A stretch of 64,000 nt of DNA. Origin: a virus. A program made the position numbers and the translations under genes. The stretch covers positions 38,670 through 102,669 of IMG/VR virus record IMGVR_UViG_3300024999_000057; one strand, written 5' to 3'. The notes below the pieces were generated by a model, which did not search any database, was not told the DNA's origin, and saw nothing but the letters and a program-made list of their open reading frames with translations. Below are positions 1 to 64,000 of this stretch, piece by piece. Positions within the stretch are counted from its first letter, which is position 1. Each line of letters begins with the position of its first letter.

Positions 1-1
1 A

Positions 2-127
2 GCCGCAGGACAAACCCTTACAGATAACTATGATTTTCATATAGTAATGGTTGACAACACGCATATTCAGCTCGGGATGCGGGGGTCTGATGGTGTTATC
101 CGCTCTGTCACCCTAGCACTCGCATAA
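2..127 (+). CDS. 3' end of a tail fibre/tailspike gene (partial)
   Basis: Open frame from the window edge ending ...GSDGVIRSVTLALA* (TAA 125-127), a C-terminus typical of phage fibre/spike proteins; followed by small chaperone-like ORFs. Confidence 0.5.
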   Translation, partial: AAGQTLTDNYDFHIVMVDNTHIQLGMRGSDGVIRSVTLALA

Positions 128-141
128 AAGGAGCCATAAAA

Positions 142-417
142 ATGGGCACACCCAACTATAACGAGAAGCCAGTTTCCGCTACCACTTGGGAACGCACATG
201 TGCAATCAGGATTGAGAACACCTACGGCCAGATGCCCTCCGTAATGACGGTTGAGGAAGTAATCACCGTAGATGCTGAAGGCGTGAAAGTTTCTGCCAAG
301 CCCAACGGGAACCTCTGCCTGACCTTCGACCCTGAGAATGAAGATGACATGTTCGTCTACAACCATCTGAACGCGAAGACAATCGCTGCTAGAGAAGCAC
401 GAGACCTCAACCAATAA
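142..417 (+). CDS. small tail-fibre-associated protein
   Basis: 91-aa ORF with AGGAG RBS; position directly after the fibre gene. Confidence 0.55.
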   Translation: MGTPNYNEKPVSATTWERTCAIRIENTYGQMPSVMTVEEVITVDAEGVKVSAKPNGNLCLTFDPENEDDMFVYNHLNAKTIAAREARDLNQ

Positions 418-428
418 AAGGAAATAAA

Positions 429-584
429 ATGAACTTTCAGATCGAACTCGCAGAAAATGAAATCAACTACATTTTAGCTTCTCTCCAAGAAAAGCCCTTC
501 AAAGAAGTCGTTGGGCTGATCGACAAGATCATGAAGCAGGCGAATGCTCAGTTGGCTGAAAAGAAGGTTGAGGAGCAAGAATAA
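429..584 (+). CDS. small coiled-coil protein, possible tail fibre assembly chaperone (not in ORF track)
   Basis: AAGGA RBS, MNFQIELAENEINYILASLQEKPFKEVVGLIDKIMKQANAQLAEKKVEEQE*. Confidence 0.6.
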   Translation: MNFQIELAENEINYILASLQEKPFKEVVGLIDKIMKQANAQLAEKKVEEQE

Positions 585-616
585 GAATTCAGATGTGAAT
601 CCTTGGAGGAGCCAGA

Positions 617-949
617 ATGAACCACAACGACACAATTGAGCAGGGCGCCACTTTCTATCGAGAGGTGGTCCTCTACACGGACATAAGCAAAACCACACCG
701 ATCAACCTCACTGACAAGACTCCCAGAGCCTCCCTCATGACTCAGAATGGCCTGCACGTGGCAGATTTCGGGTGCGCTGTTTTGGCTGCGTTAGAAGGCA
801 AGATCGCTTGGACCATGCCTCGTGCTACCACAGCCTCACTAGAGCCTAGGCAGTACCTCTACAATTTGGATCTTGACGACGCTGACGATATCACCACCGA
901 CCGGGCTTTGTCTGGGCAGATCACGGTGAAGACCGGGCAGGTGCTTTAA
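617..949 (+). CDS. virion structural protein (BppU N-domain-like)
   Basis: IEQGATF...YLYNLDL...LSGQITV pattern common in tail-associated beta proteins; GGAGGAG RBS. Confidence 0.55.
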   Translation: MNHNDTIEQGATFYREVVLYTDISKTTPINLTDKTPRASLMTQNGLHVADFGCAVLAALEGKIAWTMPRATTASLEPRQYLYNLDLDDADDITTDRALSGQITVKTGQVL

Positions 950-1176
950 TGATCGCCGTGGTCGCGGCTAGAGCCATCTTCGGGCTGATTTTAGCTGGGC
1001 TAATCCATGCGTCGGTGGTCTCGGAGGAAATCTATTGGGGTGTAAGAGCGCCTAGAGAAATTCATTCGCTGGTGCAAACTAGGCCTCCTGCCGTGACCGC
1101 TGAGGGAAACCTCTACGACGCAACAACCGGCGCGTTTCTATACGACGCAGTTACAGGAGCGCCTTTAATGGCTTAG
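949..1176 (+). CDS. hypothetical structural-module protein
   Basis: Start overlaps the previous stop; C-terminal LYDAxTGA duplication. Confidence 0.5.
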   Translation: MIAVVAARAIFGLILAGLIHASVVSEEIYWGVRAPREIHSLVQTRPPAVTAEGNLYDATTGAFLYDAVTGAPLMA

Positions 1177-1180
1177 TGAG

Positions 1181-3142
1181 GTGGAAATGTCGGTTCAACC
1201 AATTTCATTACAATCAGTTTTAGAAGGGGCTCCTATTGAAGAGAGCCCTGAAAGCGGGGATTACTTAGTCTCCGTGCGTAGTGGTGTCATCCACAAGATC
1301 GGCTATTCCTCCCTCACCTTGTCTCCCTCTGAACGTGCTGCCAACGGTGAAGTGACTCAGATCCTCGGCTACCTCGCTGAGTCAGGTGATTTTGATACCC
1401 CGACATTAGCTTTGATAGAAGAAAAACGCACTGCGGGTTGGCCTGACTATGCAATACACATTCGCATCATGGGTACATCTGTCGGGGGTCTTGGCACTTT
1501 TGTCGGGGTTTCTGCTGCAGCGAGTGTCGCTGAAATTTCTGGAGTAGGTGGATTAGCAGGACTAGGCTCTCTCGCGGGTATTTTTGTTTCGGCAGATGCT
1601 GCTGAAATTTCCGGCGTTGGTGTAGCAATTGGCCTTGGTTCTCTCACGGGTATCTCCGGGGCAATCAGTGTTGCTGAGATTTCAGGGGCAGGCATAGCAC
1701 TAGGCACCGGGAATCTTGCCGGTGTGCAAACCGCTTCGTCCATGAGTGATCTCGGAGGAATCGGCATTGCTGCTGGGGAGGGAATTGGGTCGGTTACCGG
1801 AGTCCTGGCTACATTGAGCGTGGCAGAACTTCTTGGCGCAGGAATCTCCTTAGGGATTGGGGCTTTGGCTGAAGTCGTTGTCGGAACCTCCGTAGAGGAA
1901 ATTAGTGGTTCTGGTGAAGTAGTCATTCTAGGAACGGGCGAACTAACAGATGTGAGTGCTGGAACCAGTGTTGCTGAAATATCCGGTACCGGTGTAGCAC
2001 TTGGGGCCGCTGATTTGACCAGTGTAACTGTATCCACAGTGGTCGCTGAAATATCTGGAGTAGGTGAGGTTGTGTCTATTCCCGGCATTGCCTCCCTGAC
2101 TGGAGTTACAACTTCATCGAGCAGTGGGACTGTGACTGGAGTTGGGGTTGTAGTTGGCATTGGGGCTGCTACTGGAGTGGCGGTTACATCATCTGTGGCT
2201 AGCGTCGGAGGGGTTGGTGCGGCATCCGCGCCCCTCGCACCTTCGGGCTTCTCCGTTTCTAACTCCCCCGCGCAGATTACGGCGGTATGGACAGACCTTA
2301 CAGGAGAAACGAGCTACGAACTGTTCTATTCAACCAACTCAGGACTCAATGAGGCGACAGACGGGCTATCCGGTTACGTCTCAACAGTTGCTTACCCTGC
2401 TACGCCGCAATCGGCTGTCTCAGGACATATTACAGGTATACCTGCGGGGTCTGTTCAGCACGTACTTAATGGGATGCTTACTCAGGGAACAACTTATTAT
2501 GTGAGAGTAGGTGGAAGAAACGGTACAGTGCTTGGCACTCTAGCCGCCGCGTCTAGTGCTGCTGCTGCTGCTATTCTGTATGATGCTTTTACAGGAGAGG
2601 GCGCGTTAGGTAGTAATTGGGGGGCTAACCCCTATACCGGTACCGCAACAAAAACAGGGGGTAAGTTAGTATCGAACGGTAATGCAATACAGCGATGGAC
2701 AGGCAGCTTCGGCTCAAATCAATTTTCACGCATTACTGTTGATACGCTAGCAATTTCAGATAGCAGTGCTTACGGGGTGACTGTCAGAGATAACGGGAGC
2801 AAAACGTATTATGCCCTACGCACATATTGGGAGTCTAGGGAGAGCGATGGCTATTGGTACGACACCTACGTATTTGACATCATAAAAATTGTAGGGGGTG
2901 CCTATATAGGTTCCTTGCTTAACATTGAAGGTGGGCCGGACGCAAACATCACTCTTAAATTGGAAATTTCAGGTTCATTGTTAACAGCATACTATTCAAC
3001 TAACAACGGGACGAATTGGACGTTAATTGACTCCGTTACAGATAGCGTGTCACCTATAGCAACAGGCAATCCTGGCTTCTATGTCTCGGCTACAGGCGCA
3101 ATACCTATAACATTAGATAATTGGTATGGTGGCACTCTATGA
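1181..3142 (+). CDS. tail fibre/adhesin-like protein with ~24-aa Gly/Ser/Ala/Val repeats, FN3-like domain and C-terminal beta (lectin-like) domain
   Basis: Repeated SVAEISGxG-x-GxGxLxGV units; APSGFSV...ITAVWTD...YELFYST...TTYYVRVGGRN FN3 pattern. Confidence 0.65.
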   Translation: MEMSVQPISLQSVLEGAPIEESPESGDYLVSVRSGVIHKIGYSSLTLSPSERAANGEVTQILGYLAESGDFDTPTLALIEEKRTAGWPDYAIHIRIMGTSVGGLGTFVGVSAAASVAEISGVGGLAGLGSLAGIFVSADAAEISGVGVAIGLGSLTGISGAISVAEISGAGIALGTGNLAGVQTASSMSDLGGIGIAAGEGIGSVTGVLATLSVAELLGAGISLGIGALAEVVVGTSVEEISGSGEVVILGTGELTDVSAGTSVAEISGTGVALGAADLTSVTVSTVVAEISGVGEVVSIPGIASLTGVTTSSSSGTVTGVGVVVGIGAATGVAVTSSVASVGGVGAASAPLAPSGFSVSNSPAQITAVWTDLTGETSYELFYSTNSGLNEATDGLSGYVSTVAYPATPQSAVSGHITGIPAGSVQHVLNGMLTQGTTYYVRVGGRNGTVLGTLAAASSAAAAAILYDAFTGEGALGSNWGANPYTGTATKTGGKLVSNGNAIQRWTGSFGSNQFSRITVDTLAISDSSAYGVTVRDNGSKTYYALRTYWESRESDGYWYDTYVFDIIKIVGGAYIGSLLNIEGGPDANITLKLEISGSLLTAYYSTNNGTNWTLIDSVTDSVSPIATGNPGFYVSATGAIPITLDNWYGGTL

Positions 3143-4884
3143 CCCTTGAACTGTCAGAACCCGTAAGGGTTGGTGATTGGGAGCCTTTCTATTGCGGCAC
3201 AGGTTACGCTGCTGATGGCTATTTCTACGTTTTTGGTGGAAATGCGACAGAAGAAGAGGGTGGTGCAGACAATTCCCCCTACACTCGTGTTGTACGATCA
3301 CTAAACTTGTTGGATTGGGAAGACGTAGTTAGAGGTACGTCCATTGATTATCGCGCCCCAGATTGTGGCAAAATCCATCTACCTGATGGTAGGTCCGGTT
3401 ATTGGGGTTGGTATTGCTATAGAGACAACAATGCACAACTATACGCTGAAAATGCGTTGTATTACTATTTCCAGGAAACACACACACCATCAATAGACGA
3501 CACTCTTTTCAGAAGGGTTGCTCCTACGTTATCAAATGGCGGAAATTACTTCTTTGCCGCAGGTTTGGCCGCACTTCCAATCATAAGAGGTGACTATGTT
3601 TATTGGTTATCATGGTTGGACCCTACGCAAGCCATTCGTGAAGCTGCCATACCCAACGCGACTACCGGGAATAGGTTACGTATTTGGAGAGCACCCGTAT
3701 CAAGCATAGGTCAAAATGACTGCTTTACTACTTACGCCGACATAGGCCCAATCCCAAACTGTTACATGAGTGAACCGGACTGGGTAGAAACAAATTCTGG
3801 GGAAATAATCATAGTAGTGCGGGTTGAATCAAGCAACGCAACAGGGGGAAAGAAGGGAACATTTATTACACGTAGTTCGAACTTCCTTAATTGGTCAAGT
3901 CCTTCTTTTTTATGTAATGGGTTCCCACCGCAGATATTCAAAGATTTTGACGGGACTATCTATGTTGCTGCTGCTGAACGGGGTTCGGGATATGGGGGAA
4001 ACAGATGGGATAGCACCTCCGGCAGTCAACAGGAGTGTTACGCTCTCACGTCAACTGATAACGGTGCAACCTTTTCAGCACCACAGGTCGTAGCGAACTT
4101 AAATGATGCCACAGGGGGGTATTCGTATTTTGGTAGGTACAAAAATAAACTAATTCACGGATTTTACCAAGACCCCTCAGGCAGCGAAGGACAGTATGTA
4201 CAGACGCAAGCTGACGCGGGCTTAAACATTACAATTAACGTAGTTGATTCACTTACATTACAAGCTACGGCAAACGGTCATGATATAACCGCTGACGGTT
4301 TGTGGTATAGCAGTAACCCCACAAGTGTCAAAGTTTTCAATGGGGTACTGACGCCTTTGTCAGATGGCAGTGTCACGATAACCTTCGACTATGCAGGATA
4401 CCTAGCCACAACTGAATATGCACCGCCCGGAGTTGGTACCTGCGTAGGAGTTACAACCGGAACAAGCACAGGAGTGCTTACAGGGGCCGGTATCACAGTA
4501 GGAACTGGGTCACTCGCCAGCACTTCAGTCTCAGCTTCCGCAGCAACAATAATTGGTACAGGCGCAATCCTTGGGGCGGGTAACCTCTCCGGGACAGCAA
4601 CCAATGCAACCACAGAGGCAGCAACAGGAAGCGGAGTTGCAATAGGCTTAGGACAACTCACTGAAATTTCCACTACAGCAACCACAGCTTCAATAGAAGG
4701 GATAGGCCAAGCAATTATCGAGGGGGCAGGTACTGCTTCAGGAGTCACAGCAGAAACCAGCGTGGAATCCGTGACTGGCACTGGAGTGACTGCAAGTTCG
4801 ATCAATCAAATCCGCGCCCCCAATAATCAGATCATCGACCTTCGGGATGTCAACAATCAACCCATAACCATGCAGTATTTATAG
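3139..4884 (+). CDS. receptor-binding/glycosidase-like virion protein (Asp-box/BNR beta-propeller plus C-terminal Gly/Thr/Ala repeats)
   Basis: ATGA overlap with the previous gene; Asp-box-like STDNGATF, RSSNFLNW, RSLNLLDW; C-terminal repeats like those of the upstream gene. Confidence 0.6.
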   Translation: MTLELSEPVRVGDWEPFYCGTGYAADGYFYVFGGNATEEEGGADNSPYTRVVRSLNLLDWEDVVRGTSIDYRAPDCGKIHLPDGRSGYWGWYCYRDNNAQLYAENALYYYFQETHTPSIDDTLFRRVAPTLSNGGNYFFAAGLAALPIIRGDYVYWLSWLDPTQAIREAAIPNATTGNRLRIWRAPVSSIGQNDCFTTYADIGPIPNCYMSEPDWVETNSGEIIIVVRVESSNATGGKKGTFITRSSNFLNWSSPSFLCNGFPPQIFKDFDGTIYVAAAERGSGYGGNRWDSTSGSQQECYALTSTDNGATFSAPQVVANLNDATGGYSYFGRYKNKLIHGFYQDPSGSEGQYVQTQADAGLNITINVVDSLTLQATANGHDITADGLWYSSNPTSVKVFNGVLTPLSDGSVTITFDYAGYLATTEYAPPGVGTCVGVTTGTSTGVLTGAGITVGTGSLASTSVSASAATIIGTGAILGAGNLSGTATNATTEAATGSGVAIGLGQLTEISTTATTASIEGIGQAIIEGAGTASGVTAETSVESVTGTGVTASSINQIRAPNNQIIDLRDVNNQPITMQYL

Positions 4885-4895
4885 GAGTTTCAAAA

Positions 4896-5330
4896 ATGGC
4901 ATACAACGCCGGAGTAACCCGTTATCAGAAGAAGAAGTGGATGGACGAGCTTGTGACCAAAATCGGTGCAGGTTCCCTCAAGATGTCCATCCACAGCACC
5001 ACTACCACCTGGGATGCTACTACCGATCCCTCAACCCCGCAGGTTTATGGTACTACGGGCGAACTGACTTCGACTGGCACCGGCTACACCGCAGGCGGCT
5101 ACGTGCTCACTGCAGCCAACCTCACTGCGAGCGGCAACGCCTACCAGCTTGATTTCGCAGATGTAGTTACCAGCGCAGGAACCATCGCAACCGGCACCTA
5201 CTGCGGTTGTATCTACGACACTACGGACTCCAGCCGTGTTCTGGCGATCTGCACCATGACCGTCACTCAGGCATCCGCTGGTGGTGCAATGACCTTCACC
5301 ATCCCGGCTAACGCCATTGCGCTGACCTAA
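4896..5330 (+). CDS. virion structural protein
   Basis: Thr/Gly-rich, GELTSTGTGYTAGG motif typical of small phage structural proteins; followed by a terminator. Confidence 0.6.
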   Translation: MAYNAGVTRYQKKKWMDELVTKIGAGSLKMSIHSTTTTWDATTDPSTPQVYGTTGELTSTGTGYTAGGYVLTAANLTASGNAYQLDFADVVTSAGTIATGTYCGCIYDTTDSSRVLAICTMTVTQASAGGAMTFTIPANAIALT

Positions 5331-5350
5331 TCAAATTCAGATGTGAATTT

Positions 5351-5382
5351 AGAGCCGCTCTTGAATTAGAGAGCGGCTCTTT
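5351..5382 (+). terminator. intrinsic terminator
   Basis: AGAGCCGCTCT / AGAGCGGCTCT stem followed by a short T run, next to an operator palindrome. Confidence 0.65.
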
Positions 5383-5394
5383 CAGGAGTAATAA

Positions 5395-5841
5395 ATGAAA
5401 CCCAAGTGGCTGGAAATTGCAGAAAAAGAAATTGGGGTGCAAGAAAAAAGGGGCGGCGAAAATCCAAGGATCATCAAGTACCACTCATCCACCTCGCTGA
5501 AAGCCAAGGAGGACGAAATTGCCTGGTGTAGTTCCTACGTAAATTGGTGTGTCACCCAAGCAGGTGTCAAAGGCACCAATTCGGCTGCTGCGATTTCGTG
5601 GTTGAACTGGGGTGTCCCAACAGAGCCCAAAGAAGGCGCCATCGTAATCATCAGACAGAAACAAAAGTCCAACGACAAAGCAACCGGAAGTTCTTCAGGG
5701 AATCATGTGGCTTTCTTCAAAGAGATAAAAGAAGGAAGGATTTTTCTTTTGGGCGGGAATCAGTCGGACCAGGTGAAAATTTCTAGTTTCGGTCTTGGGA
5801 GTTACGAGGTTCTTGGTTACAGGTGGCCTACTCAGGCTTAA
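5395..5841 (+). CDS. endolysin, TIGR02594/CHAP-NlpC-like peptidase
   Basis: PKWLEIAEKEIGV, DEIAWCSSYVNW (catalytic Cys), GNHVAF (His), LGGNQSD. Confidence 0.85.
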   Translation: MKPKWLEIAEKEIGVQEKRGGENPRIIKYHSSTSLKAKEDEIAWCSSYVNWCVTQAGVKGTNSAAAISWLNWGVPTEPKEGAIVIIRQKQKSNDKATGSSSGNHVAFFKEIKEGRIFLLGGNQSDQVKISSFGLGSYEVLGYRWPTQA

Positions 5842-5862
5842 TAAAATATTACGGAGATAAAA

Positions 5863-6220
5863 ATGAAAAAGATTATTTTGCTTCTGGCAGCACTTCTGGG
5901 TGCCCCCGCAGCCTTTGCCGCTTCACCGGGGGTTCCTCGAAAGGGACTTCAATAGTGCTGTCATCCAAGGAGGGGCGCCTAATGGTACTCTCTCGCAGAC
6001 CCTAACTATCAACTCCACGACCATTGATGGCACTAACTCGATCTGGTGGTCACTGTATCCGCCTACTGCTTGCAAGGTCCGGCTGATGCCTACTTCTGCG
6101 AAAGGATCTTACCCTCAATTCACGGCTCCTGTTGGGGTTAATCTCTCCAGATTTGTGAACAAGGCGACTCCTTTCATCAATTTCAGCGGATGTACTTCGG
6201 GAGAACTGCAGCGGAATTAG
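5863..6220 (+). pseudogene. frameshifted secreted protein gene
   Basis: GGAG RBS and signal peptide MKKIILLLAALLGAPAAFA stop at TAG 5953-5955; the body continues in the +1 frame to 6220; G5 tract at 5928-5932. Confidence 0.65.
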
Positions 6221-6233
6221 GAGCCTTGAATAT

Positions 6234-6404
6234 ATGAAATTATTTTTACTCCTTCCCCTTCTTACAGCCTGTTCCCTCAATTCAGTAGCGACTCCAAAAA
6301 CCATAGCCCTTGAAGCGGGAACCTCAGTCCGACACGACGTGGGCGATGTTCCCTCGAAGGTCAACACGATTTCCCTCAAGGCACTTTGGGAACTCAGAAA
6401 GTAG
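6234..6404 (+). CDS. small lipoprotein (not in ORF track)
   Basis: MKLFLLLPLLTAC lipobox, 56 aa. Confidence 0.6.
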   Translation: MKLFLLLPLLTACSLNSVATPKTIALEAGTSVRHDVGDVPSKVNTISLKALWELRK

Positions 6405-6415
6405 GAGGTAAGAAA

Positions 6416-6613
6416 ATGAACTTAAAAATTTTAGTGCTGGCTTCCATCCTCCTGCTTCCTGGATGCGCTGCCCTAGAAACCACTGTAGAAATCCTCGACA
6501 TTCTCGTACCCGACCCCGTTCCTGTCTGTGATAGAGATTCGGTTGGAGTTGAGGTTGGTGGGGAGCAGTGCTTGAAGCTCTCGGATGGGAGTTATGTTTG
6601 GAGGTCTAGTTGA
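6416..6613 (+). CDS. small lipoprotein, o-spanin-like candidate
   Basis: AGGAGG RBS, MNLKILVLASILLLPGC lipobox, two further Cys. Confidence 0.6.
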   Translation: MNLKILVLASILLLPGCAALETTVEILDILVPDPVPVCDRDSVGVEVGGEQCLKLSDGSYVWRSS

Positions 6614-7185
6614 ATCCCGAACTTATAAAAACCTGTGCGGTCCTCTGCGACCAAAGCTATTCAGATGTGAATCCAAATTTCGTCACTGTGGACGATTTAA
6701 GGTACGGGGTTTTTGAAACAGAGCACGGAAAAATAATCTGCATCCGGGGAACGGACAATCTGGAGAATTGGGGCGTGAACGCGAATGTTTTGCCCGCGAA
6801 GTCTTGTGGTGGTTTTCTAGCCCACAAGGGGTTCATAAAAGCCTACCGAGAACTCTGCTCGGGTGGGATGCCTACGACCAAAAATCCTTCCGTCATAGCA
6901 ACTGGGCATTCTCTTGGAGGCGCCCTGGCAACTCTGCTAGCAGAGCACACAGGGTGCAAATTAATTACTTTTGGATCACCAAGAGTTTATTGGAGATTTG
7001 GAAAAGCGCCTAAATTGGATTACATCAGGATAGTAAGAGACGACGATCCGGTTCCAGAAGTTCCCAAGTTCCTCTACAGGCACACCCAGGAACCTCTTGT
7101 ATTGAAAGACGGTGACCACAGGCATTTGCAAGTCAAGGATCATTTTATGAAGTCGTACCTTGAGGCTTTAAAGGAGTTAAAATGA
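6610..7185 (+). CDS. class 3 lipase (alpha/beta hydrolase)
   Basis: IRGTD, AHKGF, TGHSLGGALA nucleophile elbow, TFGSPRV, DDPVPEVP, terminal DHF. Confidence 0.9.
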   Translation: MNPELIKTCAVLCDQSYSDVNPNFVTVDDLRYGVFETEHGKIICIRGTDNLENWGVNANVLPAKSCGGFLAHKGFIKAYRELCSGGMPTTKNPSVIATGHSLGGALATLLAEHTGCKLITFGSPRVYWRFGKAPKLDYIRIVRDDDPVPEVPKFLYRHTQEPLVLKDGDHRHLQVKDHFMKSYLEALKELK

Positions 7186-7367
7186 AAGCGGGATTGAAGA
7201 AGAGAATTGTTGGGCACAAGTTGTCCTCCATTTTGGGAGTGGTAGGCGGGGCTGCGTTGGCGGGTGCTTCTGGTTATTATCAGGCGTCGGGTGGTTCTAT
7301 GGCAGACTGGAAGCCGTATGCAGTTGCGGCTGGGGTTTCTGTGGTAGGGCTGCTGTACAAGAAATAA
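7182..7367 (+). CDS. holin-like two-TM protein
   Basis: 61 aa, two hydrophobic segments, basic termini, last gene of the lysis cassette. Confidence 0.5.
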   Translation: MKAGLKKRIVGHKLSSILGVVGGAALAGASGYYQASGGSMADWKPYAVAAGVSVVGLLYKK

Positions 7368-7394
7368 AAAGTTCCTTCCTCCAAGGGGAACGAG

Positions 7395-7429
7395 AAAGGG
7401 CTCCTGGGTTGGTTACCAGGAGCCCTTTT
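7395..7429. terminator. bidirectional terminator at the +/- strand convergence
   Basis: AAAGGGCTCCTGG / CCAGGAGCCCTTT 13-bp stem between convergent gene blocks. Confidence 0.85.
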
Positions 7430-7441
7430 GGTTTTAGCGTT

Positions 7442-7609
7442 CTACATCCTCTCGTTGATTGCTTGCTGGATATAATCCAGGGTCGCTGCAATTAGCAGTT
7501 CGTTTGTCTCGGCGTCTCTGAGATCCGCGTAGATGATCCCTTGCCTTGTATCTTTTCCTCTTCGGAGGTTGGTGATTATGAGTTGGCGATTTTGGAGGTC
7601 TTTTGTCAT
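7442..7609 (-). CDS. hypothetical protein (55 aa, not in ORF track)
   Basis: MTKDLQNRQLIITNLRRG...; start abuts the nrdG stop. Confidence 0.5.
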   Translation of the reverse strand: MTKDLQNRQLIITNLRRGKDTRQGIIYADLRDAETNELLIAATLDYIQQAINERM

Positions 7610-8062
7610 TCAGAAGTCAACTCCCTTCTTGAAAATGTGTTGGTTGGTGGAAGCCAATTTAATCCCGTACTGTTCTTTCTCGCCCCTCAGGTTCTCCTCG
7701 TACCGACCGCACTTGAGGTAGGCCAAATATCGCTTAGCGAACTCTGGGACTTCCAAAGGCTTCAACCGGGTGAAGAGCCAGATATCCAAGCAGTGCCGGT
7801 CTAGGTACCACAGGAAGGTTTCGAGTTCTTCGTGGTCCTGATCGAAGGGTTCTCCTCCGAAGATCATGATGTTCTCGATGAGATCCGGGAATCTAGCAAC
7901 CTTGTCGTTGATTTGCAGCAAGGACTCCTTCCAGTCAACTCCCTGATTAAAATCCCAGCTTTCCGGATTGTGGCAGTTTTCACAATGAGGGCCTTTGCAC
8001 CCAGCCAAGTAAATATCTAGGCTTCTTGTTTCCAACGAGAACTGAGTTGTTAGGACGTTCAT
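7610..8062 (-). CDS. nrdG: anaerobic ribonucleotide reductase activating protein (radical SAM)
   Basis: GCKGPHCENCHNPESW Cys motif, GGEPF; adjacent to nrdD. Confidence 0.9.
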   Translation of the reverse strand: MNVLTTQFSLETRSLDIYLAGCKGPHCENCHNPESWDFNQGVDWKESLLQINDKVARFPDLIENIMIFGGEPFDQDHEELETFLWYLDRHCLDIWLFTRLKPLEVPEFAKRYLAYLKCGRYEENLRGEKEQYGIKLASTNQHIFKKGVDF

Positions 8063-8063
8063 T

Positions 8064-9962
8064 CTATATCCCTGAGTAAAATTGCCTGTGGGGGAAATCC
8101 TGCTCGCGCCTAACTTTGTGCCATGATTTAACCGAGGTCAGGAAACCCACAACGCGGGTCAGCTTGTCCACAATTTCTCCTCCGCATTCCGAGCAGGTCT
8201 CCGAGATCCCCACGGTCATGTGGCCGTTCTCGCATTTGTTCAGTAGGAAGTTGATCGCGAAGTAGATGACCCCAGCTTTAGCTGCAGCCTTAATCAAATC
8301 CACCACCAGCTTGGGATCTTCGATCTTCTGCTCCACGTTCAGGTGGCAGATGGAGCCCCCAGAGAAGTGCTTGTCGAAAAGCCCTTGGAGCATTATGCGA
8401 TCCAACAGGTCCGCCTCGACCGTAAGGGGGATAAACTGGTTGCTGTAGAGGTCGTAGCGACTATTGAACCCCAGCAACCGGTCCTTCTCCGCGAGCTTCA
8501 CCGAAACATTTTCTCCAGGGATCTGCTCGCAATTGTGGGGCGACTTGAGTTTCTTCTGCCACCTGTCGTTCTCGGAGTTGATCGTGTTCAGGATTGCCAG
8601 CACGAAATCCTGCCCGTCTCTGGTCATTATGTCATAGCCCATGATCTCACAGGCTTCGTTCAGGCCGTTAACCCCGCAGGTCGAGTATTGCTTGTTGAGG
8701 TCCATGAACCCATGAGAGTAAAGCGGGAGGTTCCCGTTCTCGATTCTCTTCTTGACGATGTGCCTTTTCGTGTTGTTGATTCGGGAGCACGTCCCAACTA
8801 ACCGCTCTACCTCGGAGAAGAATTTCTCGGGGTCCTTTTTATACCGGAAGGCCAGCTTCGGCATGTTGATGGTGACTACACCGAGCGAGCCGATTTTGCT
8901 GGAGCCAGAACCGAAGGAGTTGAAGTACTCGTTGTCGGTCTCGCTGCGGAGGCGGCAGCACGAACTGAGCGTTGACGATTTCCCGGTGTAGATGTTGATG
9001 AAGCCGAATTCGAGGTTCCTCTCCGCGACCTGGTTGAGGAAGGTCTCGTCGTGGATTTCTCCTGAATCATCTACTGCGAAGCACGCAGTCGTTACCGGGA
9101 ACGTAATGGCGGTTCTTCGCATTTCGGTGTTCATGACATCGAGGAAAAGCATCTGCAGCTTTTTCACGATCTCGATGTCTGGAGTGGTGCCGTCAGGGAA
9201 AACGTAGTTCGGACAGAGGCTCCCCAAGAATTCCTCGTCGTAAACCGAGACATTCGTGAAGGGGCTCTGGGATGCCCTGAGCGGCTGATTGACGGTGTAG
9301 ATGAAGGACACGAGATTCTCCTTCACATAACGCCAGCAATCCTCTTCGCTCGCGAAGCTGAAGTTAGCGTCCATCTTGGTTGCCAAGATGTTCTTGACGT
9401 AGTAGCTCATGACGATCAGGAGATCCGCAAGTCCTGCTGCTCCCAGCGTCGAATTGCTGGCGAGCACGACGAACTGCTCCAGTTGCGACTTGAAGCTGTA
9501 GAGGTACTTGGGAGGCACCGAGGTGATTTTGCTGATCATCGGGAGCCCGAGAAGCATCACGTCGTAGGTCGAGTAGTTGAAGCAGTAGGCTTGGGACGAT
9601 CCGATACCATGAACGTCATTCACGTAGATGTCCCCGCAGACCTGCATCTCGATAACCTCGTCAGATGTCTCCTTCCCGTAGAGCTTCTTGAAGTGCTTCC
9701 ACAGCATGTAGTAGGAATTCAGCTTAAGGAATGGCTTGGGCAACTCCGCGTTGTAGACGATGATGCTCATGTCGCCCAAGTTGGAGTTGGCGTCTATCGA
9801 GACATCAGCCGTAGTTTTAGCTGCGAAGAAATCCTTGGAGAACTTGGGGAGGTCGAGTTGCTTCCCGATCCCATCCATATCGAAAAGCTTTTGTGGATAC
9901 TTGGATTTGAGGAGATCCATCAATTCTTCGAACTGAGGGTCGTAACTGAAGAAGATATTCAT
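8064..9962 (-). CDS. nrdD: anaerobic (class III) ribonucleoside-triphosphate reductase
   Basis: QSPFTN, SSCCRL, GSLGVVTIN, EQIPGE, C-terminal CxxC and TRVVGFL glycyl-radical motif; no ATP cone. Confidence 0.95.
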   Translation of the reverse strand: MNIFFSYDPQFEELMDLLKSKYPQKLFDMDGIGKQLDLPKFSKDFFAAKTTADVSIDANSNLGDMSIIVYNAELPKPFLKLNSYYMLWKHFKKLYGKETSDEVIEMQVCGDIYVNDVHGIGSSQAYCFNYSTYDVMLLGLPMISKITSVPPKYLYSFKSQLEQFVVLASNSTLGAAGLADLLIVMSYYVKNILATKMDANFSFASEEDCWRYVKENLVSFIYTVNQPLRASQSPFTNVSVYDEEFLGSLCPNYVFPDGTTPDIEIVKKLQMLFLDVMNTEMRRTAITFPVTTACFAVDDSGEIHDETFLNQVAERNLEFGFINIYTGKSSTLSSCCRLRSETDNEYFNSFGSGSSKIGSLGVVTINMPKLAFRYKKDPEKFFSEVERLVGTCSRINNTKRHIVKKRIENGNLPLYSHGFMDLNKQYSTCGVNGLNEACEIMGYDIMTRDGQDFVLAILNTINSENDRWQKKLKSPHNCEQIPGENVSVKLAEKDRLLGFNSRYDLYSNQFIPLTVEADLLDRIMLQGLFDKHFSGGSICHLNVEQKIEDPKLVVDLIKAAAKAGVIYFAINFLLNKCENGHMTVGISETCSECGGEIVDKLTRVVGFLTSVKSWHKVRREQDFPHRQFYSGI

Positions 9963-10028
9963 TTATGCTTGGTGCTCCTGTGGTGTTTGAAATGAAAGGC
10001 TGGCAGTTCTCCACCAGCCTTTCTAAAA

Positions 10029-10466
10029 TTAAATTCCCGAATGGCCGAAGCCGCCCTGCCCTCTTTCCGATTCGCTCAGTTCGTCCACCTCTTCCCACTG
10101 GATCGTCTCGAACTTGTTCAGCACGAGTTGGCAGATCCTGTCGCCGGGATTGAGGGTGAACGGCTCGGTGCCGTGGTTGATCAGGATGGCACCTACGGTT
10201 CCACGATACGATTCGTCGATGGTACCCGGAGAATTAAGCACCGAAATGCCATGCTTCAACGCCAATCCCGACCTCGGGCGTACCTGTATTTCATACCCTT
10301 CGGGGATTTCCACACTAATCCCGAGGCTGACCAATTTCCTGTCTCGGGGCCAGAGAGTAAGAGGCTTTTCGATAGCAGCCCTCCCGTCACAACCAGCATC
10401 CCCGATTCGGGCGTACACAGGTACTCCGAAATCTGCCAGATTTTTAACCTTAACGGTTACAGGCAT
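10029..10466 (-). CDS. dut: trimeric dUTPase
   Basis: AGCD, RPRSGLA, GTIDESYRG, RICQL, RGQGGFGHSG motifs. Confidence 0.95.
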   Translation of the reverse strand: MPVTVKVKNLADFGVPVYARIGDAGCDGRAAIEKPLTLWPRDRKLVSLGISVEIPEGYEIQVRPRSGLALKHGISVLNSPGTIDESYRGTVGAILINHGTEPFTLNPGDRICQLVLNKFETIQWEEVDELSESERGQGGFGHSGI

Positions 10467-10736
10467 CTACGCTGCCTCCCTGTCCCGATCTTGATACTCC
10501 CTGCACCATGTCTGGGTCAGTGCATCGACTTCGAGGTCAACCTCAACGAATTCGTCGGAGTTCTTCTGGTACTCCTTCCACTTCTTGTAGTCGGCCTTGA
10601 TCGACTTCACGCTCACGTCGTACTTCTTGGCGAATTCAGTGAGGGCGTCCTTGATGTACGCGCCAATGTCCTTCTTCCTGGCTTCCTGTGCTTCGATGTC
10701 CCTGTAGAAGGGGATGAGTTCTTCGTGCTTAATCAT
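10467..10736 (-). CDS. dsDNA-binding protein (T4 DsbA/GapR-like)
   Basis: Helical 89 aa, RKKDIGAYIKDAL...AKKYDVSVKSIK pattern. Confidence 0.5.
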   Translation of the reverse strand: MIKHEELIPFYRDIEAQEARKKDIGAYIKDALTEFAKKYDVSVKSIKADYKKWKEYQKNSDEFVEVDLEVDALTQTWCREYQDRDREAA

Positions 10737-11007
10737 TGAAAATCTCCAGTTTCTCTTTGATGTTCAGAAGTTGGTCCGCTGCGTTGTGAAGTTTCACAAG
10801 CTGCTTGTCGATGATGTGGGTCATGTAGCGAGCCTCGTCAGAAGTAAAGAGAGGCTCGCAGCCAGGGCAATCGCCTTCGGCCTCTTCATGGGAAATGAAA
10901 AGGACCGGCCCAGTGCAGATAGGGCAGACGTACATGAAGCCATCGGGAACTTCGAATTCAACTGGTTCTGCTATCGGGTACTCGCATTTGCTGCAGTAAT
11001 ACGTCAT
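10729..11007 (-). CDS. zinc-ribbon protein
   Basis: Three CxxC pairs. Confidence 0.55.
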   Translation of the reverse strand: MTYYCSKCEYPIAEPVEFEVPDGFMYVCPICTGPVLFISHEEAEGDCPGCEPLFTSDEARYMTHIIDKQLVKLHNAADQLLNIKEKLEIFND

Positions 11008-11021
11008 TCTGACAAGCTCCT

Positions 11022-11642
11022 TTAGGCTACGCTGATTTCAGCGGGTTCGATGTTAAGCATGTGGACATCCGGGTTCGACGATGCCATGTCCGCGAGATGG
11101 ACGACGATTTCGTGGAGTGAGTACTCTTCAGGGAACGCTTTGACTGCGTGCGCCGGATTCTTCCTGATCGACCACCTACCCATGTGCCAGGCGATGCTTC
11201 CTGTGATGACAGAAAGCATCGGGACTTCCTCGCCCCTCTCTGCGTGGAACTCTCGCGCTGCTCTATGCACGAAGAGGGCAGAAGAAAAATCGTGATCCTT
11301 GGAGGTGTGCCTCTGCTTCACCTCGACGCCCTTCTCGTAGTCTGAGTATTTCAGGATGTCGTGGAGGAGGCACGCTGCGATCACCGCATCCATGTCGTCG
11401 TTCTCGAAGCCGTAGGCTCTCCCGAAACGAATCCCGAAGGAGACAGTGGATTTCAGGTGGTTGACCAAGCCGTAGGGCTCAAGCCTACTCTGTGGTGGGT
11501 GGTATTTACCGGTCGAACTGCTAGCTACCTGAGTCAGGTACGTAGGCGCCTTCATAAGTGTGAACGCCACGAAATCCTGGATCAGCGGATTTTTGATTTG
11601 CTTCAGTTCAGCTTCAACTAATTCGATAATTTCTTCGCTCAA
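11022..11642 (-). CDS. HD-domain phosphohydrolase (YhaM-like phage family)
   Basis: ASSSTGKYHP, GLVNH, LLHDILK, HMGRW, HLADM. Confidence 0.85.
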   Translation of the reverse strand: MSEEIIELVEAELKQIKNPLIQDFVAFTLMKAPTYLTQVASSSTGKYHPPQSRLEPYGLVNHLKSTVSFGIRFGRAYGFENDDMDAVIAACLLHDILKYSDYEKGVEVKQRHTSKDHDFSSALFVHRAAREFHAERGEEVPMLSVITGSIAWHMGRWSIRKNPAHAVKAFPEEYSLHEIVVHLADMASSNPDVHMLNIEPAEISVA

Positions 11643-11857
11643 TTTGTCTCTTTCTCCCTCACCTCAGCGACTCCGCTGAGGAAATCAATGTTGATGCAGG
11701 TGGTTCGTCCTGATTCAGTTTCGAGAGTCAGCCAACCCGCTTCTACTTGTTTCAGGACTCCTTCGTGCGGGACCAAGGAGCCGTACTTGTCGATCAACTG
11801 GACCTTCTTATTCAGAAGGGATTCGATCCCAGATTCAGGTTTCTTCTTCGGTGGCAT
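11639..11857 (-). CDS. small Sm/LSm-like beta-barrel protein (tentative)
   Basis: LLNKKVQL...EGVLKQVE..WLTLE...TCINIDFLSGV resembles the Sm1/Sm2 pattern. Confidence 0.4.
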   Translation of the reverse strand: MPPKKKPESGIESLLNKKVQLIDKYGSLVPHEGVLKQVEAGWLTLETESGRTTCINIDFLSGVAEVREKETN

Positions 11858-11984
11858 CCTCTTCCTCCTCTCCTTCCCAACACCAGGCGTCTTCAGGAAT
11901 CACCTGGTCCAAATTCAGTGTGCATTCGCCCCCGCCGTAATCGACGGGGGCCATTCTTGTGTACGGGCAATGCGAGTAGCACAT

Positions 11985-12272
11985 CTAGCGAACTGCCCTC
12001 CACTGGATTGTCGTGACTTCGACAGGCTCAACTTCAGTGACTTCGACTTCCTCACTCCAGTCCTCGCTGCAGTAATACCAGTCGGAGTGGTAACTCCCTG
12101 ACCTGGACTCGTAGAGGGAATAGTGTTTGTCCTCGAACTTGAAGATGATTTCCCTGCCTTGGTACTTGTAGTCCTGAATCCACTCACCCTCTTCGACGAT
12201 CTCGAATCCTTCTGGAACATCTTCTTTGGTGATGGCGAGCATCAGGTCTTTCGCGAATTTTCTAGTTTTCAT
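11985..12272 (-). CDS. hypothetical acidic protein
   Basis: 95-aa ORF with RBS, in operon context. Confidence 0.6.
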   Translation of the reverse strand: MKTRKFAKDLMLAITKEDVPEGFEIVEEGEWIQDYKYQGREIIFKFEDKHYSLYESRSGSYHSDWYYCSEDWSEEVEVTEVEPVEVTTIQWRAVR

Positions 12273-12546
12273 TTACTGCCTCCCACTGAAACGTTTCCTC
12301 GTTCAAGTAGACCTCGTAACCAGGAACGTCTCCTTCCCAATTCACGAGGAATCCTTTAGGCCTCTCGCCGCCATTCCAGCAGCCTACTTGGTAGAACTTC
12401 CCTTCGTGCCCGAAGACGATATAGGTGCCCTTGCCCTTGGGTTCTTCGGGGTCCCACGAAAACGTAAGCTCCCGAAGTTCATACCCTTCCGGAACGATCT
12501 GGCCTGCGAGGGCAATGATGTCGTCCTTGGGAAAATATTTGGTCAT
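12262..12546 (-). CDS. hypothetical protein
   Basis: Start MTKYFPK with GGAGG RBS overlapping the previous stop. Confidence 0.6.
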   Translation of the reverse strand: MTKYFPKDDIIALAGQIVPEGYELRELTFSWDPEEPKGKGTYIVFGHEGKFYQVGCWNGGERPKGFLVNWEGDVPGYEVYLNEETFQWEAVNEN

Positions 12547-13547
12547 TTGTCCCACCTCCACAATTTGGATTTGTTGTAGTCGAATTTGCCCTGTGTGAAC
12601 CCGATGGTCGCGAATCCGCGCACCCATTTCAGCCCGGTGGCTCTGTTGTTCAGGTAGTAAGGCTGGTCCATGCACGAGCAACCCGTTTCGATGTACGTTG
12701 CACCCATGCTGTCGTAGGAGCCAAGCTGGTGTGAGTGCCCGATCACAAAGGCGTTGAAGTCGATCCCCTGCTTAGATATGGCCCCTGCAGCACCAATTCC
12801 GGTCCTCATCGGGACTACCGTGAAGCGGGACGGGTGGGCGAAAATGGTGTCCTTAACCTTGAGCCACCAGTTGTGGGCGTAGTGTACGTTCTCAAAGTGC
12901 TCCGACACGTTAGCCAGCAGATCGGCCTTGATTAGGAACTTCATGCACTCGTATTGCAGGTTCCGCTGACAATAGCGCTCTACAACGTCATCGTGATTAC
13001 CTCGTACAAGAAGCACTTGCTCGAAGTTGCTGCTGAACCACTGGATCATTTTCACGAGTTGCCCGTACTCGATCTCAGGATCTACGTGGACATTTTTGGC
13101 GTGCTTGGAGAAGAAGTCGCCGTGCGTGATATCTCCGTTGAGTACCACAACCTTCACGCCGCGCTTCTGAGCCTCACGAACCGCAAACGTGATCATCTCG
13201 GTGTTGGCATAAGGGATCTCAATGTCAGAGAGCACCAGAATTTCAAACGTCTGGTACTTGCTGAGAATGTTGTCGATTTCCTCTTGGAACTGCTGGGCGC
13301 GGATGATGTTTCCGTACAACTTATCCTCGTTGAGGTAGTCGTCCGTCAGCACTAGCGCGTCTGCACTGTTAATTTTTGAAGCCTCGTACAAGCGCTTAGC
13401 TTCCTCCCAACTCCCGAAAACCCTCATGTATGGAGCTTCGGTCACGTTGAACTCGGACCGCATCTGCCTTCTGGTGGGAATTGCTCCGTGTCTGTCCTCG
13501 TACTGCTGGATCAGATCCAGAAGATACTCTTTCGTGTAACTACTCAA
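12543..13547 (-). CDS. metallophosphoesterase with N-terminal HTH
   Basis: SDIE, NGDITH, RGNHD, FAHP, GHSH; N-terminal ...RVFGSWEEAK HTH. Confidence 0.85.
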   Translation of the reverse strand: MSSYTKEYLLDLIQQYEDRHGAIPTRRQMRSEFNVTEAPYMRVFGSWEEAKRLYEASKINSADALVLTDDYLNEDKLYGNIIRAQQFQEEIDNILSKYQTFEILVLSDIEIPYANTEMITFAVREAQKRGVKVVVLNGDITHGDFFSKHAKNVHVDPEIEYGQLVKMIQWFSSNFEQVLLVRGNHDDVVERYCQRNLQYECMKFLIKADLLANVSEHFENVHYAHNWWLKVKDTIFAHPSRFTVVPMRTGIGAAGAISKQGIDFNAFVIGHSHQLGSYDSMGATYIETGCSCMDQPYYLNNRATGLKWVRGFATIGFTQGKFDYNKSKLWRWDK

Positions 13548-13555
13548 TTTGGCTC

Positions 13556-13981
13556 CTATTCAGATGTGAATTCATCTGGGCGAAATTCAGAAATAATAAG
13601 TTCCGCCCTTGGGTTTTCCTTGTCGATTCCGCCGAACTTGTACTCGATCTCCGGGATGAACGTGTAGTTATCGTCCTCCAGGAGCTTCAGTTCAATCAGC
13701 GCGTCATCTGCGAATTTCTGTACCACCGCTCCGATGTTTGCCAGATCGAACAGTCGCTTCGTCGAGTAGAAAATCGTGTAGGTGAATTTGTACGGAGGCT
13801 TGCCTAGCTTGCCCTCAGCCTTCTCGACTGCCTTCGCTACGATTTCCTTGTACAAGATCTTCAGCGCGTTGCTCTCGTGGTGCTGCCAGTTGCGGTAATT
13901 ATTTAGTCCGAGCGAATACTTCTTCCCTGGCTTCGTCTTCCTTGGGATGGTCACCGTTAGTGGTAATATCAGTTGATACAT
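13556..13981 (-). CDS. rusA: RusA-like Holliday junction resolvase
   Basis: RLFDLANI...KFADDAL...LEDDN...DKENPRAEL. Confidence 0.8.
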   Translation of the reverse strand: MYQLILPLTVTIPRKTKPGKKYSLGLNNYRNWQHHESNALKILYKEIVAKAVEKAEGKLGKPPYKFTYTIFYSTKRLFDLANIGAVVQKFADDALIELKLLEDDNYTFIPEIEYKFGGIDKENPRAELIISEFRPDEFTSE

Positions 13982-14477
13982 ACTTGTACGCCTTGCCCAG
14001 CTTGATTCTACTAATTGTGGTTTGGGTTACCCCAAATTGTTTAGCTAGATCCCTGCCGGTTCCGTTGATGGAGAAATCTGATTTTTTAATTATCAGCACT
14101 TGCTCCAAGGTTAGTTTGGTGTTGAAGTTTCTCTCGCCGGTAGCACTCCTATTTCTAGTAACTCTGTCGTTCACGTTGTCTTGAGTTGTCCCTATTAGAA
14201 GATGTTCGGGGTTAACACAAAGAGGGTTGTCGCACGTATGCCTAACAACTTTGCCCGTAGGATCTTCACCCTTCAGAAAAATAACGGATAGTCTGTGTGC
14301 AAGCCTGTATTTTCCCCAAAGTTTGTAGAATCCATACCCGTTACTATTAATTGTCCCTCTCCACCGCCAGCATTCATCCGGCCCTCTTTGCTCGATCAAC
14401 GTCTTGAATTTTTCTACAGTGTTACTTGGTCGCCCTACTTGCCCTCCAGGGTTCCTAATTCTCTTCGCTATCCTCAT
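13899..14477 (-). CDS. HNH homing endonuclease with C-terminal HTH
   Basis: CWRWRG, AHRLS, RHTCDNPLCVNPEHL, DNVND, LAKQFGVTQTTISRI; AAGGAG RBS before MRIAKR. Confidence 0.9.
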   Translation of the reverse strand: MRIAKRIRNPGGQVGRPSNTVEKFKTLIEQRGPDECWRWRGTINSNGYGFYKLWGKYRLAHRLSVIFLKGEDPTGKVVRHTCDNPLCVNPEHLLIGTTQDNVNDRVTRNRSATGERNFNTKLTLEQVLIIKKSDFSINGTGRDLAKQFGVTQTTISRIKLGKAYKYVSTDITTNGDHPKEDEAREEVFARTK

Positions 14478-15990
14478 CTCCTTTAATTTCCACTGGCAGA
14501 AATCGCCAGCATCCGTCTTCTCTCGCTTCGATCCGGTGCCCCTTGTATTTATAAGGCACCATCTCAAGCATTTCAGGTTCCCACGACGATTTCCGCCGTT
14601 TCTTGCTCATCACACCCTTGGCTACGATCCAGTTCCCAACTCCATTGTGCTCAAAATAATACTTCATGTTTTTGTCGCAGATCGCACAGATCCCGGCGCC
14701 ATGTGAAGGAGCATTTGTGCCCCCACAAAGGGTGCATTTTTCCAGCCGGGTGTGTTTTCCATGCAGCCTGTATCTTCGCCAAGGGGCCTTGTCCCAGAGG
14801 ATCTTCCTACCAACACCGATCTTGGTCCCGCCTACTTTCAAGTAGAGGAATTCCAAGAGCTTGCCTTTCGCCGGCTTGATGTTGTTCAGGAGAGCGTTGT
14901 CCCTTCCCGCGAAGCTGAAAGCTACTCGGAAGAGATCCCCGTTGAACCAAACTAAAAACCCTTTGGCGTTCCCGCCTACGTGCCAGAATCGTTCTACGAT
15001 TCCCACGGTCACCCTGACCTCAACCACATGAGATTCCCCGGTTCTGGCGGTATCCTGGTCGGTCAGCGTGAGGTACTCGCAATCCGAGTGCTCCATGACC
15101 TTGACGACTTCGCCCAAAACTTCCTCTTCCCGAAATGCGAGGCCCACATAATTGGGCGTGATCTGTGTCAAGAGGTTGTTGTCTTGAAACCTGCGCAGCT
15201 TCTCTACTCGCTCGGGAAACGGGGTCGTGGGCTTGCCATTGAGGGTCAAGGCAAACTCCTTCAGATTGTCGAAGTAATCGACTGGGTGAAACACGGTCCT
15301 TCCTGAATTCAACCGCCCCGCGTACCCCGTCAGGGTAAATCGTGGAGTTCCGATGTACTGCATATCCACGGGAAGTAATGGCTTAATTCCAACTAATTTT
15401 CCTGCTTCACACTCAAATGACCTAGTTGATCTGGGCTCCTTGGAAACCACCCCCAGCCTCATGTCGGGGGCCATAACAGCGGAGATGGCGACCGGGTAGT
15501 TCAACGCGGCGAAGCTTGTCTGGAGGGCCTCAGGTGCCTTATAAATTTCGAAGGTGTTAACCACACCAAGGTCGAGCGAGGTCTGAATCTCCATGACGGG
15601 CAATCCTTTGGTAAAACTTTTTGAAACTAGCGAGAGGTAAAACTCGCGGTCGATCCTGCTGGTCTTCGCTAGAAATCGAATTAACTCTGACTCCCTCGTG
15701 CGAGTCACAGTTTTCCGGTTGAAGAACCTGACGACTTCCAGAAATCCACCGAATGATGCCTCAGAAATTTCTAGTTCCGGGACTGAGTGGTACCTGGAGT
15801 CGTCGATGGCCTTGAACCGAAAATTCAACATGCAGAACCAGCAGGCGAAAGTGAGGAGCCATTCGGATTCCTCTGGAAGCTTCAGAACCCCCTCAGCGAA
15901 TTGCCTCCGTTTTTCCTTAGGTGACCTGAGTTCAACCAAGGAATTCCTGAAGTTCAAAACTTCTTCGATGTTGGAAAGTTCGATTTTCAT
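14455..15990 (-). CDS. inactive ATP-dependent DNA ligase paralog with C-terminal Zn finger
   Basis: Colinear similarity to the ligase at 28551-29948 with KxDG and EGxxxK lost; CTLC-x12-CAIC. Confidence 0.65.
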   Translation of the reverse strand: MKIELSNIEEVLNFRNSLVELRSPKEKRRQFAEGVLKLPEESEWLLTFACWFCMLNFRFKAIDDSRYHSVPELEISEASFGGFLEVVRFFNRKTVTRTRESELIRFLAKTSRIDREFYLSLVSKSFTKGLPVMEIQTSLDLGVVNTFEIYKAPEALQTSFAALNYPVAISAVMAPDMRLGVVSKEPRSTRSFECEAGKLVGIKPLLPVDMQYIGTPRFTLTGYAGRLNSGRTVFHPVDYFDNLKEFALTLNGKPTTPFPERVEKLRRFQDNNLLTQITPNYVGLAFREEEVLGEVVKVMEHSDCEYLTLTDQDTARTGESHVVEVRVTVGIVERFWHVGGNAKGFLVWFNGDLFRVAFSFAGRDNALLNNIKPAKGKLLEFLYLKVGGTKIGVGRKILWDKAPWRRYRLHGKHTRLEKCTLCGGTNAPSHGAGICAICDKNMKYYFEHNGVGNWIVAKGVMSKKRRKSSWEPEMLEMVPYKYKGHRIEAREDGCWRFLPVEIKGDEDSEEN

Positions 15991-18221
15991 TGCTGAATTG
16001 ATGTCGTTCCGTCCTCGTGTTTAGTAGCTCTGATTATGCTCGTGTAGGTCATCGGCAGCGCCAGTTCGGAGTGAGCGATAATGGCGATGCAGCGGCCCTG
16101 CTCCTTCAGGTAGCCCAGCACCTCAAAAAGTCCAGCCTTCCCCTCTTCATCCAACGACCCGAAGATTTCATCGAGGCAAAGCACGTTGAACGAAGAGGAG
16201 CCTGTGGCTTCCAAAATTTCCAACGTAGCGAAGAGGCAGGACATCTTGACCCTCGCCTTCTCACCCTCCGACCAGTTCGCCCACTTGACCGTCTTGTGGC
16301 TGTCGGTGACCGTGAATTGGACCTCACCATCTTCATCGAGATAGAAGACGCACGCGATTCTTCCCGAGGTGATCATCTCCGAATATTTCCGGATCAGGAT
16401 GTTGAAGCTCCTCAGGAACCTGTCGATTTTCCTGACTCGGTAACCCTTCGGCCCGAGGATTCCCAACCAATTCCTGATGTCCTCCAAGGTACTTTCTGCC
16501 TGAAACAACTCATTTCTGGAAGCGTCCAATCGGAGCAATAAATCCCGGTTGTTTTCCTCGACCTGACGATTAAGTTCTTTTCGGGCTCTCGATAAAGCGT
16601 TGTGGTCCTTGGCCTTGGTTACTTCAGTATCAATTTGGGAAACCTCGTTTTTTACTGAAATCAACTTAGAAACCAATTCGCCCAACTTCAAATCAATAGC
16701 CATCAAAACCAGAGGATCAACCTCAACCGCAGGACCAACTTCAGCTTTCAACCGGTTCAACTCGAACTGCCTCTGCTCGAACTGCAGGTGCTCCATCCCG
16801 ATTAATACCGCTTCCTGCAAGTTCAATTGAATCCGACGCTTGCGATCCTCGAAGCAACTCACATCAAGCTGAGCTTGATTCCCGTCGATCTTGGTATCCG
16901 GGTTGGCTTCGAGCTTTTCAAGCTCCTGAGTTTTCCTGGTGATTTCCTGCCAAGCCTTCTGGATGAGGCGGTACTTTGAGAGGGAGGACTCGCATTTTTC
17001 GATGAGAGCATTGTCGGCTTCGATCTGAGCAGAAAGCTCTTCGATCTGCCCTTCAAACTGCGTCGAGTCAACCGAATGTCCGCAGGTAGGGCAGGCACAG
17101 GACTTCGCGGAATTCTCAAGGCTCAGGCGCTCCGATCCCTTCTGACTTCGGGCAACCTGCGTCTTCGTCTTGAGGTTCTCGATCTTCCTCAGTTGCTCCT
17201 CAGCGAACTCTGCTTCAACTTCAGGAGTTTCCAATTTGGAAAGTTCTTCCCTCAATGGAAGCAGCCGCTCGATCTGAGGCTTGGCCTTTTCGTACCTAGC
17301 GAGAACCCCTTGAGCCTCTTGAAGCTTGGATTCGGTGAACCTGAGTTCTTCCTGAAGCTTAGTTGCTCTGCTTTGTGCGTCTTCCTTCGATAAAGAGGGG
17401 AGTTCGAAGGTTTTAATCTCGTCTTCTAACTCCTGAATCTTCTCTTGTGTCGCTTGGTTCGCCTCGGCTTTTTTCAATAGCTCTGTGAGATCGCTTCGAT
17501 CTCTGGAGAGTTCCAGTTGCTGAGCTTTCAAGTTATCAACTTCAACCCAAAGATTCTTCAGTCTGGATTCAAGCTCAGCAACCTCGACTTCCTCAAGTTC
17601 AGGCTGAGGATGAACCACGCCCTGCTCCATCAACTCGATCTGCTTCTGGAGCATCAGGATCTTGCCATGCTTTCCTGCGAGAGCCTTTTCCTTCTCCTTC
17701 ATCCGGTCGAATTCAGCGTCGAGTTCATCCAGGCGATTGACTCTGGAGATGAACTTTTTCCTCTCGCCATCGGAGGAGGATTCGAGGAGATTCAAGGAGC
17801 TTTTCGGGCTCTGGTAAACGAGATCCACGAAAGTTGAATAGTCGGTTTCGAGGACCTCTTCGAGGAACTTCAGGTTGTCCGGGATTCGCTTCAGGTGCCG
17901 CTTGTGCTTCGCTCCGTTGACCTCTTCGTAAATCTCGATCTCACCGGTCTTCTTCGAGTTCTTGACATACCACTCGGAAGCGCCCTTGGTGAACCAGATT
18001 TCGATCTCATAAGGCTGGCCTGTGATCTCGTTATTCACGTCGTCTACTTTGGTGCCCTTCGGGTTCTTGTTGAACAGGCCCTGGATCAGCGTCAGGAAAA
18101 GGCTCGTCTTGCTGGCGCCGTTGTTGCCGATGACCGAGTGAATTCCATTCTCGAACGTGAAGTCGAGGTACTTGTAGGCGAAGCAGTCTCGGGCCACTAC
18201 TCGGGTGAACTCGACTACCAC
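15987..18221 (-). CDS. sbcC: SbcC/Rad50/gp46-like SMC ATPase
   Basis: GNNGASKTS Walker A, coiled coil, CPTCG zinc hook, WSEGE signature, LCLDE Walker B, IIAH. Confidence 0.92.
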   Translation of the reverse strand: MVVEFTRVVARDCFAYKYLDFTFENGIHSVIGNNGASKTSLFLTLIQGLFNKNPKGTKVDDVNNEITGQPYEIEIWFTKGASEWYVKNSKKTGEIEIYEEVNGAKHKRHLKRIPDNLKFLEEVLETDYSTFVDLVYQSPKSSLNLLESSSDGERKKFISRVNRLDELDAEFDRMKEKEKALAGKHGKILMLQKQIELMEQGVVHPQPELEEVEVAELESRLKNLWVEVDNLKAQQLELSRDRSDLTELLKKAEANQATQEKIQELEDEIKTFELPSLSKEDAQSRATKLQEELRFTESKLQEAQGVLARYEKAKPQIERLLPLREELSKLETPEVEAEFAEEQLRKIENLKTKTQVARSQKGSERLSLENSAKSCACPTCGHSVDSTQFEGQIEELSAQIEADNALIEKCESSLSKYRLIQKAWQEITRKTQELEKLEANPDTKIDGNQAQLDVSCFEDRKRRIQLNLQEAVLIGMEHLQFEQRQFELNRLKAEVGPAVEVDPLVLMAIDLKLGELVSKLISVKNEVSQIDTEVTKAKDHNALSRARKELNRQVEENNRDLLLRLDASRNELFQAESTLEDIRNWLGILGPKGYRVRKIDRFLRSFNILIRKYSEMITSGRIACVFYLDEDGEVQFTVTDSHKTVKWANWSEGEKARVKMSCLFATLEILEATGSSSFNVLCLDEIFGSLDEEGKAGLFEVLGYLKEQGRCIAIIAHSELALPMTYTSIIRATKHEDGTTSIQQ

Positions 18222-18926
18222 TCCTCTTCCTCCTTTTTAAGCTTAATGGATTCAGTGCATTCAAATTGAGCGATGTCTTCAATTCCAAGCAAACACTCCG
18301 CGCACAATTTGTAAGTGGCACCAGGAGCTGATTGTCTCTGGATTTTAAAAATTATTTCTTCTGGCCCAGCACCACAATTATCACAGACCCCTAGTCCCAC
18401 TCCTCTTCCTCCTGAGGAATCGTGTAGGATTTCTCCTTAACGACCCTGCCCACGAAGAGGCCAAGGAAAAGGACTTGGAAGGCGAACCCCCTCAACGACG
18501 GAATGAAGAGGAAGGGGAAAATCATGTCGTCCAGGTAGCCCATCGCGGAAAACTCGAAGTCGATTCCGAAGAGCCTTAACCTGAGAGCTACGGTCCTGTT
18601 GGGCTCGTTCAGGGAACCTTCGATTTCAAATAAATCTGAGAATTTCATTTTAGTCCTCCGAACACAAACGACTCCCCGAAATCGGTAATCAAGATGTAAG
18701 TCCTACCAGGGCGCACGTAACACTTCTCCTCTAGCCACAGGCGCAGGAGCACGACAACTTCTTCCCAAGTTTCTGGTTCGTCAGTGTCGTAGTAAGAAGG
18801 CCACGGATTGAACCAATCAACCATCTGCATAACCACAGGCTTACTTCCGTCGAAGCAGAACCCCTCCGGGTATTCGAGGGGAAGTTCGAACACGCGGCAA
18901 AAATTTGTTTCTTCTGTGGGCCTCAC
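18215..18926 (-). CDS. three small hypothetical genes (18215-18400 Zn ribbon, 18391-18648 membrane, 18645-18926)
   Basis: Overlapping start/stop chain between sbcD and sbcC. Confidence 0.55.
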
Positions 18927-19297
18927 ACCACCTCCCCTGAGAAGAGCAACTTCTCAACTGAATCCCAGTCCACGAAAGGACGTTCGAATTCATCAAGCCC
19001 TTTGCAAAGGGGAACCCCTAAAGCCGCGTCGTCGATGTAGAGGTGTGCGTAGATTTTGGGGCTTTGGGTCCAGCGTTTCTGCCCCGGATTCTCGTTGATG
19101 CTCCAGAGTTCAATTTCGTTTTCCTTGAACCAAGCCACAGCGTCTTCCAATTCTTTGCCACTCCGCATCGTGTAGAGGATGAGTTGGTGGCCTTCGCCAG
19201 TGAGCTTTTTAAGAACGGGCTGCGCTCCGATTTCTCTCCCAATCTTCGGGTACTCGTGCGTTACGCAGGTACCGTCGAAATCAACTGCGATTATCAA
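18923..19297 (-). CDS. HAD-superfamily phosphatase
   Basis: IAVDFDGT, LYTMR, KIYAHLYIDD. Confidence 0.88.
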   Translation of the reverse strand: MIIAVDFDGTCVTHEYPKIGREIGAQPVLKKLTGEGHQLILYTMRSGKELEDAVAWFKENEIELWSINENPGQKRWTQSPKIYAHLYIDDAALGVPLCKGLDEFERPFVDWDSVEKLLFSGEVV

Positions 19298-20292
19298 GCT
19301 GCCTCCTTGTAGACCATCATCATCCGGTCGATTTTATTTTCGTCGTACCCAAGTTCCTTCAGATAGGAAGCCAGTTCCTCGTCGAGCGAGGCGTTGATGA
19401 TTTCTTCTTGCTCTCCTGAATCCTGAACCAAAACCTGCAAAGCCTCAGGCACCTTCACCAACTTGACGTTGGATTGAGGCGCTGAAATGGTCTTCAACTC
19501 AGGCACGGTGCCGGTGACCTCGATCCGGTAGAAGTCGGTTTCGTTTAAAGCAGGAAATTCCTCATCCGCTCGAATTCGGATCTGAATTAGTGAGGGCAAA
19601 TTTGTGGCTATTCGCTCGTACTTCGCGGTGCCCTTGTCAAGGGTCAGGAGGACAACTCCGGTATCGACCGAGGTTTGAAACTCCTTGTTGACCGGGTGGT
19701 TCGTGTAGACGAGCTTGCCTACTGAGTAGGGGGCGTGAATATCTGAACAAATAGCCAAATCGAAAGGCTCCAGCAAATGATCGACATCAATTTCCTCCTT
19801 GACGAACTGGTTGTAGTTGCATCGGAAGTGAGAGATCAAAATGTTCAGCTTGGTGCCAGTCACTGTGGGTCCAGAATAGGTGCCCAAGGAACAATGATTT
19901 ACAAAGTGCAGCGTGCAATTTTCGTCAGGCAGGTGATGAACCCAAGGCTTCGCTTGGTAATTCAGCTTGATCGTCTTGTCCTTGCCCATGTCCAGGTACT
20001 GGAAAGTGTCCTTGCCTGGCCCGATCTGTTCGTGATTTCCAGAGATCAAGTAGACTTCGATACCGGCCTCACGACACATCCTGAAGAAGATAAAAGCAAG
20101 CTCTTGCTCCTCAAGCTCGGGCTCACATTTCTCCCAAAGATCCCCTGCTATGATCAACTCCGCGTGGTTGTGCAGGCAGGCCTCGATCAGGAACTCGAAG
20201 AGTTGCATGTAGCGGTCGATCTGCCAAGCGAAGGGAGCCTCTTTGCGAAGCCAAATGTGCCAATCCCCGCTGCAAAGAAATTTTCTAGCCAC
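19294..20292 (-). CDS. sbcD: SbcD/Mre11/gp47-like nuclease
   Basis: GDWH, AGDLWE, SGNHE, SDIH; GTG start with GGAGG RBS; near sbcC. Confidence 0.88.
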   Translation of the reverse strand: MARKFLCSGDWHIWLRKEAPFAWQIDRYMQLFEFLIEACLHNHAELIIAGDLWEKCEPELEEQELAFIFFRMCREAGIEVYLISGNHEQIGPGKDTFQYLDMGKDKTIKLNYQAKPWVHHLPDENCTLHFVNHCSLGTYSGPTVTGTKLNILISHFRCNYNQFVKEEIDVDHLLEPFDLAICSDIHAPYSVGKLVYTNHPVNKEFQTSVDTGVVLLTLDKGTAKYERIATNLPSLIQIRIRADEEFPALNETDFYRIEVTGTVPELKTISAPQSNVKLVKVPEALQVLVQDSGEQEEIINASLDEELASYLKELGYDENKIDRMMMVYKEAA

Positions 20293-20695
20293 CCGACCTC
20301 CCCACTCCCATCGCACATTTTTTGAACTCCATTTCCTGCAACGGCTTCAACGTGGGATCACAAGGAAGGCTGGTAAGCCCGAAGCAGTTCAGCCTCACGT
20401 CGGTTTCGACCCAGACTTCATCTACGAGGCCTCCACGCATAACCTGATAACCAGGAACCACAAATCCTTCCGCCTTCTCCAAAAGCCCAACAAGAAGCTC
20501 GCCTTCGATGATCAGCTTGTTGTCCAAGACCTTCGCTGAGTCCACGAAGCCAACCTTGACGTGCTGGTTGAAACCATCAAGAATCGGAATCTCCTTCCCT
20601 TGTACGGCCTCAGCCATCTGGTAGAGAGCTTCAGGCGCAAACCTGTCTCCTTTGAGATCTACTGCGGTTGATGCTGCTTCTGCGATGAATCTCAT
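20285..20695 (-). CDS. degenerate HK97-type prohead-protease-like protein
   Basis: AASTAVDLKGDRFAPEAL...IPILDGF...KVGFV...LIIEGEL...VPGY...FGLTSLPCDP; catalytic His and Ser positions not conserved. Confidence 0.5.
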   Translation of the reverse strand: MRFIAEAASTAVDLKGDRFAPEALYQMAEAVQGKEIPILDGFNQHVKVGFVDSAKVLDNKLIIEGELLVGLLEKAEGFVVPGYQVMRGGLVDEVWVETDVRLNCFGLTSLPCDPTLKPLQEMEFKKCAMGVGRSGG

Positions 20696-20932
20696 TTAAG
20701 CCACCTCGTCTTCCGGCAGATCCTTGTCACAGCCGAACAAGGTGTCCATCCCGTACTCCTCATTGGCTTCGCAGGCAATGTCGCCCAGGATCGAATCAAT
20801 CTCTTCGAGAGCATCGGTGTCGATCTCGTCGAAATTGCGAAGGCCACATAGCCGGTCGAGGACGTAGGCCCGAGCCTCTTTGAGCCGCTCCGGGTCGATT
20901 GCGAGATGATAAATTTTGAATTCTTCGTTCAT
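20696..20932 (-). CDS. small acidic hypothetical protein
   Basis: AAGGAG RBS, start MNEEFKIY. Confidence 0.6.
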   Translation of the reverse strand: MNEEFKIYHLAIDPERLKEARAYVLDRLCGLRNFDEIDTDALEEIDSILGDIACEANEEYGMDTLFGCDKDLPEDEVA

Positions 20933-20944
20933 TTTGGATCTCCT

Positions 20945-21248
20945 TAAATTAGGCGGCAGACTTCCACGCGGTCTGCCAGCGCTGCCTGAATAACTACCGT
21001 AGAGTACAGGCTCCTCCCCTTTCACACGCTCAGGTCACTCATGTTAGGCTTGGGTACAACTACCGTAGAGCACAGGTTTGAGCTTCAAGCTCTCAGCAGC
21101 TGAGAACCTCAGAGGCTTGCGCTCCAAATCCGGTTGTACCAGCTACCAGCCTTAGCCAAATTAGGCCATGCCCTCAATGACGTGCTACTTGTCCGCGCTG
21201 CTTGCACCTCATGTTCCGAGGGAGAGGATCGGCGGGGTGATCTCGTTC
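20945..21248 (-). ncRNA. candidate structured non-coding RNA / leader
   Basis: ~300-nt intergenic stretch with many stems and a duplicated 19-mer (20992-21010, 21058-21076). Confidence 0.5.
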
Positions 21249-21458
21249 CTACAGAAAGGCCTGCTTCATTTTCTCAGCGAGCCTGGTTGCTTCCAGACTT
21301 TCACCAAGGTGCTTCTCGCGATCATTCATCAGATCTGAAATCTTGGTTTCGATACCATCTGCGATAGCGTCGTGCTTCGAGGAATGAAGTTCGAGTTCCT
21401 TGACAGCCTTCTGGAAGGTACCCATAATTTCGTCGATGGTTTTACTTTTGAGGAACAA
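21249..21458 (-). CDS. coiled-coil hypothetical protein
   Basis: AGGAG RBS, 69 aa. Confidence 0.6.
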   Translation of the reverse strand: MFLKSKTIDEIMGTFQKAVKELELHSSKHDAIADGIETKISDLMNDREKHLGESLEATRLAEKMKQAFL

Positions 21459-21580
21459 TTTATTCTCCTTTCCTGGTTATTTTTTAATCCATCTCCAAGC
21501 TACAACTACTCCGCAAGCGAAGCCACCTGAGCCAATAATCAAACACCCGATCACGAATGTGCTTACATCCACCAGCACAC

Positions 21581-21964
21581 TCATTTCACGGTGTCCTCAT
21601 CGGAGCAGCCCACGAGTTCCGGCTTGTATCCACAGAAAACCTTGACTTCCCTGAAGCCACCATTCTGCTGCGGGACCATGCCTACGGAGGTGACGAGGCC
21701 ATTGAAGTTGCTGTCGGAGGGCCTCACGTTGACGAGGGCGCCACGCTCTTTCGTCAGCACGATGTTGCCATCCGCTTCCTTGCGCTGAACAGGCCATTCC
21801 TTCTCGAAGTACCTCTTGGCGTTGATTTCAGCCAGCGTGCGCTCCTCTGCGGTCAGTGCATGGACGTTGGCTACGGTCGCTGCGACTTTTTCATCAGCGG
21901 ACTTTTTGCAGCCTGCGGAAAATGCAGCTACCACGATCAGCGCGAAAATTACGAGTTTGTTCAT
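21581..21964 (-). CDS. lipoprotein
   Basis: MNKLVIFALIVVAAFSAGC lipobox. Confidence 0.75.
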   Translation of the reverse strand: MNKLVIFALIVVAAFSAGCKKSADEKVAATVANVHALTAEERTLAEINAKRYFEKEWPVQRKEADGNIVLTKERGALVNVRPSDSNFNGLVTSVGMVPQQNGGFREVKVFCGYKPELVGCSDEDTVK

Positions 21965-22174
21965 TTTTTGGTCTCCTTTTTAATTTTTGGTTTTAGTTCC
22001 TGGTGCTCAGTATGTGCATCATGAGCATGTTGAAAGTTGCTTGAGAGTAATCCCCTTGGATCAGCGCCACAAGTCCTGCGATCCCAGACATGATTGCCAC
22101 AACCTGCGTAACCACTACCCAACCCGCTACGAGTAAATCTTTGGTTTCTTGTTTCAAAATTTTTACCTCTCCCA

Positions 22175-22221
22175 GAACAACTCCGCAGGCTCAGAGGAGG
22201 GAAAGGCCTGCGGAGTTGTTC
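22175..22221 (-). terminator. strong hairpin / terminator after the SSB gene
   Basis: Perfect 16-bp inverted repeat GAACAACTCCGCAGGC / GCCTGCGGAGTTGTTC. Confidence 0.65.
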
Positions 22222-22226
22222 ACTTT

Positions 22227-23156
22227 TTAGAAAACGATGTTGTCGAATTCGGCGTCTTGTGCTCCTGCACCCAAGCCACCAGAATTGCCAGCCCCTTTGC
22301 CCTCGATACTCATTCCGGCAGGCAGAGCTTTCTGCGCTTCTTCCTTGCGGGTAGCCGAGATCAGCTTGCGCTGAGTCTCGAAGCCCCTCACGGACTCGTC
22401 AACCGCCTTAACGGTCTCGGTCAGCAGCTTGCGCTCTTCGAGGGGATACGGGCGATCCTTCTGGAGGATTGGGGTTATGATCCAGTAGACGTTCGTGCCG
22501 TTGACCTGCTGCTCGGTGGTCAGGAGGGTCGGGAAGAAGTACAGCGGGAACTTCCCAGCCGAATCCAGGTACTGTTTGAAGGGCAGGAAGCTGGTGCCCT
22601 TGAAGTACATGATCGCGCCTTTTGTTTCCTCACCGATCTTCACCTCGACGAAGACCTGATACTGGCAAGTGCATTTTTCCGCCTTGTCAACGTCCTTCGC
22701 ACGGCGTGGGCATTTCCCGGACATGCACTCGAAGCCGAGATTGTCGCCTGCGGCTTTCTCGCCGGGATCGAGCACGAGCTGGCTCTGACAAATATGCTTC
22801 TTCACGTCCTTGACTTTGGTGCCATCCGGGAAGAAAGAAAACTTGGTCCCGAATTTGACCACGGTGATCTCCGGGTTAGCCCCGCAGTCGATGCCGATGT
22901 CTTCAACAATCGTGTTTTTCCCGTCCTGCTTGGTGATCTGGTTGTACACGAAGTTCCCCATCGGAACGGTGTTGCCTTTGGCGTCTTTAATCGGGAACTT
23001 GTTGATCTTGAGCGTCGGGGTCTTATCGAACGAAGCGTTGGTGGCCTGTCCGGTCGCACCAAGTATTTCCCGGATTTCGTCAGGAGTCATTCCTTCAAAA
23101 AGGTCTGCCAGATTTACAGATGCTGCTGCGTTAGTTTTTTCAGTTGCTTTTGCCAT
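22227..23156 (-). CDS. single-stranded DNA-binding protein (putative)
   Basis: Beta-rich core with Cys cluster, Gly-rich linker and acidic/aromatic tail AEFDNIVF; replication context. Confidence 0.6.
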   Translation of the reverse strand: MAKATEKTNAAASVNLADLFEGMTPDEIREILGATGQATNASFDKTPTLKINKFPIKDAKGNTVPMGNFVYNQITKQDGKNTIVEDIGIDCGANPEITVVKFGTKFSFFPDGTKVKDVKKHICQSQLVLDPGEKAAGDNLGFECMSGKCPRRAKDVDKAEKCTCQYQVFVEVKIGEETKGAIMYFKGTSFLPFKQYLDSAGKFPLYFFPTLLTTEQQVNGTNVYWIITPILQKDRPYPLEERKLLTETVKAVDESVRGFETQRKLISATRKEEAQKALPAGMSIEGKGAGNSGGLGAGAQDAEFDNIVF

Positions 23157-23235
23157 TTTGAGATTTTCCTTAAATAATTTGAGATAGTTGGGTTCCCTCC
23201 CTGATTTTTGAAATTCATTTGTGAATTGTTGGTGG

Positions 23236-23263
23236 AAAAGAGGAGCCCTCCGAAGAGGGCTCC
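23236..23263 (-). terminator. intrinsic terminator
   Basis: GGAGCCCTC-TTCG-GAGGGCTCC-TCTTTT on the - strand. Confidence 0.85.
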
Positions 23264-23271
23264 AATCAAAA

Positions 23272-23661
23272 CTACAGCGCGTCTACCATCGCCCTAAGCT
23301 GCTCAAGGGATGCACCCAGGAGCTTCTCGTCTTCCTTCTGGGCGATGATCGACATGAGTTTCTGCTTCTTCTCCTTGGACTCCTTGATCCTCTCAGCAGC
23401 CTCGGCCTCGTTCAGCCTGACTTCGATGACCCGCTTGATGACCTCGAACTTGAGTTGGAGTACGGCGTCGAGATTCTTGCTCTTGACGACGAAGCTCTCG
23501 GTGTCGCTGTCCTTCAGCTTGCGGTGTAGGTCCTTGGCAATATTGTCTAGGCAGGCGCCGTTGTTGACTGCGGTGAGTGGGAGATCCCATAGGTCCTCGG
23601 TGCTGAGGTTGCCCTTGGGAGACTCGAAGCGAATTTTCATCCTGCTGGCTTTTTCGAACAT
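23272..23661 (-). CDS. conserved phage protein, partner of the upstream YfaP-domain gene
   Basis: MFEKASRMKIRFESPKGNLSTEDLWDLPL start and coiled-coil C-terminus. Confidence 0.7.
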   Translation of the reverse strand: MFEKASRMKIRFESPKGNLSTEDLWDLPLTAVNNGACLDNIAKDLHRKLKDSDTESFVVKSKNLDAVLQLKFEVIKRVIEVRLNEAEAAERIKESKEKKQKLMSIIAQKEDEKLLGASLEQLRAMVDAL

Positions 23662-23672
23662 TTTTCTTCCTC

Positions 23673-25682
23673 CTAGAAGTTGATTTTGAGGGTGCGAGTG
23701 AAGCTACCCTTGACTCTGCAAAGTACGCTGCTGCGCTGCGTTGAGGAGAACCCGATGCCACTGAGTTGGTTCTCGGATTCCTCGACCTTCATCTTGGAAC
23801 CGACGACCTCGAAGACCTTCCGGTGCGCGTTCAATTCCTCGTTCAGGAACTCGTTGTAGAAGCCCCTGGCCTTGCCCTCGTTCACACACTGGTCGAGCAT
23901 GAAGAAGAAGTGCTTGTTGCCTACGCCGTGCCCGTCCCAGTGGTTCGGGGAGTGCATCAGGACGTTGACCTTGTGAAAGGTCTGTGTCGGGAGGCCCCAG
24001 ACGACTTTCGAGGTCTGCGAAGAAGGCAACGACTTGATGATCTCGAAGCCGTCCTTGTGGCTGTACTTGATCTGGGCGACCTCAACGTATTCGCCTGAGC
24101 GCATCGCCTTGGGGTAGACGAAGTTGTGGGTGGTTCCGCCGAACTCGATCTCCACCTCGAACCCAACGTCGCTGCTATTTCTCGACTGGTACTGGTTGAC
24201 CTGCAGCGTGTAACCGCCCTCGCGCATCCGGCGCTTGTCGGCGTAGTAGATGTTCTCAGCAGGATCGGTCCTCATCCCGTCTGCACCGTTTGCGTCCAGG
24301 TCGAGGCGCCCACCGTTCGGAGATAGCTTGCGACGATTCGAGTAGTAGATTCTCTGCCCGTTGGGCTCAACCATGTGGAAATCGAGGTCGTCGGTGTTGT
24401 TCCACGCCAGCCTGCAGCAGAGAGCCCCATCGACCTTCCCACCAGCCTTCTTGACGCGCTCCTTGATCGAGTCCGCCACATCCCCTGTGTACGACCACGA
24501 GAAGTTGTTCGGCCACTTGAACATGCCCTTGGCATCTGCTTCGATGGGTGCGATCAGGCTGACCATGTTCCCGGCGTGCTTGTTCTCAAGCAGGATCTCC
24601 AGTGACTCCACCTTCGGTAGAACATTGGAGATGAATTCTGTGATCCCGATTTCTTCAACTCGGTCGAAACTTTTCATGTTCTCGGGAACCGCACTAGCCA
24701 GTTCCTCGAAGACGTTCATCCGCTGCTTGGATTCACGGTTCGCGAACAGGATGTTGTTCACGGTGATGTCCTCGGTGACCGCGTACCTGCGTTGGAGGGC
24801 AGAGGTTAACCCGAGTTCCTCGATTGTCCTCTGTGCCTTCTCGATCATGCCTTTGGTGATCAGAGCAGTTGGGCGCTTGTAGTTGCTGGGCGCCACCTTT
24901 GCCTCGAACGAACCCACAGACGGCTCCAAGTCCTTGCCTTCGGAGAGGTCCACCAGCAAAGTCCCGATGACCGTGCCACGAATCTTGGAGACGGACTGCG
25001 GAACGCTCTTCAGCTTTGACCAGCAGAAGATGTCGTGCTGCGAAGACGGAAGCTTGGAGAATTCCTTCTTCAGCTTCAAGAAGCTCTCCACAGCGAACTT
25101 GTGCTCCTCGCCACGGTACAGCGAATTCTGAGCGATCAACTCCAGTACCGTGTCGATGGAATCCATCGATATTTCCTTGAGGCTCCTCAGGAAAACGTCC
25201 TTGGTGCTCCTGGACTCGGACAGTCTGGAGCCGATGTCGAGCCCTTTGACCACTCGGTCGGTCGGGACCTTGATGTAGAAGTGTTCCCAGGTAAGCATTT
25301 CTCCCGAATCTGCCTGCTGGAAATTTTTGTCAACCCCAGCTACGGACTCGGGGTGGAGGAAGATGTTGCTGATTTCACTGGACTTGACCAGATTGGACAG
25401 CGCATCCGCCACGACCTGATAGAAGCCACCCGGCTGCGCGTCCCAGATGCTGACCACTTTCCCGTCGATGATGGCAACTACGTCGCCAACCGCTCTGATA
25501 AAGGATCTACAGCAGGTGCAATCGTGCTCCGTGCGTTCTTTGTAGATCGGGTTAGTGCCCTCCGGGAAGCTGCTGAGGTAGGTCTCCCAGAGAAGATCCT
25601 TGGAAACCTCGGCGCGAAAAAGCTCGTGCTGCTTCATCAAATCGAACTGCTTTTGAACCGCTACCTTGAAATCGTTGAACAT
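23673..25682 (-). CDS. large conserved phage protein with a YfaP/DUF2135-like domain
   Basis: N-terminal HDCTCC; RLAWNNTDDLDFHMVEPNG...LDLDAN...PAENIYY YfaP-like motif. Confidence 0.7.
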   Translation of the reverse strand: MFNDFKVAVQKQFDLMKQHELFRAEVSKDLLWETYLSSFPEGTNPIYKERTEHDCTCCRSFIRAVGDVVAIIDGKVVSIWDAQPGGFYQVVADALSNLVKSSEISNIFLHPESVAGVDKNFQQADSGEMLTWEHFYIKVPTDRVVKGLDIGSRLSESRSTKDVFLRSLKEISMDSIDTVLELIAQNSLYRGEEHKFAVESFLKLKKEFSKLPSSQHDIFCWSKLKSVPQSVSKIRGTVIGTLLVDLSEGKDLEPSVGSFEAKVAPSNYKRPTALITKGMIEKAQRTIEELGLTSALQRRYAVTEDITVNNILFANRESKQRMNVFEELASAVPENMKSFDRVEEIGITEFISNVLPKVESLEILLENKHAGNMVSLIAPIEADAKGMFKWPNNFSWSYTGDVADSIKERVKKAGGKVDGALCCRLAWNNTDDLDFHMVEPNGQRIYYSNRRKLSPNGGRLDLDANGADGMRTDPAENIYYADKRRMREGGYTLQVNQYQSRNSSDVGFEVEIEFGGTTHNFVYPKAMRSGEYVEVAQIKYSHKDGFEIIKSLPSSQTSKVVWGLPTQTFHKVNVLMHSPNHWDGHGVGNKHFFFMLDQCVNEGKARGFYNEFLNEELNAHRKVFEVVGSKMKVEESENQLSGIGFSSTQRSSVLCRVKGSFTRTLKINF

Positions 25683-25719
25683 CTGAACCTCCTTTGTTTT
25701 GTCTTCAATCCATATTTGA

Positions 25720-25748
25720 ATTCTAATTCATTTCTGACTTTTTGTCAA
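25720..25748 (-). promoter_or_regulatory. sigma70 promoter TTGACA-17-TAGAAT with operator-like sites in the spacer, at +1 and upstream
   Basis: -35 at 25743-25748, -10 at 25720-25725; palindromes at 25708, 25726, 25756. Confidence 0.85.
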
Positions 25749-25780
25749 GATAAAAATTCACTTGTGAATACTTTCTGGTG

Positions 25781-25810
25781 AAAAGAGGAGCCTCCCGAAG
25801 AAGGCCCCTC
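25781..25810 (-). terminator. intrinsic terminator
   Basis: GAGGGGCCTTC-TTCG-GGAGGCTCCTC-TTTT. Confidence 0.85.
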
Positions 25811-25823
25811 AACCACAGTTCTG

Positions 25824-25852
25824 ACAATAATCTACTTCGGCCTAAATGTCAA
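25824..25852 (-). promoter_or_regulatory. sigma70 promoter TTGACA-17-TATTGT
   Basis: Same upstream context (operator + TTTTATC) as the 25748 and 54151 promoters. Confidence 0.65.
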
Positions 25853-25876
25853 GATAAAAAATTCACATCTGAATAT

Positions 25877-26971
25877 TTATTTGACGATCATCAGTTTTTC
25901 TGAAGCACGGGTATAGGCCGTATAGCGCCAGCGCCTGTGCATCTCCTCATCGTTCCCGAAAAGTTCCTCGAAGACCATAATCTTCGGCGCCTCTGAGCCC
26001 TGAAATTTGTGGCACGTTAAAGCGTAGCCGAAGTCGAATTGCTCAATGCCTCGCTGGTAATAAACCTGCCCACCCAAGAAAACCTGATCGTCGATGTCCA
26101 GGCACTCGTAGTGAATTCCATCGTCGTTCGTGAAGTCCAGATATTTTCCAATCGAGTCGTAGGACCCGCATGTCCCGAGCATCCCATTCACGAGTCCCAT
26201 CTCGTTATTATTTTTCAGGCAGATGAGCTTGTCGCCGGGTGCAGGGAGATCACCTTTAAATCCGAGTAATCCCCTGATTTCCTCGTTTAATTTCCTCCTA
26301 GTATTGTTGAACCCGCAGATCACTTGGTCAGCACTAAGCAAAAATTCATCAGCAACGCGGAACCACGGGATTACGAAGCACGTATCACCATGCCTCCCGT
26401 ACCCGATGTCCTCCCCAATCCGGATCGAATGAGCCAGGCGAATAATCGGGTTGTCCATCGCCTGGCGGTGGATCGTCTCTAGGCGATAATCCGGGTTGAG
26501 CATCAGGTTCGCCTGATCCTTGGACACAGGGGGAAGCTGAAAATGATCCCCGATGTAAAGTACCGGAATCCCGTAGCTTTCCAGATCCAACTTGATCGTG
26601 CCGCTCACCATTGAGGATTCGTCGCAGATGATCAGCTTGACCTTTTCAAGTTCCACGAAAGCCCTTCTGCAAAACGTGACCTTCCCTTGGTCATCAATTC
26701 GGGGCCGGTAGATCAACCCGTGGATCGTCGTAGCTGGGAGCCCCTTCTTCCTGAGGACCATCGCCGCTTTGCCTGTGTAGGCGACATATTTTATGTCCTG
26801 CTCTTCTAATTTCAGATCATCGACGATGAAATTCACGATGGTCGTCTTGCCGGTGCCTGCGTAGCCACCTAAAACGAAGGTGGTTTTGATTGTCGAGTCG
26901 ATTGAGTTGAACCAATCTTTAATCGCTTTGACAGCGCCAGCTTGCTCGTCGGTTAGGGTTATTTGTGCCAA
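25877..26971 (-). CDS. SF1B (Dda/RecD-like) DNA helicase
   Basis: GYAGTGKTT, DESSMV, GDHFQLPPV, HRQA, YALTCHKFQGSE, YTAYTRA. Confidence 0.9.
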   Translation of the reverse strand: MAQITLTDEQAGAVKAIKDWFNSIDSTIKTTFVLGGYAGTGKTTIVNFIVDDLKLEEQDIKYVAYTGKAAMVLRKKGLPATTIHGLIYRPRIDDQGKVTFCRRAFVELEKVKLIICDESSMVSGTIKLDLESYGIPVLYIGDHFQLPPVSKDQANLMLNPDYRLETIHRQAMDNPIIRLAHSIRIGEDIGYGRHGDTCFVIPWFRVADEFLLSADQVICGFNNTRRKLNEEIRGLLGFKGDLPAPGDKLICLKNNNEMGLVNGMLGTCGSYDSIGKYLDFTNDDGIHYECLDIDDQVFLGGQVYYQRGIEQFDFGYALTCHKFQGSEAPKIMVFEELFGNDEEMHRRWRYTAYTRASEKLMIVK

Positions 26972-27955
26972 CTAGAACCTCCCTGCGAAGGGCTGGAGCC
27001 AAAACGAAGCTTTTTCTGCGACTGCTACCTTGCCACATTCGAGGAGCCATTCTTTGACTTCGTGAACATCTGGAGAATTCGGATTCCCGAAGTTCTCCAG
27101 ATTCTCCTTCAGGTACGAGATCCCATCGACTCCGAAAATCTCCAGTTCAACTTCGGGCGTGTGGTGAAGGTCAGCCAGCTTCAGGTTCCTGTAGGCCGTC
27201 TCAAAATTCTCCCTGAGCCCAACCCGGACCTTCTCAGGCATCCTCGAAATTTGAAGCGAGTCCAATTGCTTCTCGACTTCCTGCATGGTCCCACATTGGC
27301 GGATCATCTTCAGGGCGAAGGTTTCACCGAGGCCTTTCACGGTCCAGTAGCCATCCGAGGTATCACCGCAGAGCCCCTTGACGTGGGCGAACTGCCAAGG
27401 CTCGATCTCGTACTGCTCCTGGAACGCCTTCAGGTTCAGCCAGAGTTTGGGCGGGATCTTCTCGCCTTGGCTCAAGGGCATAATCATGGGCTTTGCATAG
27501 CCCGCTTGTGCCACTCCGGGACGGAGGAGTTGTAGCATGTCGGCGTCGGTGGACAGCACCATCACGTCGAATTCTTCGAGATCAACATGGCGAACCACGA
27601 AGCTGATCACATCGTCGGCCTCGACCCCTTTGACCGAGAGGCAGGGAATCCCAACTTTTCTCGCGAGGTCAACGCAGTCAGGCATCTCCTCATTTCTGAA
27701 TCGTGCGTAGCGTGCGAGTTCAGCAGCGTCCCATTTCTTCCTGGTTTCCTCTCGGTTCGCCTTGTAGCCTTCGTAGATGCCAAGGCGGTACTTGGATTTC
27801 CCGCCCTCGCACGCGAACACAACTTTGTGGACCTTGAACTGCTCGACGATCTTTTTGATGTCGCTGAGGAATTTCCATGCTTTGTCAGGCTCTTTGAAAT
27901 GATACTGGCTGAAGAAAGAGTTGGCGAAGTCCACTAGGAGGATTCGTTTTTTCAA
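26972..27955 (-). CDS. 5'-3' exonuclease / flap endonuclease
   Basis: LLVD, YKANR, GVEADD, STDADMLQL, LCGDTSD, GLGETFA. Confidence 0.92.
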   Translation of the reverse strand: MKKRILLVDFANSFFSQYHFKEPDKAWKFLSDIKKIVEQFKVHKVVFACEGGKSKYRLGIYEGYKANREETRKKWDAAELARYARFRNEEMPDCVDLARKVGIPCLSVKGVEADDVISFVVRHVDLEEFDVMVLSTDADMLQLLRPGVAQAGYAKPMIMPLSQGEKIPPKLWLNLKAFQEQYEIEPWQFAHVKGLCGDTSDGYWTVKGLGETFALKMIRQCGTMQEVEKQLDSLQISRMPEKVRVGLRENFETAYRNLKLADLHHTPEVELEIFGVDGISYLKENLENFGNPNSPDVHEVKEWLLECGKVAVAEKASFWLQPFAGRF

Positions 27956-28547
27956 GCGGACTCCTCCCTGACTACCCTGATTTTGCCTGAGTACAGGTAG
28001 CTAAAATCTTCAGAGGTCAGCCCTCGACTGAACATATCCTCCAGCACCTTTTCTACAGCCATCTCAGCAGCCACCGTGATCATGACGATCAACTCTGAAA
28101 AATCGAAGGTATCTTTGGTTCCTCCGATAAGTTCCAGCAAAAGCTCAGGAGATTCTTCATAAAGTTTTCGCCGCCTCATTATTTCTTCTGTAGTCATTTC
28201 GACCTCCCCAGCATCTCCTCAGCCTTCTTCCTTCTACTCAACTCAGCCTCCTTCTCCAGTACCAAGTCGTGGACCTTGCTGATCACCTTTGCCTCCGAGT
28301 AATTCTTGTGGACCTTCCCGCAGCGGAGGCAGACTTTAGAGATAGGATTAACTGGGATTTGATAGTCGAGGTCACCGCACCAGGCATATTCGGGGATTGA
28401 AAGTTCACCTCGAAGCCATAAATCTCCAATAAGCCCAGTCTCAGTAGTGAACCCCAAGCTTGTCAAAAATTCCTTGACCTTTTCCCAGAGCAGAACTCTG
28501 TCACTCACCTCCTCCCAATCGTGGATTCCAATTCTGCAGAGATTCAT
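27952..28547 (-). CDS. two hypothetical genes (27952-28197, 28194-28547)
   Basis: ATGA overlap chain; the second has a CRIGIHDW...CLRC motif. Confidence 0.55.
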
Positions 28548-28550
28548 TTC

Positions 28551-29948
28551 CTAGCCCTCCACGTTGGTACAAGTCTTGTCATCCCGCAGCCGCTGCCACA
28601 CAGGGAATCTTAAAGAGCCGTCAGCCGTGACTTCCTGGCCTGAGACCTCACCGATGAGCCCGACGAGCCTCCCACACAAATGCTCCACCCACATTTCATA
28701 GCGTTGAGCATCATCAAATCCAGTCCCGCAGTCGGTCTTGATGGTCCCGCAGTCCGACGCCATCTCCACCCCGCCGAGCATTCCTTGGTACTTACCCTCA
28801 CCTTCATAGGCACCTACTATTCTGAGGTCCATAGTAAAAAACTCTTTTACTTTTAAGAGCTTGCTGCTCCTCTTGAACTCGTACTCGGAGTCAAGGAGCT
28901 TGACCATGACACCTTCGCCTGGATTTAACCGATACTCCACCTCCTTCCCCTTCGAATTCAGAACTGAATACTTCTCCCCACCTTTCGTCCTGACGCGGTG
29001 AAAAAGCTCCTTCACTTCTGCTTCGTTGTTCGCTAAGGCGTTCGGCAGCAGGATCAGGTTATTGAAGGACTTCTCCTGACGCTCGAAGAGAGCTGCGAGT
29101 TCGAGCTTTCTGTCGGACAACGGGGCTGATTTCTTCTGCTCGAAGAAAGTTTCGATGGGCAACAAATCCCAGCAGTAATAACCGAGGTACTCCCTCACTT
29201 CGTCCGAAGTAGTTGATTCTGCTCGGATTAGGGCCTTGCCTCCTTCATAAACCCAGTTCCCATCCTTGCACTTCAAGAAAGTTTTGTTGTCCGGGTTGAA
29301 TCTTTTAGCGAGAATTTCCCCGTCGAGAACAAAATCCGTTTCTGGTCTCAACTTCAGGATCTCCGCAGCGATCACTCCGCGCTCATCGAATTCATGCCCC
29401 TCTCTCGAAAAGAATGTCACCTTGCCATCTTTGCAGACCGCGATGCACCGGAGCCCATCGAGCTTCTCCTCCACTAAAACGGGATATTTCAAAGTGGGCC
29501 AGAGATTCTTCGGCGTCTTGCCCCCTTTGTAGATCGGCTGGGCGAGCATCACGTCGAACGTCGGAATCAGTTTGGGAAACGCGGCGTTAATCGTGGACTC
29601 GTCGATTCCGGCTTTCAGATCGCGAGTAACTATTTTTGCGACCCAGGACGCTCCCTCTTCGGTACATCTTTTCATCAGATTTCTGACCATGTTTTTCGCA
29701 GCGGTCGAGCCGGTTTCGTGCTTCGCAAGCAGAAGGAGCAGCTCTTCCAAGTCCTGTGTGATGTCGGGCTGGACCTCGTTGTAAGTTGAGGGGAACTCGA
29801 TCTGCTTGATCCGGTACGTGATAAACTTATTGTAGGTCAAGCTCAAGAGCTTCCTGAGATTCGGAGAATCGTTCCTTTTTAAAATCTCGATCTTCTCGTT
29901 TCTTGAAGCAGTTTCTTGGATTTGTTGAAAAACTTCAAACTCTTTCAA
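28551..29948 (-). CDS. ATP-dependent DNA ligase
   Basis: EEKLDGLR, FSREG, LDGEI, WDLL, EGVMVK, LLKVK, GTGF, LRFPVW; TTG start with GGAGG RBS. Confidence 0.95.
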   Translation of the reverse strand: MKEFEVFQQIQETASRNEKIEILKRNDSPNLRKLLSLTYNKFITYRIKQIEFPSTYNEVQPDITQDLEELLLLLAKHETGSTAAKNMVRNLMKRCTEEGASWVAKIVTRDLKAGIDESTINAAFPKLIPTFDVMLAQPIYKGGKTPKNLWPTLKYPVLVEEKLDGLRCIAVCKDGKVTFFSREGHEFDERGVIAAEILKLRPETDFVLDGEILAKRFNPDNKTFLKCKDGNWVYEGGKALIRAESTTSDEVREYLGYYCWDLLPIETFFEQKKSAPLSDRKLELAALFERQEKSFNNLILLPNALANNEAEVKELFHRVRTKGGEKYSVLNSKGKEVEYRLNPGEGVMVKLLDSEYEFKRSSKLLKVKEFFTMDLRIVGAYEGEGKYQGMLGGVEMASDCGTIKTDCGTGFDDAQRYEMWVEHLCGRLVGLIGEVSGQEVTADGSLRFPVWQRLRDDKTCTNVEG

Positions 29949-30130
29949 TTGGCCTCCAAAAGTACGCACATAGCCCCTACCATACTGAACGCTGCGGTTA
30001 TTCCGGCCCATACTTGCAAGCCACGCTGAACTGACTCACCGGTAACTGTGTCAGCACCCAGACTAAACCCGAAACTGACCAAGGCCCCTGCTCCCAGGAT
30101 GCAGGCCATCAACCCAATTTTCTTAATCAT
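29945..30130 (-). CDS. small membrane protein
   Basis: Two hydrophobic segments, GAGGAG RBS. Confidence 0.55.
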   Translation of the reverse strand: MIKKIGLMACILGAGALVSFGFSLGADTVTGESVQRGLQVWAGITAAFSMVGAMCVLLEAN

Positions 30131-30476
30131 CAGTAGTTCTCCTCAAGAATCTGCCTCAGTTCAGCCACCGCCATCTCAAAGGTCAGCCGATTGAGCTTGT
30201 CGTTGCTGTCCCACATGATGAAAGAAATCTTATCCCCGAACGGGTTCTTCCAAATCTCGTAGTAATCCGCTTCTTTAATTTGATTCATTTCCCTTTCTCC
30301 TTTAGCATTCCCCGCCCTCTTCCATAATCCTCTCCCAGAACACCGCTTGTCCGGTGTAGGGGCAACAGATTGGAAGTTCGGGATTGTCGTCGTCTACGTC
30401 CAGGACGCACATTGCGTCGCAGCAATCACAGATGAACTCGGTCATGCTGCTTCCTCAAATTCACTTCTGAATTCTT

Positions 30477-31022
30477 TCAGGCGCACGCTGCCTCCTGAGC
30501 CTCGGGTGAATAAGGCATGAATTTAACCTTCGCCTTTCTCACCGCCTCAGCCGCTTCTTCCACTGTGTCGAAGAGCCCGAGGTGCTTCTGCTTGTAGTCA
30601 AGCATGATGTAGGCTCGCCACTTCTTACTCTGAGTGTGTCGCGCTACTCCCTTGGCCCCACTGGTGTTGTTACGGTTGCGCCGGGTGCGGTTGTGGTTAT
30701 TCTGGGTGTGGTCGGCAATTCGCAGGTTCTCGCGGCGGTTATCCAAAGTATTTCCATTGATGCGGTCCACCAGTTCGCCTTCCTTAGCGTGCGCGAGCAG
30801 GCGGTGCATTGACAGATTTTGCTGCGGGTAATTACGAGGGGCTCTGCAGTAAGCGTAATAACCGCCTCTCCGCTTAGTCTTGTCATCTATGCACCATGAA
30901 ATATCCGAGATATTCACCGCTACAAAATCTTCCTCAGAAACAAGCGCCTCAAATTTCTGCCCGTTGAGTCGGTGGATGTGGATTGTGACCACTCCATTCT
31001 TTATTTCGTATTTATTCTTCAT
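30477..31022 (-). CDS. HNH-AP2 homing endonuclease (catalytic His replaced by Arg)
   Basis: MHRLL...VDRINGNTLDNRRENLR, SGAKGV, WRAYI, HLGLFDTVEEAA. Confidence 0.88.
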   Translation of the reverse strand: MKNKYEIKNGVVTIHIHRLNGQKFEALVSEEDFVAVNISDISWCIDDKTKRRGGYYAYCRAPRNYPQQNLSMHRLLAHAKEGELVDRINGNTLDNRRENLRIADHTQNNHNRTRRNRNNTSGAKGVARHTQSKKWRAYIMLDYKQKHLGLFDTVEEAAEAVRKAKVKFMPYSPEAQEAACA

Positions 31023-33826
31023 GCCGCTTCCAACTCCTCCATGTCCTCGTCTTCTTCCTCGTCAAGTTCCTCTTCATCTACCAAGGCAGTTCCGAAGTCC
31101 TCACTAAATTCAGCCCAGTTCTTGCCCCACTCTGCTTCAGCAGCCATAGGAATTGGACAGTTTTCCATTGGGGGCTGGGTCATGTGGTAAAGTAGACGGT
31201 CCCTAGCCTCTACCAGCCCGTCTCGGGACACTTCCGAGTAATTCGCGTCGTGACAACTCCCAATAAGAAGTACGTCACTTCCAGACTCATCAATCTCCTC
31301 CTGCAGGTTACAGATCGAAAGCAGCAGACTGACCGAAGCCGGATTCTGGATCGTGGCATTTATGGCCTGGCGTACTGCCTGGGCCTTGATGCCTTCGTCA
31401 TCCGAGTTAATCGCCGGGACCCGCCGCTTGTACCCGTAGTATGAGAGGGCATAGCCTTTTTCCAGAGTCGAAATCGTCATATCCTTGATGTACTGGTCCA
31501 CGCCCTTGTACTTGGCGAAGTACTCATCGAGGATCTGCTGCGCCATGTCCTTCGTGTACTCCTGGAGATCAAGGGTTTCCCCCTTGGACTTCGCAAGTTC
31601 TTGTCGCTCGATGATGGACTCGTTGACCTTCTTGGCGAGGGCATCAGGACCTCCACCGTAAATGGAGAGAAATTGTACGGTTTTGGAAACACTGTTTCTT
31701 TCGAACTCGTACTGCTTCTTCACATCGTTAGGTGGGCAGGTGATGTAATCGAACAACTCTTTCGCGATTGCGCCGTGGATGTCGATGCCCTGTTTGAAAA
31801 TCTCGATCAGCTTCTCGTCGCCCGAGACAATCGCAGCCCACCGCATTTCGATTGCAGAGAGGTCGGCACCCAGAAGAACTCTGCCTTCCGGAGCTTCGAA
31901 CATCTTCTTAATCGCTTTGACCAACTTCATCTTCCGCTCATCGCCGCGAGCCGGGAGGTTTTGGAGGTTCGGGTCGCGTGAACTGGATCTTCCGGTTTTG
32001 GCCCCGCAAGCGTTGTACGTCCCGTGGACCCTCCCATTCACCGTCTTGCTTAAAACCCCGATCACGTAAGTGCTCAAGAACTTGCACATTTCCGAGTAGT
32101 GCTGGATCTTCTGCAGGAACTCCTTGTGCCTGGGTTCGCTTCGCATCCAGATCGACATCGCTTCTTTGTCCGTCGCAGGAGCACCCTTCTTGGTGCGCTT
32201 CACGACATCCATCTTCATCACGTCGAAGAAGAGGACCTGCTTCTGAGGAACCGAGCCTAGTTTGAACACGATGGGCTGCTTCAGTTCGGTGATCCGCACC
32301 GTGCTGTCGGCAGTGGCCTTGTCGATTTTTTTCTGGAGGGAGACACGCTCCTTCTCCATCTGCTTGAGGAACTTCGGGTCGATCCCTTCATAGGGCTTTT
32401 CAAGCATCGCGAACTCACCGCGAAGCTCTTTCAGCTTCTCCAGGGCCTTCTTATTTTTGGTCTCGGTTTCCTTCTTCAGCTTGTTCTGAGTCAGGACCTC
32501 AACTGCCTTAGTTATGTTGGGCGCGGCCAGCAACTCCACTTCCATCTCAGCGATTTCTTTTTCAAACTTCTTCTGAAGTTCCCTGCCGTATTCCACGTTG
32601 ATCGGCCAGCCATTCAGTTCGAACCGAGTCAGCAGCCAGTTGATCCTCATGACCAACTCGAAGGTTTTCTCCTGCTCCTCCTTTTTCAACTCCTCCTTGA
32701 AGTGGAGGTAAAGACGGAAGGTAGCGTCCGAATCGCAGAGGGCGTATTGCGCCAGCGTCTCGAACGGAATCATCCCGTAGGAGAAAACCGGCTTGCCGGG
32801 GTTCTTCGTCGAGGGCTTTTTCAGGATCTTGTGCTTCTTGCAATACTCGTCCTTGAAGCGCTCCAGTTCCAACTCGTAGTCGCCCATGTCGGTGAGTTGG
32901 CAGGTAAGGTCTTTCAGGCCGTTCGGCGTATTCTCGTCGCACAAGAAACTGGCTATCATCGTGTCGAAGGAGCGCCCCTTCTGAAGTGGGACTCCCCAGT
33001 GATGGTTGATGAATTTGTCATCGAACTTCTTGTTGTGTCCGATAATCAGCTTGTTCGGGTCCGTGAAAATCAGGGTGATCTGGGCCTTGATCCAAGCCCA
33101 CTCTTCCTCACTCCACAGGTTCAGTACAGCGGGACATTCAGGCCCGTTGCAGGGAATCAGGTAGCTGTACCCCGGCTTATGCGAGAACTGGATCGTCGTG
33201 ATGCTGTCGATGTTGAAGTAGAGCCCGGTCGTCTCGGTGTCATAAGCGACCTCCCGGACCAGTGGAGAGGTGTAATGCTGGAAGAATCCTTGAAGCTTGG
33301 GGATTGAATCCAGGATCGTGTAGTGCGTCTCCAACTTGTCCGCTTCCCTGATCTCCGGGAACTCCTTCTCGACCACTGCTTGCTTGACGACCGAAGCAAT
33401 CACGTTCATAATTCCGGGGTCATGCTTCGCTTGCGCTGGGTTCGGGCAGGGGAGAACTTTCAGACCCGCGTACTTCTCCGAGATCAACGTCTTACCGAAA
33501 TACTTGGCAGCGCCCTTCCTTCCTGTGATCTTCTCGAAGGCGCCAGCTCCTACCGGGATGCAGACGTTGAAGCCGTAGGTCTCGATTAACTCATCAACGT
33601 AGGGCGCCTTGTATTTGTACTCAGTAGCCTTCGGCTTCGAGTCCTGCGTGTCCGCCAGGCACAAAGCCGAGACCTCTGAAAAGTCGAGCCCCGCGTCAAT
33701 AAATTTCTTGAGGAGGGGCTCGATGCCTTTTTGTGAAACCTTCCCGTCTTTGATCCAGTCCTTGTGTTGGGCGTTGTCGAAGACGATCAGGACCTTCTTG
33801 CTTTCACCTATTCTTGCGTAGATCAA
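31019..33826 (-). CDS. polA: family A DNA polymerase with N-terminal UDG-like and 3'-5' exonuclease domains
   Basis: DTETTG, HNKKFD, YALCD exo motifs; TGRSSSRDPNLQN, DLSAIEMR, KTVQFLSIYG, AINATIQ, CHDA; N-domain IPVGAGAF...PCPNPA. Confidence 0.95.
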   Translation of the reverse strand: MIYARIGESKKVLIVFDNAQHKDWIKDGKVSQKGIEPLLKKFIDAGLDFSEVSALCLADTQDSKPKATEYKYKAPYVDELIETYGFNVCIPVGAGAFEKITGRKGAAKYFGKTLISEKYAGLKVLPCPNPAQAKHDPGIMNVIASVVKQAVVEKEFPEIREADKLETHYTILDSIPKLQGFFQHYTSPLVREVAYDTETTGLYFNIDSITTIQFSHKPGYSYLIPCNGPECPAVLNLWSEEEWAWIKAQITLIFTDPNKLIIGHNKKFDDKFINHHWGVPLQKGRSFDTMIASFLCDENTPNGLKDLTCQLTDMGDYELELERFKDEYCKKHKILKKPSTKNPGKPVFSYGMIPFETLAQYALCDSDATFRLYLHFKEELKKEEQEKTFELVMRINWLLTRFELNGWPINVEYGRELQKKFEKEIAEMEVELLAAPNITKAVEVLTQNKLKKETETKNKKALEKLKELRGEFAMLEKPYEGIDPKFLKQMEKERVSLQKKIDKATADSTVRITELKQPIVFKLGSVPQKQVLFFDVMKMDVVKRTKKGAPATDKEAMSIWMRSEPRHKEFLQKIQHYSEMCKFLSTYVIGVLSKTVNGRVHGTYNACGAKTGRSSSRDPNLQNLPARGDERKMKLVKAIKKMFEAPEGRVLLGADLSAIEMRWAAIVSGDEKLIEIFKQGIDIHGAIAKELFDYITCPPNDVKKQYEFERNSVSKTVQFLSIYGGGPDALAKKVNESIIERQELAKSKGETLDLQEYTKDMAQQILDEYFAKYKGVDQYIKDMTISTLEKGYALSYYGYKRRVPAINSDDEGIKAQAVRQAINATIQNPASVSLLLSICNLQEEIDESGSDVLLIGSCHDANYSEVSRDGLVEARDRLLYHMTQPPMENCPIPMAAEAEWGKNWAEFSEDFGTALVDEEELDEEEDEDMEELEAA

Positions 33827-34038
33827 ACCTCTTCATCCTCCCAGCAACTTGCGTGAACCAACTGTCTCTTCGACCCGACCCGAAATCTCACCACCACTTT
33901 CCCTGAAATAACTTCCCCACACTTACTCCGATTCGAGTGCCCACCTGTGACGACCACAAGCGCCCTCACAATTGCTTTGTCCTGCTCCTTGAACGGCTGG
34001 TTGCAAACCGCGCAGACGTTAGAAAATCCTCCTGCCAT
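33823..34038 (-). CDS. small zinc-finger protein
   Basis: CAVC...HASC. Confidence 0.6.
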   Translation of the reverse strand: MAGGFSNVCAVCNQPFKEQDKAIVRALVVVTGGHSNRSKCGEVISGKVVVRFRVGSKRQLVHASCWEDEEV

Positions 34039-34066
34039 TTCTACCTCCCATTCAGATGTGAATTTG

Positions 34067-34549
34067 TTAGAGAGCCGTTACCACAACACCTAGCCCACTG
34101 GCTCTCAGGACATCGAGATTGTTTTCTCCGTAAGCGACCAAGCAGATTGGTGCTCCAGAATTAAACGGAGCCCTCTTACCGTCTACGTAGTGGAAATGCG
34201 GGCGCCCCTTGATGAACAGCACACCTGTCGCTTTGCCCCAAATTGTCTCGTAAAACATCGCTGTCTCAGTTCTAGCAGGAATTAAAGCGATGCCGTTGTT
34301 GTGCTGGGCCATCTTTCTGAGCCACTTCACTGCTTCCCTACCGAACGGTGGATTCAGCCATATTCGGCCCTGCCACTCTTGATTCAGCCCCTCTTGCTCG
34401 ACTGTATAATGTCGCGAAGCGGTAGGCCACGGTCTAACAATCGGAGCACAAGGGTCCAGGTCAAAGGTACCTAGTGGGGCCAGTATTTCGGGTGGAGTAA
34501 GCCACTCGTCGTTTTTCATTTTGGCGCTTTGGTGCGCAGATAATCCCAT
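34067..34549 (-). CDS. phage DNA N6-adenine methyltransferase (Dam-like)
   Basis: DEWLTPP, LDPCA, WLNPPF, LIPARTET, IKGR. Confidence 0.9.
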   Translation of the reverse strand: MGLSAHQSAKMKNDEWLTPPEILAPLGTFDLDPCAPIVRPWPTASRHYTVEQEGLNQEWQGRIWLNPPFGREAVKWLRKMAQHNNGIALIPARTETAMFYETIWGKATGVLFIKGRPHFHYVDGKRAPFNSGAPICLVAYGENNLDVLRASGLGVVVTAL

Positions 34550-34583
34550 TTCTACCTCCCATTCAGCTGTGAATTTGATTAGG

Positions 34584-34877
34584 CTAAATTTCTAACTCCC
34601 CAGACCTACGGGCCTCATCCAAGCGCGCCTGACCTTCTTCCTTCGTCTGCAAGCGAGGCCACCACAGCCCGTCTGGTACCTTGATCCCGGTCATCATCCC
34701 GACCGGGATAGGCACTATGAAAAGGTAATTCTCGGTGCAATGCTCGACGGCCTCTTCCTCGGTCTCGAAGAGCCCTTCCAGCATCCAGCCGTTTACCTGC
34801 CCATCGTCAGCGATACCATTTACGTGTTGCCCAACCGCGTACATTTTCCTGATCTCAGGATTTTCCCACCATTTCAT
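34584..34877 (-). CDS. hypothetical cassette gene
   Basis: Start MKWWENP lies inside repeat copy 3 with GGGAGG RBS. Confidence 0.65.
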   Translation of the reverse strand: MKWWENPEIRKMYAVGQHVNGIADDGQVNGWMLEGLFETEEEAVEHCTENYLFIVPIPVGMMTGIKVPDGLWWPRLQTKEEGQARLDEARRSGELEI

Positions 34878-34923
34878 TTCTACCTCCCATTCAGATGTGA
34901 ATTTGATTAGTCGCGGGTCAGCC

Positions 34924-36327
34924 CTACGCGAACAGGCGAACGAGCCACCCAAGGCCAAGCGCAACCGCAGGCTTCACCACCCCTTTGCAAGCAACGTGCA
35001 TCAGTGCTTCTTCTGGGCTTCTGTCGTTCTTTTTGTTGTCATAGGGTTGCGTCATGTAGGAGACGAGCAGCGACAGTCCTATTGCTGAGTTGATGGTCAA
35101 CTGTGACAGTCCGAACGTACCCACCACAAACCAGCCCCAGAGTATGCTCAGCGCGTACCCAGACCAGAGGCAGGACAGCCCGATAATCAAAACACTCAAA
35201 ACCAAATATCCAATTGCTTTCATATTTTTCTCCTTTTGTTTGGTCCTAAAAATCCCACTCCCGCTCTTCGATCTTGGCGCCTTTCTTCCTCAGGAAAGGA
35301 ATCAGCACATCCTTGAAGCACTTCGGGCAGATGTCCACCGTCAACTCGGTGCCCCAACCTCCCTCCGGGTAACTGGAGCCATCCTTCTGGCGAGCCGTCA
35401 CCTCGACCTCGACTTCATTCACCTCCCAGGAAGAAGAATCCCAATTACCGCGCTTGGCTACAGCACCGCAAAGGTCGCAGGTGGTTTCTTCCAAGTAGGT
35501 CTCGACGCCGGTTCTAGGCCGCGTTTCGTATTTTCTCATTTTGTCTCCTTTAGCCCAGATCAGTCAGCTTGAAGTCGTCGTTGGTGCGAGCGAATTGTCC
35601 TCGCATCCCACACCAAGTCTGGTAAGATTCAAGCCCGCCGAAAAATGTGGCCTCCTGACTCATCACGTCCTTAATCTCCGCGCAAGTCAGGTTCCGGTCC
35701 TCCCACTCGTCGCAACCAGAGCAGGAGCCGTACCAGTACCTGTAGGAGAAGACCCTGCCGTCAGCCAGCAGCACGTCGATGTCTACGTGCCCTTGGTAGT
35801 CGGACTCATAATCGAGGCGCAGAATCTCGATCCCCTTTAATTCTTCGATGACCTCTTGGAGGATCGAGGAGTACCTCGCGTCCTCCGTTGCTTCTACGAT
35901 GTTGAGCATTTTAGTTCCTCCCGAGGAAGATGAAAGTCTGGTCCGCGTCTTTGCAGAGGGATGCGTAGAAATCCCTCACCCGCTCATTCTTAAACACAAG
36001 CCGGGGTTCGTCTACGTAAATTCGGCTGTAGCGTTCCACACACCTCCTTGACTGGAACTCAGTAACCGTCTCAGCAACGTCCGAGTAGAAGCAGATCAGT
36101 GTGGGATCATGTACCACAATCAGGTCACCCGCCTGCGCTCTGGATTTGATGTACTCGGTTTTACCTGCTCGCCGGTTAGGGTTCGCAGTTACCGTAGCTA
36201 GTTCCATCGCATAACCCACAGGCCCTAGCGCACTGAACCACTTGTCATCCTTAAACCGCTCCCTGAATTGCTCATTTGCCTCAACCAGTAAATCGACCGC
36301 GCAACAAAATTTTTCGTAATGATCCAA
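34924..36327 (-). CDS. four small hypothetical genes (34924-35223 membrane, 35246-35539 Zn, 35550-35909, 35911-36327)
   Basis: Tandem ORFs, each with an RBS. Confidence 0.6.
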
Positions 36328-36330
36328 AAT

Positions 36331-37371
36331 TTACTCCCTCCTAATTTCCGGTTCGTACAACTCGTTCCCGCATTTCCCCTTCGCGTTGAAAGGGCATTTC
36401 CATTTTTTGCACTCGGCACCAAACTCGATTTTAAACTCCCAATTTTCGAGGAGACAGGTGGGGAGCTTGATGGAGCCTCTTCGCTCAACAGCCAGGTCCA
36501 TCTCCTCCTGAGTCAGATCGCCCATATCCTTCCCGGTTCCGTAGTAGATCGAAGCGTCGGCGCAGGTGACCTTGAACCAGGGCATCAGCGAAGCACAAAT
36601 TCGCTGAGTCGCTTGGTATCCAGGTTTGTCACAATCTGGGAAGAAGCAGACTTCCGTTGCCCCCATCGACAGCAAGAGCATGACCTTGTTTTTTGACCAA
36701 TTATTTACTCCGAAGGCACAAGTGGCTGCGTAGCCTTTGTCGATCCCGTTGATCGCATGAAAGTGGCCTTCCCCTAGTAAAATTAAGTCAGGCTTCATCG
36801 CCTTGATAATGTCGTGACACGCAATCCATTTTGATTTTACGAGCAGCCCTTTATTACGAATCCACTTGGGTTGCTCATCACCAAGAGCCCTAGCATCCAC
36901 TCCGATTAATTCCCCATTCAAATAAACGGGGAAGACGATTCTTCCAGCATAACGACCTCGACTACAACGTATCGCCCCAACCCGCCTGTAGGTCTCCAAG
37001 CTGATGCCTCGGTATCCGTCCTCGTCCCAAATTTCCCCACTCGGAAAAAATACCGACTGCTCCTCCTCGACAACTGGGAGGGATTCGGTCTTGCTCATTC
37101 TGGACAGAATCCCTCTTAGCCCAAGCCCAAGCTCCTGCATTTCATCTAGTTCTTCACCGAGGAGCCACCGGTGGAGTCCTGCTTCGTTCAAAGAGAACCC
37201 ACATGCGAAGCAATGGGCCACCCTTTTTTCGACGTTAATTCCTAGGCTGGGCTTATTATCCACGCCACCAGAATGCAGGTGCTGATGGGGGCAAACTACG
37301 GCCACTTCATCCCCGCCCTTGTGCTCGTAGTCGATGCCCTTGCTTTCTAGGAGTTCAAGGATTTCCATCAC
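36331..37371 (-). CDS. DNA primase (Zn finger + TOPRIM)
   Basis: CPH...CFAC, RIVFP, LGEG, FPDCDKPG, KDMGD. Confidence 0.88.
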   Translation of the reverse strand: MMEILELLESKGIDYEHKGGDEVAVVCPHQHLHSGGVDNKPSLGINVEKRVAHCFACGFSLNEAGLHRWLLGEELDEMQELGLGLRGILSRMSKTESLPVVEEEQSVFFPSGEIWDEDGYRGISLETYRRVGAIRCSRGRYAGRIVFPVYLNGELIGVDARALGDEQPKWIRNKGLLVKSKWIACHDIIKAMKPDLILLGEGHFHAINGIDKGYAATCAFGVNNWSKNKVMLLLSMGATEVCFFPDCDKPGYQATQRICASLMPWFKVTCADASIYYGTGKDMGDLTQEEMDLAVERRGSIKLPTCLLENWEFKIEFGAECKKWKCPFNAKGKCGNELYEPEIRRE

Positions 37372-37862
37372 GCAGCCTCAGCCAAGGTCCAGCCCTTAAC
37401 GATCCCCGCGTACCACTCGGTCTTGCCGTCTTTGTCGGTTGCGCCCGTGATCGCGCTAATCCGAAGGGGGCCGTTCAGGTACCGGGCGAAGTAATCGAGC
37501 CTGCTTTTAGCGCGGCTGCTTAATCCGGAGTATTGGACCGCGAAGTAATTTTGGCAGGCCTTCGCCCTACCCACAGGGCGGTAAATTTCTCCGTGCCACC
37601 TGCGCGACAGGACGTACTTCACCCACTCAAGCCCCTGCCAAACAGCACGCGGAACGTCCTTGTTGGCGCCGTAGTCGTAGACCACACACTCGTGTCCTAG
37701 CACAGCGGACATCAGGAAGTCGTCGGAGAGAGTCATCAAAATGTCTTCCCAGCGCTTCTGCTCGCAGGCCGTAGACTGGATTCGGATGAACCTAACGTCC
37801 TCCAAGCCGTAGTCCTGAATGGCTTGGATTCCGTTGGTCAGGTTGAGGAAATGGTGCTTCAT
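37368..37862 (-). CDS. conserved phage hypothetical protein
   Basis: HFLNLTNG, FIRIQSTACEQKRW; coupled to the primase by ATGA overlap. Confidence 0.65.
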   Translation of the reverse strand: MKHHFLNLTNGIQAIQDYGLEDVRFIRIQSTACEQKRWEDILMTLSDDFLMSAVLGHECVVYDYGANKDVPRAVWQGLEWVKYVLSRRWHGEIYRPVGRAKACQNYFAVQYSGLSSRAKSRLDYFARYLNGPLRISAITGATDKDGKTEWYAGIVKGWTLAEAA

Positions 37863-38063
37863 CCGGCTAAACCTCCCTTTTATACAAATCCACTAATTCC
37901 TCGGTACTCAGTTTCCCAAGGGCTTCCTTGTTCCAAGCCCAAGACTCGTTGTGCTGGTTCCCGGAGAACTTAGCGAATCCTTTGTTCTCCATTTGGCTTG
38001 CGTCAGCACAGTTTAGAAATGCCCTACCCATCACCGCGTGGATCATGAGTTGCTTTATTGGGT

Positions 38064-39467
38064 TCATGTGGCCTCCGCTTCTACTTCCTCTGTATCAACC
38101 ACTCCGGTGTCCTTTACGATGCCCTCTAAAATCTTGAAATCTAGCGTCTTGTTCTTGAAGATTTTCATGGAGCCGGTTTCGAGATTATCGACTCGGACGC
38201 ACACGCCTTCTCTGATATGGCTCTGGTCGATAGGATCTGCGATGTCCACTTTGTCAGTCAAAATTTCCACCCAATCCTTCAAGGCAACCACGTTATCCTC
38301 AGTTCGGACCAGTCGGGTTCGACACCAATCCGCCGCTTTTACCTCAGGCACATGTTTCACCCCAGCTTTCCTGCAGCGCTCCTTCACAACTCCCCAAGGC
38401 ATCTCCAGCATCCCGCCGTCTTCACCCATCAGGGCGATCCGGTAGACGTAGATCTCGCACTCGGCAGGCAAGCAGCCGTACTTGTAGGTCATGGTCTTAC
38501 CAAAGCGCTTCACGAAATCCTTACCCATCTTCAAGCAATCGACGGTGCTCATGATCGGCCTGCCTGATTCCTCGAAGCCTACGATCTCGTAGTACCAGAC
38601 CTCATTCTGCTTGAGGTGAGGCGCAAGCCGTTGGTGGCACTTCTCGCGGAAGTCCTTATCGACCTCATTGACTTCGCCTCGGACCTCGCCCTTGATCACC
38701 CTCCGCGTGCCGTAGACCGACTTCCAGATTTCGTAGGAAGGCCTTTCACGAAGTTGCTCCTTCTTCAGGTCCGACAGGAAGAAGTTGAAGAGGTGCTTCT
38801 CGGGACCGAAGAATGCGTCAGCGAATGCGAAGTAAAGTTCCTCACGCCATTTCAGCGGGCGCTCTTCTTTGACCCTCAGCTTCGAACTTCTGCCCGAGGT
38901 GCCGTGTAATTTAGCCGTCAGCGTCACCAGGCCCATCAACTCGTCAGGCCTTGCGTGCCTGAGTTGGTCGGTTTCGAGGTGCTCAGGGAACATCCTCTTC
39001 AATGACTCGTTCAGCTTGGGTGTTTTCGGCTTGTTTGCTGCGGCTGCTCTCTTGGTAGCCTCGGTCACGAACTTGTTGCAGATCGAGATTCCACCCAGTT
39101 CTACGAACTTGGTCCCGACTTCCAGCTTCTTCAGGTCGTAACCCGTGAAGGCCAGTGAGTGCAGCCCGATCACGAAAGCCTCCGACTTCTCGCCACGAAA
39201 CTTCTGAGCACGGACCCTGCGACTCGCATCGAAGTAGCCGCCTTTCCTCTCTCCGGTCTCTGGGTCCGTGTAGCCAACCAAATCGTTGGCCTTAGCGAAC
39301 ACCTCGGAGATCTGCCCGTCATCCGGGAACAGCACCACGACTTCGCCTTCCTTGGCCTCAAGGCCTACGATCACCTGGTAGCCGAGGCACGTAGCCACGT
39401 TCAGGCGATCAGCGTTCGAGTGCTTCCTCACATTTTCCAACTTCGAAATTACTGCGGTATAAGCCAT
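38064..39467 (-). CDS. RNA ligase, DRB0094/Rnl5-like
   Basis: N-terminal HSNADRL OB domain; TAKLHGTS motif I, YYEIVG, REGVCVR, FKNK. Confidence 0.85.
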   Translation of the reverse strand: MAYTAVISKLENVRKHSNADRLNVATCLGYQVIVGLEAKEGEVVVLFPDDGQISEVFAKANDLVGYTDPETGERKGGYFDASRRVRAQKFRGEKSEAFVIGLHSLAFTGYDLKKLEVGTKFVELGGISICNKFVTEATKRAAAANKPKTPKLNESLKRMFPEHLETDQLRHARPDELMGLVTLTAKLHGTSGRSSKLRVKEERPLKWREELYFAFADAFFGPEKHLFNFFLSDLKKEQLRERPSYEIWKSVYGTRRVIKGEVRGEVNEVDKDFREKCHQRLAPHLKQNEVWYYEIVGFEESGRPIMSTVDCLKMGKDFVKRFGKTMTYKYGCLPAECEIYVYRIALMGEDGGMLEMPWGVVKERCRKAGVKHVPEVKAADWCRTRLVRTEDNVVALKDWVEILTDKVDIADPIDQSHIREGVCVRVDNLETGSMKIFKNKTLDFKILEGIVKDTGVVDTEEVEAEAT

Positions 39468-39505
39468 TTCCCCTCCTATTCATATCTGAATTTGTTCGAC
39501 CAAAA

Positions 39506-39748
39506 CTACCTCACCGGAGCCGCGATGTCGCAGCCAGGGGTCTCGCTGTTGTCGAGCAGGATCACCGAGTTGCCTACTGTGTCGAGGCGCTGATCGTCGA
39601 ACCAGCGGCCTTCCTTGAAATCCCCAGCCTCGCTGACAGCAGGTGCAAGCAGTGTTTGGTTGCAGCCGCTGATGTACTCGCAATGCCCAGTAGCAATGCC
39701 GGTGAACCCGGTAATCTTGTCCTTGTACTTCATTCCCAAAATCATCAT
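39506..39748 (-). CDS. conserved small phage protein
   Basis: KDKITGFTGIATG...GC...WFDDQRL; flanked on both sides by operator palindromes. Confidence 0.65.
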   Translation of the reverse strand: MMILGMKYKDKITGFTGIATGHCEYISGCNQTLLAPAVSEAGDFKEGRWFDDQRLDTVGNSVILLDNSETPGCDIAAPVR

Positions 39749-39794
39749 TTTACTTCTCCTATTCACTTCTGAATTTGTTTAGGCGCAAAAGCGC

Positions 39795-40562
39795 CTAAGA
39801 CTTCAAATACTTAACCAACTCATCGACCGTCACTACCATCCCAGGGTCTTCCCATTTCATAGCAACCCCTGTCAGTTCGAAGTACCTCTTTTTGAACTCC
39901 ACAGGGTCCAAATGTGAACAAACTAACGTTGGCTTGCCTTCCGTCCTGCGGTGCTGGATCAGCATTCGCAGTACCGACTGACTAAACTCGGTGGTGTACT
40001 CCGTGCCAACCATGTACAGACAAAGGATTTCAGCTTTATCGGCTGAGGTCGCCACGTAATTATTCTGGTCCCACTTTTTGACTTCCTCCATGAGCTTCCC
40101 AAAACTAGTCATCTTGGCATCGACTCCGGATTTTATCGCTGCCTTAATCACGTTCGACGCGGCCTGAAGAGCAGCGGACTCAAACCCCGAGTGGAAGTAG
40201 AGGACCAACGGCTTTCCAAGGATTTTATTTATGTCACCCAGAATCAAATCGTAGGCGTTCACGGTCTTGACTCCCGCGACCGGCGTTTCATTATTCCGGA
40301 TGTACGGGACCGGGACTCCGGAGGCTTTCAGCTTCTTCTCGAAAAACTCTAATTCTTGCATGGTGCTCCAAAGGTGCTGGTCGATTTTCTCGATCAAACC
40401 AGGCAATAAAATTGGGACCTCAGTGAGGTCCCGGTAATTTTTTACCACTACCTTGAGATAAGGCAGCGGGATTCTGAGGTGGTGCTTGAAGGTTGAATGT
40501 TGTTTCCAGCCTAGGTAACCCAGCGGCTCGATTGGGGATTTGTTGTAACTAGCCTCTGCCAA
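39795..40562 (-). CDS. DnaC/IstB-like AAA+ protein with degenerate Walker motifs
   Basis: EILCLYMVGTE...LIQHRRTEGKPTLVCSHL matches the DnaC/IstB C-half; no GxxGxGKT. Confidence 0.6.
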   Translation of the reverse strand: MAEASYNKSPIEPLGYLGWKQHSTFKHHLRIPLPYLKVVVKNYRDLTEVPILLPGLIEKIDQHLWSTMQELEFFEKKLKASGVPVPYIRNNETPVAGVKTVNAYDLILGDINKILGKPLVLYFHSGFESAALQAASNVIKAAIKSGVDAKMTSFGKLMEEVKKWDQNNYVATSADKAEILCLYMVGTEYTTEFSQSVLRMLIQHRRTEGKPTLVCSHLDPVEFKKRYFELTGVAMKWEDPGMVVTVDELVKYLKS

Positions 40563-41958
40563 AGTAGTTCGCCACAGCGTCCTCTCGGGAGATGTCTAGC
40601 ATCTTGAGGCAGTGCTTCAGGAGAGTGTCGTTGTCCACGTCTTCCCCTCGGCAGAACTTGCAGGAGGATTCCTCGTCGGAATCTTCGTCTACTACATCGG
40701 GACACACGAAACCGTCCTTCTCGGCGCACTCATCGGAGCACCACTTCATGCAGCAGGCGCAACGGACGTAATCCCCACAATCCGGAAATGTCTCGCCACA
40801 CCTTTCACACGCATACCAATCAACGCTCATCTTTAACCTCCAAAATTTACTCGCACCGAAGCGCGGAAGTAATCCAGCCCAAGAGCGCCTAGCCCGAGGC
40901 AAAGCCCTGCGATTCCATAGAGGATGCAGGCTGCTATCAGCGAGACTACGAGTTCGCTAACGAATTTCTCGATCTTACCCAACATAGCCCCTCCGCGCTT
41001 CCAGAATGTGTGCCAAGCCAGGACGAGCGACCGTCCCGGAATCACCTACGGGAACCAGGATGCACTTCGGGATGACCCGCTTGAATCCCTGCAGGTCCTT
41101 GATTACTCTGGCCTTGTGCATCTGCTTGGCGAATTTTATTTCAGCTTTGTCGTTGGAGAGGATGGAGAATCCACAATGCCTGCAGAAAAAATTATATTTC
41201 ATTCGAGATAACCTCCTCGACCATCCAGGAGGAGAAAGTATAGCCACCGCCCTCTTGCTCGAACCAAGTATAGGTTTGCTCATCTTCCTCTTCGTGGTCC
41301 CAGGTATTAGCCACGATCAGGTCTTTCCCACAAAACTCCTGCATCTCCTCAACAAACGCGGGTCCGCGATCAATTTCCACGTAGGCCTCTGCATAGAATT
41401 CTGCGTTCTCCTCAAGCAGCTTCTCCCAACTCTTGATCCTAACTTTGTCTCCAGCTTTAATTTCCATCTCCTGCCTCCTTAAATGGCCTGAATCCTGTCA
41501 GACTCAGGGTTTGCTTGTAGATCCTTCCGGTCGAGTTGCATTCGTCGCAGGGCTCTAACCAGCGGTTGTACTCGCGGTGATGGTAGTCAGCCAACTCCTC
41601 GCGCTGGATTTCTCCCGTGCCTCCACACCTAGCGCACAGTGCGATCTCCTCCTTGATAAAAGGTCGCAGGTCGCCTCCTCGATTTACTGACTTGTGCAAG
41701 TCTGCTGTGGGCTTATCCTCAGCAGCCAATCCCAACCTAAACACGCTTCCTCCTCTTTTTCCTCAGCGATAGTGGCAGCACCAATTCAGGTGCCCCATAC
41801 TTCTCCGTAATTTTTTCCTCAGGCTGAAATTTTAGAAGTTCCTGGTACTTCCTTGAATATTCAGGGCACTTCGATTTCGTGCCCGTCTTGCACATGTAGA
41901 CGCAGACGGTCGCATCCTTGGTCCCTCCACATTTCAGGAGAGGGCATCTCATTTGCAT
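40549..41958 (-). CDS. cluster of small Cys-rich/hypothetical genes (40549-40830, 41192-41467, 41457-41744, 41737-41958 and others)
   Basis: Tandem short ORFs with CxxC motifs and RBSs. Confidence 0.55.
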
Positions 41959-42122
41959 TGGGTCTCCTCCGAGTTGGGGAGGGGGCAGTGCCAGGAGATC
42001 TCATTCGTGTTGTGAATGTCCTTCCCGCTATTAGAGCAGTAATCCGCGCCGTAACCTTTTTGCCGATTAGGGCAGTTGTAGCAGCACCAGACGTGCTCGG
42101 TGTAGACTTTCAAGATTCCTCC

Positions 42123-43466
42123 TTAAAAACTTATGTCTAAAAATTTCGCCCGATCAAAAGCCCGTAGCTGCTTGAAGTTGGACAAGGGCTCTCCTGGGAT
42201 CGTCCGGTAATTCCTAAATTTAGCGAACTTGTTGGTAACGGTCCCGAGTTCAAGGTCCTCTTTGTCTTGGCTCATGAACAGCGCCAAGTCCGCGTCGTTG
42301 ATAATGTTTTGGGAAAAGCGGATCTTGCCTTCTTTGGAGTCGAACTGCAGGGGCGTGATGACGATGCAGTTTCCCCTCCTGGCGAAGGTCTTAAGGGCCT
42401 TTGACATTTCAAGATAGCGCTCCCAGCTTTGAAGTCCTCGGTGCCCTGCACCTGCCGGGATGATAGTTATGTAGTCACAAATATAAATCCGGACGCCCTT
42501 CGTGCTCCTCAGCAGTTCCATCTCCACCAGTAGGTCATCGAAGTTCGGAGCGTGGTCGTAAATATAAAATCCTTCCGGTTTCCGCTCGAATCGCAGAGCC
42601 GCTTCCCGGATGAATTCTTCCTCTGATAAACCAGACTCAAGGCTCTCCTCCACAAAATTCACATCTGAATTGATGAAGAGGAATTTCAACTTCGCAACCC
42701 TAAGCTTCCCCCGCTCTTCCCTCGTCAATTCGTCAGAAATAATGTTGCCGAGATCCACATCAGATTCGTGCGACCAGATCCTCGCCATGATCTCTTTCTT
42801 GCCCTGCTCCCAACTCCAGTAGGCAACGCCCTCGCGGTACTTGTTGTACTGGTGGATGCCGATGGAATGGGCTCGGGTCGATTTCCCCGTCCCGGTGTCG
42901 CCACAAATCAGAACCAACGAACCAAGAGAAATCCCATTCCTGCGGTCGATATCCGGAACTCCGGTTGTGCGCCACTCGAAGCTAACGTCTGCGCCCGCAA
43001 GGGCGAGCATGTCGGAATTCAAAATCTCGTTATCGCCCGTCAGAAGGATCTGCTCCTGCAACCCGCTAAAAAGCGCGAAGGCCTTCTCTGTGTCCCTTGC
43101 TTCAGCGGCGTGGGCGATATCTTGGAGACCCAGAAGCAAATGTCGCATCTTAACTTGGTCCGTCAACTCGGCCATGAGCATATCGTCGGTCAAGCCAGCG
43201 ATGTCCCTTTCTTGGATCTGATCTAGGAGAGCCATCAGGTACCGCTGCTTGTCCGCTGTCGAGCACTTGGAGGCTACATTGCTCCTGAGAACATCCCAGC
43301 CGATGAACTGGCCCGTGTCTACGAAGAATCTCTTAACTAGAGAGAAAAGCTTGGCAAGCTCCTCGTTGCCGAAGTGCCTCGGGGAAAGCCTGACCAGCAA
43401 TTCCGGATTTTTGTCTTGGAGCACCTTCTTGAGCGCGTTGAGTTCCAGTTGAACCGAGGCGCTCAT
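42123..43466 (-). CDS. dnaB: DnaB-like replicative helicase
   Basis: GDTGTGKST, YWSWEQ, YICDYI, PLQ, NDAD, KFRN. Confidence 0.9.
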   Translation of the reverse strand: MSASVQLELNALKKVLQDKNPELLVRLSPRHFGNEELAKLFSLVKRFFVDTGQFIGWDVLRSNVASKCSTADKQRYLMALLDQIQERDIAGLTDDMLMAELTDQVKMRHLLLGLQDIAHAAEARDTEKAFALFSGLQEQILLTGDNEILNSDMLALAGADVSFEWRTTGVPDIDRRNGISLGSLVLICGDTGTGKSTRAHSIGIHQYNKYREGVAYWSWEQGKKEIMARIWSHESDVDLGNIISDELTREERGKLRVAKLKFLFINSDVNFVEESLESGLSEEEFIREAALRFERKPEGFYIYDHAPNFDDLLVEMELLRSTKGVRIYICDYITIIPAGAGHRGLQSWERYLEMSKALKTFARRGNCIVITPLQFDSKEGKIRFSQNIINDADLALFMSQDKEDLELGTVTNKFAKFRNYRTIPGEPLSNFKQLRAFDRAKFLDISF

Positions 43467-44426
43467 TTAGTAAGCCCTGAAAGTTCTGGCGCCAGTGTTG
43501 AAACAGCCCTTTACCTGAGCGACTTCTTCGTCCTTCACCTCCGGAGTGTCGTAGGCGTCTTCGAGAGTTTTGATCGACTGCTTGATGCAGGCTTCCGCAG
43601 GTTTCACCCGTCCGCCTGAAAAGTTCCAAGTGACTCCATACTCTGCCGGGTCCAATTTAGAGTCGTCCTGAATTTCAGCCTTATCCTCCACAGGTTTCAA
43701 GCGGTTTGTTGCACCGAGGTCCAGGTTCGATTCAGCGAGGTTGAGCCCTTCGTAGTTGCCTAGCGCGTAACTCCCGAAGTCGGCGATATCCTTGATAATT
43801 TTGGACACGTCCGCGTGGTAGTAGGCGCCAGGTTCCTCAGCCTCTTGAATCCGGCTGTTGAGGGTTTTAATTAATTCCTTTATGTCCCACACCCCAGCCT
43901 TTTCCTTCTCCTCCTGCTCCAAGTTCCTGATCTCACGATCCAGATTATCCTCAGGATCTTGCGTAGTAAGTACGGAGGAGTCGGACTTACTAGGATCATT
44001 CCTGGTGGAATCGGAGCAGTAGGCGATTCCACCAAGCTCAGTTCCTAGTCTCATTCCGCCACCTCTGGGGATTGTCCCTACGTGACCTCCAGTGCCTGTT
44101 AGAACTTGATCGGGTGAAGGAGTCCATCCCCCTTTTGTTGCATCACGGGTAATCCAATCCAAAAGTGATTCCTGTGAAAAGTTCACCTGCTTCTCAACCC
44201 CCTCCTCTTCCTCGATCATCCCCAGCCAGCGCTCCAGCGTCATGATAACTTCGCGGATGTCCTGCTTGAGTGGCTTGACTGATTCACCAGCCCGAAGCAG
44301 CTTCTTGAAGGCGTGCTGGTGGGCCGGGTGGGTGATCTTGTTGTAGACCTGCATGATGCGGTAGGGGTCTAGCCTGATCCCCTTGAACTCGTAATCGTAG
44401 TGCGCGTCCAGCGCTTTTTCTTCCAT
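43467..44426 (-). CDS. DUF3310-like N-domain protein
   Basis: HY...DPYRI...HAFKKLLRAG...QDIREVI. Confidence 0.6.
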   Translation of the reverse strand: MEEKALDAHYDYEFKGIRLDPYRIMQVYNKITHPAHQHAFKKLLRAGESVKPLKQDIREVIMTLERWLGMIEEEEGVEKQVNFSQESLLDWITRDATKGGWTPSPDQVLTGTGGHVGTIPRGGGMRLGTELGGIAYCSDSTRNDPSKSDSSVLTTQDPEDNLDREIRNLEQEEKEKAGVWDIKELIKTLNSRIQEAEEPGAYYHADVSKIIKDIADFGSYALGNYEGLNLAESNLDLGATNRLKPVEDKAEIQDDSKLDPAEYGVTWNFSGGRVKPAEACIKQSIKTLEDAYDTPEVKDEEVAQVKGCFNTGARTFRAY

Positions 44427-44669
44427 CTAGTCCTCCGTAGCAAATTCGATTTCGTATTCGGTTACGCTCTCGCTGTAAACCTTACTGTTGCACAAGTTCA
44501 GAAGTTCGTAGGGGAACTCGTGGCTGTCTTCAGCGTCAAACACCTCGCAGATGGTACCCACAGGAATCCCATGTTCTTCAGAGCCCTTAACGATAACTAC
44601 CCGATCTCCAACCTTAAATTTCATCCTGCCTCCAATTCACTTCATCATTTTTAATTCACACCTGAATTC

Positions 44670-44698
44670 AACTTAGCACGAGCCAAACGGCGTGTCAA
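44670..44698 (-). promoter_or_regulatory. sigma70 promoter TTGACA-17-TAAGTT (extended TG) with operator over +1
   Basis: -35 at 44693-44698, -10 at 44670-44675, palindrome at 44654-44667. Confidence 0.75.
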
Positions 44699-46022
44699 GA
44701 GAAAAATCAGGGTTGCCAATAATTTTGTATCCAAGTCCTCGGTACCGCCTCAGCCGATTGCCTGCGAACCTCCAGGATAAACTGCCTCGGTCGTAGAGAT
44801 CGTAGACAATTGGGGTTGGTTTGCCTTCCAGCGGTCTAACTATGCGGCCAACCAACTGGGTGACAGCCGCTTCATTGTTGACTGGCTTTGCTAAAATAAG
44901 AACGTTAAGTGCAGGTAAATCAACACCTTTTTCTATCTTCTTATCTGCGAAGATGACCTGGGTGACTCCCGAAGCCAGCCCTTCCCTCAACGCAAGATCC
45001 TGCTTCTGCGTAGTCGAGCCTACGTACAAGACGGCTGAGCAGAACTCGCTGGCTTTGCTGTGGAGGTACGCCAGAGACTCGGTTCGCGCCCCAACGAAAA
45101 GGACCTTCCTTCCCAAACTAACCTGCTCCCGGATCAGGTTGATAATCCGCTCGTTCCGCTTGTCGTTCTGAGAAAGCTCCGTCAAGATCTTGGAGAAGTC
45201 GTCGGGGTTATTCGAGCACCAGCCAACATCAGTCGGGATGAACCGGATCTCCGGGATCAACGCCTTCTGGTCCACCATCTCCACCGAGACATCCGCTACG
45301 AGGTCCGTCAGCACCTCCTCAGAAAACCCCTTTCGCATCAAGGTAGCTGTGGTCCCGATGCGGTAGAAGTTATTCAGTCCGAAGAGGATCATGCGGTATG
45401 TCTTGGCTGCGTCTCCGTGGAACTCGTCGAGTAGGCAGGTGCCAAAGGCGTCCTTGATTTTCGGGAGCCAGTCCTTGTGCTTATTTAAAAGCTGGAAGGT
45501 GCAAATCAGCACGTCTGCGCCGAGATCTTCCTCCTTCCTGAGGATCGTCGCCTCCCTACCCCAGACCAACTCGAAGGCCTCCTTCCACTGATCCGCTAGA
45601 TTGCCTTGGTCCACCAGGACCAGAACCCTTTTCCCTAGACGCCCGGAAACCCACGTCATTACTACTGTTTTTCCGGTCGAGCAGGCAGCTCTCAAAAGCG
45701 AGTACTGGTTCTTCTGAGTGAAGGACAGAAGTTTGGGCGCTGCCTCAACCTGGTGCTCGCGGAATTTGAACGCAGGATTCAAACAAAAAGGTTCCTTCAG
45801 CCCGCCCCCTTTACTTCGCTCATCCACCAGTTCCTGCCCAGTCAATACCGACACAAGCCCAAGCTTGGTAGCATTCAACGGGAGGTAAGCAACTCCATCC
45901 CGATAAATATAATTTTGGATCACCTCCCCGTTTCGATTTTCATGACTGTACATTTTCAGGACTTCTAGCTTGTGAAAATCCTGAAGTTCAACTCGGGCCA
46001 AATTTCTTATCAGGATGGGCAT
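44673..46022 (-). CDS. SF2 DExH helicase (T5 D10/UvsW-like)
   Basis: FREHQ, ACSTGKT, LDEFH, TAT, KGVDLP, QLVGRIVR. Confidence 0.9.
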   Translation of the reverse strand: MPILIRNLARVELQDFHKLEVLKMYSHENRNGEVIQNYIYRDGVAYLPLNATKLGLVSVLTGQELVDERSKGGGLKEPFCLNPAFKFREHQVEAAPKLLSFTQKNQYSLLRAACSTGKTVVMTWVSGRLGKRVLVLVDQGNLADQWKEAFELVWGREATILRKEEDLGADVLICTFQLLNKHKDWLPKIKDAFGTCLLDEFHGDAAKTYRMILFGLNNFYRIGTTATLMRKGFSEEVLTDLVADVSVEMVDQKALIPEIRFIPTDVGWCSNNPDDFSKILTELSQNDKRNERIINLIREQVSLGRKVLFVGARTESLAYLHSKASEFCSAVLYVGSTTQKQDLALREGLASGVTQVIFADKKIEKGVDLPALNVLILAKPVNNEAAVTQLVGRIVRPLEGKPTPIVYDLYDRGSLSWRFAGNRLRRYRGLGYKIIGNPDFSLDTPFGSC

Positions 46023-46624
46023 TAGTAGGTGGTCACTTTGGAGATTTTTTCGGCCTTTGCTACTTCACGTGCCACGACCCTGCCTGTACCGCATCCGCTT
46101 CTAGCGGAGCATACAGACGCCGCAGAATTGTATGCGACTCGATTGGGGTGGTTGCTCGCAACTTCGCCCTGGATATCCACTCCGTAGAAAACAGGAGCCC
46201 CTCCAATAGTGAACCCCACAAACGCAAGGTCAGGTTTTCCATCTGCAGGTATCCAACTCCCTTCCGCGTAGCGAAGAACGCCGTAGTATGTGTGACCATC
46301 CTGGCCGTACCCCGATCCAACACAATCTACTGGGCAGTCAAACAACAAGACGTGTGGCTCCTCCCTTTCCTTGTAAGCAGCGACCGAGACCTCAAGCGGC
46401 ATCGACGTGGTGATCATCTGAGGAGAAAACGGGCGCCCGAAAGTAAGCTGCCCAACCCAGATCTTCCGGTGCTTGATCATGTCCGCAAGATCAGCGTCGT
46501 CCAATTCCCAGCACGACCAAGTTGTTCCTGCTTCATCGTCGCACCTGAGCGCAGGCAGATCCAGGTACTCGGGCTGATCCTTGCCTAAAATTATGTTCTG
46601 TCCTTTAAAACTTGTAGGTTTCAT
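46022..46624 (-). CDS. hypothetical protein
   Basis: GKDQPEYLDLPA...SCWEL phage-type N-domain. Confidence 0.6.
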   Translation of the reverse strand: MKPTSFKGQNIILGKDQPEYLDLPALRCDDEAGTTWSCWELDDADLADMIKHRKIWVGQLTFGRPFSPQMITTSMPLEVSVAAYKEREEPHVLLFDCPVDCVGSGYGQDGHTYYGVLRYAEGSWIPADGKPDLAFVGFTIGGAPVFYGVDIQGEVASNHPNRVAYNSAASVCSARSGCGTGRVVAREVAKAEKISKVTTY

Positions 46625-46726
46625 TTCTACTTCCCCTTAAACCTAAATTTTCCAACCTGATATCCGGCGAAGCCACCAATCAGGAGCCCCAGGGCCAATA
46701 TACAAGCGACCACGCTTTCCATATGT

Positions 46727-47539
46727 CTAATCCCACGACGAGCTGCTGGAGCCAGAGTCAGAAGGGGAGCTGGAAACCGAAGGAGCGCTGTCTTCCCACG
46801 AAGATTTAGCCGCAGAAGATTTATCCTCCCAAGAAGAGACCTCCGGTTCACGCTCAACGACCCTCTCTTGAACGATGTGCTTCTCTTCGACCACCTTGTG
46901 AGCGTGGTCATGGGAGTTGGACAGCATCGAGCCGAGCACCACTCCAGTCAAAAGATCGTGACTACCGCCGTTGTTCACTACGGTGGTGTGGCTAGGAGCT
47001 ACGTAACCCGCGACAGGGGCAGGAGTAGAAACAGAAGGGACGTAAGCAGCCCTCGGTTGGTACGCCGGTCGATACTCGCGGGCCACAGGAGCGGCAAGAG
47101 GGCGCTGCACTGACGCTTTCTTCCTCCTGAAGTAGAAGAACGCTCCGACACCTCCACCAGCAATAAGCAGGAAGATCAGGAAGTTCCTGAGGAAGTGGCC
47201 CTCGATTGCCTCGATCTTCTTGGTTTGGGGCAGGAGGGCCTCTTGGAGGTTCTCGACGTTGCCTGATGACGCGAAGCTGAGGCTCGGATCGAGGCCCTTC
47301 GCCATATCCAGTGCGAGACTTGCCTTGTCCTGATTCCCGGCGCCTGCCTGCGCCTGAGCCATCGCGTAGTAGGCCTTAGCCGACTTCGGATGGTTCTGGA
47401 TGATGACAGTCAGACCTTGGACTGCAGCGGCGTAGTCTTGTTTCTTGATGAGCCCTTGGATCTGGTCGAAGGTGGCTTCAGCGTAAGCCGACGTGCTGAA
47501 GATCAGAAGTGCTGCGACTGCGAAAAACAATTTTCTCAT
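46727..47539 (-). CDS. exported TPR protein with a TM anchor and low-complexity cytoplasmic tail
   Basis: Signal peptide, HPKSAKAYYAMAQ TPR, TM helix, GVVLGSML, Ser-rich tail. Confidence 0.75.
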   Translation of the reverse strand: MRKLFFAVAALLIFSTSAYAEATFDQIQGLIKKQDYAAAVQGLTVIIQNHPKSAKAYYAMAQAQAGAGNQDKASLALDMAKGLDPSLSFASSGNVENLQEALLPQTKKIEAIEGHFLRNFLIFLLIAGGGVGAFFYFRRKKASVQRPLAAPVAREYRPAYQPRAAYVPSVSTPAPVAGYVAPSHTTVVNNGGSHDLLTGVVLGSMLSNSHDHAHKVVEEKHIVQERVVEREPEVSSWEDKSSAAKSSWEDSAPSVSSSPSDSGSSSSSWD

Positions 47540-47577
47540 TTTACTCTCCTTTGATTTAGCCCTGGTAGGGCTTTGGT

Positions 47578-47988
47578 TTACCTCATTGATTGAACCAAGT
47601 TGTGGCTGCAGTAGCCTTTCCGGGCCACGCTTCTAGCTTCGTTCCCACTGATGAAATGCCCACCCAAATCCCATTCTTGGATCAGGTCTCGCAAATAACC
47701 GTAACTGATTCCTAAAATATGAGCAGCGTCCCTTCTAGTGAATTTCTCAGAAGCCACCTGAATAACATCCTCTTTGGAAACACACCTTGGGCGGGGTCTG
47801 ACATCTGGGTACCAGTGCCCCATACCTAACATATTGATTACCCTACGAAAATGGTCCTCGGCAATCCCTAGTTTCCTAGCCGCTTCCCTCTGGTTCACCC
47901 CAGCCACACTCACACAGTCGGCGTAGGTGATCCCACAGAGAGGGAAGATGGTTCTGCTTGTTTTGGTCACAATCAGATCCCCTTCCAA
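47578..47988 (-). CDS. tandem HTH DNA-binding protein
   Basis: NQREAARKLGI and TRRDAAHILGISYGYL. Confidence 0.7.
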   Translation of the reverse strand: MEGDLIVTKTSRTIFPLCGITYADCVSVAGVNQREAARKLGIAEDHFRRVINMLGMGHWYPDVRPRPRCVSKEDVIQVASEKFTRRDAAHILGISYGYLRDLIQEWDLGGHFISGNEARSVARKGYCSHNLVQSMR

Positions 47989-49084
47989 AAATAAAGCGGG
48001 ATTCCTACGATGAAACCCAGGAGCGCAAAGTTTGAGATGATGCCCTCAAGAGCCAGAAGCAGCCATAGAAAAACATTTTTCTTCCCGACTAGGACCATCG
48101 CCTCCTTGCCTTCTTGCACCCAGTTAAACCCGCGCCCGAGTGTCTTTTCCGCTGCATAGCGGAGCAGCAGCCCGACCGGAATCATCCCGATGATTATTAG
48201 CAAGCAAATTAAATAAACCGGCATTCAAACCTCCATTTCTATTCAGATGTGAATTTGTTAAAGTAAAAGGTCTTCCCTGAAGTCGTCCTTGAGGATGTCC
48301 TTTTTGAGTTCTAGGTAACGCCAGAACTCGCCTGAGTTCATTGCCATCAACAAATCTGCTCGGTTAAAAGCTTCAACTATTTTGGTGTTCAACAGAAACA
48401 TCGCCTACTCCCATTCCAACTTGATGTCTTGAGTCCCGCAGCCAGAGTGCTCCAGTAGGAAGTCCGTCATTCCTGGAAACCCACCCCACCAGCCTCCTCC
48501 TGCGTTCCTCCCAAGCTTAATCCTTTCACCACATCTGGTGCAGCGGAGGTAGACGTACTCCTGATCGCGGAGCAGCGGGACATCCCCACATTCCTCGCAG
48601 AGGTATTCCTGCTTCACCTGGCCTGTAACCACCGGGCAATCCTTGTCACCGTACTTGCAGCCATGGCGGGTGCAGCAGTGAGTTGTGTGGACTCCAATTT
48701 TATCTGGTTTCATTTTTATTCCTCCCTTCGAATCTCGTATTTCACCATCCAGGTTGGATCTTTTCAAATTTAATTGCCATTGTTGGCTCCTTATTTGTAC
48801 CTCACGACTGGTTCTGCAGCATCCTCTTGACACTTCATCGGTATTAAAGATTGTCCCTCTCGCATCACCTGAATCCCGGTCACGTTGTCCTCGAAGCCGT
48901 AATTACCGTTATCGACTCTACTAGTGACCGCCAGAAATTGTAAGCCGAATTTGCAGAACGGCCTAACGAAAATTGTAGCTTGTGTGCCTCCTCTTTCGTC
49001 ACCTACTCGACGAACCTCAGTCCCTGCCTGAGCAACTCCAGTGCCGAGGCACCAGATTATAAAAGCTGCTGCGAAAATTCTCAT
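47973..49084 (-). CDS. small hypothetical genes (47973-48224 membrane, 48405-48713 Cys-rich, 48791-49084 secreted)
   Basis: ORFs with RBSs; hydrophobic or Cys patterns. Confidence 0.55.
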
Positions 49085-49094
49085 CTTCTCCTCC

Positions 49095-51107
49095 TTATTC
49101 CGCCGCTTTAATATTCAGCAGCGGCCTGATGTGGTCGATCACACTCACGGTGACTCCCTCCTGCTTTGCCAGCACGTAATTGATGTCCTTGTAGGCGGCG
49201 GGCGCCTCATCCAGGATTGAGCGGTTGGTGGAGCAGATGATGCCTTGCATCCCGTCCTTGAACTCCTGATAATCCAGCGTCTTCTTCGCTTGGTTCCTTC
49301 CCATGACCCTACCGCAGCCGTGAGATGCCGAGGAGAGATAATAGGACTCGCCCAAGCCTTCCGTGATGTACACGCCATCTCGCATGTTGGCTGGGATCAC
49401 ACCAAGCTGCCCCAGGTCCGCAGGAGTCGCTCCTTTGCGGTGCAGGACGCCCTCAGGAGTTACGACGGCGTGATTGTGGTTCTCGTTGATGACGCGGTTC
49501 GCTAACTGGTTAGGGTGCAGCCCTAGGCATTGTAGCACTTGGGTCATCATCCGCAGCCGATTCTCCAGTGCCCACTCCAGAGCGAAATTCATGTCCTGAA
49601 GATAAGCCTGTCCAAGCTCAGACTCCAGAGGGAACAACCGGCCCTTCTTCATGTACCAACCGCCGATTGTATGGCCTACGTTCCTGGACCCCGAGTGAAT
49701 CGTGACGCAGAGGTTGCCCTTCTGGTTCTCGCCAAGCTCTATGAAATGATTTCCGCCACCTAGCGTTCCGAGTTGGGTGCCAACTTTAGCCTGGACTCGC
49801 TGGTGCGTGTTAACATCCATCACGTCTGAAAACAGCACCCAATCGTAGCCTTGGTCCTTTGTATGTGAGGAGAACCCCGTAGGAATCACCTTCAGGATGT
49901 CGTTGTAGATGCCTCGGAGGGTAGTCACGCTCGCAGCCTTGATGCCTGTGTCTAACGAGCACATTCCACAGTTTCCAGTGATAAAAATCTTGTTGTTGCG
50001 CCTAGCTACGAAATATCCCGAAGGAACCGTGAAGCAATATTCTTTACCGTCTTGAGACGACACGAAGTTAATCGCCTCGTTTTTGGTTAGTCCCACATAC
50101 TCGTTTTTGGTTTTGTAAACCCACCAAGTTGAGTTCCAATCTTTCCCCTCGTAAGAGTGGCAGTGTATGCCAGTTCTGGCCCCCGCCACCGTAAAGGCAT
50201 ACTGAATTAAATCCGCATTTTGCTTGCAAGTAGCGGAAAAAGCTTCGTGCTCACCCACTGTACCATCCCAATGCAAACATTCTTCTGCAATAATTCTGAG
50301 TTGCGCTTCGCTACTTGCCCAGAAAATAGACAGGTCCTTAGTGACTCGATAGTCCCTGAAGTATATGTAGGTGCTGCCATCCACACCTACGGTTAACTCG
50401 TAATTTATTCCCGCCTGGTTAAGCAGTTCCTGGGCTCTAATTATTTTCCTCTCTTTTCTGAAGTGTAGTTCAGTGGTGCCTTGCTTTCTTATGTGCCCAT
50501 CCGCACTCACCATGACAATTACCCTGAGGATAGCATCAGTCATATCCAAATCAGGATTACTTAATTTGAACGTGGTTTTTATTCCGCCTTGTAGTCCTTT
50601 ACCTAGAGACCTGTGCTTTTCCACTAGTTCTTTAGTTGCATACACTTTGGGCTTATACCCCCGCGACTTGTATCCATGCCAGAACAGCACCTTGTGACCC
50701 GAAGACAGCATTTGATCCATGCCATCCTTGTGCCACAGATGGTAGAAGCCCTCTGATGGTTGCACCACATAACGCTGGGGTACTACAAACGATGCTTCAT
50801 CGGTAGTCGGGTTGTACTGAAGTACCTCGCCACCCCCGTATTCTGAAATTTTAACCCAACCACTAGGAGACAAAAACTCAGTGTCCTTATCAAGGCACCC
50901 GATATCGTATCCGACGAAAGAAGGAGAGATCATCCCCTCTAAAAGAGCGACTCCTCCAATCGGCAGGTCGTAACCTGCATGGACATCCGGCATGATCGCC
51001 AGCTTCTTCAGGCAATCCAATTCCAGTACATCAAAAATCTGCTGCTGAGCAGACTGCTCAATTTCCTCCAGTGGAACCGTCGAGAACAACCTGTTGAGCT
51101 TGCTCAT
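49095..51107 (-). CDS. rtcB: RtcB RNA ligase interrupted by an intein
   Basis: MPDVHAGY, GYDIG|CG, GTLGGGNHFIE, HSGSR, NHNH, HRKGA, SHGCGR, DEAPAAYK. Confidence 0.95.
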   Translation of the reverse strand: MSKLNRLFSTVPLEEIEQSAQQQIFDVLELDCLKKLAIMPDVHAGYDLPIGGVALLEGMISPSFVGYDIGCLDKDTEFLSPSGWVKISEYGGGEVLQYNPTTDEASFVVPQRYVVQPSEGFYHLWHKDGMDQMLSSGHKVLFWHGYKSRGYKPKVYATKELVEKHRSLGKGLQGGIKTTFKLSNPDLDMTDAILRVIVMVSADGHIRKQGTTELHFRKERKIIRAQELLNQAGINYELTVGVDGSTYIYFRDYRVTKDLSIFWASSEAQLRIIAEECLHWDGTVGEHEAFSATCKQNADLIQYAFTVAGARTGIHCHSYEGKDWNSTWWVYKTKNEYVGLTKNEAINFVSSQDGKEYCFTVPSGYFVARRNNKIFITGNCGMCSLDTGIKAASVTTLRGIYNDILKVIPTGFSSHTKDQGYDWVLFSDVMDVNTHQRVQAKVGTQLGTLGGGNHFIELGENQKGNLCVTIHSGSRNVGHTIGGWYMKKGRLFPLESELGQAYLQDMNFALEWALENRLRMMTQVLQCLGLHPNQLANRVINENHNHAVVTPEGVLHRKGATPADLGQLGVIPANMRDGVYITEGLGESYYLSSASHGCGRVMGRNQAKKTLDYQEFKDGMQGIICSTNRSILDEAPAAYKDINYVLAKQEGVTVSVIDHIRPLLNIKAAE
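49971..50897 (-). mobile_element. 309-aa intein with LAGLIDADG homing endonuclease
   Basis: Starts CLDKDTEFLSPSGW, ends YCFTVPSGYFVARRNNKIFITGN before extein Cys; SADG and HWDG blocks. Confidence 0.92.
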
Positions 51108-51145
51108 TTTCTCCTCCTTTAAAATTCACTTCTGAATTCCTACTC

Positions 51146-51182
51146 CAAAAGGAAGCGGCCCACAAAGAACCGCTCCCTTCCA
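51146..51182 (-). terminator. intrinsic terminator
   Basis: GGAAGGGAGCGG...CCGCTTCCTTTT on the - strand. Confidence 0.6.
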
Positions 51183-51183
51183 A

Positions 51184-51540
51184 TCAACCCTCAATAATGT
51201 CCGAGATCTCCTTCAGAACCTTCTTACCTTTAGGAGTCAGGTAAACCGCGTTCGCCTTCCGGTCGAAGGTATCGGGGCGCTGTTCGACCAACTCGTAACC
51301 CGCTTTCCTCTTAGCTCCCGTCTCGGATTCCACCAGGTAGACCGAAAGTTTTTTCACGTTTCGAGAAACGGTGCCTTGCGGCCACCCAAGTTTATCCGCT
51401 ATTTTCGGCTGGGTGATCCCATCCTCCTCAGCTATCGCTAAGAGCAGCATGACGTGCTGCAGCGGAAGTTCAGCGAAAATTTGCTCCAGCACATGCTGCG
51501 ACTTCTTGAATTTCATGAGACCCTTAGTTAAGCCAGCCAT
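51184..51540 (-). CDS. MarR-like winged-helix regulator
   Basis: LLLAIAEEDGITQPKIADKLGWPQGTVSRNVKKL...DRKANAVYLTPKGK. Confidence 0.85.
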   Translation of the reverse strand: MAGLTKGLMKFKKSQHVLEQIFAELPLQHVMLLLAIAEEDGITQPKIADKLGWPQGTVSRNVKKLSVYLVESETGAKRKAGYELVEQRPDTFDRKANAVYLTPKGKKVLKEISDIIEG

Positions 51541-51631
51541 TTCGTTTACCTCCTTGTTTATTTGGTATTTTTAAGTTAGCAATTCAAATTAGAATTTGCA
51601 TTCGATTGTGAATTGCCTAGCTTAAAAATTT

Positions 51632-51982
51632 TTAGGCTGAGGTTTTAGCCATCAGCTCCTTGAAAATCTTTTTACCCTTGACGGATAGAACCACTACGCG
51701 CTCCCGTCGATTCCCCAAACTGACCTGCAGGCGAATCAACCCAAATCCCATTTTTATGGCCTTTCCTGCCCCGTTGTGGCCTACATAAGCAGGACCCAAT
51801 AACCGCAGCATCTTGGTCAGGGTACATCTGCCAATTCGAGAAAGGTCCTTAAGTTCCGAGATCGTAATGCCCTCGTTTTCAGCCACTAGCAGAAATAAGG
51901 CCGCAAATGCTGGCGAAATGCCCTTGATTCTCTCCTTGACCAACTCCTGGAACTGCTCCGCATGATCAGGGTCGAGAGTCAT
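51632..51982 (-). CDS. MarR-like winged-helix regulator (paralog)
   Basis: LFLLVAENEGITISEL...NRRERVVVLSVKGK; GGAGG RBS before MTLDP. Confidence 0.75.
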   Translation of the reverse strand: MTLDPDHAEQFQELVKERIKGISPAFAALFLLVAENEGITISELKDLSRIGRCTLTKMLRLLGPAYVGHNGAGKAIKMGFGLIRLQVSLGNRRERVVVLSVKGKKIFKELMAKTSA

Positions 51983-52091
51983 TTCGCCTCCGCTTTTGGT
52001 ATCCATCCATTTGTGATTAAGAATACACATCTGCTTCGGAGGTGTCAAGTGGTTTCATTCAGATTTTCAAAACAAGGAGGTTCGAAATGTC

Positions 52092-52793
52092 CTACGCTTG
52101 CTTGGGAGGGCGCAGCCCGCACGAATTCTTCTCGGGGCAAAACCCAAGCGCCAGACATTTGGGACCAGCACCCTTGAATAAAACTGGGTGCACCTCCAGG
52201 CAAATCTGAAGCATCTGATTTGCTACCTCTCGAATCTCCCACTGAGCTTTAGAGCAGCAGCGCTCTCCGAAGAAGTGAAGCAACTGTCTTGCATTCATCG
52301 TCACCAGCAGTTGGGTCGCTGTAGCTTGTGGTAGGATGTAGCGGGCGTCTTCGGGAGGAACTCCTTGGTCCAGTAGGTCGAGGTAGGCGCGGTGGGCGTA
52401 GTCCAGAATCTTCTCTACGCTTATCGGAAATGGTATCCTGATATTCACCCGCCGCCCCTTGATCTTCTCAGGAACCACCACCTTGAAATTCTCTCCGACC
52501 TTCGTGTACCTCCCGGATTTGACTGAATATGAAGTTCCAACTTTGTGCCTCACCATCTGAGTCTCAGTCACGCGGCTGATCCCAGAAACTCCGAAGGTCA
52601 CCGAGAAGTGCTCCGCGATTGACTGGTGCCCGTAGCCCATGACCTGATCCATAATCGCCTCGTCGCCATCAAAGGGCTCTAAGATTTCAGCCACAGTTTT
52701 GGTCGAGGTGCAGAGTCTAGCGGCTTTAGCAGGAACCATCCGGTCCTCGGTGCAGGTCACCAGGACCACCTCAGGTTTTACTTGCTCGATCAT
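52092..52793 (-). CDS. thyX: flavin-dependent thymidylate synthase
   Basis: GHQSIAEH, ISR, VRHKVGTSYSVKSGRY, EDARYILP, MNARQL, AQWEIR. Confidence 0.95.
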   Translation of the reverse strand: MIEQVKPEVVLVTCTEDRMVPAKAARLCTSTKTVAEILEPFDGDEAIMDQVMGYGHQSIAEHFSVTFGVSGISRVTETQMVRHKVGTSYSVKSGRYTKVGENFKVVVPEKIKGRRVNIRIPFPISVEKILDYAHRAYLDLLDQGVPPEDARYILPQATATQLLVTMNARQLLHFFGERCCSKAQWEIREVANQMLQICLEVHPVLFKGAGPKCLALGFCPEKNSCGLRPPKQA

Positions 52794-53074
52794 GCAGCCA
52801 TCTCCTCTACCACAACTCCCGTCGAACTCCACTCACGATCATCCGAGCCGATTTCGTAGTTCATGTCAATCCACTTCTTGAATCGTGCTGCGAGGATTTC
52901 TCCGAAGTGGTGCATCAAAATCCGCTGGCCTATTTGTACCGGGTGCTGGGTGTTGAATGGCTTCTTCGCCTGTTCCACCAGCGAAGGCCCATACAATCTG
53001 ATTTCCCAGTGGGTGTCTTCGTACTTGATCAACTTTTTTATCTCGTCTGCAAATCTCCACACTTCGATGTGCAT
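52790..53074 (-). CDS. hypothetical protein
   Basis: GGAGG RBS preceded by an operator. Confidence 0.6.
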   Translation of the reverse strand: MHIEVWRFADEIKKLIKYEDTHWEIRLYGPSLVEQAKKPFNTQHPVQIGQRILMHHFGEILAARFKKWIDMNYEIGSDDREWSSTGVVVEEMAA

Positions 53075-53107
53075 TTACTTCCTCCTAGATTCAGATGTGA
53101 ATTCCAT

Positions 53108-53713
53108 TTAAAAATGTCGATATTCCCTAGCCAATTTCAACACTTTTCGTGAATACTTCGGGTTCCGCCTGCCCCTCTCAAATGACCCAGTGCCTAAGTT
53201 GTAGACCTGCAGGCCGTTCCGGACCCCGTACTTCATCGTGTACTCTTTTAAAAGTACAGCAGAGCACCTGATGTTAACCTCGGGATCATACTTTTCAGAC
53301 TCCTTCGTAATTAGGGGGAACCTATCGGCATGAGCTTTGAAATCTACTTGCCCCGAGCCTTTAGCGCCGGTCCTGCTTCTTGCAAATGGGTACCCCTCAG
53401 ATTCGGCAGTGATTGTCCCGACTAATAAACTCAGGTCAAGATGCTGCTCTCTTGCGGCTTTGATCGTAGCTGCTGCCTGGTACTCAGCAAGCTCGGACCA
53501 AAGCCTTTCGTTCTTCTCCATGTACCAAAGCTTCAGCCTTTGAGTCGTAGCATCAACTTCATGCTTCCTCCCTTCAAGCAAAACTTGGGCTTTTTGATCC
53601 ACCTTCCTAACATCCAAGAGCGCCTTGGTTGCGACCGCCGTTGCTGCTGCAGTTAAAATCACCAGCAGAACTCCGATCTGGGCCAGGTGAGCCACCCGGA
53701 TTTTAAGCCTCAT
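53108..53713 (-). CDS. membrane-anchored lytic transglycosylase (SLT domain)
   Basis: ITAESEG, SRTGAKGSGQV, DPEVNI, YNLG; N-terminal TM. Confidence 0.85.
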   Translation of the reverse strand: MRLKIRVAHLAQIGVLLVILTAAATAVATKALLDVRKVDQKAQVLLEGRKHEVDATTQRLKLWYMEKNERLWSELAEYQAAATIKAAREQHLDLSLLVGTITAESEGYPFARSRTGAKGSGQVDFKAHADRFPLITKESEKYDPEVNIRCSAVLLKEYTMKYGVRNGLQVYNLGTGSFERGRRNPKYSRKVLKLAREYRHF

Positions 53714-53858
53714 TCAAAACTCCTTTTCTCAAAACGTACTCCTTGTCAATCAACTCTCTGAGGATCAGGGATTTGTTGGATTTCCCTGTGCCTAGCCTAA
53801 CGAGTTCATCCAGTTTTTTCGTAGTGTCCTCGTCGAGAGCGATGCAATGCTTGACCAT
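53703..53858 (-). CDS. ribbon-helix-helix (CopG-like) regulator
   Basis: KHCIALDEDTTKKLDEL...NKSLILRELID. Confidence 0.7.
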   Translation of the reverse strand: MVKHCIALDEDTTKKLDELVRLGTGKSNKSLILRELIDKEYVLRKGVLNEA

Positions 53859-53899
53859 CACTTTTAAATCACCTCCTTTTAAATTCAGATATGAATTTG

Positions 53900-54082
53900 T
53901 TAGACGAAGAACCACGCGAAAGCGGACTTGATGATGCTCAGCGTGACTTCGTGGAAGATCAGCCATTTGATCCAGACGATACCCCAGAACAAGAAATCCA
54001 TGATTGTGAAGAAGACGCTCTGGTGGATGTGGTAGCCAATGATCGCTGTGATTGCTCCGATAAGGGTGTAGCTTACCGACAT
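53900..54082 (-). CDS. small membrane protein
   Basis: Hydrophobic 60 aa, first gene after the promoter. Confidence 0.6.
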   Translation of the reverse strand: MSVSYTLIGAITAIIGYHIHQSVFFTIMDFLFWGIVWIKWLIFHEVTLSIIKSAFAWFFV

Positions 54083-54122
54083 AATTTTGCTCCCGTTTAA
54101 AATGATTTTTAATTCAGATGTG

Positions 54123-54151
54123 AGTATATACCATCTCTAACAATAAGTCAA
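54123..54151 (-). promoter_or_regulatory. sigma70 promoter TTGACT-17-TATACT bracketed by two operators
   Basis: -35 at 54146-54151, -10 at 54123-54128; palindromes at 54112 and 54159. Confidence 0.85.
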
Positions 54152-54187
54152 GATAAAAATGCACTTGTGAATTTATCTCAGAATAGC

Positions 54188-54211
54188 AAGGGCCTCGATT
54201 AAGAGGCCCTT
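54188..54211. terminator. hairpin / terminator upstream of the promoter
   Basis: AAGGGCCTC-GATTAA-GAGGCCCTT. Confidence 0.6.
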
Positions 54212-54714
54212 CAGGAAGATTGGATATTCAATTGTGGTCCTGCTCAAACAAAAATGCTACACGCTCCAGGGGTTGTTAGGGCAAGAGCCATCTTCGTGAT
54301 CATCGCACAAAGTCTCTTGCAGCGAGTCCTTGTGATCGTCCGTGAGCATTTCTGCTACGGCTTGGAGTTGGTTGAGGTGGCGAGGACAATTTTCACAGGT
54401 AGGCAAGTGGGGCATTAAAATCTCTCCTAGTGCATTGAATTTGTGGTCGTTATACCACAACGCAAAATTATCAAAAATCAATGAAAGGTCAAACGGTTCT
54501 GCTTGCTCAGTACCTATTCAGAAGCGTATTACTTTTCAGGTAAAAAGGCAAGAGAAATCTTAGTTTCGTGTCAATTTTCTTAGTTTAAACTTAAAGAACC
54601 AATAATTTCTTGGGCTTACCCCTGAGCCAAGTTAATTACTACTAAAATGGTGATCAATATTAAATTTTAAATACTATTTAATTACCGAAGTATACCTAAA
54701 AAATCTAATTAATC

Positions 54715-55392
54715 CTACCCAATCCTCACCAGCAGATTCTTGACGCCCTGTGAAGTCCAGACCTTTTTCTTCCTGGGAGTCTGGATTCCTGCTTCAGTCA
54801 ATTGCTGAGCCAAGGCGGTTAAAGAGGTGATTCCTTGGTTCTGGAATTTGATTATTTCAGGTTTCAATTTCTCGGCGCGAAGATCCGCTTTGGTCCGGTT
54901 CTTGAGAGAGCCTTGGATTCTGCCATCTCCAAATTTGGCTTCATCTCTGTTCAAGTGGCACGCCTTGCCCAGTTGAACTCCCTTGGCCTTAGCCGCCTTC
55001 AGGCCGTTCTTGGTCCGCTCCCTGATCCTCTCCAACTCGTACTCAGCTACGCAGCCGAGCACGTTCAGTACGAACCTGCTTGTGTTGGGGAAGTCGCAGA
55101 TGATGATCTCGACTCCGGAATCCAGGATCACGGTGAGGAACGAGAGGCTCCTCGAAAGTCTGTCAAGTCTTGCTGTGATCAGCCTGCAGCCGGTCAACTC
55201 GCAGTAGTTCAGGGCCTCCTTGAGAACCGGTCTTTCCTTGTTGGAGCCAGATTCTACCTCGGTGTACTCCTTGATGACTTCGAGATTGTGACGGGTTGCG
55301 TAATCAGCAACTATGGCTCGCTGAGCGTCGAGTCCGTGTCGCTCTGACTGTCCTTTGGTTGAGACACGGCTGTAGAAAATGCACCGTTCCAT
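54715..55392 (-). CDS. small serine recombinase (resolvase/invertase family)
   Basis: YSRVST, ESGS..RP, LDRLSR, AEYELERIRERT, AKGVQLG, C-terminal DNA-binding segment. Confidence 0.93.
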   Translation of the reverse strand: MERCIFYSRVSTKGQSERHGLDAQRAIVADYATRHNLEVIKEYTEVESGSNKERPVLKEALNYCELTGCRLITARLDRLSRSLSFLTVILDSGVEIIICDFPNTSRFVLNVLGCVAEYELERIRERTKNGLKAAKAKGVQLGKACHLNRDEAKFGDGRIQGSLKNRTKADLRAEKLKPEIIKFQNQGITSLTALAQQLTEAGIQTPRKKKVWTSQGVKNLLVRIG

Positions 55393-55402
55393 TTTAGACC
55401 TC

Positions 55403-58066
55403 CTAACTTATATTCCCATCTCGATAAAGTATTCTGGAGGAGCACGCAGGGCACTCAATGGTGGGCACCCAGTCATCTCCATCCCAAGCAGCAACTCCTG
55501 ACTTGACGCTGCCGTCTTCTTCGTCCCAGATATCTGGCTCAGGTATCCTGTCTCGGTCTAGAACTATGCCGCAATTACCGCAGGAAGTTAGGTTCACTTT
55601 TGGGCCTCCTTCTGTTGATTCTCCCACCAATCATCAAAGCCCTGCTCCGTGTTGCTTCCAGGCTGGTTGTACCACCAGCGGAAGAAGTCGCAGGCGATTT
55701 GTTTGTGGATCAATTTGTCGGCGCCGACAAATTGATCGGGGTTGGTTATGGCTTGGCGGCTGAGCCTAGCCCAAGCAGAGCCCTCACAGCCCACCTCGAA
55801 GTCATCGGCACAAAGTGCTGCAGCCCGCTCCAGCCCTCTTGCCTCGCCTATAGCAAGGGCGGCGTTGAAAGCTTTCAGTGTCTCGGGGTGCCTCTCCACA
55901 TACTTACTGGCCCCCAATTCCGACATCTCAGCGTGGACAGCAAACCACTGGTTAAAGTCCATTTTTTATTTCTCCCTCCCACATTTCAGGCATTCGTATT
56001 CAGGTTCTCTCAGATCAACTCCTTCCCGAATAACGGCAAACGAGATCAGAGAAGCGGCTAATTGAGTGAAGAATCCGGTCTTGGGTAATTTTCTGTGAAG
56101 CGTGCCGGTTCTACAGTTAGGGCAGTAGTGGGTCATTTGGTGACCCTCTCCGCAGCGAGTACCGCATGAATCCTTCGCGCTAACTCGATGTTCAAGTTGT
56201 CTCCGTCACAGTCTATTTTGAGACAAAACTGCTTGGATTCTTCAAGAAGCTCTTGCAGCACCTTCTCGCGCTGCTCGGCGGCTTCGGCGCGGGTTTTGAA
56301 CCTTTCATAGCTGCCTAGGATACTATTCTTAGCCATCTCGGAAGCTAAAAGCTCCTCCCTTGCTTGCTTGAGGTCAGCTTCTACCTCAACCACCGCCTGC
56401 TCATACCTCGCCAATAATAAACAGAGGTTGCTCCTGTTTTCATCCAGTAGTGCAGGCATGATAGCGAGGGTTATGTTCTGGCGCTCTTCGGCGGTCAAGG
56501 CATCCGTTCGAGTAACGTCGAACATCGTGATCGCTTTTCTGGCTGAAGCGAGTTTGGACTCGGCGGCTTCTGCGCGGCACTCTGGACAGCCCTTTTCCTC
56601 ATTTATATTTTGATACCCATGATGCCCACACCAGCCAACTTTGTAGGCGACCCCAGAGTAGCAAGTCTCGTCAATGATGAATCCCTGAGCCTTCATTTCC
56701 TCTTCCTCTGTTTTCATTTTATAAACCCTCCTTGCGACAGATTAAGTCGCTACTTAATTCCCCTAGTCAAAACTCCGTGAACAAATCCTTTAAAATAGTC
56801 GCCTGAGATCCCATTATGGGGCGATGACATCTCCTTGAATTTGAACAAAATTTCTTCCAAGGTCAGCCCAGCCATCTCCTCTGGGCTTACCTCTTTCTCC
56901 ACTCCAGTAGCAGATTTAGGTTCTTCTGGTAGCAGATCCGTTGCAGTCACAGGTTCTCCCAAATCCTTTACTCCGATGACTCCCATCTCCTGCATTTTGG
57001 TCTGAATCACCTCCAGGAATTCCATTGTGGCACTTTCGATAACAAATCTAGGGAACAACGACTGGAAGATCCGCCAATGAGCAGAGCGAGCGCCTCCTCG
57101 CTCCTTGAAGGGGTCTTTGCCTTTCTTGTAGGCCACGAGTACACCCTTCGAATAAATGTCCTCTGTAGACCCATTCAGGGCTTCAGAATCGGCTAATGAG
57201 AAGATGTAATGGTTGCCTAGAGGATCTCTAACTTTAGCCAGGATCAATTCACTGATTGGCTTCGCTTCCAAGTCGTACTCCTTCGGGTGGCCGATGTGGT
57301 AACTCCCACAGATTTCACATTTGTAGGGCTCGATCTTCTCCCCAGATTTTGTTGAGGATTGCTCTGCTTTCTTCTGGGCGGTTGAAAGCAGAGCGTATTT
57401 AATTTTGGGCTTACACATTCGGAGTGCACGTTCTTGGAGTTCGGTCATTTTAGGGCCTCCTTTATAGGCTGTGCAGCGGGATCACTAGCATGAACAGAAG
57501 AATCGCGAAGGGAATCCCGAACAGGCCATATTCGCTGTACCCGGAAAACGGGTAGTACTCGGGATTAGGAGGCGACCATTCCTTCTTCGGCTCCTCTTCG
57601 ATGCTGTGGTAGATGGCATTGGCTTTTTCGGTCAGCTTAGGGTTGGGCATTTTAGGGTCTCCTTTAGTATCGGATTTTGAAGTCGCAGTTAGGGCACTCG
57701 TAAAAACCTGCGTTCTCGTTATAAACCAGCAGCGTTTTGCAGTGCTGGCAACGGGGCGGCTTGAATGGCTCGAACATTTTATTCCTCCTATTTGTCGGTA
57801 GTAGGGCCTGTAAGAAGGGCCGCCATAATCCTGTAGGTACCAGTGAGATCCAGGTAGACCATCCCAGCAGCCATAGCTTCGTAAGGGTTGTCCCTCTCCA
57901 ACATTTCAGCCATCCCATTCACGCACTCCCAAGACTCAGGACTATCGCAGCCCATCTCCCGGCAATGCTCGTAGGCTACTTGTCTGCGCACCATAGGGAC
58001 AGGTCTGCCTATATTTGCAAACGAATCAAGGGGCTGGGTTCTCTTCTGGTTCATGAATTCGGCCAT
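55403..58066 (-). CDS. cluster of accessory genes (55403-55630, 55594-55962, 56133-56717, 56750-57448 with YKCEICGSYHIGH Zn finger, 57462-57650, 57788-58066)
   Basis: Tandem ORFs with GGAG/GGAGG RBSs. Confidence 0.6.
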
Positions 58067-58098
58067 TTTTTGGGCCTCCTTTTCTTAGATTAACGTGG

Positions 58099-58127
58099 AT
58101 TTTAATTCACTTCTGAATTTTTGTCAA
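58099..58127 (-). promoter_or_regulatory. sigma70 promoter TTGACA-17-TAAAAT with a perfect operator in the spacer
   Basis: -35 at 58122-58127, -10 at 58099-58104, palindrome at 58105-58118. Confidence 0.88.
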
Positions 58128-58128
58128 G

Positions 58129-58302
58129 CTAAAAATCCCAGTTCCTCCCAGCATCTTCGTTCAGAACGAAGAGGATTTCCAGCTCCTCCCCACACTCCGG
58201 GCAGTCCTGATCCGCCGAAATGAAGGAGCAATCTGAGGCAAGGACCAGGTTTTTATTAATGGAGTACCAAGAAATCTCGTTGCCGCAGTTAGAGCACTTC
58301 AT
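58129..58302 (-). CDS. small zinc-ribbon protein (not in ORF track)
   Basis: MKCSNCG...CPECG, 57 aa. Confidence 0.55.
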   Translation of the reverse strand: MKCSNCGNEISWYSINKNLVLASDCSFISADQDCPECGEELEILFVLNEDAGRNWDF

Positions 58303-58379
58303 ACAACCCCCTGTTTTGTTTAGGTTCTAGTGTGAGAATTCACATTTCAGAACATTAAAGAATTATAATAAAAAAAGAC

Positions 58380-58475
58380 TTGACAAACTATTAGAAACCG
58401 TGGTATTTTATAAACCGGCGCTAGCCGATGAAGTTATAGGTTTATACCCCTAGTAACTGGGTAGGGATTAGCGAG
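58380..58475 (+). repeat. antisense promoter plus conserved 36-nt element, copy 1
   Basis: TTGACA..TGGTATTTT then GTTTATACCCCTAGTAACTGGGTAGGGATTAGCGAG (58440-58475). Confidence 0.75.
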
Positions 58476-58514
58476 CCTTTTACCAGAATAGTACTTGACT
58501 AATTCGATAAAGAA

Positions 58515-59353
58515 TTAATCCCTCGCTACCGAGTAGCAAACCGATTCCCAGTTGAAGGTTAATTCGAGTTCCATCGCTCCATTCTCCCAGGTCCAGAACT
58601 TGAGTTGGAATCCTCCGATTCCTAGCCGGTTGTACACCAGATGATTTGGAGCCTGGAGGATCTCCTTCAGCCTGGAGAACATCGAGCAGCAAGAGGAGCG
58701 CATCGCGCCGGTCGTAGGAACCTGAGATTCTCCGTTGGGTCCCTGATTCACCCAGGTCCACCTAGTAATCAGCATTAGGGCTCTCACCTTTTCGAAGTCG
58801 AATTTTTCCATGATTTCGGTGAAGGTATTTTCTATGTTTTGGATTTGAGTTGCGTTCATTATTTTAATCGGTTATCGTCCAGGAACCGCAGGAAGCGGTA
58901 TCCAATGTGTAGGTGTCTCGTCGTAGAAAACGCTACCGTGGACCTCGAAGCACTGATCCGGGATGTTCCAGATCATCACGAAAGGCCTCTTCAGGTGAGG
59001 ATCATAGCCGAGGATGTGGCAGTCCTTCGGAGCCGTCTCGATTGGTTGCCAGTTCATTTTTATGCCTCCTCAGCTTTTTTGATAGCCTGCTCGGCGATAA
59101 CCAGCAGGTCCGAAATATCGTTGGTGCTCATCGGGCCGAAAGCCTCCATCCCCAAAAGCCTGGCGTGAAGATCCTTCAGAGCATCCAAGAGAGCAGGAGC
59201 CTGGGAGATTAGGAGGGCGTTGGCCTCGGTTTCTCCAAGGACAAGGTAGGACAAGTTGCGCACCACCGCCACTCCCCGCCCTGCTCCCCATATCGTAGCG
59301 TATTGATTTCCATGCCCTGTTATCTCCCAAGGCCTCTTCGTGTGCTTGCTCAT
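58515..59353 (-). CDS. three accessory genes (58515-58859, 58872-59057 DUF551-like, 59060-59353)
   Basis: WQPIETAPKD...PTHWIPLP; MSKHTKRPW...ANALLISQAPALL phage families. Confidence 0.65.
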
Positions 59354-59396
59354 TTCCTACCTCCAATTATTAGAGAAAAATAATTTAATTTGCCAC

Positions 59397-59490
59397 TTGA
59401 CAAATCCCAAAAGTGTGGTACACTTAAAATCGCCGAAGGCAAAAGAAGATTATAGTTTATACCCCTAGTAGTTGAGTAGGGTTTAGCGAG
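59397..59490 (+). repeat. antisense promoter plus conserved 36-nt element, copy 2
   Basis: TTGACA..TGGTACACT then GTTTATACCCCTAGTAGTTGAGTAGGGTTTAGCGAG (59455-59490), 32/36 identical to copy 1. Confidence 0.75.
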
Positions 59491-59543
59491 GATTTGCTCT
59501 CTACTAAACCCTACTGATTTGGTGTACAATTATTTCCCTGGAT

Positions 59544-60690
59544 TTATCCCGTCACATTTAGGCCGATGAAATCCGGCCTGGATAACTCCTTCAACTTGTC
59601 AGCCACTTCCTTCGTCCCGAACTCATGGGTCCAGACGGGCCGACCGAAAAGCTCCTCGGCGTAAGCGTGCATGGCTGCGAAGCTACCGAGTAGGAATCCG
59701 GTGTAGGCTGAAACGATTGCTGCTTCTCTTTTGGTCATCTTTCAAATCTCCTTTTCCGCATTCTCTGTGGATACATCCAGAAAAGTGAATACACCTTTAG
59801 GTAAATTTTTCATTTTTAGGTCTCCTAGTTGAGCAGGCAAGCCTGCAAGAGTTCAACCAAAATTCTGAGTTGTTCGGGATCGAGGTTCATTCGGAGACCT
59901 CCTTCGGCGGATCAGGAAGGGGCATCCAGTGAGTGACCTCGTTGGTGATGCACCAACCTTCGGAGTCGGTGATGGTCCACGCTGATTCGCAGCCAGGCCA
60001 CACTTCGCAGTATGCCACGCAGATGCTTCCCGACTTTCTGTAGACAAGCACAGGGTAGCTTCGTAATGGCCCATCCCATTCCTGACGTAGTTCAGGCGGT
60101 TCATTAACGGGTTTCCAGTTTGTCTGACTCATTTTATTACTCCTTTCGTGCGTAAACCTCGCCGTCGATCACGACTTGATAGTTTTCGAGCCAGTCAGCC
60201 TCAGCCAGCCCTATCATGGAGGACTTGATTTGCGAGATGCTCGCAATGTGAAACTCCCCTTTGAATGGGAACTGGTTGTACTTACCGGGATCTCCGAGTA
60301 TTTCTACGTAAGCATAATGGTCGGTCATCTCGTCCTCTCCTTTTACCTGAATTTCGAGCGCTACACCACTTTAAATGGCACTTATAGCACAAGTGAATGG
60401 GAATGTATACGTGAATTTTAGTTTGGCCTTTGTAGGGCATCCTCGTTCGTTTCTTCCTCCCAAATCCTCTGCAGGTCGTCATCCTTGTGCCTGATGTACT
60501 CGACACCATGTGTGTTCAAGAGGAGGTTCAAATTATTCATGAGTGCCCTAACGTGTGCTTCCCGGCCTCCTGAGTTGTCGCGGAACCACTCCAGTTCCTT
60601 CCTGATCTGCTTCGCCAGCACATCCGGATCACCTACCTTATTGAGCCAGGTCAGCCGGGTTTTGATCGTTTTGATTGATGGGATGTTCAT
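59544..60690 (-). CDS. small accessory genes (59544-59738, 59887-60132 DUF551-like, 60137-60328, 60418-60690)
   Basis: ORFs with RBSs; VTHWMPLPDPP. Confidence 0.6.
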
Positions 60691-60722
60691 TTTATTTCTC
60701 CTTCAAAAATGTGAGATTTCAC

Positions 60723-61355
60723 TTAAACCCGCTCGCCGTTTTCGTAGAACTCGTACTCGTTGGCCCTGATTGCATCGTCAAGCTGCTCGTCGGAGTTCAG
60801 GTAGTCGTTCTCGGTGCTGAGTTGTTTATAAATCCAGTCCATGAAATCCCGGAGGCAAGATGCCACCTCCTCTTCAGCGGACTCAGACACGTCTTTGTAA
60901 TCGAGGCGGCTTACCTCGATGGTCGTGCTGCGTGAATGGCTGTAGTGGCCTGTGTGTTTCACCGTAGCGTGAAGTTGGTAAAAGTTAGCCTTCTGGACTT
61001 CCTGCAGTCGGGCCACGATCCGATGTAGATTCTCGTCCACAGGAGCGTAGGCTTTCAGCTCCTTCAACGCTCCTTTCTTGTAGTTGTAGTAGCCTTCGAA
61101 GCAAGCGCCATCTCCCTGCGAGTAGAATCCGGACCACCAGATGTTAGGCTCCTGCCTGGTGCCTCCTCCGTAGAGTTGCACGGAGTGGGTGGAAAACTCG
61201 ATGCCGAGGATCTCCCCTACACGAACCGCGTCTTCGATTACGTAGTCATAATCGTTCTGGTCGATTAGTTCCCTCCACCAATCCCGTGCCTTCTCCTTTG
61301 CTGATTCGGAAAGCTCGTCGAACTGGTAGGCCAATTTTGTTATTTCTCTGGGCAT
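60723..61355 (-). CDS. conserved mobile-element protein (family often labelled antitoxin of TA stability system)
   Basis: YQFDELSESAKEKARDWW, SGFYSQGDGACFEG, ANEYEFYENG. Confidence 0.65.
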   Translation of the reverse strand: MPREITKLAYQFDELSESAKEKARDWWRELIDQNDYDYVIEDAVRVGEILGIEFSTHSVQLYGGGTRQEPNIWWSGFYSQGDGACFEGYYNYKKGALKELKAYAPVDENLHRIVARLQEVQKANFYQLHATVKHTGHYSHSRSTTIEVSRLDYKDVSESAEEEVASCLRDFMDWIYKQLSTENDYLNSDEQLDDAIRANEYEFYENGERV

Positions 61356-61394
61356 TTCGTGCCTCCCTTAAAATGTGAATATTCACTTCTGAAT

Positions 61395-62433
61395 TCATAC
61401 CTTCCAAACTTGGATGGTAAATTGCTTGTCCTCCGGGAACCTCTGCTTCATTTTTTGAACTGCCTCTTCCTCTGAAGCAGCGTCGATGTAGTAGCCTTGT
61501 CTTGCTGAGGGATCTTTGTGTCCGGGGCATCCGGGATCGTAGCAATCGGGACGTGTTAGGCGGAATTGAGTCATTTTATTTCCTCCTTTTAAATGTCGAG
61601 AAATCCAGGGCCATTCCCTTCTTCGTCCTGGAGTATCCATGCGGTGGTGCCGTCGTCGAACACGAGGGCGTAGAAAACATCCCCTCCAAAGTCATCAGCT
61701 CCGTCGTCCTTAACAATCCGGACAACCCGCTTGCCCATGAGTTGACCGTAGTGTCTCATGTAAGGGTCCGAGGCCAACAAAGCAGCCTCCATCGGGTCTC
61801 CTACTTCAGGGAAGGATTGATTAACGCGGCCAATAAATTCCTTCATTGCCTCGGCCTCTTCATCGGTGAAAATCCGCTCGCCGGTCTTGATGTCCACTAC
61901 ATCGAACGGATCGTCCTCGAAGTGGTACATCTTGCCCAAGTCCTGCAACTCTTCGCAGAAGCTGTAGAAGGTCTTTTTGATGAGCGGGTTGCAGCGGTTG
62001 ATTGCTTCGATTACTTTGGACATTTTATTTCCTCCTTAAATGTGAGATTTCACTTTTTGGTTCGCTCAGTCAATTCATCGACCACCAGAATATTTGCGAA
62101 GTAATCCCCTTCATTCCCTGCGGATGAATACTTTTCCTCCACGAAATCGTCCTCTTCAAATCCCTGCTCCAGAGCGTCCCTCCTGAGTTCCTCGATGTAC
62201 TCCGGATCTGCGAAGTAGCCTTTGTAGCCCTTGTCTTTGCAGTAGTCGGCTATGGCGTCATGACAGGCGCTGAGATCTGAGCTCCCGTGAATCAGGAATC
62301 CAGCCGAGACATAGCAGCCGGTATCAAGCCAGATGATGTAGGTATTGGGCCAGAAATGCTTGTCCTCGGGATTTACGTAGTCGATGGCTCTACGGTAGTC
62401 TTTTAATCTGGTGGCGAAGTCTTTGCGGTTCAT
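61395..62433 (-). CDS. three accessory genes (61395-61574, 61589-62023, 62050-62433)
   Basis: Each has a strong RBS and junction motifs. Confidence 0.6.
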
Positions 62434-62775
62434 AATGCCTCCCCTTAAAAAATGTGAAATCTCACTTTTCCTACCTAAACATCCAGCTACACAAAACCAA
62501 CCCGCTAATCACAACCATCAAAACCAGGATCTGTCCAATGATAGTTTCTTCGTCTCTTTTGGCTGCGAGTTCGGCACGTTGTTTTAAAACGGTGTGAGAA
62601 ACGTAGTTCACGAAACCACCTCCACTCTCTCGCTACGAAGATCGACCCAAGCCAATCCATCGTTAAACTGCACCAAAACCATATCCGCCAATTCTTCAAG
62701 GCAGGTTCCACATCCGGTTCCTGCGACGAAAACTTGTTTATTTTTCATTTTTAGTTCTCCTTTAAATGTGAGAAT

Positions 62776-63456
62776 TCACTTTCTTCCCATTACCATCTTC
62801 ACGGCTTCATCCGCCAGTTTCCCGAAGTCAATCTCAGGAGCATACGCCGCCGCATACGCCGCCGCCCTCGCCGCATACGCCGCCCTCGCCGCATACGCCG
62901 CATACGCCGCATACGCCGCCGCCCTCGCCGCATACGCCGCCGCCCTCGCCGCATACGCCGCCGCATACGCCGCCGCCCTCGCCGCATACGCCGCCCTCGC
63001 CGCATACGCCACCGAAGGATTCTTCAGATACTCCTTCGCAGCTTCGACAGCTTTCCGAGGCCTGTCGTCTCCAGGCATGACATCCTCGAAGTGGTGCAAA
63101 ACCACCTCAGCACATAGGATAGCGAAGGCGACCCGAACCAGCTGTTCCTTCTCCGATCCTACCCACTTAGGCAACTTCAACTCCTTCACGACTTCCTGGG
63201 TCAAGCTACCTACTTTCCCGAAGTCGTGACAAACTACGGCGCCTTTAATCTCCCAAAGTTTTGGGTTGCTAATATCCGCATGAATCGGGTTAAGGAGGAA
63301 CACCAGGTTCTTGTTCCTGTACGCATGGAGCACGTCGGAGGAACAGAGTCGCGGATTATCCTTTTTAGGCTTGGTGTGGATCTTTTCGACTTCGCCGTAG
63401 GGGTAGCCGTTGTAGGTGGTTCCGTCTTGATTAGTGAGTTTGAATAATTTCTGCAT
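62776..63456 (-). CDS. Imm5-like domain protein with Ala/Tyr/Arg low-complexity repeat
   Basis: LCSSDVLHAY, CAEVVLHHFE...DDRPRKAVEAAK, AAYAAR repeats. Confidence 0.65.
   Translation of the reverse strand: MQKLFKLTNQDGTTYNGYPYGEVEKIHTKPKKDNPRLCSSDVLHAYRNKNLVFLLNPIHADISNPKLWEIKGAVVCHDFGKVGSLTQEVVKELKLPKWVGSEKEQLVRVAFAILCAEVVLHHFEDVMPGDDRPRKAVEAAKEYLKNPSVAYAARAAYAARAAAYAAAYAARAAAYAARAAAYAAYAAYAARAAYAARAAAYAAAYAPEIDFGKLADEAVKMVMGRK
62840..63010. repeat. coding tandem repeat (GCCGCATAC / GCCGCCCTC units)
   Basis: Directly visible 9-12 nt units. Confidence 0.95.
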
Positions 63457-63664
63457 TTTGATCTCCTTTAGGTTAAAATGTGAGAATTCACTTTTGCCTT
63501 CAAATCCACTTCTGAATTTATCAGGGCATGAAAATAGCCACGGTGTAGTGATAGCCGTAGTTCATGTACCAATCCCAGGTCGTTTTGATTCGTTTGGTTT
63601 TGCCTGATTTTAGTTTGACTTCGCAGATGATGGACATTTTTAGTCCTCCCTAAAATGTGAGATT

Positions 63665-64000
63665 TCATATTTCCTGACTAGGCACCCACTCGTAAATAAC
63701 TTCAGCTTTTTCCCCGGCGTGAAGCCTCCAAGTCTTGCCGTCGAAACTTGGTACCACTCCCATCTCCCACAATTTCTGGCAAGGCTCCCAAGGGTTAGGT
63801 CCTAAGTTTTCCACGTATTTCCATTCGGTTATTTCAGGAAAGAACGAGGCAGTATAGGCCCACACCGAGTCCCGCACCGAGTCCCGCACCGAGGCCCCCA
63901 CCGAGTCCCACACCGAGTCCCACACCGAGTCCCACACCGAGTTCCGCACCGAGTCCCACACCGAGTCCCCCACCGAGGCCCACTTTTGGAGTAATTCAAT
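63665..64000 (-). CDS. SVWD/SVRD-repeat protein (partial, 5' end outside the window)
   Basis: Frame open to the window edge; LWEMGVVPSFDGKTWRLHAG C-terminus. Confidence 0.7.
   Translation of the reverse strand: MELLQKWASVGDSVWDSVRNSVWDSVWDSVWDSVGASVRDSVRDSVWAYTASFFPEITEWKYVENLGPNPWEPCQKLWEMGVVPSFDGKTWRLHAGEKAEVIYEWVPSQEI
63859..63983. repeat. 12-nt coding tandem repeat (CCCACACCGAGT)
   Basis: About 10 near-identical units. Confidence 0.95.

Follow-up and report, generated by a model that had tools for sequence, protein, structure and literature searches.

Dispersed copies of a 14-bp palindrome at promoters and gene junctions of a large uncultured phage: a putative repressor operator

Genome-wide sets of short palindromes recur in phages, and no function has been proven for them. 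In Cluster O mycobacteriophages a 17-bp dyad with invariant inverted arms (TGTTCGG-N3-CCGAACA) is present in more than 30 copies per genome; its function is unknown, and it occurs alongside a handful of SigA-type promoters (PMC4351075). The Cluster A repressor (L5 gp71 and relatives) binds an operator at early promoters and dozens of intergenic sites, the stoperators, that halt elongation, and the stoperator consensus differs among related phages and co-evolves with the repressor (PMC9283540, PMC6550527). Cluster K phages have start-associated repeats (SAS) directly upstream of many start codons and an inverted repeat, ESAS, whose consensus varies by subcluster; the authors of that work favour DNA-binding proteins of differing specificity over RNA hairpins (PMC3203893). 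MepR, a member of the MarR family, binds GTTAG-N4-CTAAC, with its wings in the A+T-rich flanks (PMC3936728).

We analysed a window of 64,000 nt, positions 38670-102669 of an IMG/VR record of 102,669 bp; the whole record is referred to as G000, and coordinates are those of the window unless stated otherwise. A genome-wide palindrome signal of the type described below is of a known but still poorly understood kind, similar arrays having been published (the Cluster O repeats, stoperators and ESAS), and G000 is a real and striking example. An earlier sequence-only reading had compared its sites to stoperators and to the Cluster K start-associated repeats, which is apt as to the way of working.

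The palindrome and its constraint

The palindrome ATTCA-N4-TGAAT (14-mer form ATTCAGATGTGAAT) was present in 22 perfect copies in the window, whereas dinucleotide shuffles averaged 0.08 and never exceeded 1. The sequence-only reading had listed 21, all at the right coordinates, overlooking the copy at 28956, and had counted seven copies with one mismatch, where our recount gave nine. The whole record contained 32 perfect copies and 15 with one mismatch, versus one copy of the reversed control pattern. No other palindrome with 5-bp arms was enriched in G000, the next-ranked being the same palindrome extended by one base, indicating that a specific sequence is read and not just any hairpin.

The core and the flanks were biased, as had been claimed. 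GATG/CATC and GAAG/CTTC together made up 21 of the 32 cores, and the flanks were 69% A+T compared to 50% genome-wide. Core positions 6 and 9 carried identical letters in 24 sites and complementary ones in 3, a non-symmetric G-W-W-G preference that counts against a simple homodimer as reader, since such a reader does not predict asymmetry. Avoidance of GATC was ruled out as the cause, since the genome shows no depletion of GATC. Relative to transcription the asymmetric core occurs in either direction, in agreement with the earlier observation of both orientations, and this fits a two-fold symmetric reader acting on DNA.

The arms of the palindrome are under constraint. Beyond the 32 perfect copies in the record, a relative that is 80% identical (G001) keeps 26, and there were no copies in three more distant genomes, G006, G007 and G008, whose polymerases are 47%, 35% and 41% identical to that of G000. 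At orthologous sites, identity between G000 and G001 was 98% in the arms, 91% in the core and 85-88% in the flanks, a comparison that is partly biased because the sites were chosen as perfect in G000.

Copies on promoters and the candidate reader

Thirteen copies were located at three fixed registers across eight sigma70-type promoters: just 5' of the -35, across the whole 17-bp spacer, or immediately beyond the -10. These are eight of the 12 intergenic TTGAC-type promoters, and the offsets from the start of the -35 were -20 to -23, +9 and +26/+27, respectively. Copies in the upstream register were centred approximately 50 bp 5' of the start site. The following promoter regions are in the window.

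25720-25748, minus strand: promoter TTGACA-17-TAGAAT, with three sites within 25708-25769
25756: perfect site, 7 nt upstream of the -35 of promoter 25720-25748
25726: site with one mismatch (perfect in G001), filling the spacer of the same promoter
25708: site with one mismatch, just past the -10 of the same promoter
25861-25874, minus strand: perfect site, 8 nt upstream of the -35 of a second minus-strand promoter, 25824-25852
54123-54151, minus strand: promoter TTGACT-17-TATACT, with two one-mismatch sites within 54112-54172
54159: site with one mismatch (perfect in G001), 7 nt upstream of the -35 of promoter 54123-54151
54112: site with one mismatch, over the -10/+1 of the same promoter
58099-58127, minus strand: promoter TTGACA-17-TAAAAT, its spacer filled by a perfect site at 58105-58118

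These registers confirmed the earlier placement of copies in spacers (58105 and 25726), just above the -35 (25756, 25861 and 54159) and over the -10/+1 (54112). Another claim, that the copy at 44654 covers a +1, could not be confirmed: TAAAAT adjoins the site, but the search found no -35 hexamer. At position 9710 of the whole record a single copy is common to two divergent promoters, and the spacer of the integrase promoter contains a copy. The promoter layout is also kept in G001, in which three copies that are one base off in G000 have perfect arms. Because of the three registers on eight promoters, the copy common to divergent promoters and the copy in the integrase promoter, G000 provides unusually direct positional evidence for a palindrome acting on DNA as an operator.

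We give about an even chance to the explanation, the most likely of those considered, that ATTCA-N4-TGAAT is the operator for a single dimeric repressor encoded by the phage. That one dimeric protein recognises sites dispersed over the DNA, as first proposed, is the best-supported reading, given the fixed registers, the use of the core in either direction, the weakness of the RNA hairpin and the lack of any other arm sequence. Occupying the spacer or the -10/+1, such a protein would block the host RNA polymerase, and a copy in the upstream register, approximately 30 bp (three helical turns) from a spacer copy, could allow cooperative binding. The same protein, at the approximately 16 copies that separate a stop codon from the Shine-Dalgarno that follows, would be a roadblock to elongation, as at stoperators. 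Together, binding at promoters and junctions would silence the early, replication, late and integrase units in the prophage state. The evidence for this model is much stronger where promoters are concerned than for the roadblock.

Silencing of the whole genome had been considered unexpected for a phage with a lytic T5-like replication set. It is less surprising given that G000 encodes an integrase and has an attP-like piece of tRNA-Gln. There is also an Xis-like gene, judged from its sequence only and with no Pfam match. Elsewhere, three unrelated groups of prophages have a promoter flanked by a pair of ATTCA-N4-TGAAT sites, beside the gene of a CI-like HTH/S24 repressor. A repressor shared with other prophages was ruled out, as the proteins adjacent to the pairs have no homologue in G000.

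The DNA-binding proteins found in G000 were of the MarR, ribbon-helix-helix and sigma-region-4 types, and no repressor of CI/S24 or XRE type was detectable in G000. The loci relevant to the choice of reader are as follows.

51184-51540, minus strand: MarR-A, a 118-aa MarR-family winged-helix protein, lead candidate binder
51582-51613, minus strand: two adjacent one-mismatch sites, 41-59 nt upstream of MarR-A and 18 bp apart centre to centre
51632-52048, minus strand: MarR-B, a paralogue of MarR-A with a different recognition helix
53703-53861, minus strand: ribbon-helix-helix protein of 52 aa, second candidate binder

MarR-A matched Pfam MarR_2 (E = 1.2e-8, above the curated cut-off), its profile matched the solved structures of MarR, SlyA, TcaR and MepR, and it is short for the family. 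Its recognition helix was identical in G001 and almost so in G006, a genome that retains five motif-like elements (AATCACATCTGCAT) 5' of promoters; despite this near-same helix, the junction palindrome of G006 is quite different from that of G000. The pair of sites at 51582-51613, in which one of 36 bases differs in G001, contains candidate autoregulatory operators of MarR-A in a stretch where no promoter was mapped, and the MarR-B promoter (52020-52048) had no full site. On circumstantial grounds, then, MarR-A is the lead candidate, its binding being predicted, and it would possibly act together with MarR-B. The reader could alternatively be the ribbon-helix-helix protein, which is syntenic with a homologue in G006 from which its beta-strand differs. 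The sigma-region-4-like protein was ruled out as binder because G000 and G001 have the motif in common but not the recognition helix of this protein. A MarR homologue at 29% identity (L405) is on a 14-kb contig that was examined and had no enriched palindrome.

We also considered whether the palindrome is the site of a host global regulator, borrowed for phage timing. The promoter-upstream element is common to G000 and G006, which have similar G+C content, and lineages that differ in G+C content have different palindromes, both as expected of a host site. However, the junction palindromes of G000 and G006 differ even though the promoter element is common, and that element goes together with a MarR encoded by the phage, whose recognition helix is conserved. 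In a scan for paired sites using one genome per prokaryotic species, the matches listed were scattered and unrelated, with no host signal and no prophage relative among them. We regard a host factor as highly improbable. A promoter for a phage polymerase was likewise considered and dropped, no phage RNA polymerase having been found in the part of the proteome that was scanned.

Copies at gene junctions and the palindromes of relatives

Gene interiors contained only 4 of the 32 perfect copies (p = 2e-12). The two said earlier to be inside genes, in the lipase and DnaB genes, were verified, and a third in the window, in the DNA ligase gene at 28956, had not been listed. About half of the copies end 10-21 nt 5' of a start codon, touching the Shine-Dalgarno; the motif lies 5' of the Shine-Dalgarno and does not include it. 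Sites in the window away from the promoters above are listed here, with a strand where one is assigned; all are perfect copies except for the last entry.

587-600: junction, 16 nt before the ATG at 617 (plus strand), with GGAGG between
5335-5348: intergenic, just past the stop of gene 4896-5330 and 46 nt before the CHAP endolysin gene
6659-6672: intragenic, in the class-3 lipase gene 6610-7185
13558-13571: junction; on the minus strand AGGAG, then a TTG start at 13547, 10 nt off
23213-23226: intergenic, conserved in G001
28956-28969: intragenic, in the ATP-dependent DNA ligase gene
30459-30472: junction, 13 nt before the minus-strand ATG at 30445
34050-34902, minus strand: three sites (34050, 34561 and 34889), each 11 nt before a start
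39478-39491: junction, 10 nt before the start of the RNA-ligase-like gene 38064-39467
39761-39774: junction, 12 nt before the minus-strand start at 39748
42657-42670: intragenic, in the DnaB-like helicase gene; minus-strand GGAGGA and TTG come next
44654-44667: intergenic, 29 nt before the ATG at 44624, with minus-strand TAAAAT directly after
48241-48254: junction, 16 nt before the ATG at 48224
51124-51137: junction, 16 nt before the RtcB gene start at 51107
53089-53102: junction, 14 nt before the ATG at 53074
53883-53896: junction, 21 nt before the ribbon-helix-helix gene
61381-61394: 25 nt before the ATG at 61355, overlapping a copy of the second palindrome (GTGAATATTCAC) at 61375
58332-63491, minus strand: second junction palindrome, AAATGTGA-N4-TCACTTT, in seven copies, each a few bases before a Shine-Dalgarno

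Position beside a Shine-Dalgarno proves little, since any intergenic element in a compact genome is pushed there. Three copies were placed between a stop codon and a terminator, where a roadblock would serve no evident purpose, and these count against that part of the model. Promoter and junction copies in G000 were indistinguishable by sequence.

The junction copies could instead function as RNA, with a transcribed hairpin 5' of the ribosome-binding site being bound or cut to control translation, processing or mRNA stability. The spacing of about half of the copies from start codons would suit this, the palindromes of all four lineages (below) are compatible with a stem of 5-7 bp closed by a loop of 4 nt, and the phages encode the RNA-repair enzymes RtcB and RNA ligase. 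However, stability of the hairpin was not conserved, as the predicted energies were -1.5 to -3.3 kcal/mol in G000 versus -10.3 kcal/mol in G006. Further, copies in spacers or upstream of a -35 can have no effect through the RNA that those promoters produce, the loop sequences face both ways with respect to the sense strand, and the genome has no copies with compensating changes in both arms and no alternative arms. We consider an RNA element, one of the alternatives raised in the sequence-only reading, to be quite unlikely. Extended pairing with the Shine-Dalgarno region was dropped for lack of complementarity to 16S rRNA; to our knowledge, ATTCA-N4-TGAAT is not complementary to the 16S rRNA 3' end.

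The other alternative raised there, recombination, is also weakened. Junction units could be crossover joints for the gain, loss or swapping of genes, by homologous recombination or by a small serine recombinase. The sites at 34050, 34561 and 34889 are each in a near-identical unit (stop, palindrome, GGGAGG, TAGAA, ATG), and the Dam-methylase gene (34069-34545), which is flanked by such units, is absent from G001, the one clean case of a gene gained or lost between repeats. Several copies form 38-58-bp islands of homology amid unrelated flanks, G000 and G006 encode a resolvase-type recombinase, and nine of 94 synteny breakpoints were within 30 bp of a copy, compared to 2.2% expected at random, although this excess is about that expected if breakpoints and copies both favour gene boundaries. 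Moreover, 14 bases would make a short serine-recombinase site, no homologue of the recombinase is present in G007 or G008, the fixed promoter registers are left unexplained, and recombination at repeats may be a mere side effect of their being repeats. Recombination as the function of the sites therefore seems improbable to us.

The more distant relatives have palindromes of their own, each with the 5-N4-5 layout and almost all a few bases before a Shine-Dalgarno.

G006: TGCGA-CATG-TCGCA, 28 copies
G007: (TA)GGTAATTACC(TA), 26 copies
G008: (GT)TAGATATCTA(AC), 16 copies

These palindromes were absent from promoters in G006-G008. G007 and G008 had no integrase and no detectable MarR; a MarR reader of the G008 palindrome, which is GTTAGATATCTAAC-like and has the MepR signature, was accordingly unsupported. 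The second palindrome of G000/G001, of which G001 has 12 copies, is limited to one end region, and G006 likewise has a second palindrome limited to one end region. In other searches for relatives, megablast of 20 kb against 50,697 named phages gave no match, the polymerase was at most 30% identical to that of any named phage, a scan of IMG/VR with a single protein found nothing, and no further lineage came from a metagenome scan. There are relatives whose polymerases are 55-67% identical (P0002-P0015).

Since G006-G008 have their own palindromes, and G007 and G008 lack an integrase and a MarR, junction palindromes are a family-wide habit that is not tied to lysogeny, and one repressor silencing a prophage cannot fully explain the junction copies. 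The junction copies may belong to a separate, family-wide system with another function. In one version of this idea, which we consider rather unlikely, each lineage tags gene sets with its own 14-bp palindrome, a candidate small, fast-evolving phage protein reads it and would switch gene classes on or off during lytic growth, and in G000 a single sequence came to serve this code as well as the promoter operators. The palindromes of G006-G008, the end-region location of the second palindrome and the lack of an integrase in G007 and G008 are all consistent with this version. Against it, no protein common to the four lineages resembles a sequence-specific binder (none was found among the conserved proteins), the compactness of the genome would itself place the copies, and promoter and junction copies in G000 are alike. 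A wider proposal combines this with the putative repressor operator: in a family of uncultured phages of about 100 kb, two lineage-specific 14-bp palindrome codes (5-N4-5) per genome, joined to the 5' side of ribosome-binding sites, would address gene sets via small, fast-evolving DNA-binding proteins, and in G000 one of these codes would have become one with the operators through which an immunity repressor of MarR type acts on promoters. We hold this combination, taken as a whole, to be possible but doubtful.

Comparison with described systems

A plasmid parallel to a dimeric repressor with dispersed operators is KorA/KorB of the IncP plasmid RK2, dimeric global repressors with short palindromic operators repeated 7-12 times at varied distances from promoters. 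KorB is of the ParB family, the RK2 operators are not at ribosome-binding sites, and RK2 is a plasmid, not a phage.

MepR operators resemble the G000 sites in having the 5-N4-5 layout, in overlapping the -35, -10 and start site, and in the presence of two abutting sites on one promoter, but MepR is a cellular regulator with three sites and different arms, in contrast to a genome-wide array (PMC3936728). MarR-A is shorter than MepR and distantly related to it. If MarR-A does bind the site, it would be a MarR-family phage immunity repressor with a genome-wide set of operators, and would provide a handle on the joint change of repressor and operator specificity in large uncultured phages.

Like the stoperators, the G000 sites are in many copies in short intergenic gaps across the genome (28 of 32 outside gene interiors). 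Stoperators are asymmetric 13-bp sites that are read by a monomer and oriented relative to transcription (PMC9283540), whereas the G000 site is palindromic and unoriented, and its likely reader belongs to a protein family other than that of the gp71-type repressor.

The Cluster K repeats differ in several ways. SAS is asymmetric, includes the Shine-Dalgarno, lies 3-7 bp from the start codon, and is confined to the non-structural half of the genome and not on promoters, and ESAS has 17-bp arms with a variable spacer (PMC3203893). The G000 motif ends 10-21 nt from the start codon, is on promoters, and has 5-bp arms around N4.

The Cluster O repeat is similar to the G000 motif in its short, variable, asymmetric centre, in having no orientation bias relative to transcription, and in being mostly intergenic or near the 5' ends of genes (PMC4351075). 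It has a 7-N3-7 rather than 5-N4-5 layout and is from a different host group. No fixed promoter registers have been reported and no binder proposed for the Cluster O repeat (PMC4351075), whereas G000 has registers, a named candidate protein, and relatives in which the sequence of the palindrome has switched.

Number and placement of the palindrome

The 14-bp palindrome ATTCA-N4-TGAAT, with 5-bp arms and a 4-base core, is far more frequent than in shuffled sequence. A pattern search of the window found 22 perfect sites; dinucleotide-preserving shuffles of the window had a mean of 0.08 sites and a maximum of 1. The sequence-only reading had reported 21 or more perfect copies, and all 21 of its coordinates were correct; the copy at 28956 had been overlooked. 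Nine more copies in the window had one mismatch in an arm. The whole 102,669-bp record (G000; positions in it are marked "genome"; the window is its bases 38670-102669) contained 32 perfect copies, versus 1 copy of the reversed control pattern, and 15 one-mismatch copies, confirming and extending the genome-wide repeat. In a census of every 5-bp-arm palindrome in G000 with loops of 0-8 bases, ATTCA-N4-TGAAT (32 copies) was the only one enriched, and the second on the list (13 copies) was the same motif one base longer. We conclude that one specific sequence is used, not hairpins generally.

The palindrome was largely excluded from gene interiors. Using crude gene calls on an incomplete contig with tandem-repeat ends, we placed 4 of the 32 copies inside genes (a tail-region gene, class-3 lipase, DNA ligase, and DnaB), with interiors making up 73% of G000 (p = 2e-12). 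The copy in the DnaB-like gene (42620-42670, minus strand) is followed by GGAGGA and TTG and is kept in G001, a relative that is approximately 80% identical; the frame opening at this TTG is only 43 aa and is therefore not a shorter helicase.

The remaining copies fell mainly into two classes, gene junctions and promoters. At junctions, approximately 16 copies end 10-21 nt 5' of a start codon, typically in the order upstream stop codon, motif directly after, and GGAGG-type Shine-Dalgarno sequence. Roughly half of the junction copies have their purine-rich strand as the sense strand. For promoters, we scanned for a TTGACA-like hexamer, a 16-18-bp spacer, and a TAnnnT -10, and found copies at 8 of 12 intergenic promoters. 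These copies occupy only three offsets, counted from the first base of the -35:

Register 1: offset -20 to -23; the copy stops 6-9 bp before the -35
Register 2: offset +9; after 3 spacer bases, the copy takes up exactly the rest of a 17-bp spacer
Register 3: offset +26 or +27; the copy is just beyond the -10

All three registers are occupied at the promoter at 25720-25748. The spacer register is used by the left-end promoter (genome 1499), the integrase promoter (genome 8216), and the promoter at 58099-58127. Two divergent -35 hexamers flank the copy at genome 9710, whose core, alone among all copies, is fully symmetric. No full copy was present at the other four intergenic promoters: that of MarR-B (a MarR-like gene), one upstream of an Xis-like gene (genome 8668), and two strong plus-strand promoters (58380-58409 and 59397-59424) antisense to the right-end genes of the window, which are all on the minus strand. 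At a ninth promoter (genome 37442), the only match is a copy with two mismatches, at the upstream register.

The proposal that the promoter copies are operators is well supported. That the junction copies act as a roadblock is plausible, if tentative.

Conservation and palindromes of related phages

An exact-word scan of IMG/VR yielded contigs with several copies from a single series of samples with consecutive numbers and from no others. Of these contigs, G001 is the longest (82.6 kb); it has 26 perfect copies and aligns collinearly with G000, with nucleotide identities of 70-90%. At the 16 orthologous sites with long alignments, identity was 98% in the arms, 91% in the core, and 85-88% in the 30-bp flanks; this comparison is partly biased, as the sites were picked for being perfect in G000. 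G001 nevertheless has perfect versions of three promoter copies that carry one mismatch in G000, a pattern that would be expected if selection keeps sites near consensus. All promoter layouts are retained in G001.

Three distant relatives (G006, G007, and G008), recovered through a polymerase alignment (A1), had zero copies of ATTCA-N4-TGAAT. Each had its own enriched palindrome, nearly always a few bases before a Shine-Dalgarno sequence:

Palindromes of the distant relatives, with polymerase identity and, for G007 and G008, the CheckV completeness estimate
G006 (L383-L386): 63.7 kb, incomplete; 47% identical; (G)TGCGACATGTCGCA(C), 28 copies
G006, second palindrome, one end only (60-63.5 kb): TTTGCGTCC-N-GGACGCAAA (= TTTGCGTCCnGGACGCAAA), 10 copies
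G007 (L387-L392): 105.7 kb, 93% complete; 35% identical; (TA)GGTAATTACC(TA), 26 copies
G008 (L393-L398): 114.7 kb, 100% complete; 41% identical; (GT)TAGATATCTA(AC), 16 copies, confined to 91-112 kb

All are readable as 5-N4-5 except the G006 end-region repeat, which is 9-N1-9. These palindromes were absent from the sigma70-type promoters of their genomes. G007 and G008 lack a tyrosine integrase and had no significant MarR match. Therefore, a lineage-specific palindrome before ribosome-binding sites is a family trait that is independent of lysogeny or MarR. The peculiarity of G000 is that one sequence is on both promoters and junctions.

A second junction palindrome, AAATGTGA-N4-TCACTTT, is present in G000 (8 copies) and G001 (12 copies). 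Seven of the G000 copies are at the right end (58332-63491), and the eighth match is GTGA-N4-TCAC at 10786; those of G001 are within 48356-55114. Each right-end G000 copy and each G001 copy is a few bases before a Shine-Dalgarno sequence, and at 61375/61381 the second palindrome overlaps the main motif.

Two other features of these genomes were seen. The small-protein set of G008 (alignment A3) includes a Mom DNA-modification family protein (E = 1e-40) and a TerB-domain protein. The RtcB homologue of G000 (49095-51107) is 670 aa, with approximately 370 unassigned N-terminal residues ahead of the best RtcB-domain match; those of G006 and G007 are approximately 370 aa.

Candidate readers of the palindrome

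The motif as an RNA hairpin, an alternative raised in the sequence-only reading, is disfavored. As RNA, the 14-mer would form a weak hairpin of -1.5 kcal/mol, reaching -3.3 to -4.9 kcal/mol at most when A/U extensions are included, and copies in the spacer or upstream of the -35 cannot act via RNA from those promoters. Core asymmetry is a further point: the letters at positions 6 and 9 match in 24 sites and are complementary in 3. These properties favor a two-fold symmetric reader on double-stranded DNA.

Genomic context shows that palindromes of this class act as repressor operators elsewhere. In three unrelated prophage groups from isolate genomes, pairs of ATTCA-N4-TGAAT sites (L173 10218-10272; L131 6665-6713; L122 6279-6327) bracket a TTGAC-type promoter adjoining a gene for a CI-like HTH and S24-peptidase repressor. 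The prophage proteins beside these pairs have no relative in G000, and six-frame searches detected no CI/S24-type or XRE-type repressor in the phage.

Pfam scans of approximately 90 G000 proteins gave as DNA-binding candidates a sigma-region-4-like protein, a serine recombinase, HNH endonucleases, and the products of three genes:

51184-51540, minus strand: MarR-A, MarR-like
51632-52048, minus strand: MarR-B, its adjacent paralogue
53703-53861, minus strand: 52-aa ribbon-helix-helix protein

The Xis-like gene beside the integrase had no Pfam match and is named from reading its sequence alone. The sigma-region-4-like protein is unlikely to be the reader: G000 and G001 have the motif in common, yet their versions of this protein have different recognition helices.

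MarR-A is the best candidate, and that it reads the motif is a reasoned guess that could well be wrong. Its score is above the MarR_2 cut-off, and a profile built from it matches solved MarR, SlyA, and MepR chains. The recognition helix, PQGTVSRNVKKL, is unchanged in G001 and almost unchanged in G006. G006 has five copies of AATCACATCTGCAT, a sequence sharing 12 of 14 bases with the most frequent G000 form; they lie 7-10 bp ahead of -35 hexamers, where G000 has its upstream copies. This conserved G006 element, AATCAC(A/T)(T/A)CTGCAT, is a poor palindrome and adjoins strong TTGACA-17-TGgTATAAT promoters (1058, 8974, 24185, 31460, and 54325). The MarR-A gene is itself preceded, at a distance of 41-59 nt, by two conserved one-mismatch copies of the main motif. 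The 5-N4-5 layout recurs in the target of MepR, a MarR-family repressor: MepR binds GTTAG-N4-CTAAC, with its wings in A+T-rich flanks and its operators covering the -35, -10, and start site (PMC3936728); the flanks of the main motif are 69% A+T. More speculatively, a MarR-A/MarR-B heterodimer could explain the asymmetric core.

The ribbon-helix-helix protein is an alternative candidate. Its gene is directly after a junction palindrome in both G000 and G006; its beta-strand is unchanged in G001, and the syntenic G006 homologue has a different one.

Recombination and comparison with known systems

The motif had also been proposed to be a recombination site. The Dam-methylase gene (34069-34545), a single-gene cassette missing in G001, is flanked by two near-identical junction units, and several copies survive as short homology islands amid sequence that is unrelated between G000 and G001. 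In total, 9 of 94 synteny breakpoints are within 30 bp of a copy, not clearly above what would be expected with breakpoints and copies both at gene boundaries. Recombination at the repeats is likely a side effect rather than the main function.

One copy abuts a 39-nt stretch resembling the 5' half of tRNA-Gln (CUG) (L119 8485-8533, genome coordinates) that adjoins the integrase gene and is a probable attP core. Three or four copies of a separate repeat, TTGCAATAATTGA, surround the integrase and Xis-like genes (L119 8221-8250, 8570-8598, and 9026-9052, genome coordinates) and could represent arm-type recombinase sites or another operator. The ends of G000 are tandem repeats, of the 24-mer TCACACCCTACAGCTCGCCCTCGG on the left (genome 1-100) and an 11-mer-like unit, CCGAGTCCCACA, on the right (genome 102570-102669; window 63901-64000). 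G001 spans this end junction with approximately 3.7 kb of extra sequence; the repeats are therefore the probable break point of the G000 contig, which would be incomplete or permuted.

The closest published phenomenon is the repeat of Cluster O mycobacteriophages, a 7-N3-7 palindrome of unknown function in 34 copies, with an asymmetric center without orientation bias and 8-9 SigA promoters alongside (PMC4351075). The closest mechanism is the Cluster A stoperator network (PMC9283540, PMC6550527); stoperators are asymmetric and oriented, a feature that the main motif does not share. The extended start-associated sequences of Cluster K, like the main motif, precede start codons, and their subcluster-specific inverted repeat is comparable to the lineage-specific palindromes described here; the authors of that work preferred DNA-binding proteins to RNA hairpins (PMC3203893).

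Follow-up and report, generated by a model that had tools for sequence, protein, structure and literature searches.

The window analysed here, 64,000 nucleotides from a groundwater phage (IMG/VR record IMGVR_UViG_3300024999_000057), carries a triad of genes that begins with an SbcD/Mre11-like nuclease, continues with an SbcC/Rad50-like ATPase and ends with a gene for a 511-aa protein; an intact ATP-dependent DNA ligase is encoded elsewhere in the same window (Table 1). The original prediction had described the 511-aa protein as a catalytically dead paralogue of that ligase, with an intact reading frame and a tail of the form CTLC-x12-CAIC. We found the frame unbroken, and the tail reads C419-T-L-C422, 12 residues, C435-A-I-C438, a CxxC-x12-CxxC arrangement that supplies the two CxxC knuckles and four ligands of a Cys4 zinc ribbon. 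The window ligase matches Pfam PF01068, PF14743 and PF04675 as well as phrog_114 (E 9e-101), and its catalytic residues (K183 followed by LDGLR, D230 followed by GE, and K387xK389) are present.

Table 1. Positions in the window of the 511-aa gene, its parts, its neighbours and the DNA ligase gene.
Feature	Position	Strand	Description
Ligase-fold protein gene (P0001)	14455..15990	-	511 aa; stop codon at 14455-14457
Residues 1-150	15541..15990	-	Compact seven-helix DNA-binding domain, T4-ligase type; hhalign columns 8-150
Residues 45-67	15790..15858	-	Block LLTFaCWFcxxNxRFKaID.S.Y, highest conservation in the family
Residues 151-318	15037..15540	-	Nucleotidyltransferase-fold domain; motifs I, III, IV and V degenerate
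Val172 codon	15475..15477	-	Position of the adenylated lysine of motif I (T4 K159, window ligase K183)
Residues 319-400	14791..15036	-	OB-fold domain; hhalign and structural matches
Residues 401-511	14458..14790	-	Family-specific basic C-terminal module
Zinc-ribbon cysteines C419, C422, C435, C438	14677-14736	-	
SbcC/Rad50-like ATPase	15987..18221	-	744 aa, CPTCG zinc hook; phrog_77 E 2e-68
SbcD/Mre11-like nuclease	19294..20316	-	phrog_100 E 1e-15; first gene of the triad
Intact ATP-dependent DNA ligase (P0022)	28551..30011	-	On record 465 aa, start 29948

A protein family descended from T4-type DNA ligases

Comparison of the 511-aa protein with the window ligase by BLASTP gave nothing significant (best E 0.059), and no family was found for it in Pfam (E up to 1), PHROGs (E up to 0.01), NCBIfam or PADLOC. 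The curated ligase models PF01068, PF04679, PF14743 and PHROG 114 are all passed by the window ligase and by the 511-aa protein in no case, and a profile search of PDB sequences returned chance zinc-finger rows only (E at least 0.5). Relatives of the protein itself comprise 18 homologues with 33-93% identity, and an HMM search of 1.84 billion representatives gave 61 matches, about 50 of them full length; the motif statistics given below are taken over 51 family members with 22-92% identity. No relative was found by tblastn in 50,697 GenBank phage records or among prokaryotes, scanned at one genome per species, and scans with two other subgroups of the family yielded no IMG/VR locus.

When the family was compared with ligases as profiles, the relationship became evident: hhalign aligned the 18 homologues with 34 ligases over 347 collinear columns (probability 93.7%, E 2e-7), and with 51 homologues the probability rose to 96.7% (E 4.3e-10) in local and 98.0% (E 1.5e-12) in global mode. 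The collinearity with the window ligase that had been proposed by eye thus holds at the profile level but is undetectable by BLASTP. Four of the seven block pairs on which it had been based agree with hhalign, namely LNYPVAIS.. with LKYPVLVEEK.., FTLTGY with FVLDGE, PFPERVEKL with PLSDRKLEL and, in the 18-homologue run only, CEYLTLTD with GEGVMVKL. The pair LVSKSFTKGL and IVTRDLKAGI half agrees, as LVSKS does lie opposite IVTRD before hhalign opens a 13-residue gap; NTFEIYKA is displaced by about 10 residues, PVMEIQTS taking its place opposite PTFDVMLA; and the register of FHPVDYF against YYCWDLL is ambiguous by 5 residues. Near motifs IIIa, IV and V the residue-level alignment varies from run to run.

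Structural comparison gave the same result. The AlphaFold2 model of the 511-aa protein (pLDDT 86) had T4 DNA ligase (6dt1, E 1.6e-11) as its first Foldseek match in the PDB, where the top matches were all ATP ligases, and its top matches in BFVD were viral ligases throughout. VIA-align scored the model at Z 9.5-11 against whole ligases. Residues 1-150 superimposed on the DNA-binding domain (DBD) of T4 ligase (5wfy) with Z 10.6 and an rmsd of 3.5 Å over 127/132 residues, and the nucleotidyltransferase (NTase) domain matched that of LigIII (10ye_L; Z 9.5, rmsd 4.4 Å over 155 residues) and Chlorella virus ligase (1p8l; Z 9.5); structural matches to ligase NTase and OB domains cover residues 152-402. 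As a lead only, the neighbours of the protein in a language-model space were phage ligase clusters (0.88). Since hhalign, Foldseek and VIA-align all agree, the proposed ligase homology stands, and the analysis shows an undescribed phage protein family whose ancestor was a T4-type ATP-dependent DNA ligase and whose members keep the DBD, NTase and OB domains. With identity at 12-15%, this conclusion is limited to homology with T4-type phage ligases and does not extend to an origin from the phage's own ligase. T4 DNA ligase (gp30; 6DT1, 5WFY), taken together with related phage ATP-dependent ligases (PF01068, PF14743, PF04675, DUF6433) as the comparison set, scores best in both the structural and the profile comparisons and has the same order of seven-helix DBD, NTase and OB domain, whereas the Pfam models that recognise T4-type ligases miss the 511-aa protein. 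Within the OB domain, the residues conserved in the family are G330, W336, G344, W348, N350, F360 and G362.

Catalytic residues lost, DNA-contact residues retained and a new C-terminal module

The loss of the adenylated lysine and of the acidic catalytic residues, read at first from the one protein, extends to the whole family. The motif I lysine position is occupied in the 51 members by V (18), I (15), L (12), M (2), A (2), F (1) or C (1), and the signature KxDGxR, present in 32/34 real ligases, occurs in 0/51 members (KxDG is found in four, in the C-terminal tail only). Ligase D230 corresponds to T221 (V/A/L in the family) and E232, the equivalent of T4 E217, to Y223 (Y/F/L), so that motif III retains its glycine (G222) alone. 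The ligase lysines K387 and K389 (T4 K365 and K367) have no aligned residue in the family. Lacking the motif I lysine, the motif III Asp/Glu pair, alignable motif V lysines and any lysine with more than 80% conservation, the 511-aa protein, as judged from its sequence, cannot work as a ligase, and assays of self-adenylation and nick sealing are predicted to be negative.

We considered whether the protein could instead be a non-canonical enzyme that uses another nucleophile for nucleotidyl transfer, or could use what was once the AMP pocket to sequester a nucleotide signal. Conservation of D238 (47/51), D311 (47/51), R261 (49/51) and G222 (49/51) within the NTase domain would fit such an activity, as would the match to the m3G-cap-binding domain of snurportin-1 (1xk5, Z 9.2), a natural non-catalytic descendant of the covalent-nucleotidyltransferase fold that binds a cap nucleotide. 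However, the family has no conserved Lys or His able to serve as nucleophile, hydrophobic or aromatic side chains stand where Lys and Glu used to be, V/I/L occupy the aligned position of the adenine-stacking aromatic in motif IIIa, and R261 and L265 correspond to a structural helix that real ligases conserve too (R301, L305), which makes an enzymatic or nucleotide-binding role highly improbable. Snurportin-1, moreover, is eukaryotic, consists of the NTase fold only, binds a cap dinucleotide and has neither a DBD nor a zinc module nor any link to DNA repair.

The lost motifs might also mark a functionless, decaying duplicate of the ligase gene, an explanation that we regard as refuted and to which we attach practically no weight. 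About 50 representative clusters, with identities as low as 22%, have an unbroken full-length frame, and the family has acquired a new C-terminal domain, which is itself conserved. The dN/dS of the 511-aa gene, which the original prediction had proposed as a check for neutral decay, is 0.09-0.13 (four sequences), lower than that of the SbcC gene (0.13-0.20) and indicative of strong purifying selection; every domain lies below 0.16, and selection on the ligase-like domains is at least as strong as on the tail. A real ligase coexists with the 511-aa gene in the window itself and in 4/5 related records, including both 100%-complete genomes, which are 113 kb long.

In marked contrast to the catalytic residues, the N-terminal domain, by the aligned positions, keeps the DNA-contact residues of ligases. 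In the alignment, the counterpart of residues 45-67 in the T4 ligase DBD is the α3-α4 loop, which follows the DNA backbone; of the T4 contacts (PMC6212786), Q44, Y46 and K48 map to N56 (43/51), R58 (Arg in 37 members, Lys in 4) and K60 (Lys in 18, Arg in 9), while R79 and T82 map to K93 (Lys in 27, Arg in 10) and T96. The elements with which T4 ligase reads a nick, namely Arg182 (5'-phosphate), helix α11 and the motif V lysines, have no conserved counterpart, nor does the K384-D112 pair through which the T4 clamp closes, and the T4 insert between motifs III and IIIa that carries the minor-groove helix α11 and the gp45-binding loop is deleted. K/R184, suggested by the 18-homologue hhalign run as counterpart of the ligase 'SR.G' arginine (T4 R182), was dropped because the larger alignment and the strand order of the model place it in the preceding turn. 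Without the parts of the NTase domain that sense nicks, the protein would be expected to bind duplex DNA or ends in general and not to recognise nicks as a ligase does.

A further difference from T4 ligase is the addition of about 110 residues, arranged as a Cys3-4 zinc ribbon, three helices, a β-hairpin and a short acidic tail. C419 and C435 are conserved in 51/51 members, C422 in 50/51 and C438 in 39/51, with Thr or Ser in the remaining 12. Modelled separately (pLDDT 79), the module forms helices at 436-449, 460-467 and 473-477 and a hairpin at 485-499; each of its halves has a median net charge of +4, compared with an about neutral ligase-like core. Neither Foldseek nor VIA-align gave a significant structural match for it, the best rows being nuclear-receptor DBDs (E only 1.2-7) and the winged helices of Stn1, YvoA and ScpB (Z only 2.0-3.1). 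Such neighbours, together with the basic character of the module, would suit a regulator of transcription or replication in which the zinc ribbon and winged-helix-like tail bind specific sequences and the ligase-like body is a scaffold for dimerisation or recruitment. All of them are below any trustworthy threshold, though, and a scaffold role poorly explains why selection on the ligase-like domains is no weaker than on the tail; we therefore consider a regulator improbable.

A possible partner of the phage SbcCD nuclease

The ligase-fold gene keeps its place next to the nuclease genes. Among IMG/VR and JGI loci, the order SbcD, SbcC, ligase-fold gene recurs in five lineages, which comprise the window group and lineages L004 (43% identity), L005 (32%), L006 (31%) and L020-22 (32%), while the genes downstream of the triad vary by lineage; synteny in relatives, which the original prediction had named as a second check, is thus borne out. 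All but one of the related loci come from a single set of groundwater samples, so the number of independent observations is modest. The proposed translational coupling to SbcC is seen in the window, where the ATG overlaps the SbcC TGA as ATGA and nothing resembling a promoter or terminator lies on the coding strand at the junction, but it is not universal: relatives have a 9-bp gap, a 178-bp gap or an extra ORF between the two genes, and stop-start coupling is missing in 3/5 lineages. Strict 1:1 co-production is therefore not required.

Because the catalytic residues have been lost and a zinc-binding tail gained, the 511-aa protein is probably a DNA-binding helper in recombination and not an enzyme. 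In the mechanism that we favour, a ligase scaffold would have been converted to a non-catalytic DNA-binding module with two grips on duplex DNA, the backbone-contact loop kept in its N-terminal domain and the added basic zinc ribbon and helical tail. Made together with SbcC, often through stop-start coupling, it would take part in recombination-dependent replication or repair alongside the Mre11-Rad50-type nuclease of the phage, and may direct SbcCD to certain DNA structures or curb its activity on them. To this reading of a non-catalytic, ligase-derived DNA binder acting with phage SbcCD, for which we infer both the DNA binding and the contact with SbcCD, we give an even chance. The more specific proposal of a dedicated third component of the phage SbcCD, that is a dead-ligase adaptor for DNA structures that would load the nuclease onto phage DNA ends or recombination intermediates or hold it back there, is possible but rather doubtful; if true, the protein would be functionally comparable to regulators of the Nbs1, CtIP or Rif2 type, built from a dead ligase.

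Alternatively, the protein could serve in counter-defence or as a shield, a dead ligase that occupies nicks, gaps or ends of the phage DNA, or mimics a ligase, and so keeps away host nucleases, host ligase or DNA-end-sensing defence, its adjacency to SbcCD reflecting shared early or middle expression only. T5 genomes contain ligatable single-strand nicks, the window SbcC has its closest cultured relatives in T5-like phages, whose genomes measure about 105-120 kb, and the related 113-kb genomes carry direct terminal repeats. Ligases, from which the scaffold derives, encircle DNA (PMC6212786), and examples are known, TelN among them, of phage proteins that keep Mre11-Rad50 in check at DNA ends (PMC13685816). 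Against shielding, the nick-reading residues are lost, neither PADLOC nor any other family collection gave a match, nicked genomes in these phages are not supported by any observation, and the gene shows a tight, lineage-wide linkage to the phage's own SbcCD instead of lying in variable anti-defence islands. Overall, we consider a shield unlikely.

Comparison with known systems and significance

The slot directly downstream of SbcC (D13) is occupied in the closest cultured, T5-like relatives by D14. We rejected D14 as a distant counterpart, since it is a 160-aa PDDEXK nuclease (PF24608, E 3e-46) with an hhalign probability of 0.6%. A functional analogy is offered by DNA ligase IV, catalytically inactive forms of which have a structural, non-catalytic role in break repair, the ligase body aiding repair without sealing (PMC9638927, PMC10858965, PMC11754673). 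Those forms, however, are engineered or point-mutant versions of a working enzyme that acts beside Ku or XRCC4 in eukaryotic NHEJ, whereas the loss in the 511-aa family is natural, ancient, family-wide, phage-borne and found beside SbcCD. Nearer in kind are the jumbo phages of subgroup 2.1, which encode a standalone ligase-type α-helical DNA-binding domain, likewise a non-catalytic ligase derivative proposed to bind DNA or recruit partners (Iyer et al. 2021, PMC7824862). In those phages, which have no ligase at all, the protein consists of nothing but the DBD, while the 511-aa family has all three domains and a zinc module besides, and occurs together with a real ligase.

No described counterpart of the 511-aa family was found in Pfam, PHROGs, NCBIfam, PADLOC or the literature searched, and we are aware of no earlier description of DNA ligases that are full length, inactivated in nature and maintained by selection. 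Structure-based annotation pipelines will label the protein 'DNA ligase' despite its predicted inability to ligate. To our knowledge, no third subunit of the Mre11-Rad50 nuclease is known in bacteria. If the 511-aa protein works with SbcCD, it would provide an example from a bacterial virus of an Mre11-Rad50 accessory factor and would show how the scaffold of a ligase can be put to new use in recognising DNA without catalysis.

Gene neighbourhood and synteny with SbcD-SbcC

The ligase-fold gene belongs to an IMG/VR virus record of 102.7 kb (completeness 91 %), and the DNA of the window occurs in groundwater metagenome runs. Its ATG overlaps the TGA of the 5'-adjacent SbcC/Rad50-like gene (...cagcaATGAaaatc...; 744 aa, phrog_77 E 2e-68), which is preceded by three small ORFs and an SbcD/Mre11-like gene, and it is followed by genes for an HNH endonuclease, a RusA-like resolvase and a metallophosphoesterase. 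The phage also encodes a family A polymerase, a primase, DnaB-like and Dda-like helicases and NrdD, and its nearest cultured SbcC relatives are T5-like phages (identity 22-34 %). An RNA ligase and a PhoH/RtcB protein make up a phage RNA-repair set.

Features of the window and of related loci
Feature	Position	Strand	Remarks
Ligase-fold gene	14455-15990	-	511 residues
HNH homing-type endonuclease	13899-14477	-	PF13392; phrog_59 E 1e-33
RusA-like resolvase and metallophosphoesterase	12543-13981	-	
85-aa ORF immediately upstream of SbcC	18391-18648	-	kept beside SbcC in relatives (lowest identity 39 %)
Window DNA ligase	28551-30011	-	
RNA ligase	38064-39467	-	phrog_968 E 6e-49
670-aa protein, PhoH-like part and RtcB tRNA-splicing ligase part	49095-51107	-	phrog_1075 E 4e-93
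215-aa ORF between SbcC and ligase-fold gene	L002:7354-8001		
143-aa ORF between SbcC and ligase-fold gene	L004:7561-7992		
Ligase of the L004 record	G004:C1:10173-11558		54 % identity to window ligase

The order SbcD-(small ORFs)-SbcC-ligase-fold gene was kept in every locus recovered, mostly from one groundwater sampling campaign, at identities of 93-95 % (window group), 43 % (locus L004), 32 % (L005 and L020-22) and 31 % (L006/L019). The conserved part of the locus is the triad SbcD-SbcC-ligase-fold gene alone; what lies 3' of it varies by lineage and may be RusA, a protein of ASCH-like type or proteins of unknown kind. The ATGA overlap behind the predicted translational coupling to SbcC is seen in the window and in L001, L010 and L013, but does not extend to L006 and L005, where gaps of 9 bp and 178 bp separate the genes, or to L002 and L004, where an additional ORF without a Pfam or PHROG family sits exactly between them; the junction seems to be an insertion hot spot. 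The 85-aa ORF, for which Pfam and PHROG likewise returned no family, may be a further small partner within the SbcCD module.

The probable start of the HNH gene is ATG 14477, which an AAAGGAG site precedes; the gene overlaps the final seven codons of the ligase-fold gene and was absent from all relatives examined. In these relatives RusA directly follows the ligase-fold gene, whose product has 526-528 aa and a more extended acidic tail (GDEDESGSDEG...), and the insertion appears to have replaced this tail in the present phage. The module order SbcD-SbcC-X-nuclease, compared with loci L017/L018, parallels D12-D13-D14-D15 of T5-like phages. The slot after SbcC is there occupied by D14, a PDDEXK nuclease unrelated to the ligase-fold protein, and the window carries the RusA-like resolvase and metallophosphoesterase where T5 has D14 and a flap endonuclease.

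Homology to ATP-dependent DNA ligases

The ligase-fold protein had no match in Pfam, PHROGs, NCBIfam or PADLOC, and BLASTP against the window ligase gave a best E of 0.059. A word-indexed search recovered 18 homologues (identity 33-93 %), and when 1.84 billion representatives were searched exhaustively with a profile, 61 matched; these include no ligase, and about 50 span the full length. Comparison by hhalign of the 18-sequence alignment with 34 phage ATP-dependent ligases gave a probability of 93.7 % (E 2e-7) over 347 collinear columns, rising with the 51-sequence alignment to 96.7 % in local mode (E 4.3e-10) and 98.0 % in global mode (E 1.5e-12). Most, though not all, of the block pairs originally matched by eye agree with this alignment. 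The AlphaFold2 model (pLDDT 86) had as its top PDB match T4 DNA ligase on DNA (6dt1, E 1.6e-11), followed by ATP-dependent ligases and capping enzymes only, and among predicted viral structures it matched viral ligases only. The N-terminal 144 residues superposed on the DNA-binding domain (DBD) of T4 ligase (5wfy; Z 10.6, rmsd 3.5 Å, 127/132 residues), residues 152-325 on ligase nucleotidyltransferase (NTase) domains (Z 9.5, rmsd 4.4 Å) and residues 152-402 on the NTase and OB domains of Chlorella virus ligase (Z 9.5). Language-model neighbours were phage ligase clusters, which serve as a lead only. Because of the profile and structural matches, homology to ATP-dependent DNA ligases is well supported.

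Loss of catalytic residues and purifying selection in a ligase homologue beside SbcCD

Residues of T4 ligase, with functions taken from PMC6212786, were mapped onto the family through the ligase alignment and hhalign, and the columns of the 51 members were tabulated. As predicted, the adenylated lysine (T4 K159, window ligase K183) is lost: the position is V172 here and V18 I15 L12 M2 A2 F1 C1 across the family. Independently of alignment, KxDGxR occurs in 0/51 members vs 32/34 true ligases, and at no position of the protein do more than 80 % of the members share a lysine. D161 and G162 of motif I correspond to A174 and P175 (variable in the family), and the acidic residues of motif III are gone as well, Asp D230 being T221 (V/A/L in the family) and Glu (T4 E217, window ligase E232) being Y223 (Y/F/L). 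The motif III Gly is kept as G222 (49/51), and K365 and K367 of motif V have no aligned counterpart. Only about 5 residues are left between motifs III and IIIa, where T4 ligase has its minor-groove helix alpha11 and its clamp-binding loop (PMC6212786), and T4 R182, the arginine holding the nick 5'-phosphate (PMC6212786), pairs with a variable position. Kept in the NTase domain, besides G222, are D238, D311 and R261/L265, the last corresponding to R301/L305 in a helix likewise conserved in real ligases. An enzyme with unorthodox chemistry is a rival reading of these losses and retentions; we rate the protein as a ligase-superfamily pseudoenzyme.

Against three close relatives (protein identity 93-95 %, dS 0.19-0.44) its dN/dS was 0.09-0.13, with every domain below 0.16, compared with 0.13-0.20 for SbcC in the same genomes; the intact frame persists throughout a family reaching down to 22 % identity. 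A true ligase coexists with it in the window and in 4 of the 5 related records that were searched, among them both of the 113-kb genomes rated 100 % complete. Purifying selection, intact frames and the coexisting ligase therefore indicate that it is neither a replacement ligase nor a neutrally decaying copy. The bona fide ligase of the L004 record contains one in-frame TAA in its six-frame match; sequencing error, a split gene or recoding might each account for it.

Predicted DNA contacts, the zinc module and a proposed role

Conservation in the family is highest at the residues aligned with those through which the T4 ligase DBD contacts the DNA backbone, namely N56, R58 and K60 (LLTF.CWF...N.RFK block) together with K93 and T96. 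The C-terminal 110 residues are family-specific and form a predicted zinc ribbon followed by three helices and a hairpin; the cysteine tail that the original prediction saw as a gain is a family-wide trait (three cysteines invariant, the fourth in 39/51 members). This module is basic (median +4 per half); the ligase-like core is about neutral and has lost its nick-reading elements. Neither Foldseek (E >=1.2) nor VIA (Z <=3.1) gave the module a trustworthy structural neighbour; the weak rows, below trust, were zinc-finger and winged-helix domains, beside which the rival reading as a regulator may be set.

Three partial precedents came to light, namely the standalone ligase DBD of jumbo phages without a ligase (PMC7824862), catalytically inactive Lig4 in its structural roles (PMC9638927, PMC10858965, PMC11754673) and non-catalytic NTase folds such as snurportin, which matches the protein structurally. 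None of the three combines a naturally inactivated ligase of full length with an added zinc module and a link to Mre11-Rad50 genes. A further rival reading is that the protein shields nicks or ends or acts in anti-defence. On the basis of the conserved DBD contact positions, the basic zinc module and a core without nick-reading elements, we infer instead that the protein binds DNA and cooperates with SbcCD: a ligase scaffold would have been turned into a non-catalytic DNA binder that may serve the SbcCD recombination module.

Follow-up and report, generated by a model that had tools for sequence, protein, structure and literature searches.

We propose that positions 20955–21241 on the minus strand of the window, the 64,000-nt stretch of phage DNA analysed here, form a structured non-coding RNA that is transcribed with the replication/recombination operon in which it lies, and we put the probability of this reading at about 55%. 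The comparison of related phages reveals a strongly constrained, single-copy non-coding element with a variable stem-loop at a fixed insertion point and, in relatives, a tRNA gene directly downstream; it is retained behind different upstream genes and before different downstream content. That the minus strand carries a functional RNA element is probable, judging from its pattern of conservation and pairing, and the element is a plausible new, lineage-restricted phage non-coding RNA, for which the evidence is moderate.

The window corresponds to bases 38670–102669 of a 102.7-kb linear IMG/VR virus record with an estimated completeness of 91%. All genes called around the element, from SbcC to the 669-aa ORF, are on the minus strand and thus in the same orientation as the element. 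In the direction of transcription, the locus reads:

23673–25682, minus strand: 669-aa ORF, widespread in large phages
21249–21458, minus strand: 69-aa ORF, phrog_2380
20933–21248, minus strand: non-coding gap between the 69-aa and 78-aa ORFs
20696–20932, minus strand: 78-aa acidic ORF, no Pfam or PHROG family
20285–20695, minus strand: 136-aa ORF
19294–20316, minus strand: SbcD-like gene
15987–18221, minus strand: SbcC-like gene

Elsewhere, the window encodes a DNA polymerase, a ligase, a primase, helicases, an RNA ligase and RtcB. Matches of the 669-aa ORF in isolated phages are distant (≤55%), tblastn gave no match for the 136-aa and 69-aa ORFs among isolated phages, and close DNA relatives of the locus were found neither among isolated phages nor among plasmids. 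ARAGORN detected no tRNA genes, either in the window or across the entire 102.7-kb genome.

Five versions of the element were compared (the window, L004, L009, L011 and L013), all from related metagenomic phages of one narrow clade. In the numbering of the window, from 5′ to 3′ of the presumed transcript, the parts are as follows:

21233–21241, minus strand: 5′ motif A-U-M-A-C-C-C-C-G, where conservation begins on the 5′ side in every version
21171–21222, minus strand: 5′ hairpin, named in the earlier note; z −2.22
21171–21195, minus strand: block A, 25 nt, 92–100% identical in all five versions and 99–100% among the relatives
21040–21170, minus strand: variable domain V, 131 nt, containing the D-arm-like hairpin, the long stem, the compensated hairpin and the first 19-mer copy
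about 21149–21166, minus strand: D-arm-like hairpin within V
21133–21140 with 21053–21060, minus strand: long stem within V
21088–21108, minus strand: 9-bp hairpin within V, with three compensatory changes between the window and L004
21058–21076, minus strand: first 19-mer copy, within V
20955–21039, minus strand: block C, 85 nt, containing the purine-rich tract, hairpin H1, a 6-nt palindrome and hairpin H2
21012–21023, minus strand: purine-rich Shine-Dalgarno-like tract in block C
20992–21010, minus strand: second 19-mer copy, in block C, invariant in all versions
20984–21011, minus strand: hairpin H1, 5-bp stem and 18-nt loop with most of the second 19-mer copy
20971–20977 with 20955–20961, minus strand: terminal hairpin H2, 7-bp stem and 9-nt loop
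20933–20954, minus strand: spacer with the ribosome-binding site (RBS) of the 78-aa ORF, the slot that holds a tRNA gene in relatives

Queries against viral contigs comprised three proteins and sequence patterns for the 19-mer, for block A and, with gaps allowed, for block C. The L004-type relative, represented by two contigs (L002–L007), came from the IMG/VR pattern and protein scans, while L009, L011 and L013 were recovered by a single metagenome scan with SbcD alignment, which also yielded L010, a phage lacking the element, and L012, a further contig of the first relative. Two additional viral-contig matches, L016 and L019, are chance matches, and no element was found in either of the two genome-contig scans. 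In a large protein collection, the 78-aa protein falls into four clusters, encoded on about 20 additional contigs.

The comparison shows a mosaic of nearly invariant and freely exchanged parts. The 5′ motif is found behind different upstream genes in the window, L004, L009, L011 and L013, and is predicted to pair with the G-run of block C in some versions only. The 5′ region exists in two unrelated types, of which type I (window, L004 and L011) has the 5′ hairpin. The 3′ strand of this hairpin is block A, and its 5′ strand is present only in these three versions; since another sequence replaces it in L009 and L013, the hairpin is not universal, and one-sided changes keep its pairs in L011 and L004. 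Domain V is homologous only between the window and L004, its place being taken by unrelated sequences in L009 (63 nt), L011 (60 nt) and L013 (43 nt). Block C is 98.8–100% identical among the four relatives (0–1 change in 85 nt) and 95–96% identical to the window. In comparison, the 78-aa gene is 87–91% and the next gene 69–86% identical at the base level, so that at the rate of the adjoining 78-aa gene approximately nine differences would be expected in 85 nt, compared with the 0–1 observed. The sole substitution in block C among the relatives is located in the H2 loop of L013. H1 has a pair probability of 0.58–0.93 in all five versions, and most pairs of H2 exceed 0.85 in four versions, with values of 0.24–0.38 in L009. 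For the remainder of block C, the purine-rich tract included, the predictions show mostly unpaired bases or pairings that vary. A gene start at 62433–62450 (minus strand) uses this purine-rich tract for ribosome binding, so that the tract of block C resembles a true ribosome-binding site, albeit one that lacks a start codon.

The element is missing from L010, as are the 69-aa ORF and the ORFs that lie ahead of it, which makes the element dispensable. The 78-aa ORF is about 90% identical among the phages that keep the element, in contrast to 42% in L010, which suggests from sequence comparison that the 78-aa gene and the RNA element move together. A role of the 78-aa protein as an RNA-binding partner was considered and set aside: the protein is acidic, belongs to no Pfam or PHROG family and has no useful Atlas match. 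At L010:980–1052, a terminator-like hairpin directly precedes the 42%-identical homologue of the 78-aa ORF.

The window and L004 differ by four 1-nt indels, and because these break the frame we consider the gap non-coding. An extension of the 78-aa ORF from a GTG start (20696–21025) was rejected, as in relatives a tRNA gene interrupts it or the frame is not kept.

The hairpins and stems described in the earlier note from a minus-strand reading of the window are all present where it placed them, and strand-specific evidence comes from the way in which their sequences change. The window and L004 differ in 34 columns, 12 of them among the 162 paired and 22 among the 126 unpaired columns of a consensus fold (7% versus 17%), although this fold was fitted to the window and L004 themselves and the pair counts lean towards it. 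Two-sided changes affect three pairs, all in the hairpin at 21088–21108 (U-A to G-C, U-A to C-G and C-G to U-A), and all six one-sided changes still allow pairing, with none broken. A smaller hairpin proposed earlier at about 21078–21092 does not survive this comparison: it is broken in L004, whereas the competing extended hairpin at 21088–21108 is kept by the compensatory changes. When the same pairs are read on the opposite strand, 20 of 162 cells are non-canonical. The G-U pairs fit the gene strand only, which points to a transcript of that strand.

A further pattern is found at the boundaries of V: in each of the five versions, its two ends are complementary and pair right at the A|V and V|C junctions (CAUG/CAUG, CAUGG/CCAUG, GCCU/AGGC and CAC/GUG). 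The first 3–5 nt pair with the last 3–5 nt, with P values of 0.006–0.044 per version against shuffles, and the junction register is the best or tied best of 81 slid registers; the boundary was, however, set after seeing the data, and four of the five versions share the first two junction pairs. Treated as one helix, the junction has four positions with double-sided changes across three sequence types. Such a pattern is what a variable stem-loop projecting from a set position in a conserved core would produce. The core itself is invariant across the five versions; its fold has no covariation support, and its predicted pairings differ between versions.

Folding energies gave a divided result. 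The earlier note had named a folding energy no better than shuffled controls as a ground for refutation. V alone (z −2.41; 2 of 200 shuffles as good) and the 5′ hairpin fold better than shuffles, but the whole element (z +0.46; 64 of 100 dinucleotide shuffles as good) and block C alone (z +0.84) do not; the antisense strand of the whole element has a z of +0.15. Replacing V with a capped stub led to core structures that were inconsistent between versions, and a candidate helix pairing block A with the beginning of block C received a low predicted probability, as did the junction helix.

The two 19-nt copies named in the earlier note are genuine: they are the sole matches in 64 kb at ≤3 mismatches, and two matches were obtained in none of 100 shuffles. 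A 13-nt match to the 19-mer at 62387–62399 lies inside a coding region and is attributed to chance. The first copy has drifted in L004 (two substitutions and one deletion) and is absent from L009, L011 and L013, and the two copies are placed in different predicted structural contexts. Because these three relatives carry unrelated middle sequences, the tandem module is not a feature of the family. The earlier suggestion of a tandem aptamer with two equivalent modules thus had to be abandoned, as the domain with the first copy is replaced by unrelated sequence in three of the five versions. The 9-bp direct repeat reported at 20946 and 21158 does exist but is at chance level, the surrounding 1 kb holding two more exact 9-bp repeats; neither copy is retained in L004. 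Also probably due to chance is a possible antisense interaction of the variable domain with the mRNA of the 136-aa gene (20 of 23 positions complementary, 20624–20646 versus 21072–21094). This complementarity is above shuffles in the window, but it is absent from all relatives, including L004 with its homologous domain, and we read it as chance because no relative shows a similar complementarity.

Comparison with known families supports the view of the earlier note that the region is a structured RNA that matches none of them, in that conservation exceeds that of the flanking genes, compensatory changes and one-strand G-U pairs are present and there is no Rfam match. The Rfam scan proposed in that note found no family: Rfam 15 gave no matches at the gathering threshold in the whole window, and at E ≤10 (window region, L004 2100–2680 and L013 2815–3045) the output was noise, the best score being 18 bits against a threshold of 36. 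The resemblance of one hairpin to a tRNA D-arm is backed neither by ARAGORN nor by a tRNA covariance model, with no ARAGORN match and no RF00005 match at E ≤10 in the element. Self-cleaving ribozymes (hammerhead, twister, pistol, hatchet and HDV-like) likewise gave no Rfam match to a class consensus, although the element may belong to a new ribozyme class. The ribozyme and protein-sponge readings of the earlier note are possible ones that received no support. As in tandem riboswitches and aptamers, a structured, leader-like region lies upstream of an ORF and the window version contains a repeated module; unlike in these, the repeat is unconserved, a tRNA intervenes, there is no evident expression platform and no Rfam match was obtained. 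In relatives, a tRNA, and in L013 a further ORF, separates the element from the downstream ORF, and for this reason the element is unlikely to be a riboswitch-type leader of that ORF.

YrlA RNAs, which carry a tRNA-like domain and are located in rsr/rtcB loci, offer another point of comparison, as the window phage encodes RtcB and an RNA ligase and the element includes the D-arm-like hairpin. It differs from the YrlA/Rsr-RtcB systems in that there is no Ro protein, the D-arm-like hairpin is part of a non-conserved domain and RtcB is encoded 28 kb away. The Ro/TROVE domain (PF05731) is absent from the genome, while control genomes were positive, and a Y-RNA acting through the phage RtcB was rejected for want of a TROVE partner and an Rfam Y-RNA match.

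What follows block C differs between the phages:

window and L011: RBS of the 78-aa ORF
L009: tRNA-Gln(TTG)
L013: tRNA-Gln(TTG) followed by an additional small ORF
L004: a further non-coding segment of about 220 nt, with tRNA-Thr(TGT) behind it

In the window, H2 ends approximately 10 nt ahead of the RBS of the ORF starting at 20932. The tRNAs in the relatives have the same orientation as the element, and in an 82.5-kb relative (73% complete) the sole tRNA found is the one directly behind block C. The tRNA of L004 is flanked by short direct repeats, one copy of which is present at this place in the window. As support for the RNA reading, the tRNA adjacency has to be weighed with care, since it may reflect only a permissive non-coding slot. 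The approximately 220-nt extra segment of L004 (L004:2438–2671) contains several clean hairpins, one of them GNRA-capped, and a twice-repeated 7-nt motif; it has a z of −1.36 and no Rfam match, and may represent a separate RNA or a continuation of the first one.

Based on these observations, we propose the following hypothetical scenario, in which (i) the element would be transcribed by read-through, as suggested by the fact that no promoter or terminator belonging to it was found; (ii) a nearly invariant core, composed of block A and the two-hairpin block C and exposing a purine-rich tract, would bear a peripheral stem-loop domain that projects from a fixed junction and is swapped wholesale between related phages; (iii) in relatives, the RNA would be cut from the polycistronic transcript together with the downstream tRNA, RNase P cleavage at the tRNA 5′ end setting the 3′ end of the element; and (iv) block C, which is invariant and pairs only weakly with itself, may let the RNA act in trans, its partner being a protein or the ribosome and not a small ligand. 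The window phage, which has neither the tRNA nor the 220-nt segment, would have retained only the core and a large variable domain. That the RNA is trans-acting and binds a protein or the ribosome is the most tentative part of this scenario and, in our view, rather doubtful.

Several explanations compete with this proposal. A DNA-level cis element, either a protein-binding site (replication origin, single-strand initiation signal or other replication/recombination site) or a recombination boundary for cassette exchange, would account for a block C that is extremely conserved yet not thermodynamically structured, for its single copy in the genome and for its position among SbcCD, ligase, helicase and polymerase genes, within a gain/loss hotspot that affects the 69-aa ORF, the tRNAs, the extra ORF and the middle domain. 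We nevertheless consider it unlikely, as the compensatory and G-U-preserving changes suit a one-strand transcript and not duplex DNA. Moreover, the locus has no AT-rich unwinding region, its sole repeat is the 19-mer pair that is missing in most relatives, no sequence resembling the element was found beside other variable spots of the genome, and the cumulative GC skew has no turning point here. A second rival is a cis-acting part of the operon mRNA instead of an independent trans-acting RNA, for example an RNase III/E processing site, stabilising hairpins or an antitermination-type signal that separates the variable upstream genes from the 78-aa, 136-aa and SbcCD genes. Such a part would require no promoter or terminator of its own, would be in line with a long irregular hairpin domain that stays a hairpin while its sequence varies, and would explain the terminal hairpin just ahead of the next RBS in the window and L011. 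A processing site, however, needs no 110 invariant bases, and in three relatives a tRNA, the excision of which would cut the transcript, splits the element from the downstream mRNA; together with the lack of a match to any Rfam cis-regulatory family, this makes a cis-acting mRNA part distinctly unlikely.

It is very unlikely that the region is decaying debris of a stable-RNA gene cluster whose conservation reflects recent recombination among close phages instead of function. Block C is identical beside unrelated middle domains while the flanking genes differ by 10–30%, and a recent sweep would have to be limited to precisely these 85 nt in every genome; no tRNA-like signal emerged at relaxed thresholds either. 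These points outweigh the observations that fit decay, namely the lack in the window of the tRNA and 220-nt segment present in L004, the drift of the first 19-mer copy in L004 and the origin of all versions from few related samples. Finally, the constraint on block C might be that of a conserved micro-ORF, an 18–22-codon frame after the Shine-Dalgarno-like tract. This tract (21012–21023) is strong and of the type used by real genes of the phage, and in each of the five versions the frame stays open over 18 codons or more. Yet there is no ATG, GTG or TTG start, only a CTG located 3 nt past the Shine-Dalgarno core, and the C-terminus is different in every arrangement. The versions show zero synonymous changes, compared with about 10% base divergence in the next gene, which speaks for selection on bases and not on codons and renders a micro-ORF far-fetched.

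If the proposed structured RNA is real, its closest counterparts are found among phage RNAs that accompany tRNA genes, the parallels being solely ones of context. GOLLD and ROOL RNAs of phages are located near tRNA islands, and GOLLD combines a conserved 3′ part with a variable 5′ part (10.1101/2024.12.08.627333). The element resembles them in being phage-encoded, without an assigned function and situated beside tRNA genes (in L004, L009 and L013, the window itself having no tRNA). In contrast to these RNAs, it matches neither Rfam model even at E ≤10, measures about 290 nt (about 520 nt with the extra L004 segment) instead of roughly 600–800 nt, shows no sign of a multi-pseudoknot architecture and is found in one small phage clade. 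In phage T4, the tRNA operon transcript also gives rise to the species I and II RNAs, small stable RNAs that are encoded with the phage tRNAs and released from the same precursor (PMC2330249). The element is similarly co-oriented with, and directly upstream of, a tRNA in relatives, the likeness consisting in adjacency and orientation; unlike T4, the window phage has no tRNA at all.

The function of structured phage RNAs beside tRNA genes, such as GOLLD, ROOL and T4 species I/II, is a long-standing puzzle. If real, the RNA described here would provide a small and tractable example, with a short invariant core, a clearly marked changeable domain and natural variants with and without a tRNA, for which binding-partner and processing experiments would be easy to design. 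Its present value is that of a lead rather than a discovery, given that it comes from few metagenomic contigs of uncultivated phage and that the structural evidence is thin. Going further, we can imagine a new class of phage RNA that heads the tRNA slot and consists of an exchangeable domain and an invariant core, about 110 nt long, in which a Shine-Dalgarno-like tract lies exposed. Such an RNA might be a small-scale equivalent of GOLLD/ROOL, or it might act as a decoy that draws off the ribosome or a host RNA-targeting defence, with specificity tuned by the swapped domain; this is speculative, and we regard it as improbable.

Two further observations concern the wider genome of the window phage. 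A 670-aa protein (49095–51107, minus strand) has a C-terminal RtcB domain, recognised by Pfam in two stretches, and an N-terminal match to a PhoH-like PHROG, and a 467-aa RNA ligase is encoded by a separate gene (38064–39467, minus strand). The two form an RNA-repair set; such sets are usually read as a counter to tRNA-cutting host defences. A 181-aa ORF (30477–31022, minus strand) adjoins the DNA polymerase gene and, with weak below-cutoff Pfam matches to HNH and AP2, may encode a homing endonuclease.

Follow-up and report, generated by a model that had tools for sequence, protein, structure and literature searches.

Between the DNA primase and DNA polymerase genes of a virus from an uncultivated, integrase-bearing lineage, three small genes are each preceded by a nearly identical short unit that carries a palindrome, an SD and a start codon. 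This raises the question of whether such a unit serves only the expression of the gene behind it, or whether it is also a joint at which whole genes enter and leave the genome. The original prediction took the second view and likened the stretch to an integron, in which homologous recombination or a serine recombinase would shuffle genes and switch DNA methylation on and off in the population. The reading favored here, with a probability of about 0.6, is that the palindrome would be an operator used genome-wide and that the identical units may provide the homology for whole-gene gain and loss at this variable stretch.

The genome in question, G000, is an IMG/VR record of 102,669 bp (CheckV completeness 91%), and the window, the whole stretch of 64,000 nucleotides that was analyzed, corresponds to its bases 38670-102669. 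The window encodes a DNA polymerase of family A, a primase, ligases for RNA and for DNA, and RtcB and SbcC-like proteins, and G000 also encodes a small terminase, HNH endonucleases and a tyrosine integrase (G000 6928-8166) that lies more than 60 kb from the unit array. From ~10 kb on, nearly every gene of G000 is on the minus strand. A search of this genome for a RecA-family recombinase, limited to that family, found none, and no Rfam family matched the window.

Isolated phages gave no megablast match with 10 kb, and the family A polymerase of G000 is at most ~30% identical to sequences of isolated phages by tblastn. With the polymerase alone as query, a locus search of IMG/VR returned no related loci, and with a polymerase alignment it returned a single moderately close relative (L063, at 47%), in which the number of palindromes is zero. 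The unit itself, when searched in contigs of MAGs, gave two chance matches in unrelated MAGs without homology, and no prophage or host was assigned. Related genomes came from an exact-pattern scan of IMG/VR, which yielded three contigs (L004-L006) belonging to records G001-G003, and from a degenerate-pattern scan of metagenome contigs, which yielded nine (L143-L151). All of these are relatives with 70-93% nucleotide identity, and G001 (82.5 kb, 26 palindromes) is a circular permutation of G000.

The repeated unit and its genes

The unit is a 31-mer with exactly three matches in the window (34036-34066, 34547-34577 and 34875-34905), which are identical at 30-31 of 31 positions, and 0/100 shuffles gave a match; pattern search thus confirmed the three near-identical copies that had been reported at 34036, 34547 and 34875. 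Read on the coding (minus) strand, the unit consists of a stop codon, CAA, the palindrome ATTCA-N4-TGAAT, GGGAGG, the 5-nt spacer TAGAA and ATG, and all three copies are in direct orientation. The features of the region, in order of transcription from right to left (primase, A, B, X, M, U3, W, U2, Dam, U1, Z, DNA polymerase), are as follows.

36331..37371, minus strand: DNA primase (phrog_47, E 6e-29), the upstream border of the variable region
35246..36327, minus strand: small ORFs X (97 aa), B (119 aa) and A (138 aa), between primase and polymerase
34924..35223, minus strand: M, a 99-aa membrane protein (phrog_2169, E 2.5e-15; category 'moron, auxiliary metabolic gene and host takeover')
34875..34910, minus strand: U3, unit copy 3, which precedes W
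34584..34877, minus strand: W, a 97-aa ORF between U3 and U2
34547..34582, minus strand: U2, unit copy 2, which precedes Dam; palindrome center CAGC, not CATC
34067..34549, minus strand: predicted Dam-family N6-adenine DNA methyltransferase, 160 aa (PF05869, E 3e-12; phrog_111), between U2 and U1
34036..34069, minus strand: U1, unit copy 1, TAA (the Dam stop), CAA, ATTCACATCTGAAT, GGGAGG, TAGAA and the ATG of Z
33823..34038, minus strand: Z, a Cys-rich 71-aa ORF directly before the DNA polymerase and the conserved anchor gene
31019..33826, minus strand: DNA polymerase, family A (phrog_17, E 1e-124; PF01612 and PF00476), the downstream border of the variable region

The ATG of each unit is the start codon of Z, Dam and W, respectively, and exactly one gene lies between each pair of copies (Dam between U2 and U1, the 97-aa ORF between U3 and U2), as had been stated. 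Identity between units ends exactly at the ATG, and its 5' limit is the stop-codon region of the preceding gene. The description of each copy as starting at or just after the upstream stop is roughly right, since the 31-mer follows that stop by 0 nt in copy 1, and by 6 and 18 nt in copies 2 and 3. U2 and U3 share 36 nt, and U2 differs from the other copies at a single degenerate position (C for A on the plus strand). The 5' flank of U3, GCGACTAATCAA, is the same flank that is seen after other genes in the relatives.

For Z, neither a Pfam family above the curated cut-off nor a PHROG family was found, and for W none was found in Pfam or PHROG, with only sub-threshold leads in the ESM Atlas. By tblastn, Dam is present in G000 and in none of the sampled relatives, and its homologs, which reach 79% amino acid identity, occur on 51 viral contigs, none of which has the palindrome; the contigs with the nearest of them are unrelated to this phage. 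Dam has the lowest GC3 in its neighborhood, which fits a foreign origin of this gene. M is likewise found only in G000 among the sampled genomes, and M together with U3 forms a 367-nt insertion relative to G001.

The array slot in related genomes

The arrangements upstream of Z, where U is one copy of the unit, are given below.

G000: X-M-U-W-U-Dam-U-Z
G001, L146, L150: X-W-U-Z
L145: B-W-U-Z
L151: B-X-U-Z
L143, L148, L149: B-U-Z
L147: B-U-[28-aa mini-ORF and Mom-family gene]-U-Z
L144: B-U-N1 (71 aa, novel)-own SD-Z, with the unit moved before N1 and a different SD at Z

The unit is identical over 30 nt in all nine relative contigs and stands directly before Z in 8/9 of them, where the 27-30 nt before the Z start equal U1, including nine positions that were left free in the search pattern. 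Farther upstream conservation is absent and different genes are found. The idea of gene shuffling would have suffered from a constant gene order with diverged spacers and no junction variants; what is found is an invariant unit with differing upstream neighbors, and junction variants in G001/L146/L150, L147 and L144. The first three have one unit where the window has three, and Dam is missing from them exactly between repeats, which supports the part of the proposal that whole genes are added or removed at the unit with their translation signals preserved. The G000 and G001 alignment blocks that flank Dam overlap by 34 nt, and this overlap is the unit, the signature of a difference between unit-gene-unit and a single unit. 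In L147 the slot holds a Mom-family gene (PF25680, E 2.5e-27; phrog_1384). Dam, Mom, M and N1 are each confined to one sampled genome. In addition, 5' extensions of the unit by 6-8 nt (GCGAC-TAA, TAGCC-TAA and ACGCT-TAA) follow different genes in different contigs, so units have moved along with a few bases of upstream sequence. There is thus one invariant unit in at least seven neighborhoods, with Dam and Mom in the same slot.

A second short SD unit, V, has the form TAA(A)GGAGACGAAA(A)ATG; it flanks X in G001 and L146, L145 lacks X, and W has this different unit in G001 and L145. A point against the favored reading is that in six of the nine relatives nothing more is seen than changing genes ahead of a conserved Z 5' region, for which recombination between units is not required. 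In G000 itself and in several variants, HNH endonuclease genes have been inserted beside Z or the polymerase, and break-induced recombination may add to the local plasticity.

Similar arrangements occur elsewhere in the genome, and the looser palindromes that had been noted around 39506-39748 (39478 and 39761) and around 53108-53858 (53089 and 53883) were found at these positions. Two further cassette sites are listed here.

39478..39774, minus strand: second cassette site, with palindrome and SD units at 39478-39491 and 39761-39774 around an 80-aa ORF (39506-39748)
62755..63495, minus strand: third cassette, a 226-aa Imm5-like ORF (62776-63456) flanked on both sides by a second palindrome unit, TAAAATGTGAGAATTCACTTT, in copies of 21 nt

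In L143 and L149 precisely the 80-aa ORF is absent. G001 is also without the RNA ligase (38064-39467), and the joint there falls within the GGAGG of the SD. At the third cassette G001 has a single copy of the TAAAATGTGAGAATTCACTTT unit and no Imm5-like gene. Between G000 and G001 there are 56 gaps of at least 120 nt, 23 of which are clean indels, and a palindrome lies at most 45 nt from the edge in 8/23. The chance estimate is ~30%, given that ~15% of gene junctions have a palindrome. Gene flux thus does not require the palindrome, which shows no clear enrichment at such sites. A genome-wide excess of palindromes at indel edges was rejected on these numbers, which are about what intergenic placement alone would give. 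The conspicuous feature of the clean indels is the length of homology at their junctions, which is 34 nt for Dam (the unit, and the longest of the 23) and 21 nt for the second palindrome unit; stretches of 15, 13 and 10 nt follow, most of which include an SD, and the rest are shorter. The insertions of M, N1, the RNA ligase and a 663-nt gene at G001 61127, which count against the favored reading, have a single unit and supply the next gene with an SD of their own, or join in the SD/ATG part.

It is conceivable that the unit is only a regulatory and translation module, its copies made by local duplication and identical because adjacent genes require one strong SD and one operator, and that genes come and go by illegitimate or microhomology-based events followed by selection, the units being non-causal. 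Such a module would account for the full conservation of the unit in all relatives, which implies selection on its whole length, for the indels elsewhere, most of which lack the palindrome and many of which share only 1-15 nt at the junction, frequently the SD itself, and for an array that is stable across 12-14 assemblies, but it has difficulty with two foreign modification genes, Dam and Mom, that each lie between identical units in the same slot of different relatives. Nor does a module of this kind need these exact 31 nt, as other palindrome-SD sites vary in SD and spacer, and neither the 34-nt homology at the Dam indel nor the recurrence of the same 5' flanks behind different genes is expected from it. 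This explanation is considered unlikely, though not negligible.

The time scale of the exchange is indicated by exact-sequence look-ups, in which the G000-type proteins were found on similar numbers of contigs (Z 12, Dam 13, W 12, M 14, X 12 and B 14) and the G001-type proteins on 35-36 contigs. Such near-equal counts indicate two stable strains, with no sign of Dam being on or off within one of them. Dam looks fixed in the G000 strain, and the array is stable on the sampled scale. The predicted switching of methylation in the population is not borne out by the counts for Dam, W and Z, and a presence/absence polymorphism of Dam within a strain was rejected on the same basis. The comparison supports the units as probable shuffling joints on an evolutionary scale, acting by short homology.

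The favored reading, in which the identical units are used as homology, would work as follows. The units would offer 31-34 nt of homology exactly at gene borders between primase and polymerase, and recombination of one unit with another, or of a resident unit with that of a donor, would lead to the gain or loss of whole ORFs. A gained ORF would at once be correctly translated and would stand behind the same operator; Dam in G000 and the Mom-family gene in L147 would be two occupants of such a slot. General or short-homology recombination, and not a dedicated site-specific enzyme, is the probable agent.

The palindrome and its possible modes of action

Perfect copies of the palindrome ATTCA-N4-TGAAT number 22 in the window and 32 in the 102,669-bp record, where 0.05-0.1 copies are expected from shuffles, and the record has 15 one-mismatch copies against 2.6 expected. 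In about 17 cases the palindrome ends 10-16 nt before a start codon, and an SD lies in between. Three to five copies have the promoter-spacer register TTGACA-N3-palindrome-TAnnnT (G000 1508, G000 8194 and window 58105), of which the one at G000 8194 precedes the integrase gene, and the copy at G000 8485 has an 18-nt promoter spacer. Two palindromes are just upstream of a -35 element and three are beside terminator hairpins. The 1.6 kb that separates the integrase from the packaging genes contains six perfect or near-perfect palindromes, and a fully symmetric one in this gap has divergent promoters on both sides. A 127-aa HTH protein (Sigma70_r4_2; G000 9822-10205) is encoded after a palindrome-SD unit, and this protein is a candidate regulator, as are ORFs of 124, 60 and 57 aa at G000 8660-9034, 9409-9591 and 9239-9412, in the part of the genome (8.2-9.8 kb) where palindromes are dense.

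Both arms are intact in 23/26 orthologous sites of G000 and G001, the 4-nt center differs in five of these, and the surrounding sequence in the aligned blocks is 76-95% identical. In its degenerate copies the palindrome is kept as a sequence: of the 15 one-mismatch sites 11 disrupt a pair, and two-mismatch sites with compensation stay at background level. Because the arms are kept as sequence and not as RNA pairing, the palindrome is most likely a protein-binding DNA operator of the 5-N4-5 type, for a putative dimeric regulator. This regulator would also act in the spacers of sigma70-type promoters, and palindromes within operons may hinder transcription before individual genes. The three units appear to contain no promoter of their own; the sole -35-like hexamer within the unit, TTCACA, is 13 nt from the sole -10-like hexamer, TAGAAA, no sigma70-like promoter was found on the minus strand of 33000-41000, and a promoter within the unit was rejected. 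The SD part is conserved only in the three units, and at palindrome-SD sites elsewhere in the genome both SD and spacer differ.

An action of the palindrome in RNA, through a small hairpin beside the SD that would be a translational operator or serve in processing or stabilization, is improbable. Controls of the T4 gene 43 or regA type are an RNA-level model for such hairpins, and the ~17 sites before start codons inside operons would suit it, but several sites lie between -35 and -10 and hence upstream of the transcription start, mismatches are uncompensated, and the center occurs in either orientation relative to the gene. The folds of the three units, with a 5-bp A+T-rich stem, are no better than those of shuffles (z-scores -0.8 to +0.9), the palindrome hairpin is absent from their MFE structures, and a hairpin role was rejected, despite the similar placement of the SAS/ESAS elements of Cluster K mycobacteriophages (PMC3203893).

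Very improbable is the integron-like scheme, in which a serine recombinase would recombine the palindromes and move gene circles in and out. A gene of the resolvase/invertase type does exist in the genome and the units are directly oriented and contain a palindrome:

54715..55392, minus strand: small serine recombinase, 225 aa (PF00239, E 1.6e-28; best PHROG phrog_125, DNA invertase)

This only resolvase-domain gene is, however, of the invertase type, lies 20 kb from the array, is kept in G001 whatever the cassette content, and no link between it and the units was found; the supposed site is a 14-bp palindrome with 32 copies that also occur in promoter spacers, the insertion joints are located in the SD/ATG part or ahead of the stop and not at the palindrome center, the center of U2 is unlike those of its partners, and both an IntI-type integrase and attC-like sites are absent beside the array, so that the integron-like joint of the original prediction is not upheld.

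Possible, though tentative, is a wider interpretation of the favored reading in which the unit is a dual-purpose 'plug' that would combine the operator of a phage repressor, an optimal RBS and portable homology, and in which the slot before the polymerase would serve to exchange genes for DNA modification and anti-restriction, Dam and Mom among them, and so tune host range within the population. If true, any ORF between two units would automatically be translated, silenced in the prophage and exchangeable among co-infecting relatives. The series of arrangements is a concrete, testable case of the exchange of putative anti-restriction genes at exact ORF borders, and it flags a 32-site candidate operator network whose regulator is open to experimental identification.

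Comparison with known systems

An integron has an IntI tyrosine recombinase, attI, a Pc promoter and attC sites, which are imperfect inverted repeats (R''-L''...L'-R') that fold single-stranded. The array resembles it in having single promoterless ORFs in one orientation with a repeated separator, and in a cassette content that varies between relatives. In contrast, IntI, attI and Pc are absent beside the array, where the neighbors are primase, small ORFs and DNA polymerase, and in place of attC sites there is a 14-bp palindrome with perfect arms plus an SD. Here, moreover, each gene has its RBS and start within the repeat, and no fixed crossover point is common to the joints.

In its dispersal the putative operator is similar to the stoperators of Cluster A mycobacteriophages, which are asymmetric 13-bp sites that are bound by a monomer of the L5 gp71-type repressor, block initiation and elongation, and act in one orientation (PMC9283540, PMC6550527). 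Tens of operator copies in intergenic gaps, further copies at promoters and a temperate phage are features of that system that are also seen here (32 copies, promoter-spacer copies and an integrase), and the dispersed copies fit repressor binding that silences transcription through operons. The site here is, however, a symmetric 5-N4-5 palindrome and a putative operator by sequence. A likeness in position is found in Cluster K mycobacteriophages, where the SAS is a 13-bp asymmetric motif that lies 3-8 bp before many start codons and each ESAS is an imperfect inverted repeat of 17 bp whose spacer varies (Pope et al., 2011, PMC3203893). Position and inverted repeat are similar in the two cases, with a conserved motif and RBS just before many starts, about half or more of the motifs being joined to an upstream inverted repeat, and conservation across related temperate phages. 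The sequences, however, are unrelated to the unit, whose SD part is conserved in its three copies only and whose palindrome also occurs inside promoter spacers, and a role in gene shuffling is not reported for SAS/ESAS (PMC3203893).

The nearest parallel is the promoter-early stem-loop (PeSL) of T4-type phages, a mobile regulatory cassette (Arbiol et al., 2010, PMC2839356; Comeau et al., 2014, PMC4122927). PeSLs span the stretch from the stop codon to the SD and start and occur around gene 43 too, and ORFan192, which is between two PeSLs in RB49, is replaced by one PeSL in phi1 (PMC2839356). In the same way, the unit here is a repeated composite element that reaches from the upstream stop to the next SD and start in hyperplastic regions, and it adjoins accessory ORFs, including those around the DNA polymerase gene. 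Where a pair of units encloses Dam, the 80-aa ORF at 39.5 kb or, with another unit, the Imm5-like gene, a close relative has a single unit instead. The proposed route is also shared, namely homologous exchange between units such that the incoming gene would inherit its expression signals.

There are clear differences. The unit is ~31-36 nt and not ~100 bp, the sigma70 early promoter and the stable G+C-rich stem-loop/terminator of the PeSL are absent from the three units, whose core, an invariant and A+T-rich palindrome of 14 bp, is operator-like. The phage is integrase-bearing and unrelated to T4, and mini-circles from exchange between neighboring units belong to the PeSL system, whereas the units here are known from assembled contigs alone. 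By analogy, then, the unit is something that apparently works like a PeSL and yet is not a PeSL. The units probably mark joints of gene gain and loss, in much the way that is already on record for T4-type phages. The shuffling of mobile regulatory cassettes, so far documented for T4-type lytic myoviruses, would thereby be extended to an unrelated lineage, and to a unit that is much smaller and of another make-up, an operator palindrome plus SD without promoter or terminator.

Palindrome orientation, a split copy and the integrase region

In the whole 102,669-bp virus record (G000), the commonest variant of the ATTCA-N4-TGAAT palindrome, a likely DNA operator, appears on the + strand as ATTCAGATGTGAAT at 12 sites vs. 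two for ATTCACATCTGAAT, a bias that holds irrespective of which strand encodes the neighboring gene; for the 82.5-kb relative (G001) these two readings number nine and four. A 'split' palindrome, ATTCA-[29 nt]-TGAAT, lies at about 1585-1630 in L152 (the first 20,000 nt of G000). The corresponding palindrome of G001 is intact, and a gene of 277 nt comes after it. Because the 29 nt are similar to the 3' end of that gene, the sequence suggests a deletion with one endpoint within the palindrome.

The palindrome is also found in the spacer of the tyrosine integrase promoter of G000, and the integrase gene adjoins a palindrome-dense region (L152 positions):

6928-8166, tyrosine integrase gene
8194-9810, 1.6-kb region with six palindromes

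In this region divergent sigma70-like promoters surround a fully symmetric palindrome copy at 9710, and the small ORFs encode 124, 60, and 57 aa together with a 127-aa HTH protein. It is likely to be an immunity/switch region.

Second palindrome family

Another palindrome, GTGA-N4-TCAC within AAATGTGAGAnTTCAC, occurs at many gene junctions in the last 6 kb of the window, and two 21-nt copies of its unit flank an Imm5-like 226-aa gene that is missing in G001:

58331-63668, second palindrome family
62755-62783 and 63467-63495, units on either side of the gene

Tandem G+C-rich repeats of 9-12 nt are present at 62822-63028, within the Imm5-like cassette gene, and at 63844-63999.

Insertions at the polymerase and in RtcB

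Several relatives have HNH-type endonuclease genes inserted between Z, the 71-aa ORF preceding the family A DNA polymerase, and the polymerase itself, which is far more divergent between G000 and G001 than are its flanks. G000 also has an HNH_3/AP2 ORF after the polymerase, one that is absent from G001:

L145 89-958, L148 662-1771, and after Z in L149 and L143 (metagenome contigs), HNH-type insertions
window 30477-31022, HNH_3/AP2 ORF
window 30546-30578, 34743-34775, and 38073-38105, 33-nt stretch (family D16) encoding GLF(E/D)T.EEA

The 33-nt stretch is common to the HNH/AP2 ORF, the repeat-bracketed 97-aa ORF W, and a site close to the 3' end of the RNA ligase. It may represent either a small domain that they share or a relic of recombination.

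The PF01139 match to the RtcB ligase ORF falls in two stretches separated by an in-frame segment:

window 49095-51107, RtcB ligase ORF, 670 aa
window about 49970-50896, in-frame insert of about 309 aa, PHROGs label 'PhoH-like'

Exactly this segment is lacking in G001, an intein-like pattern.
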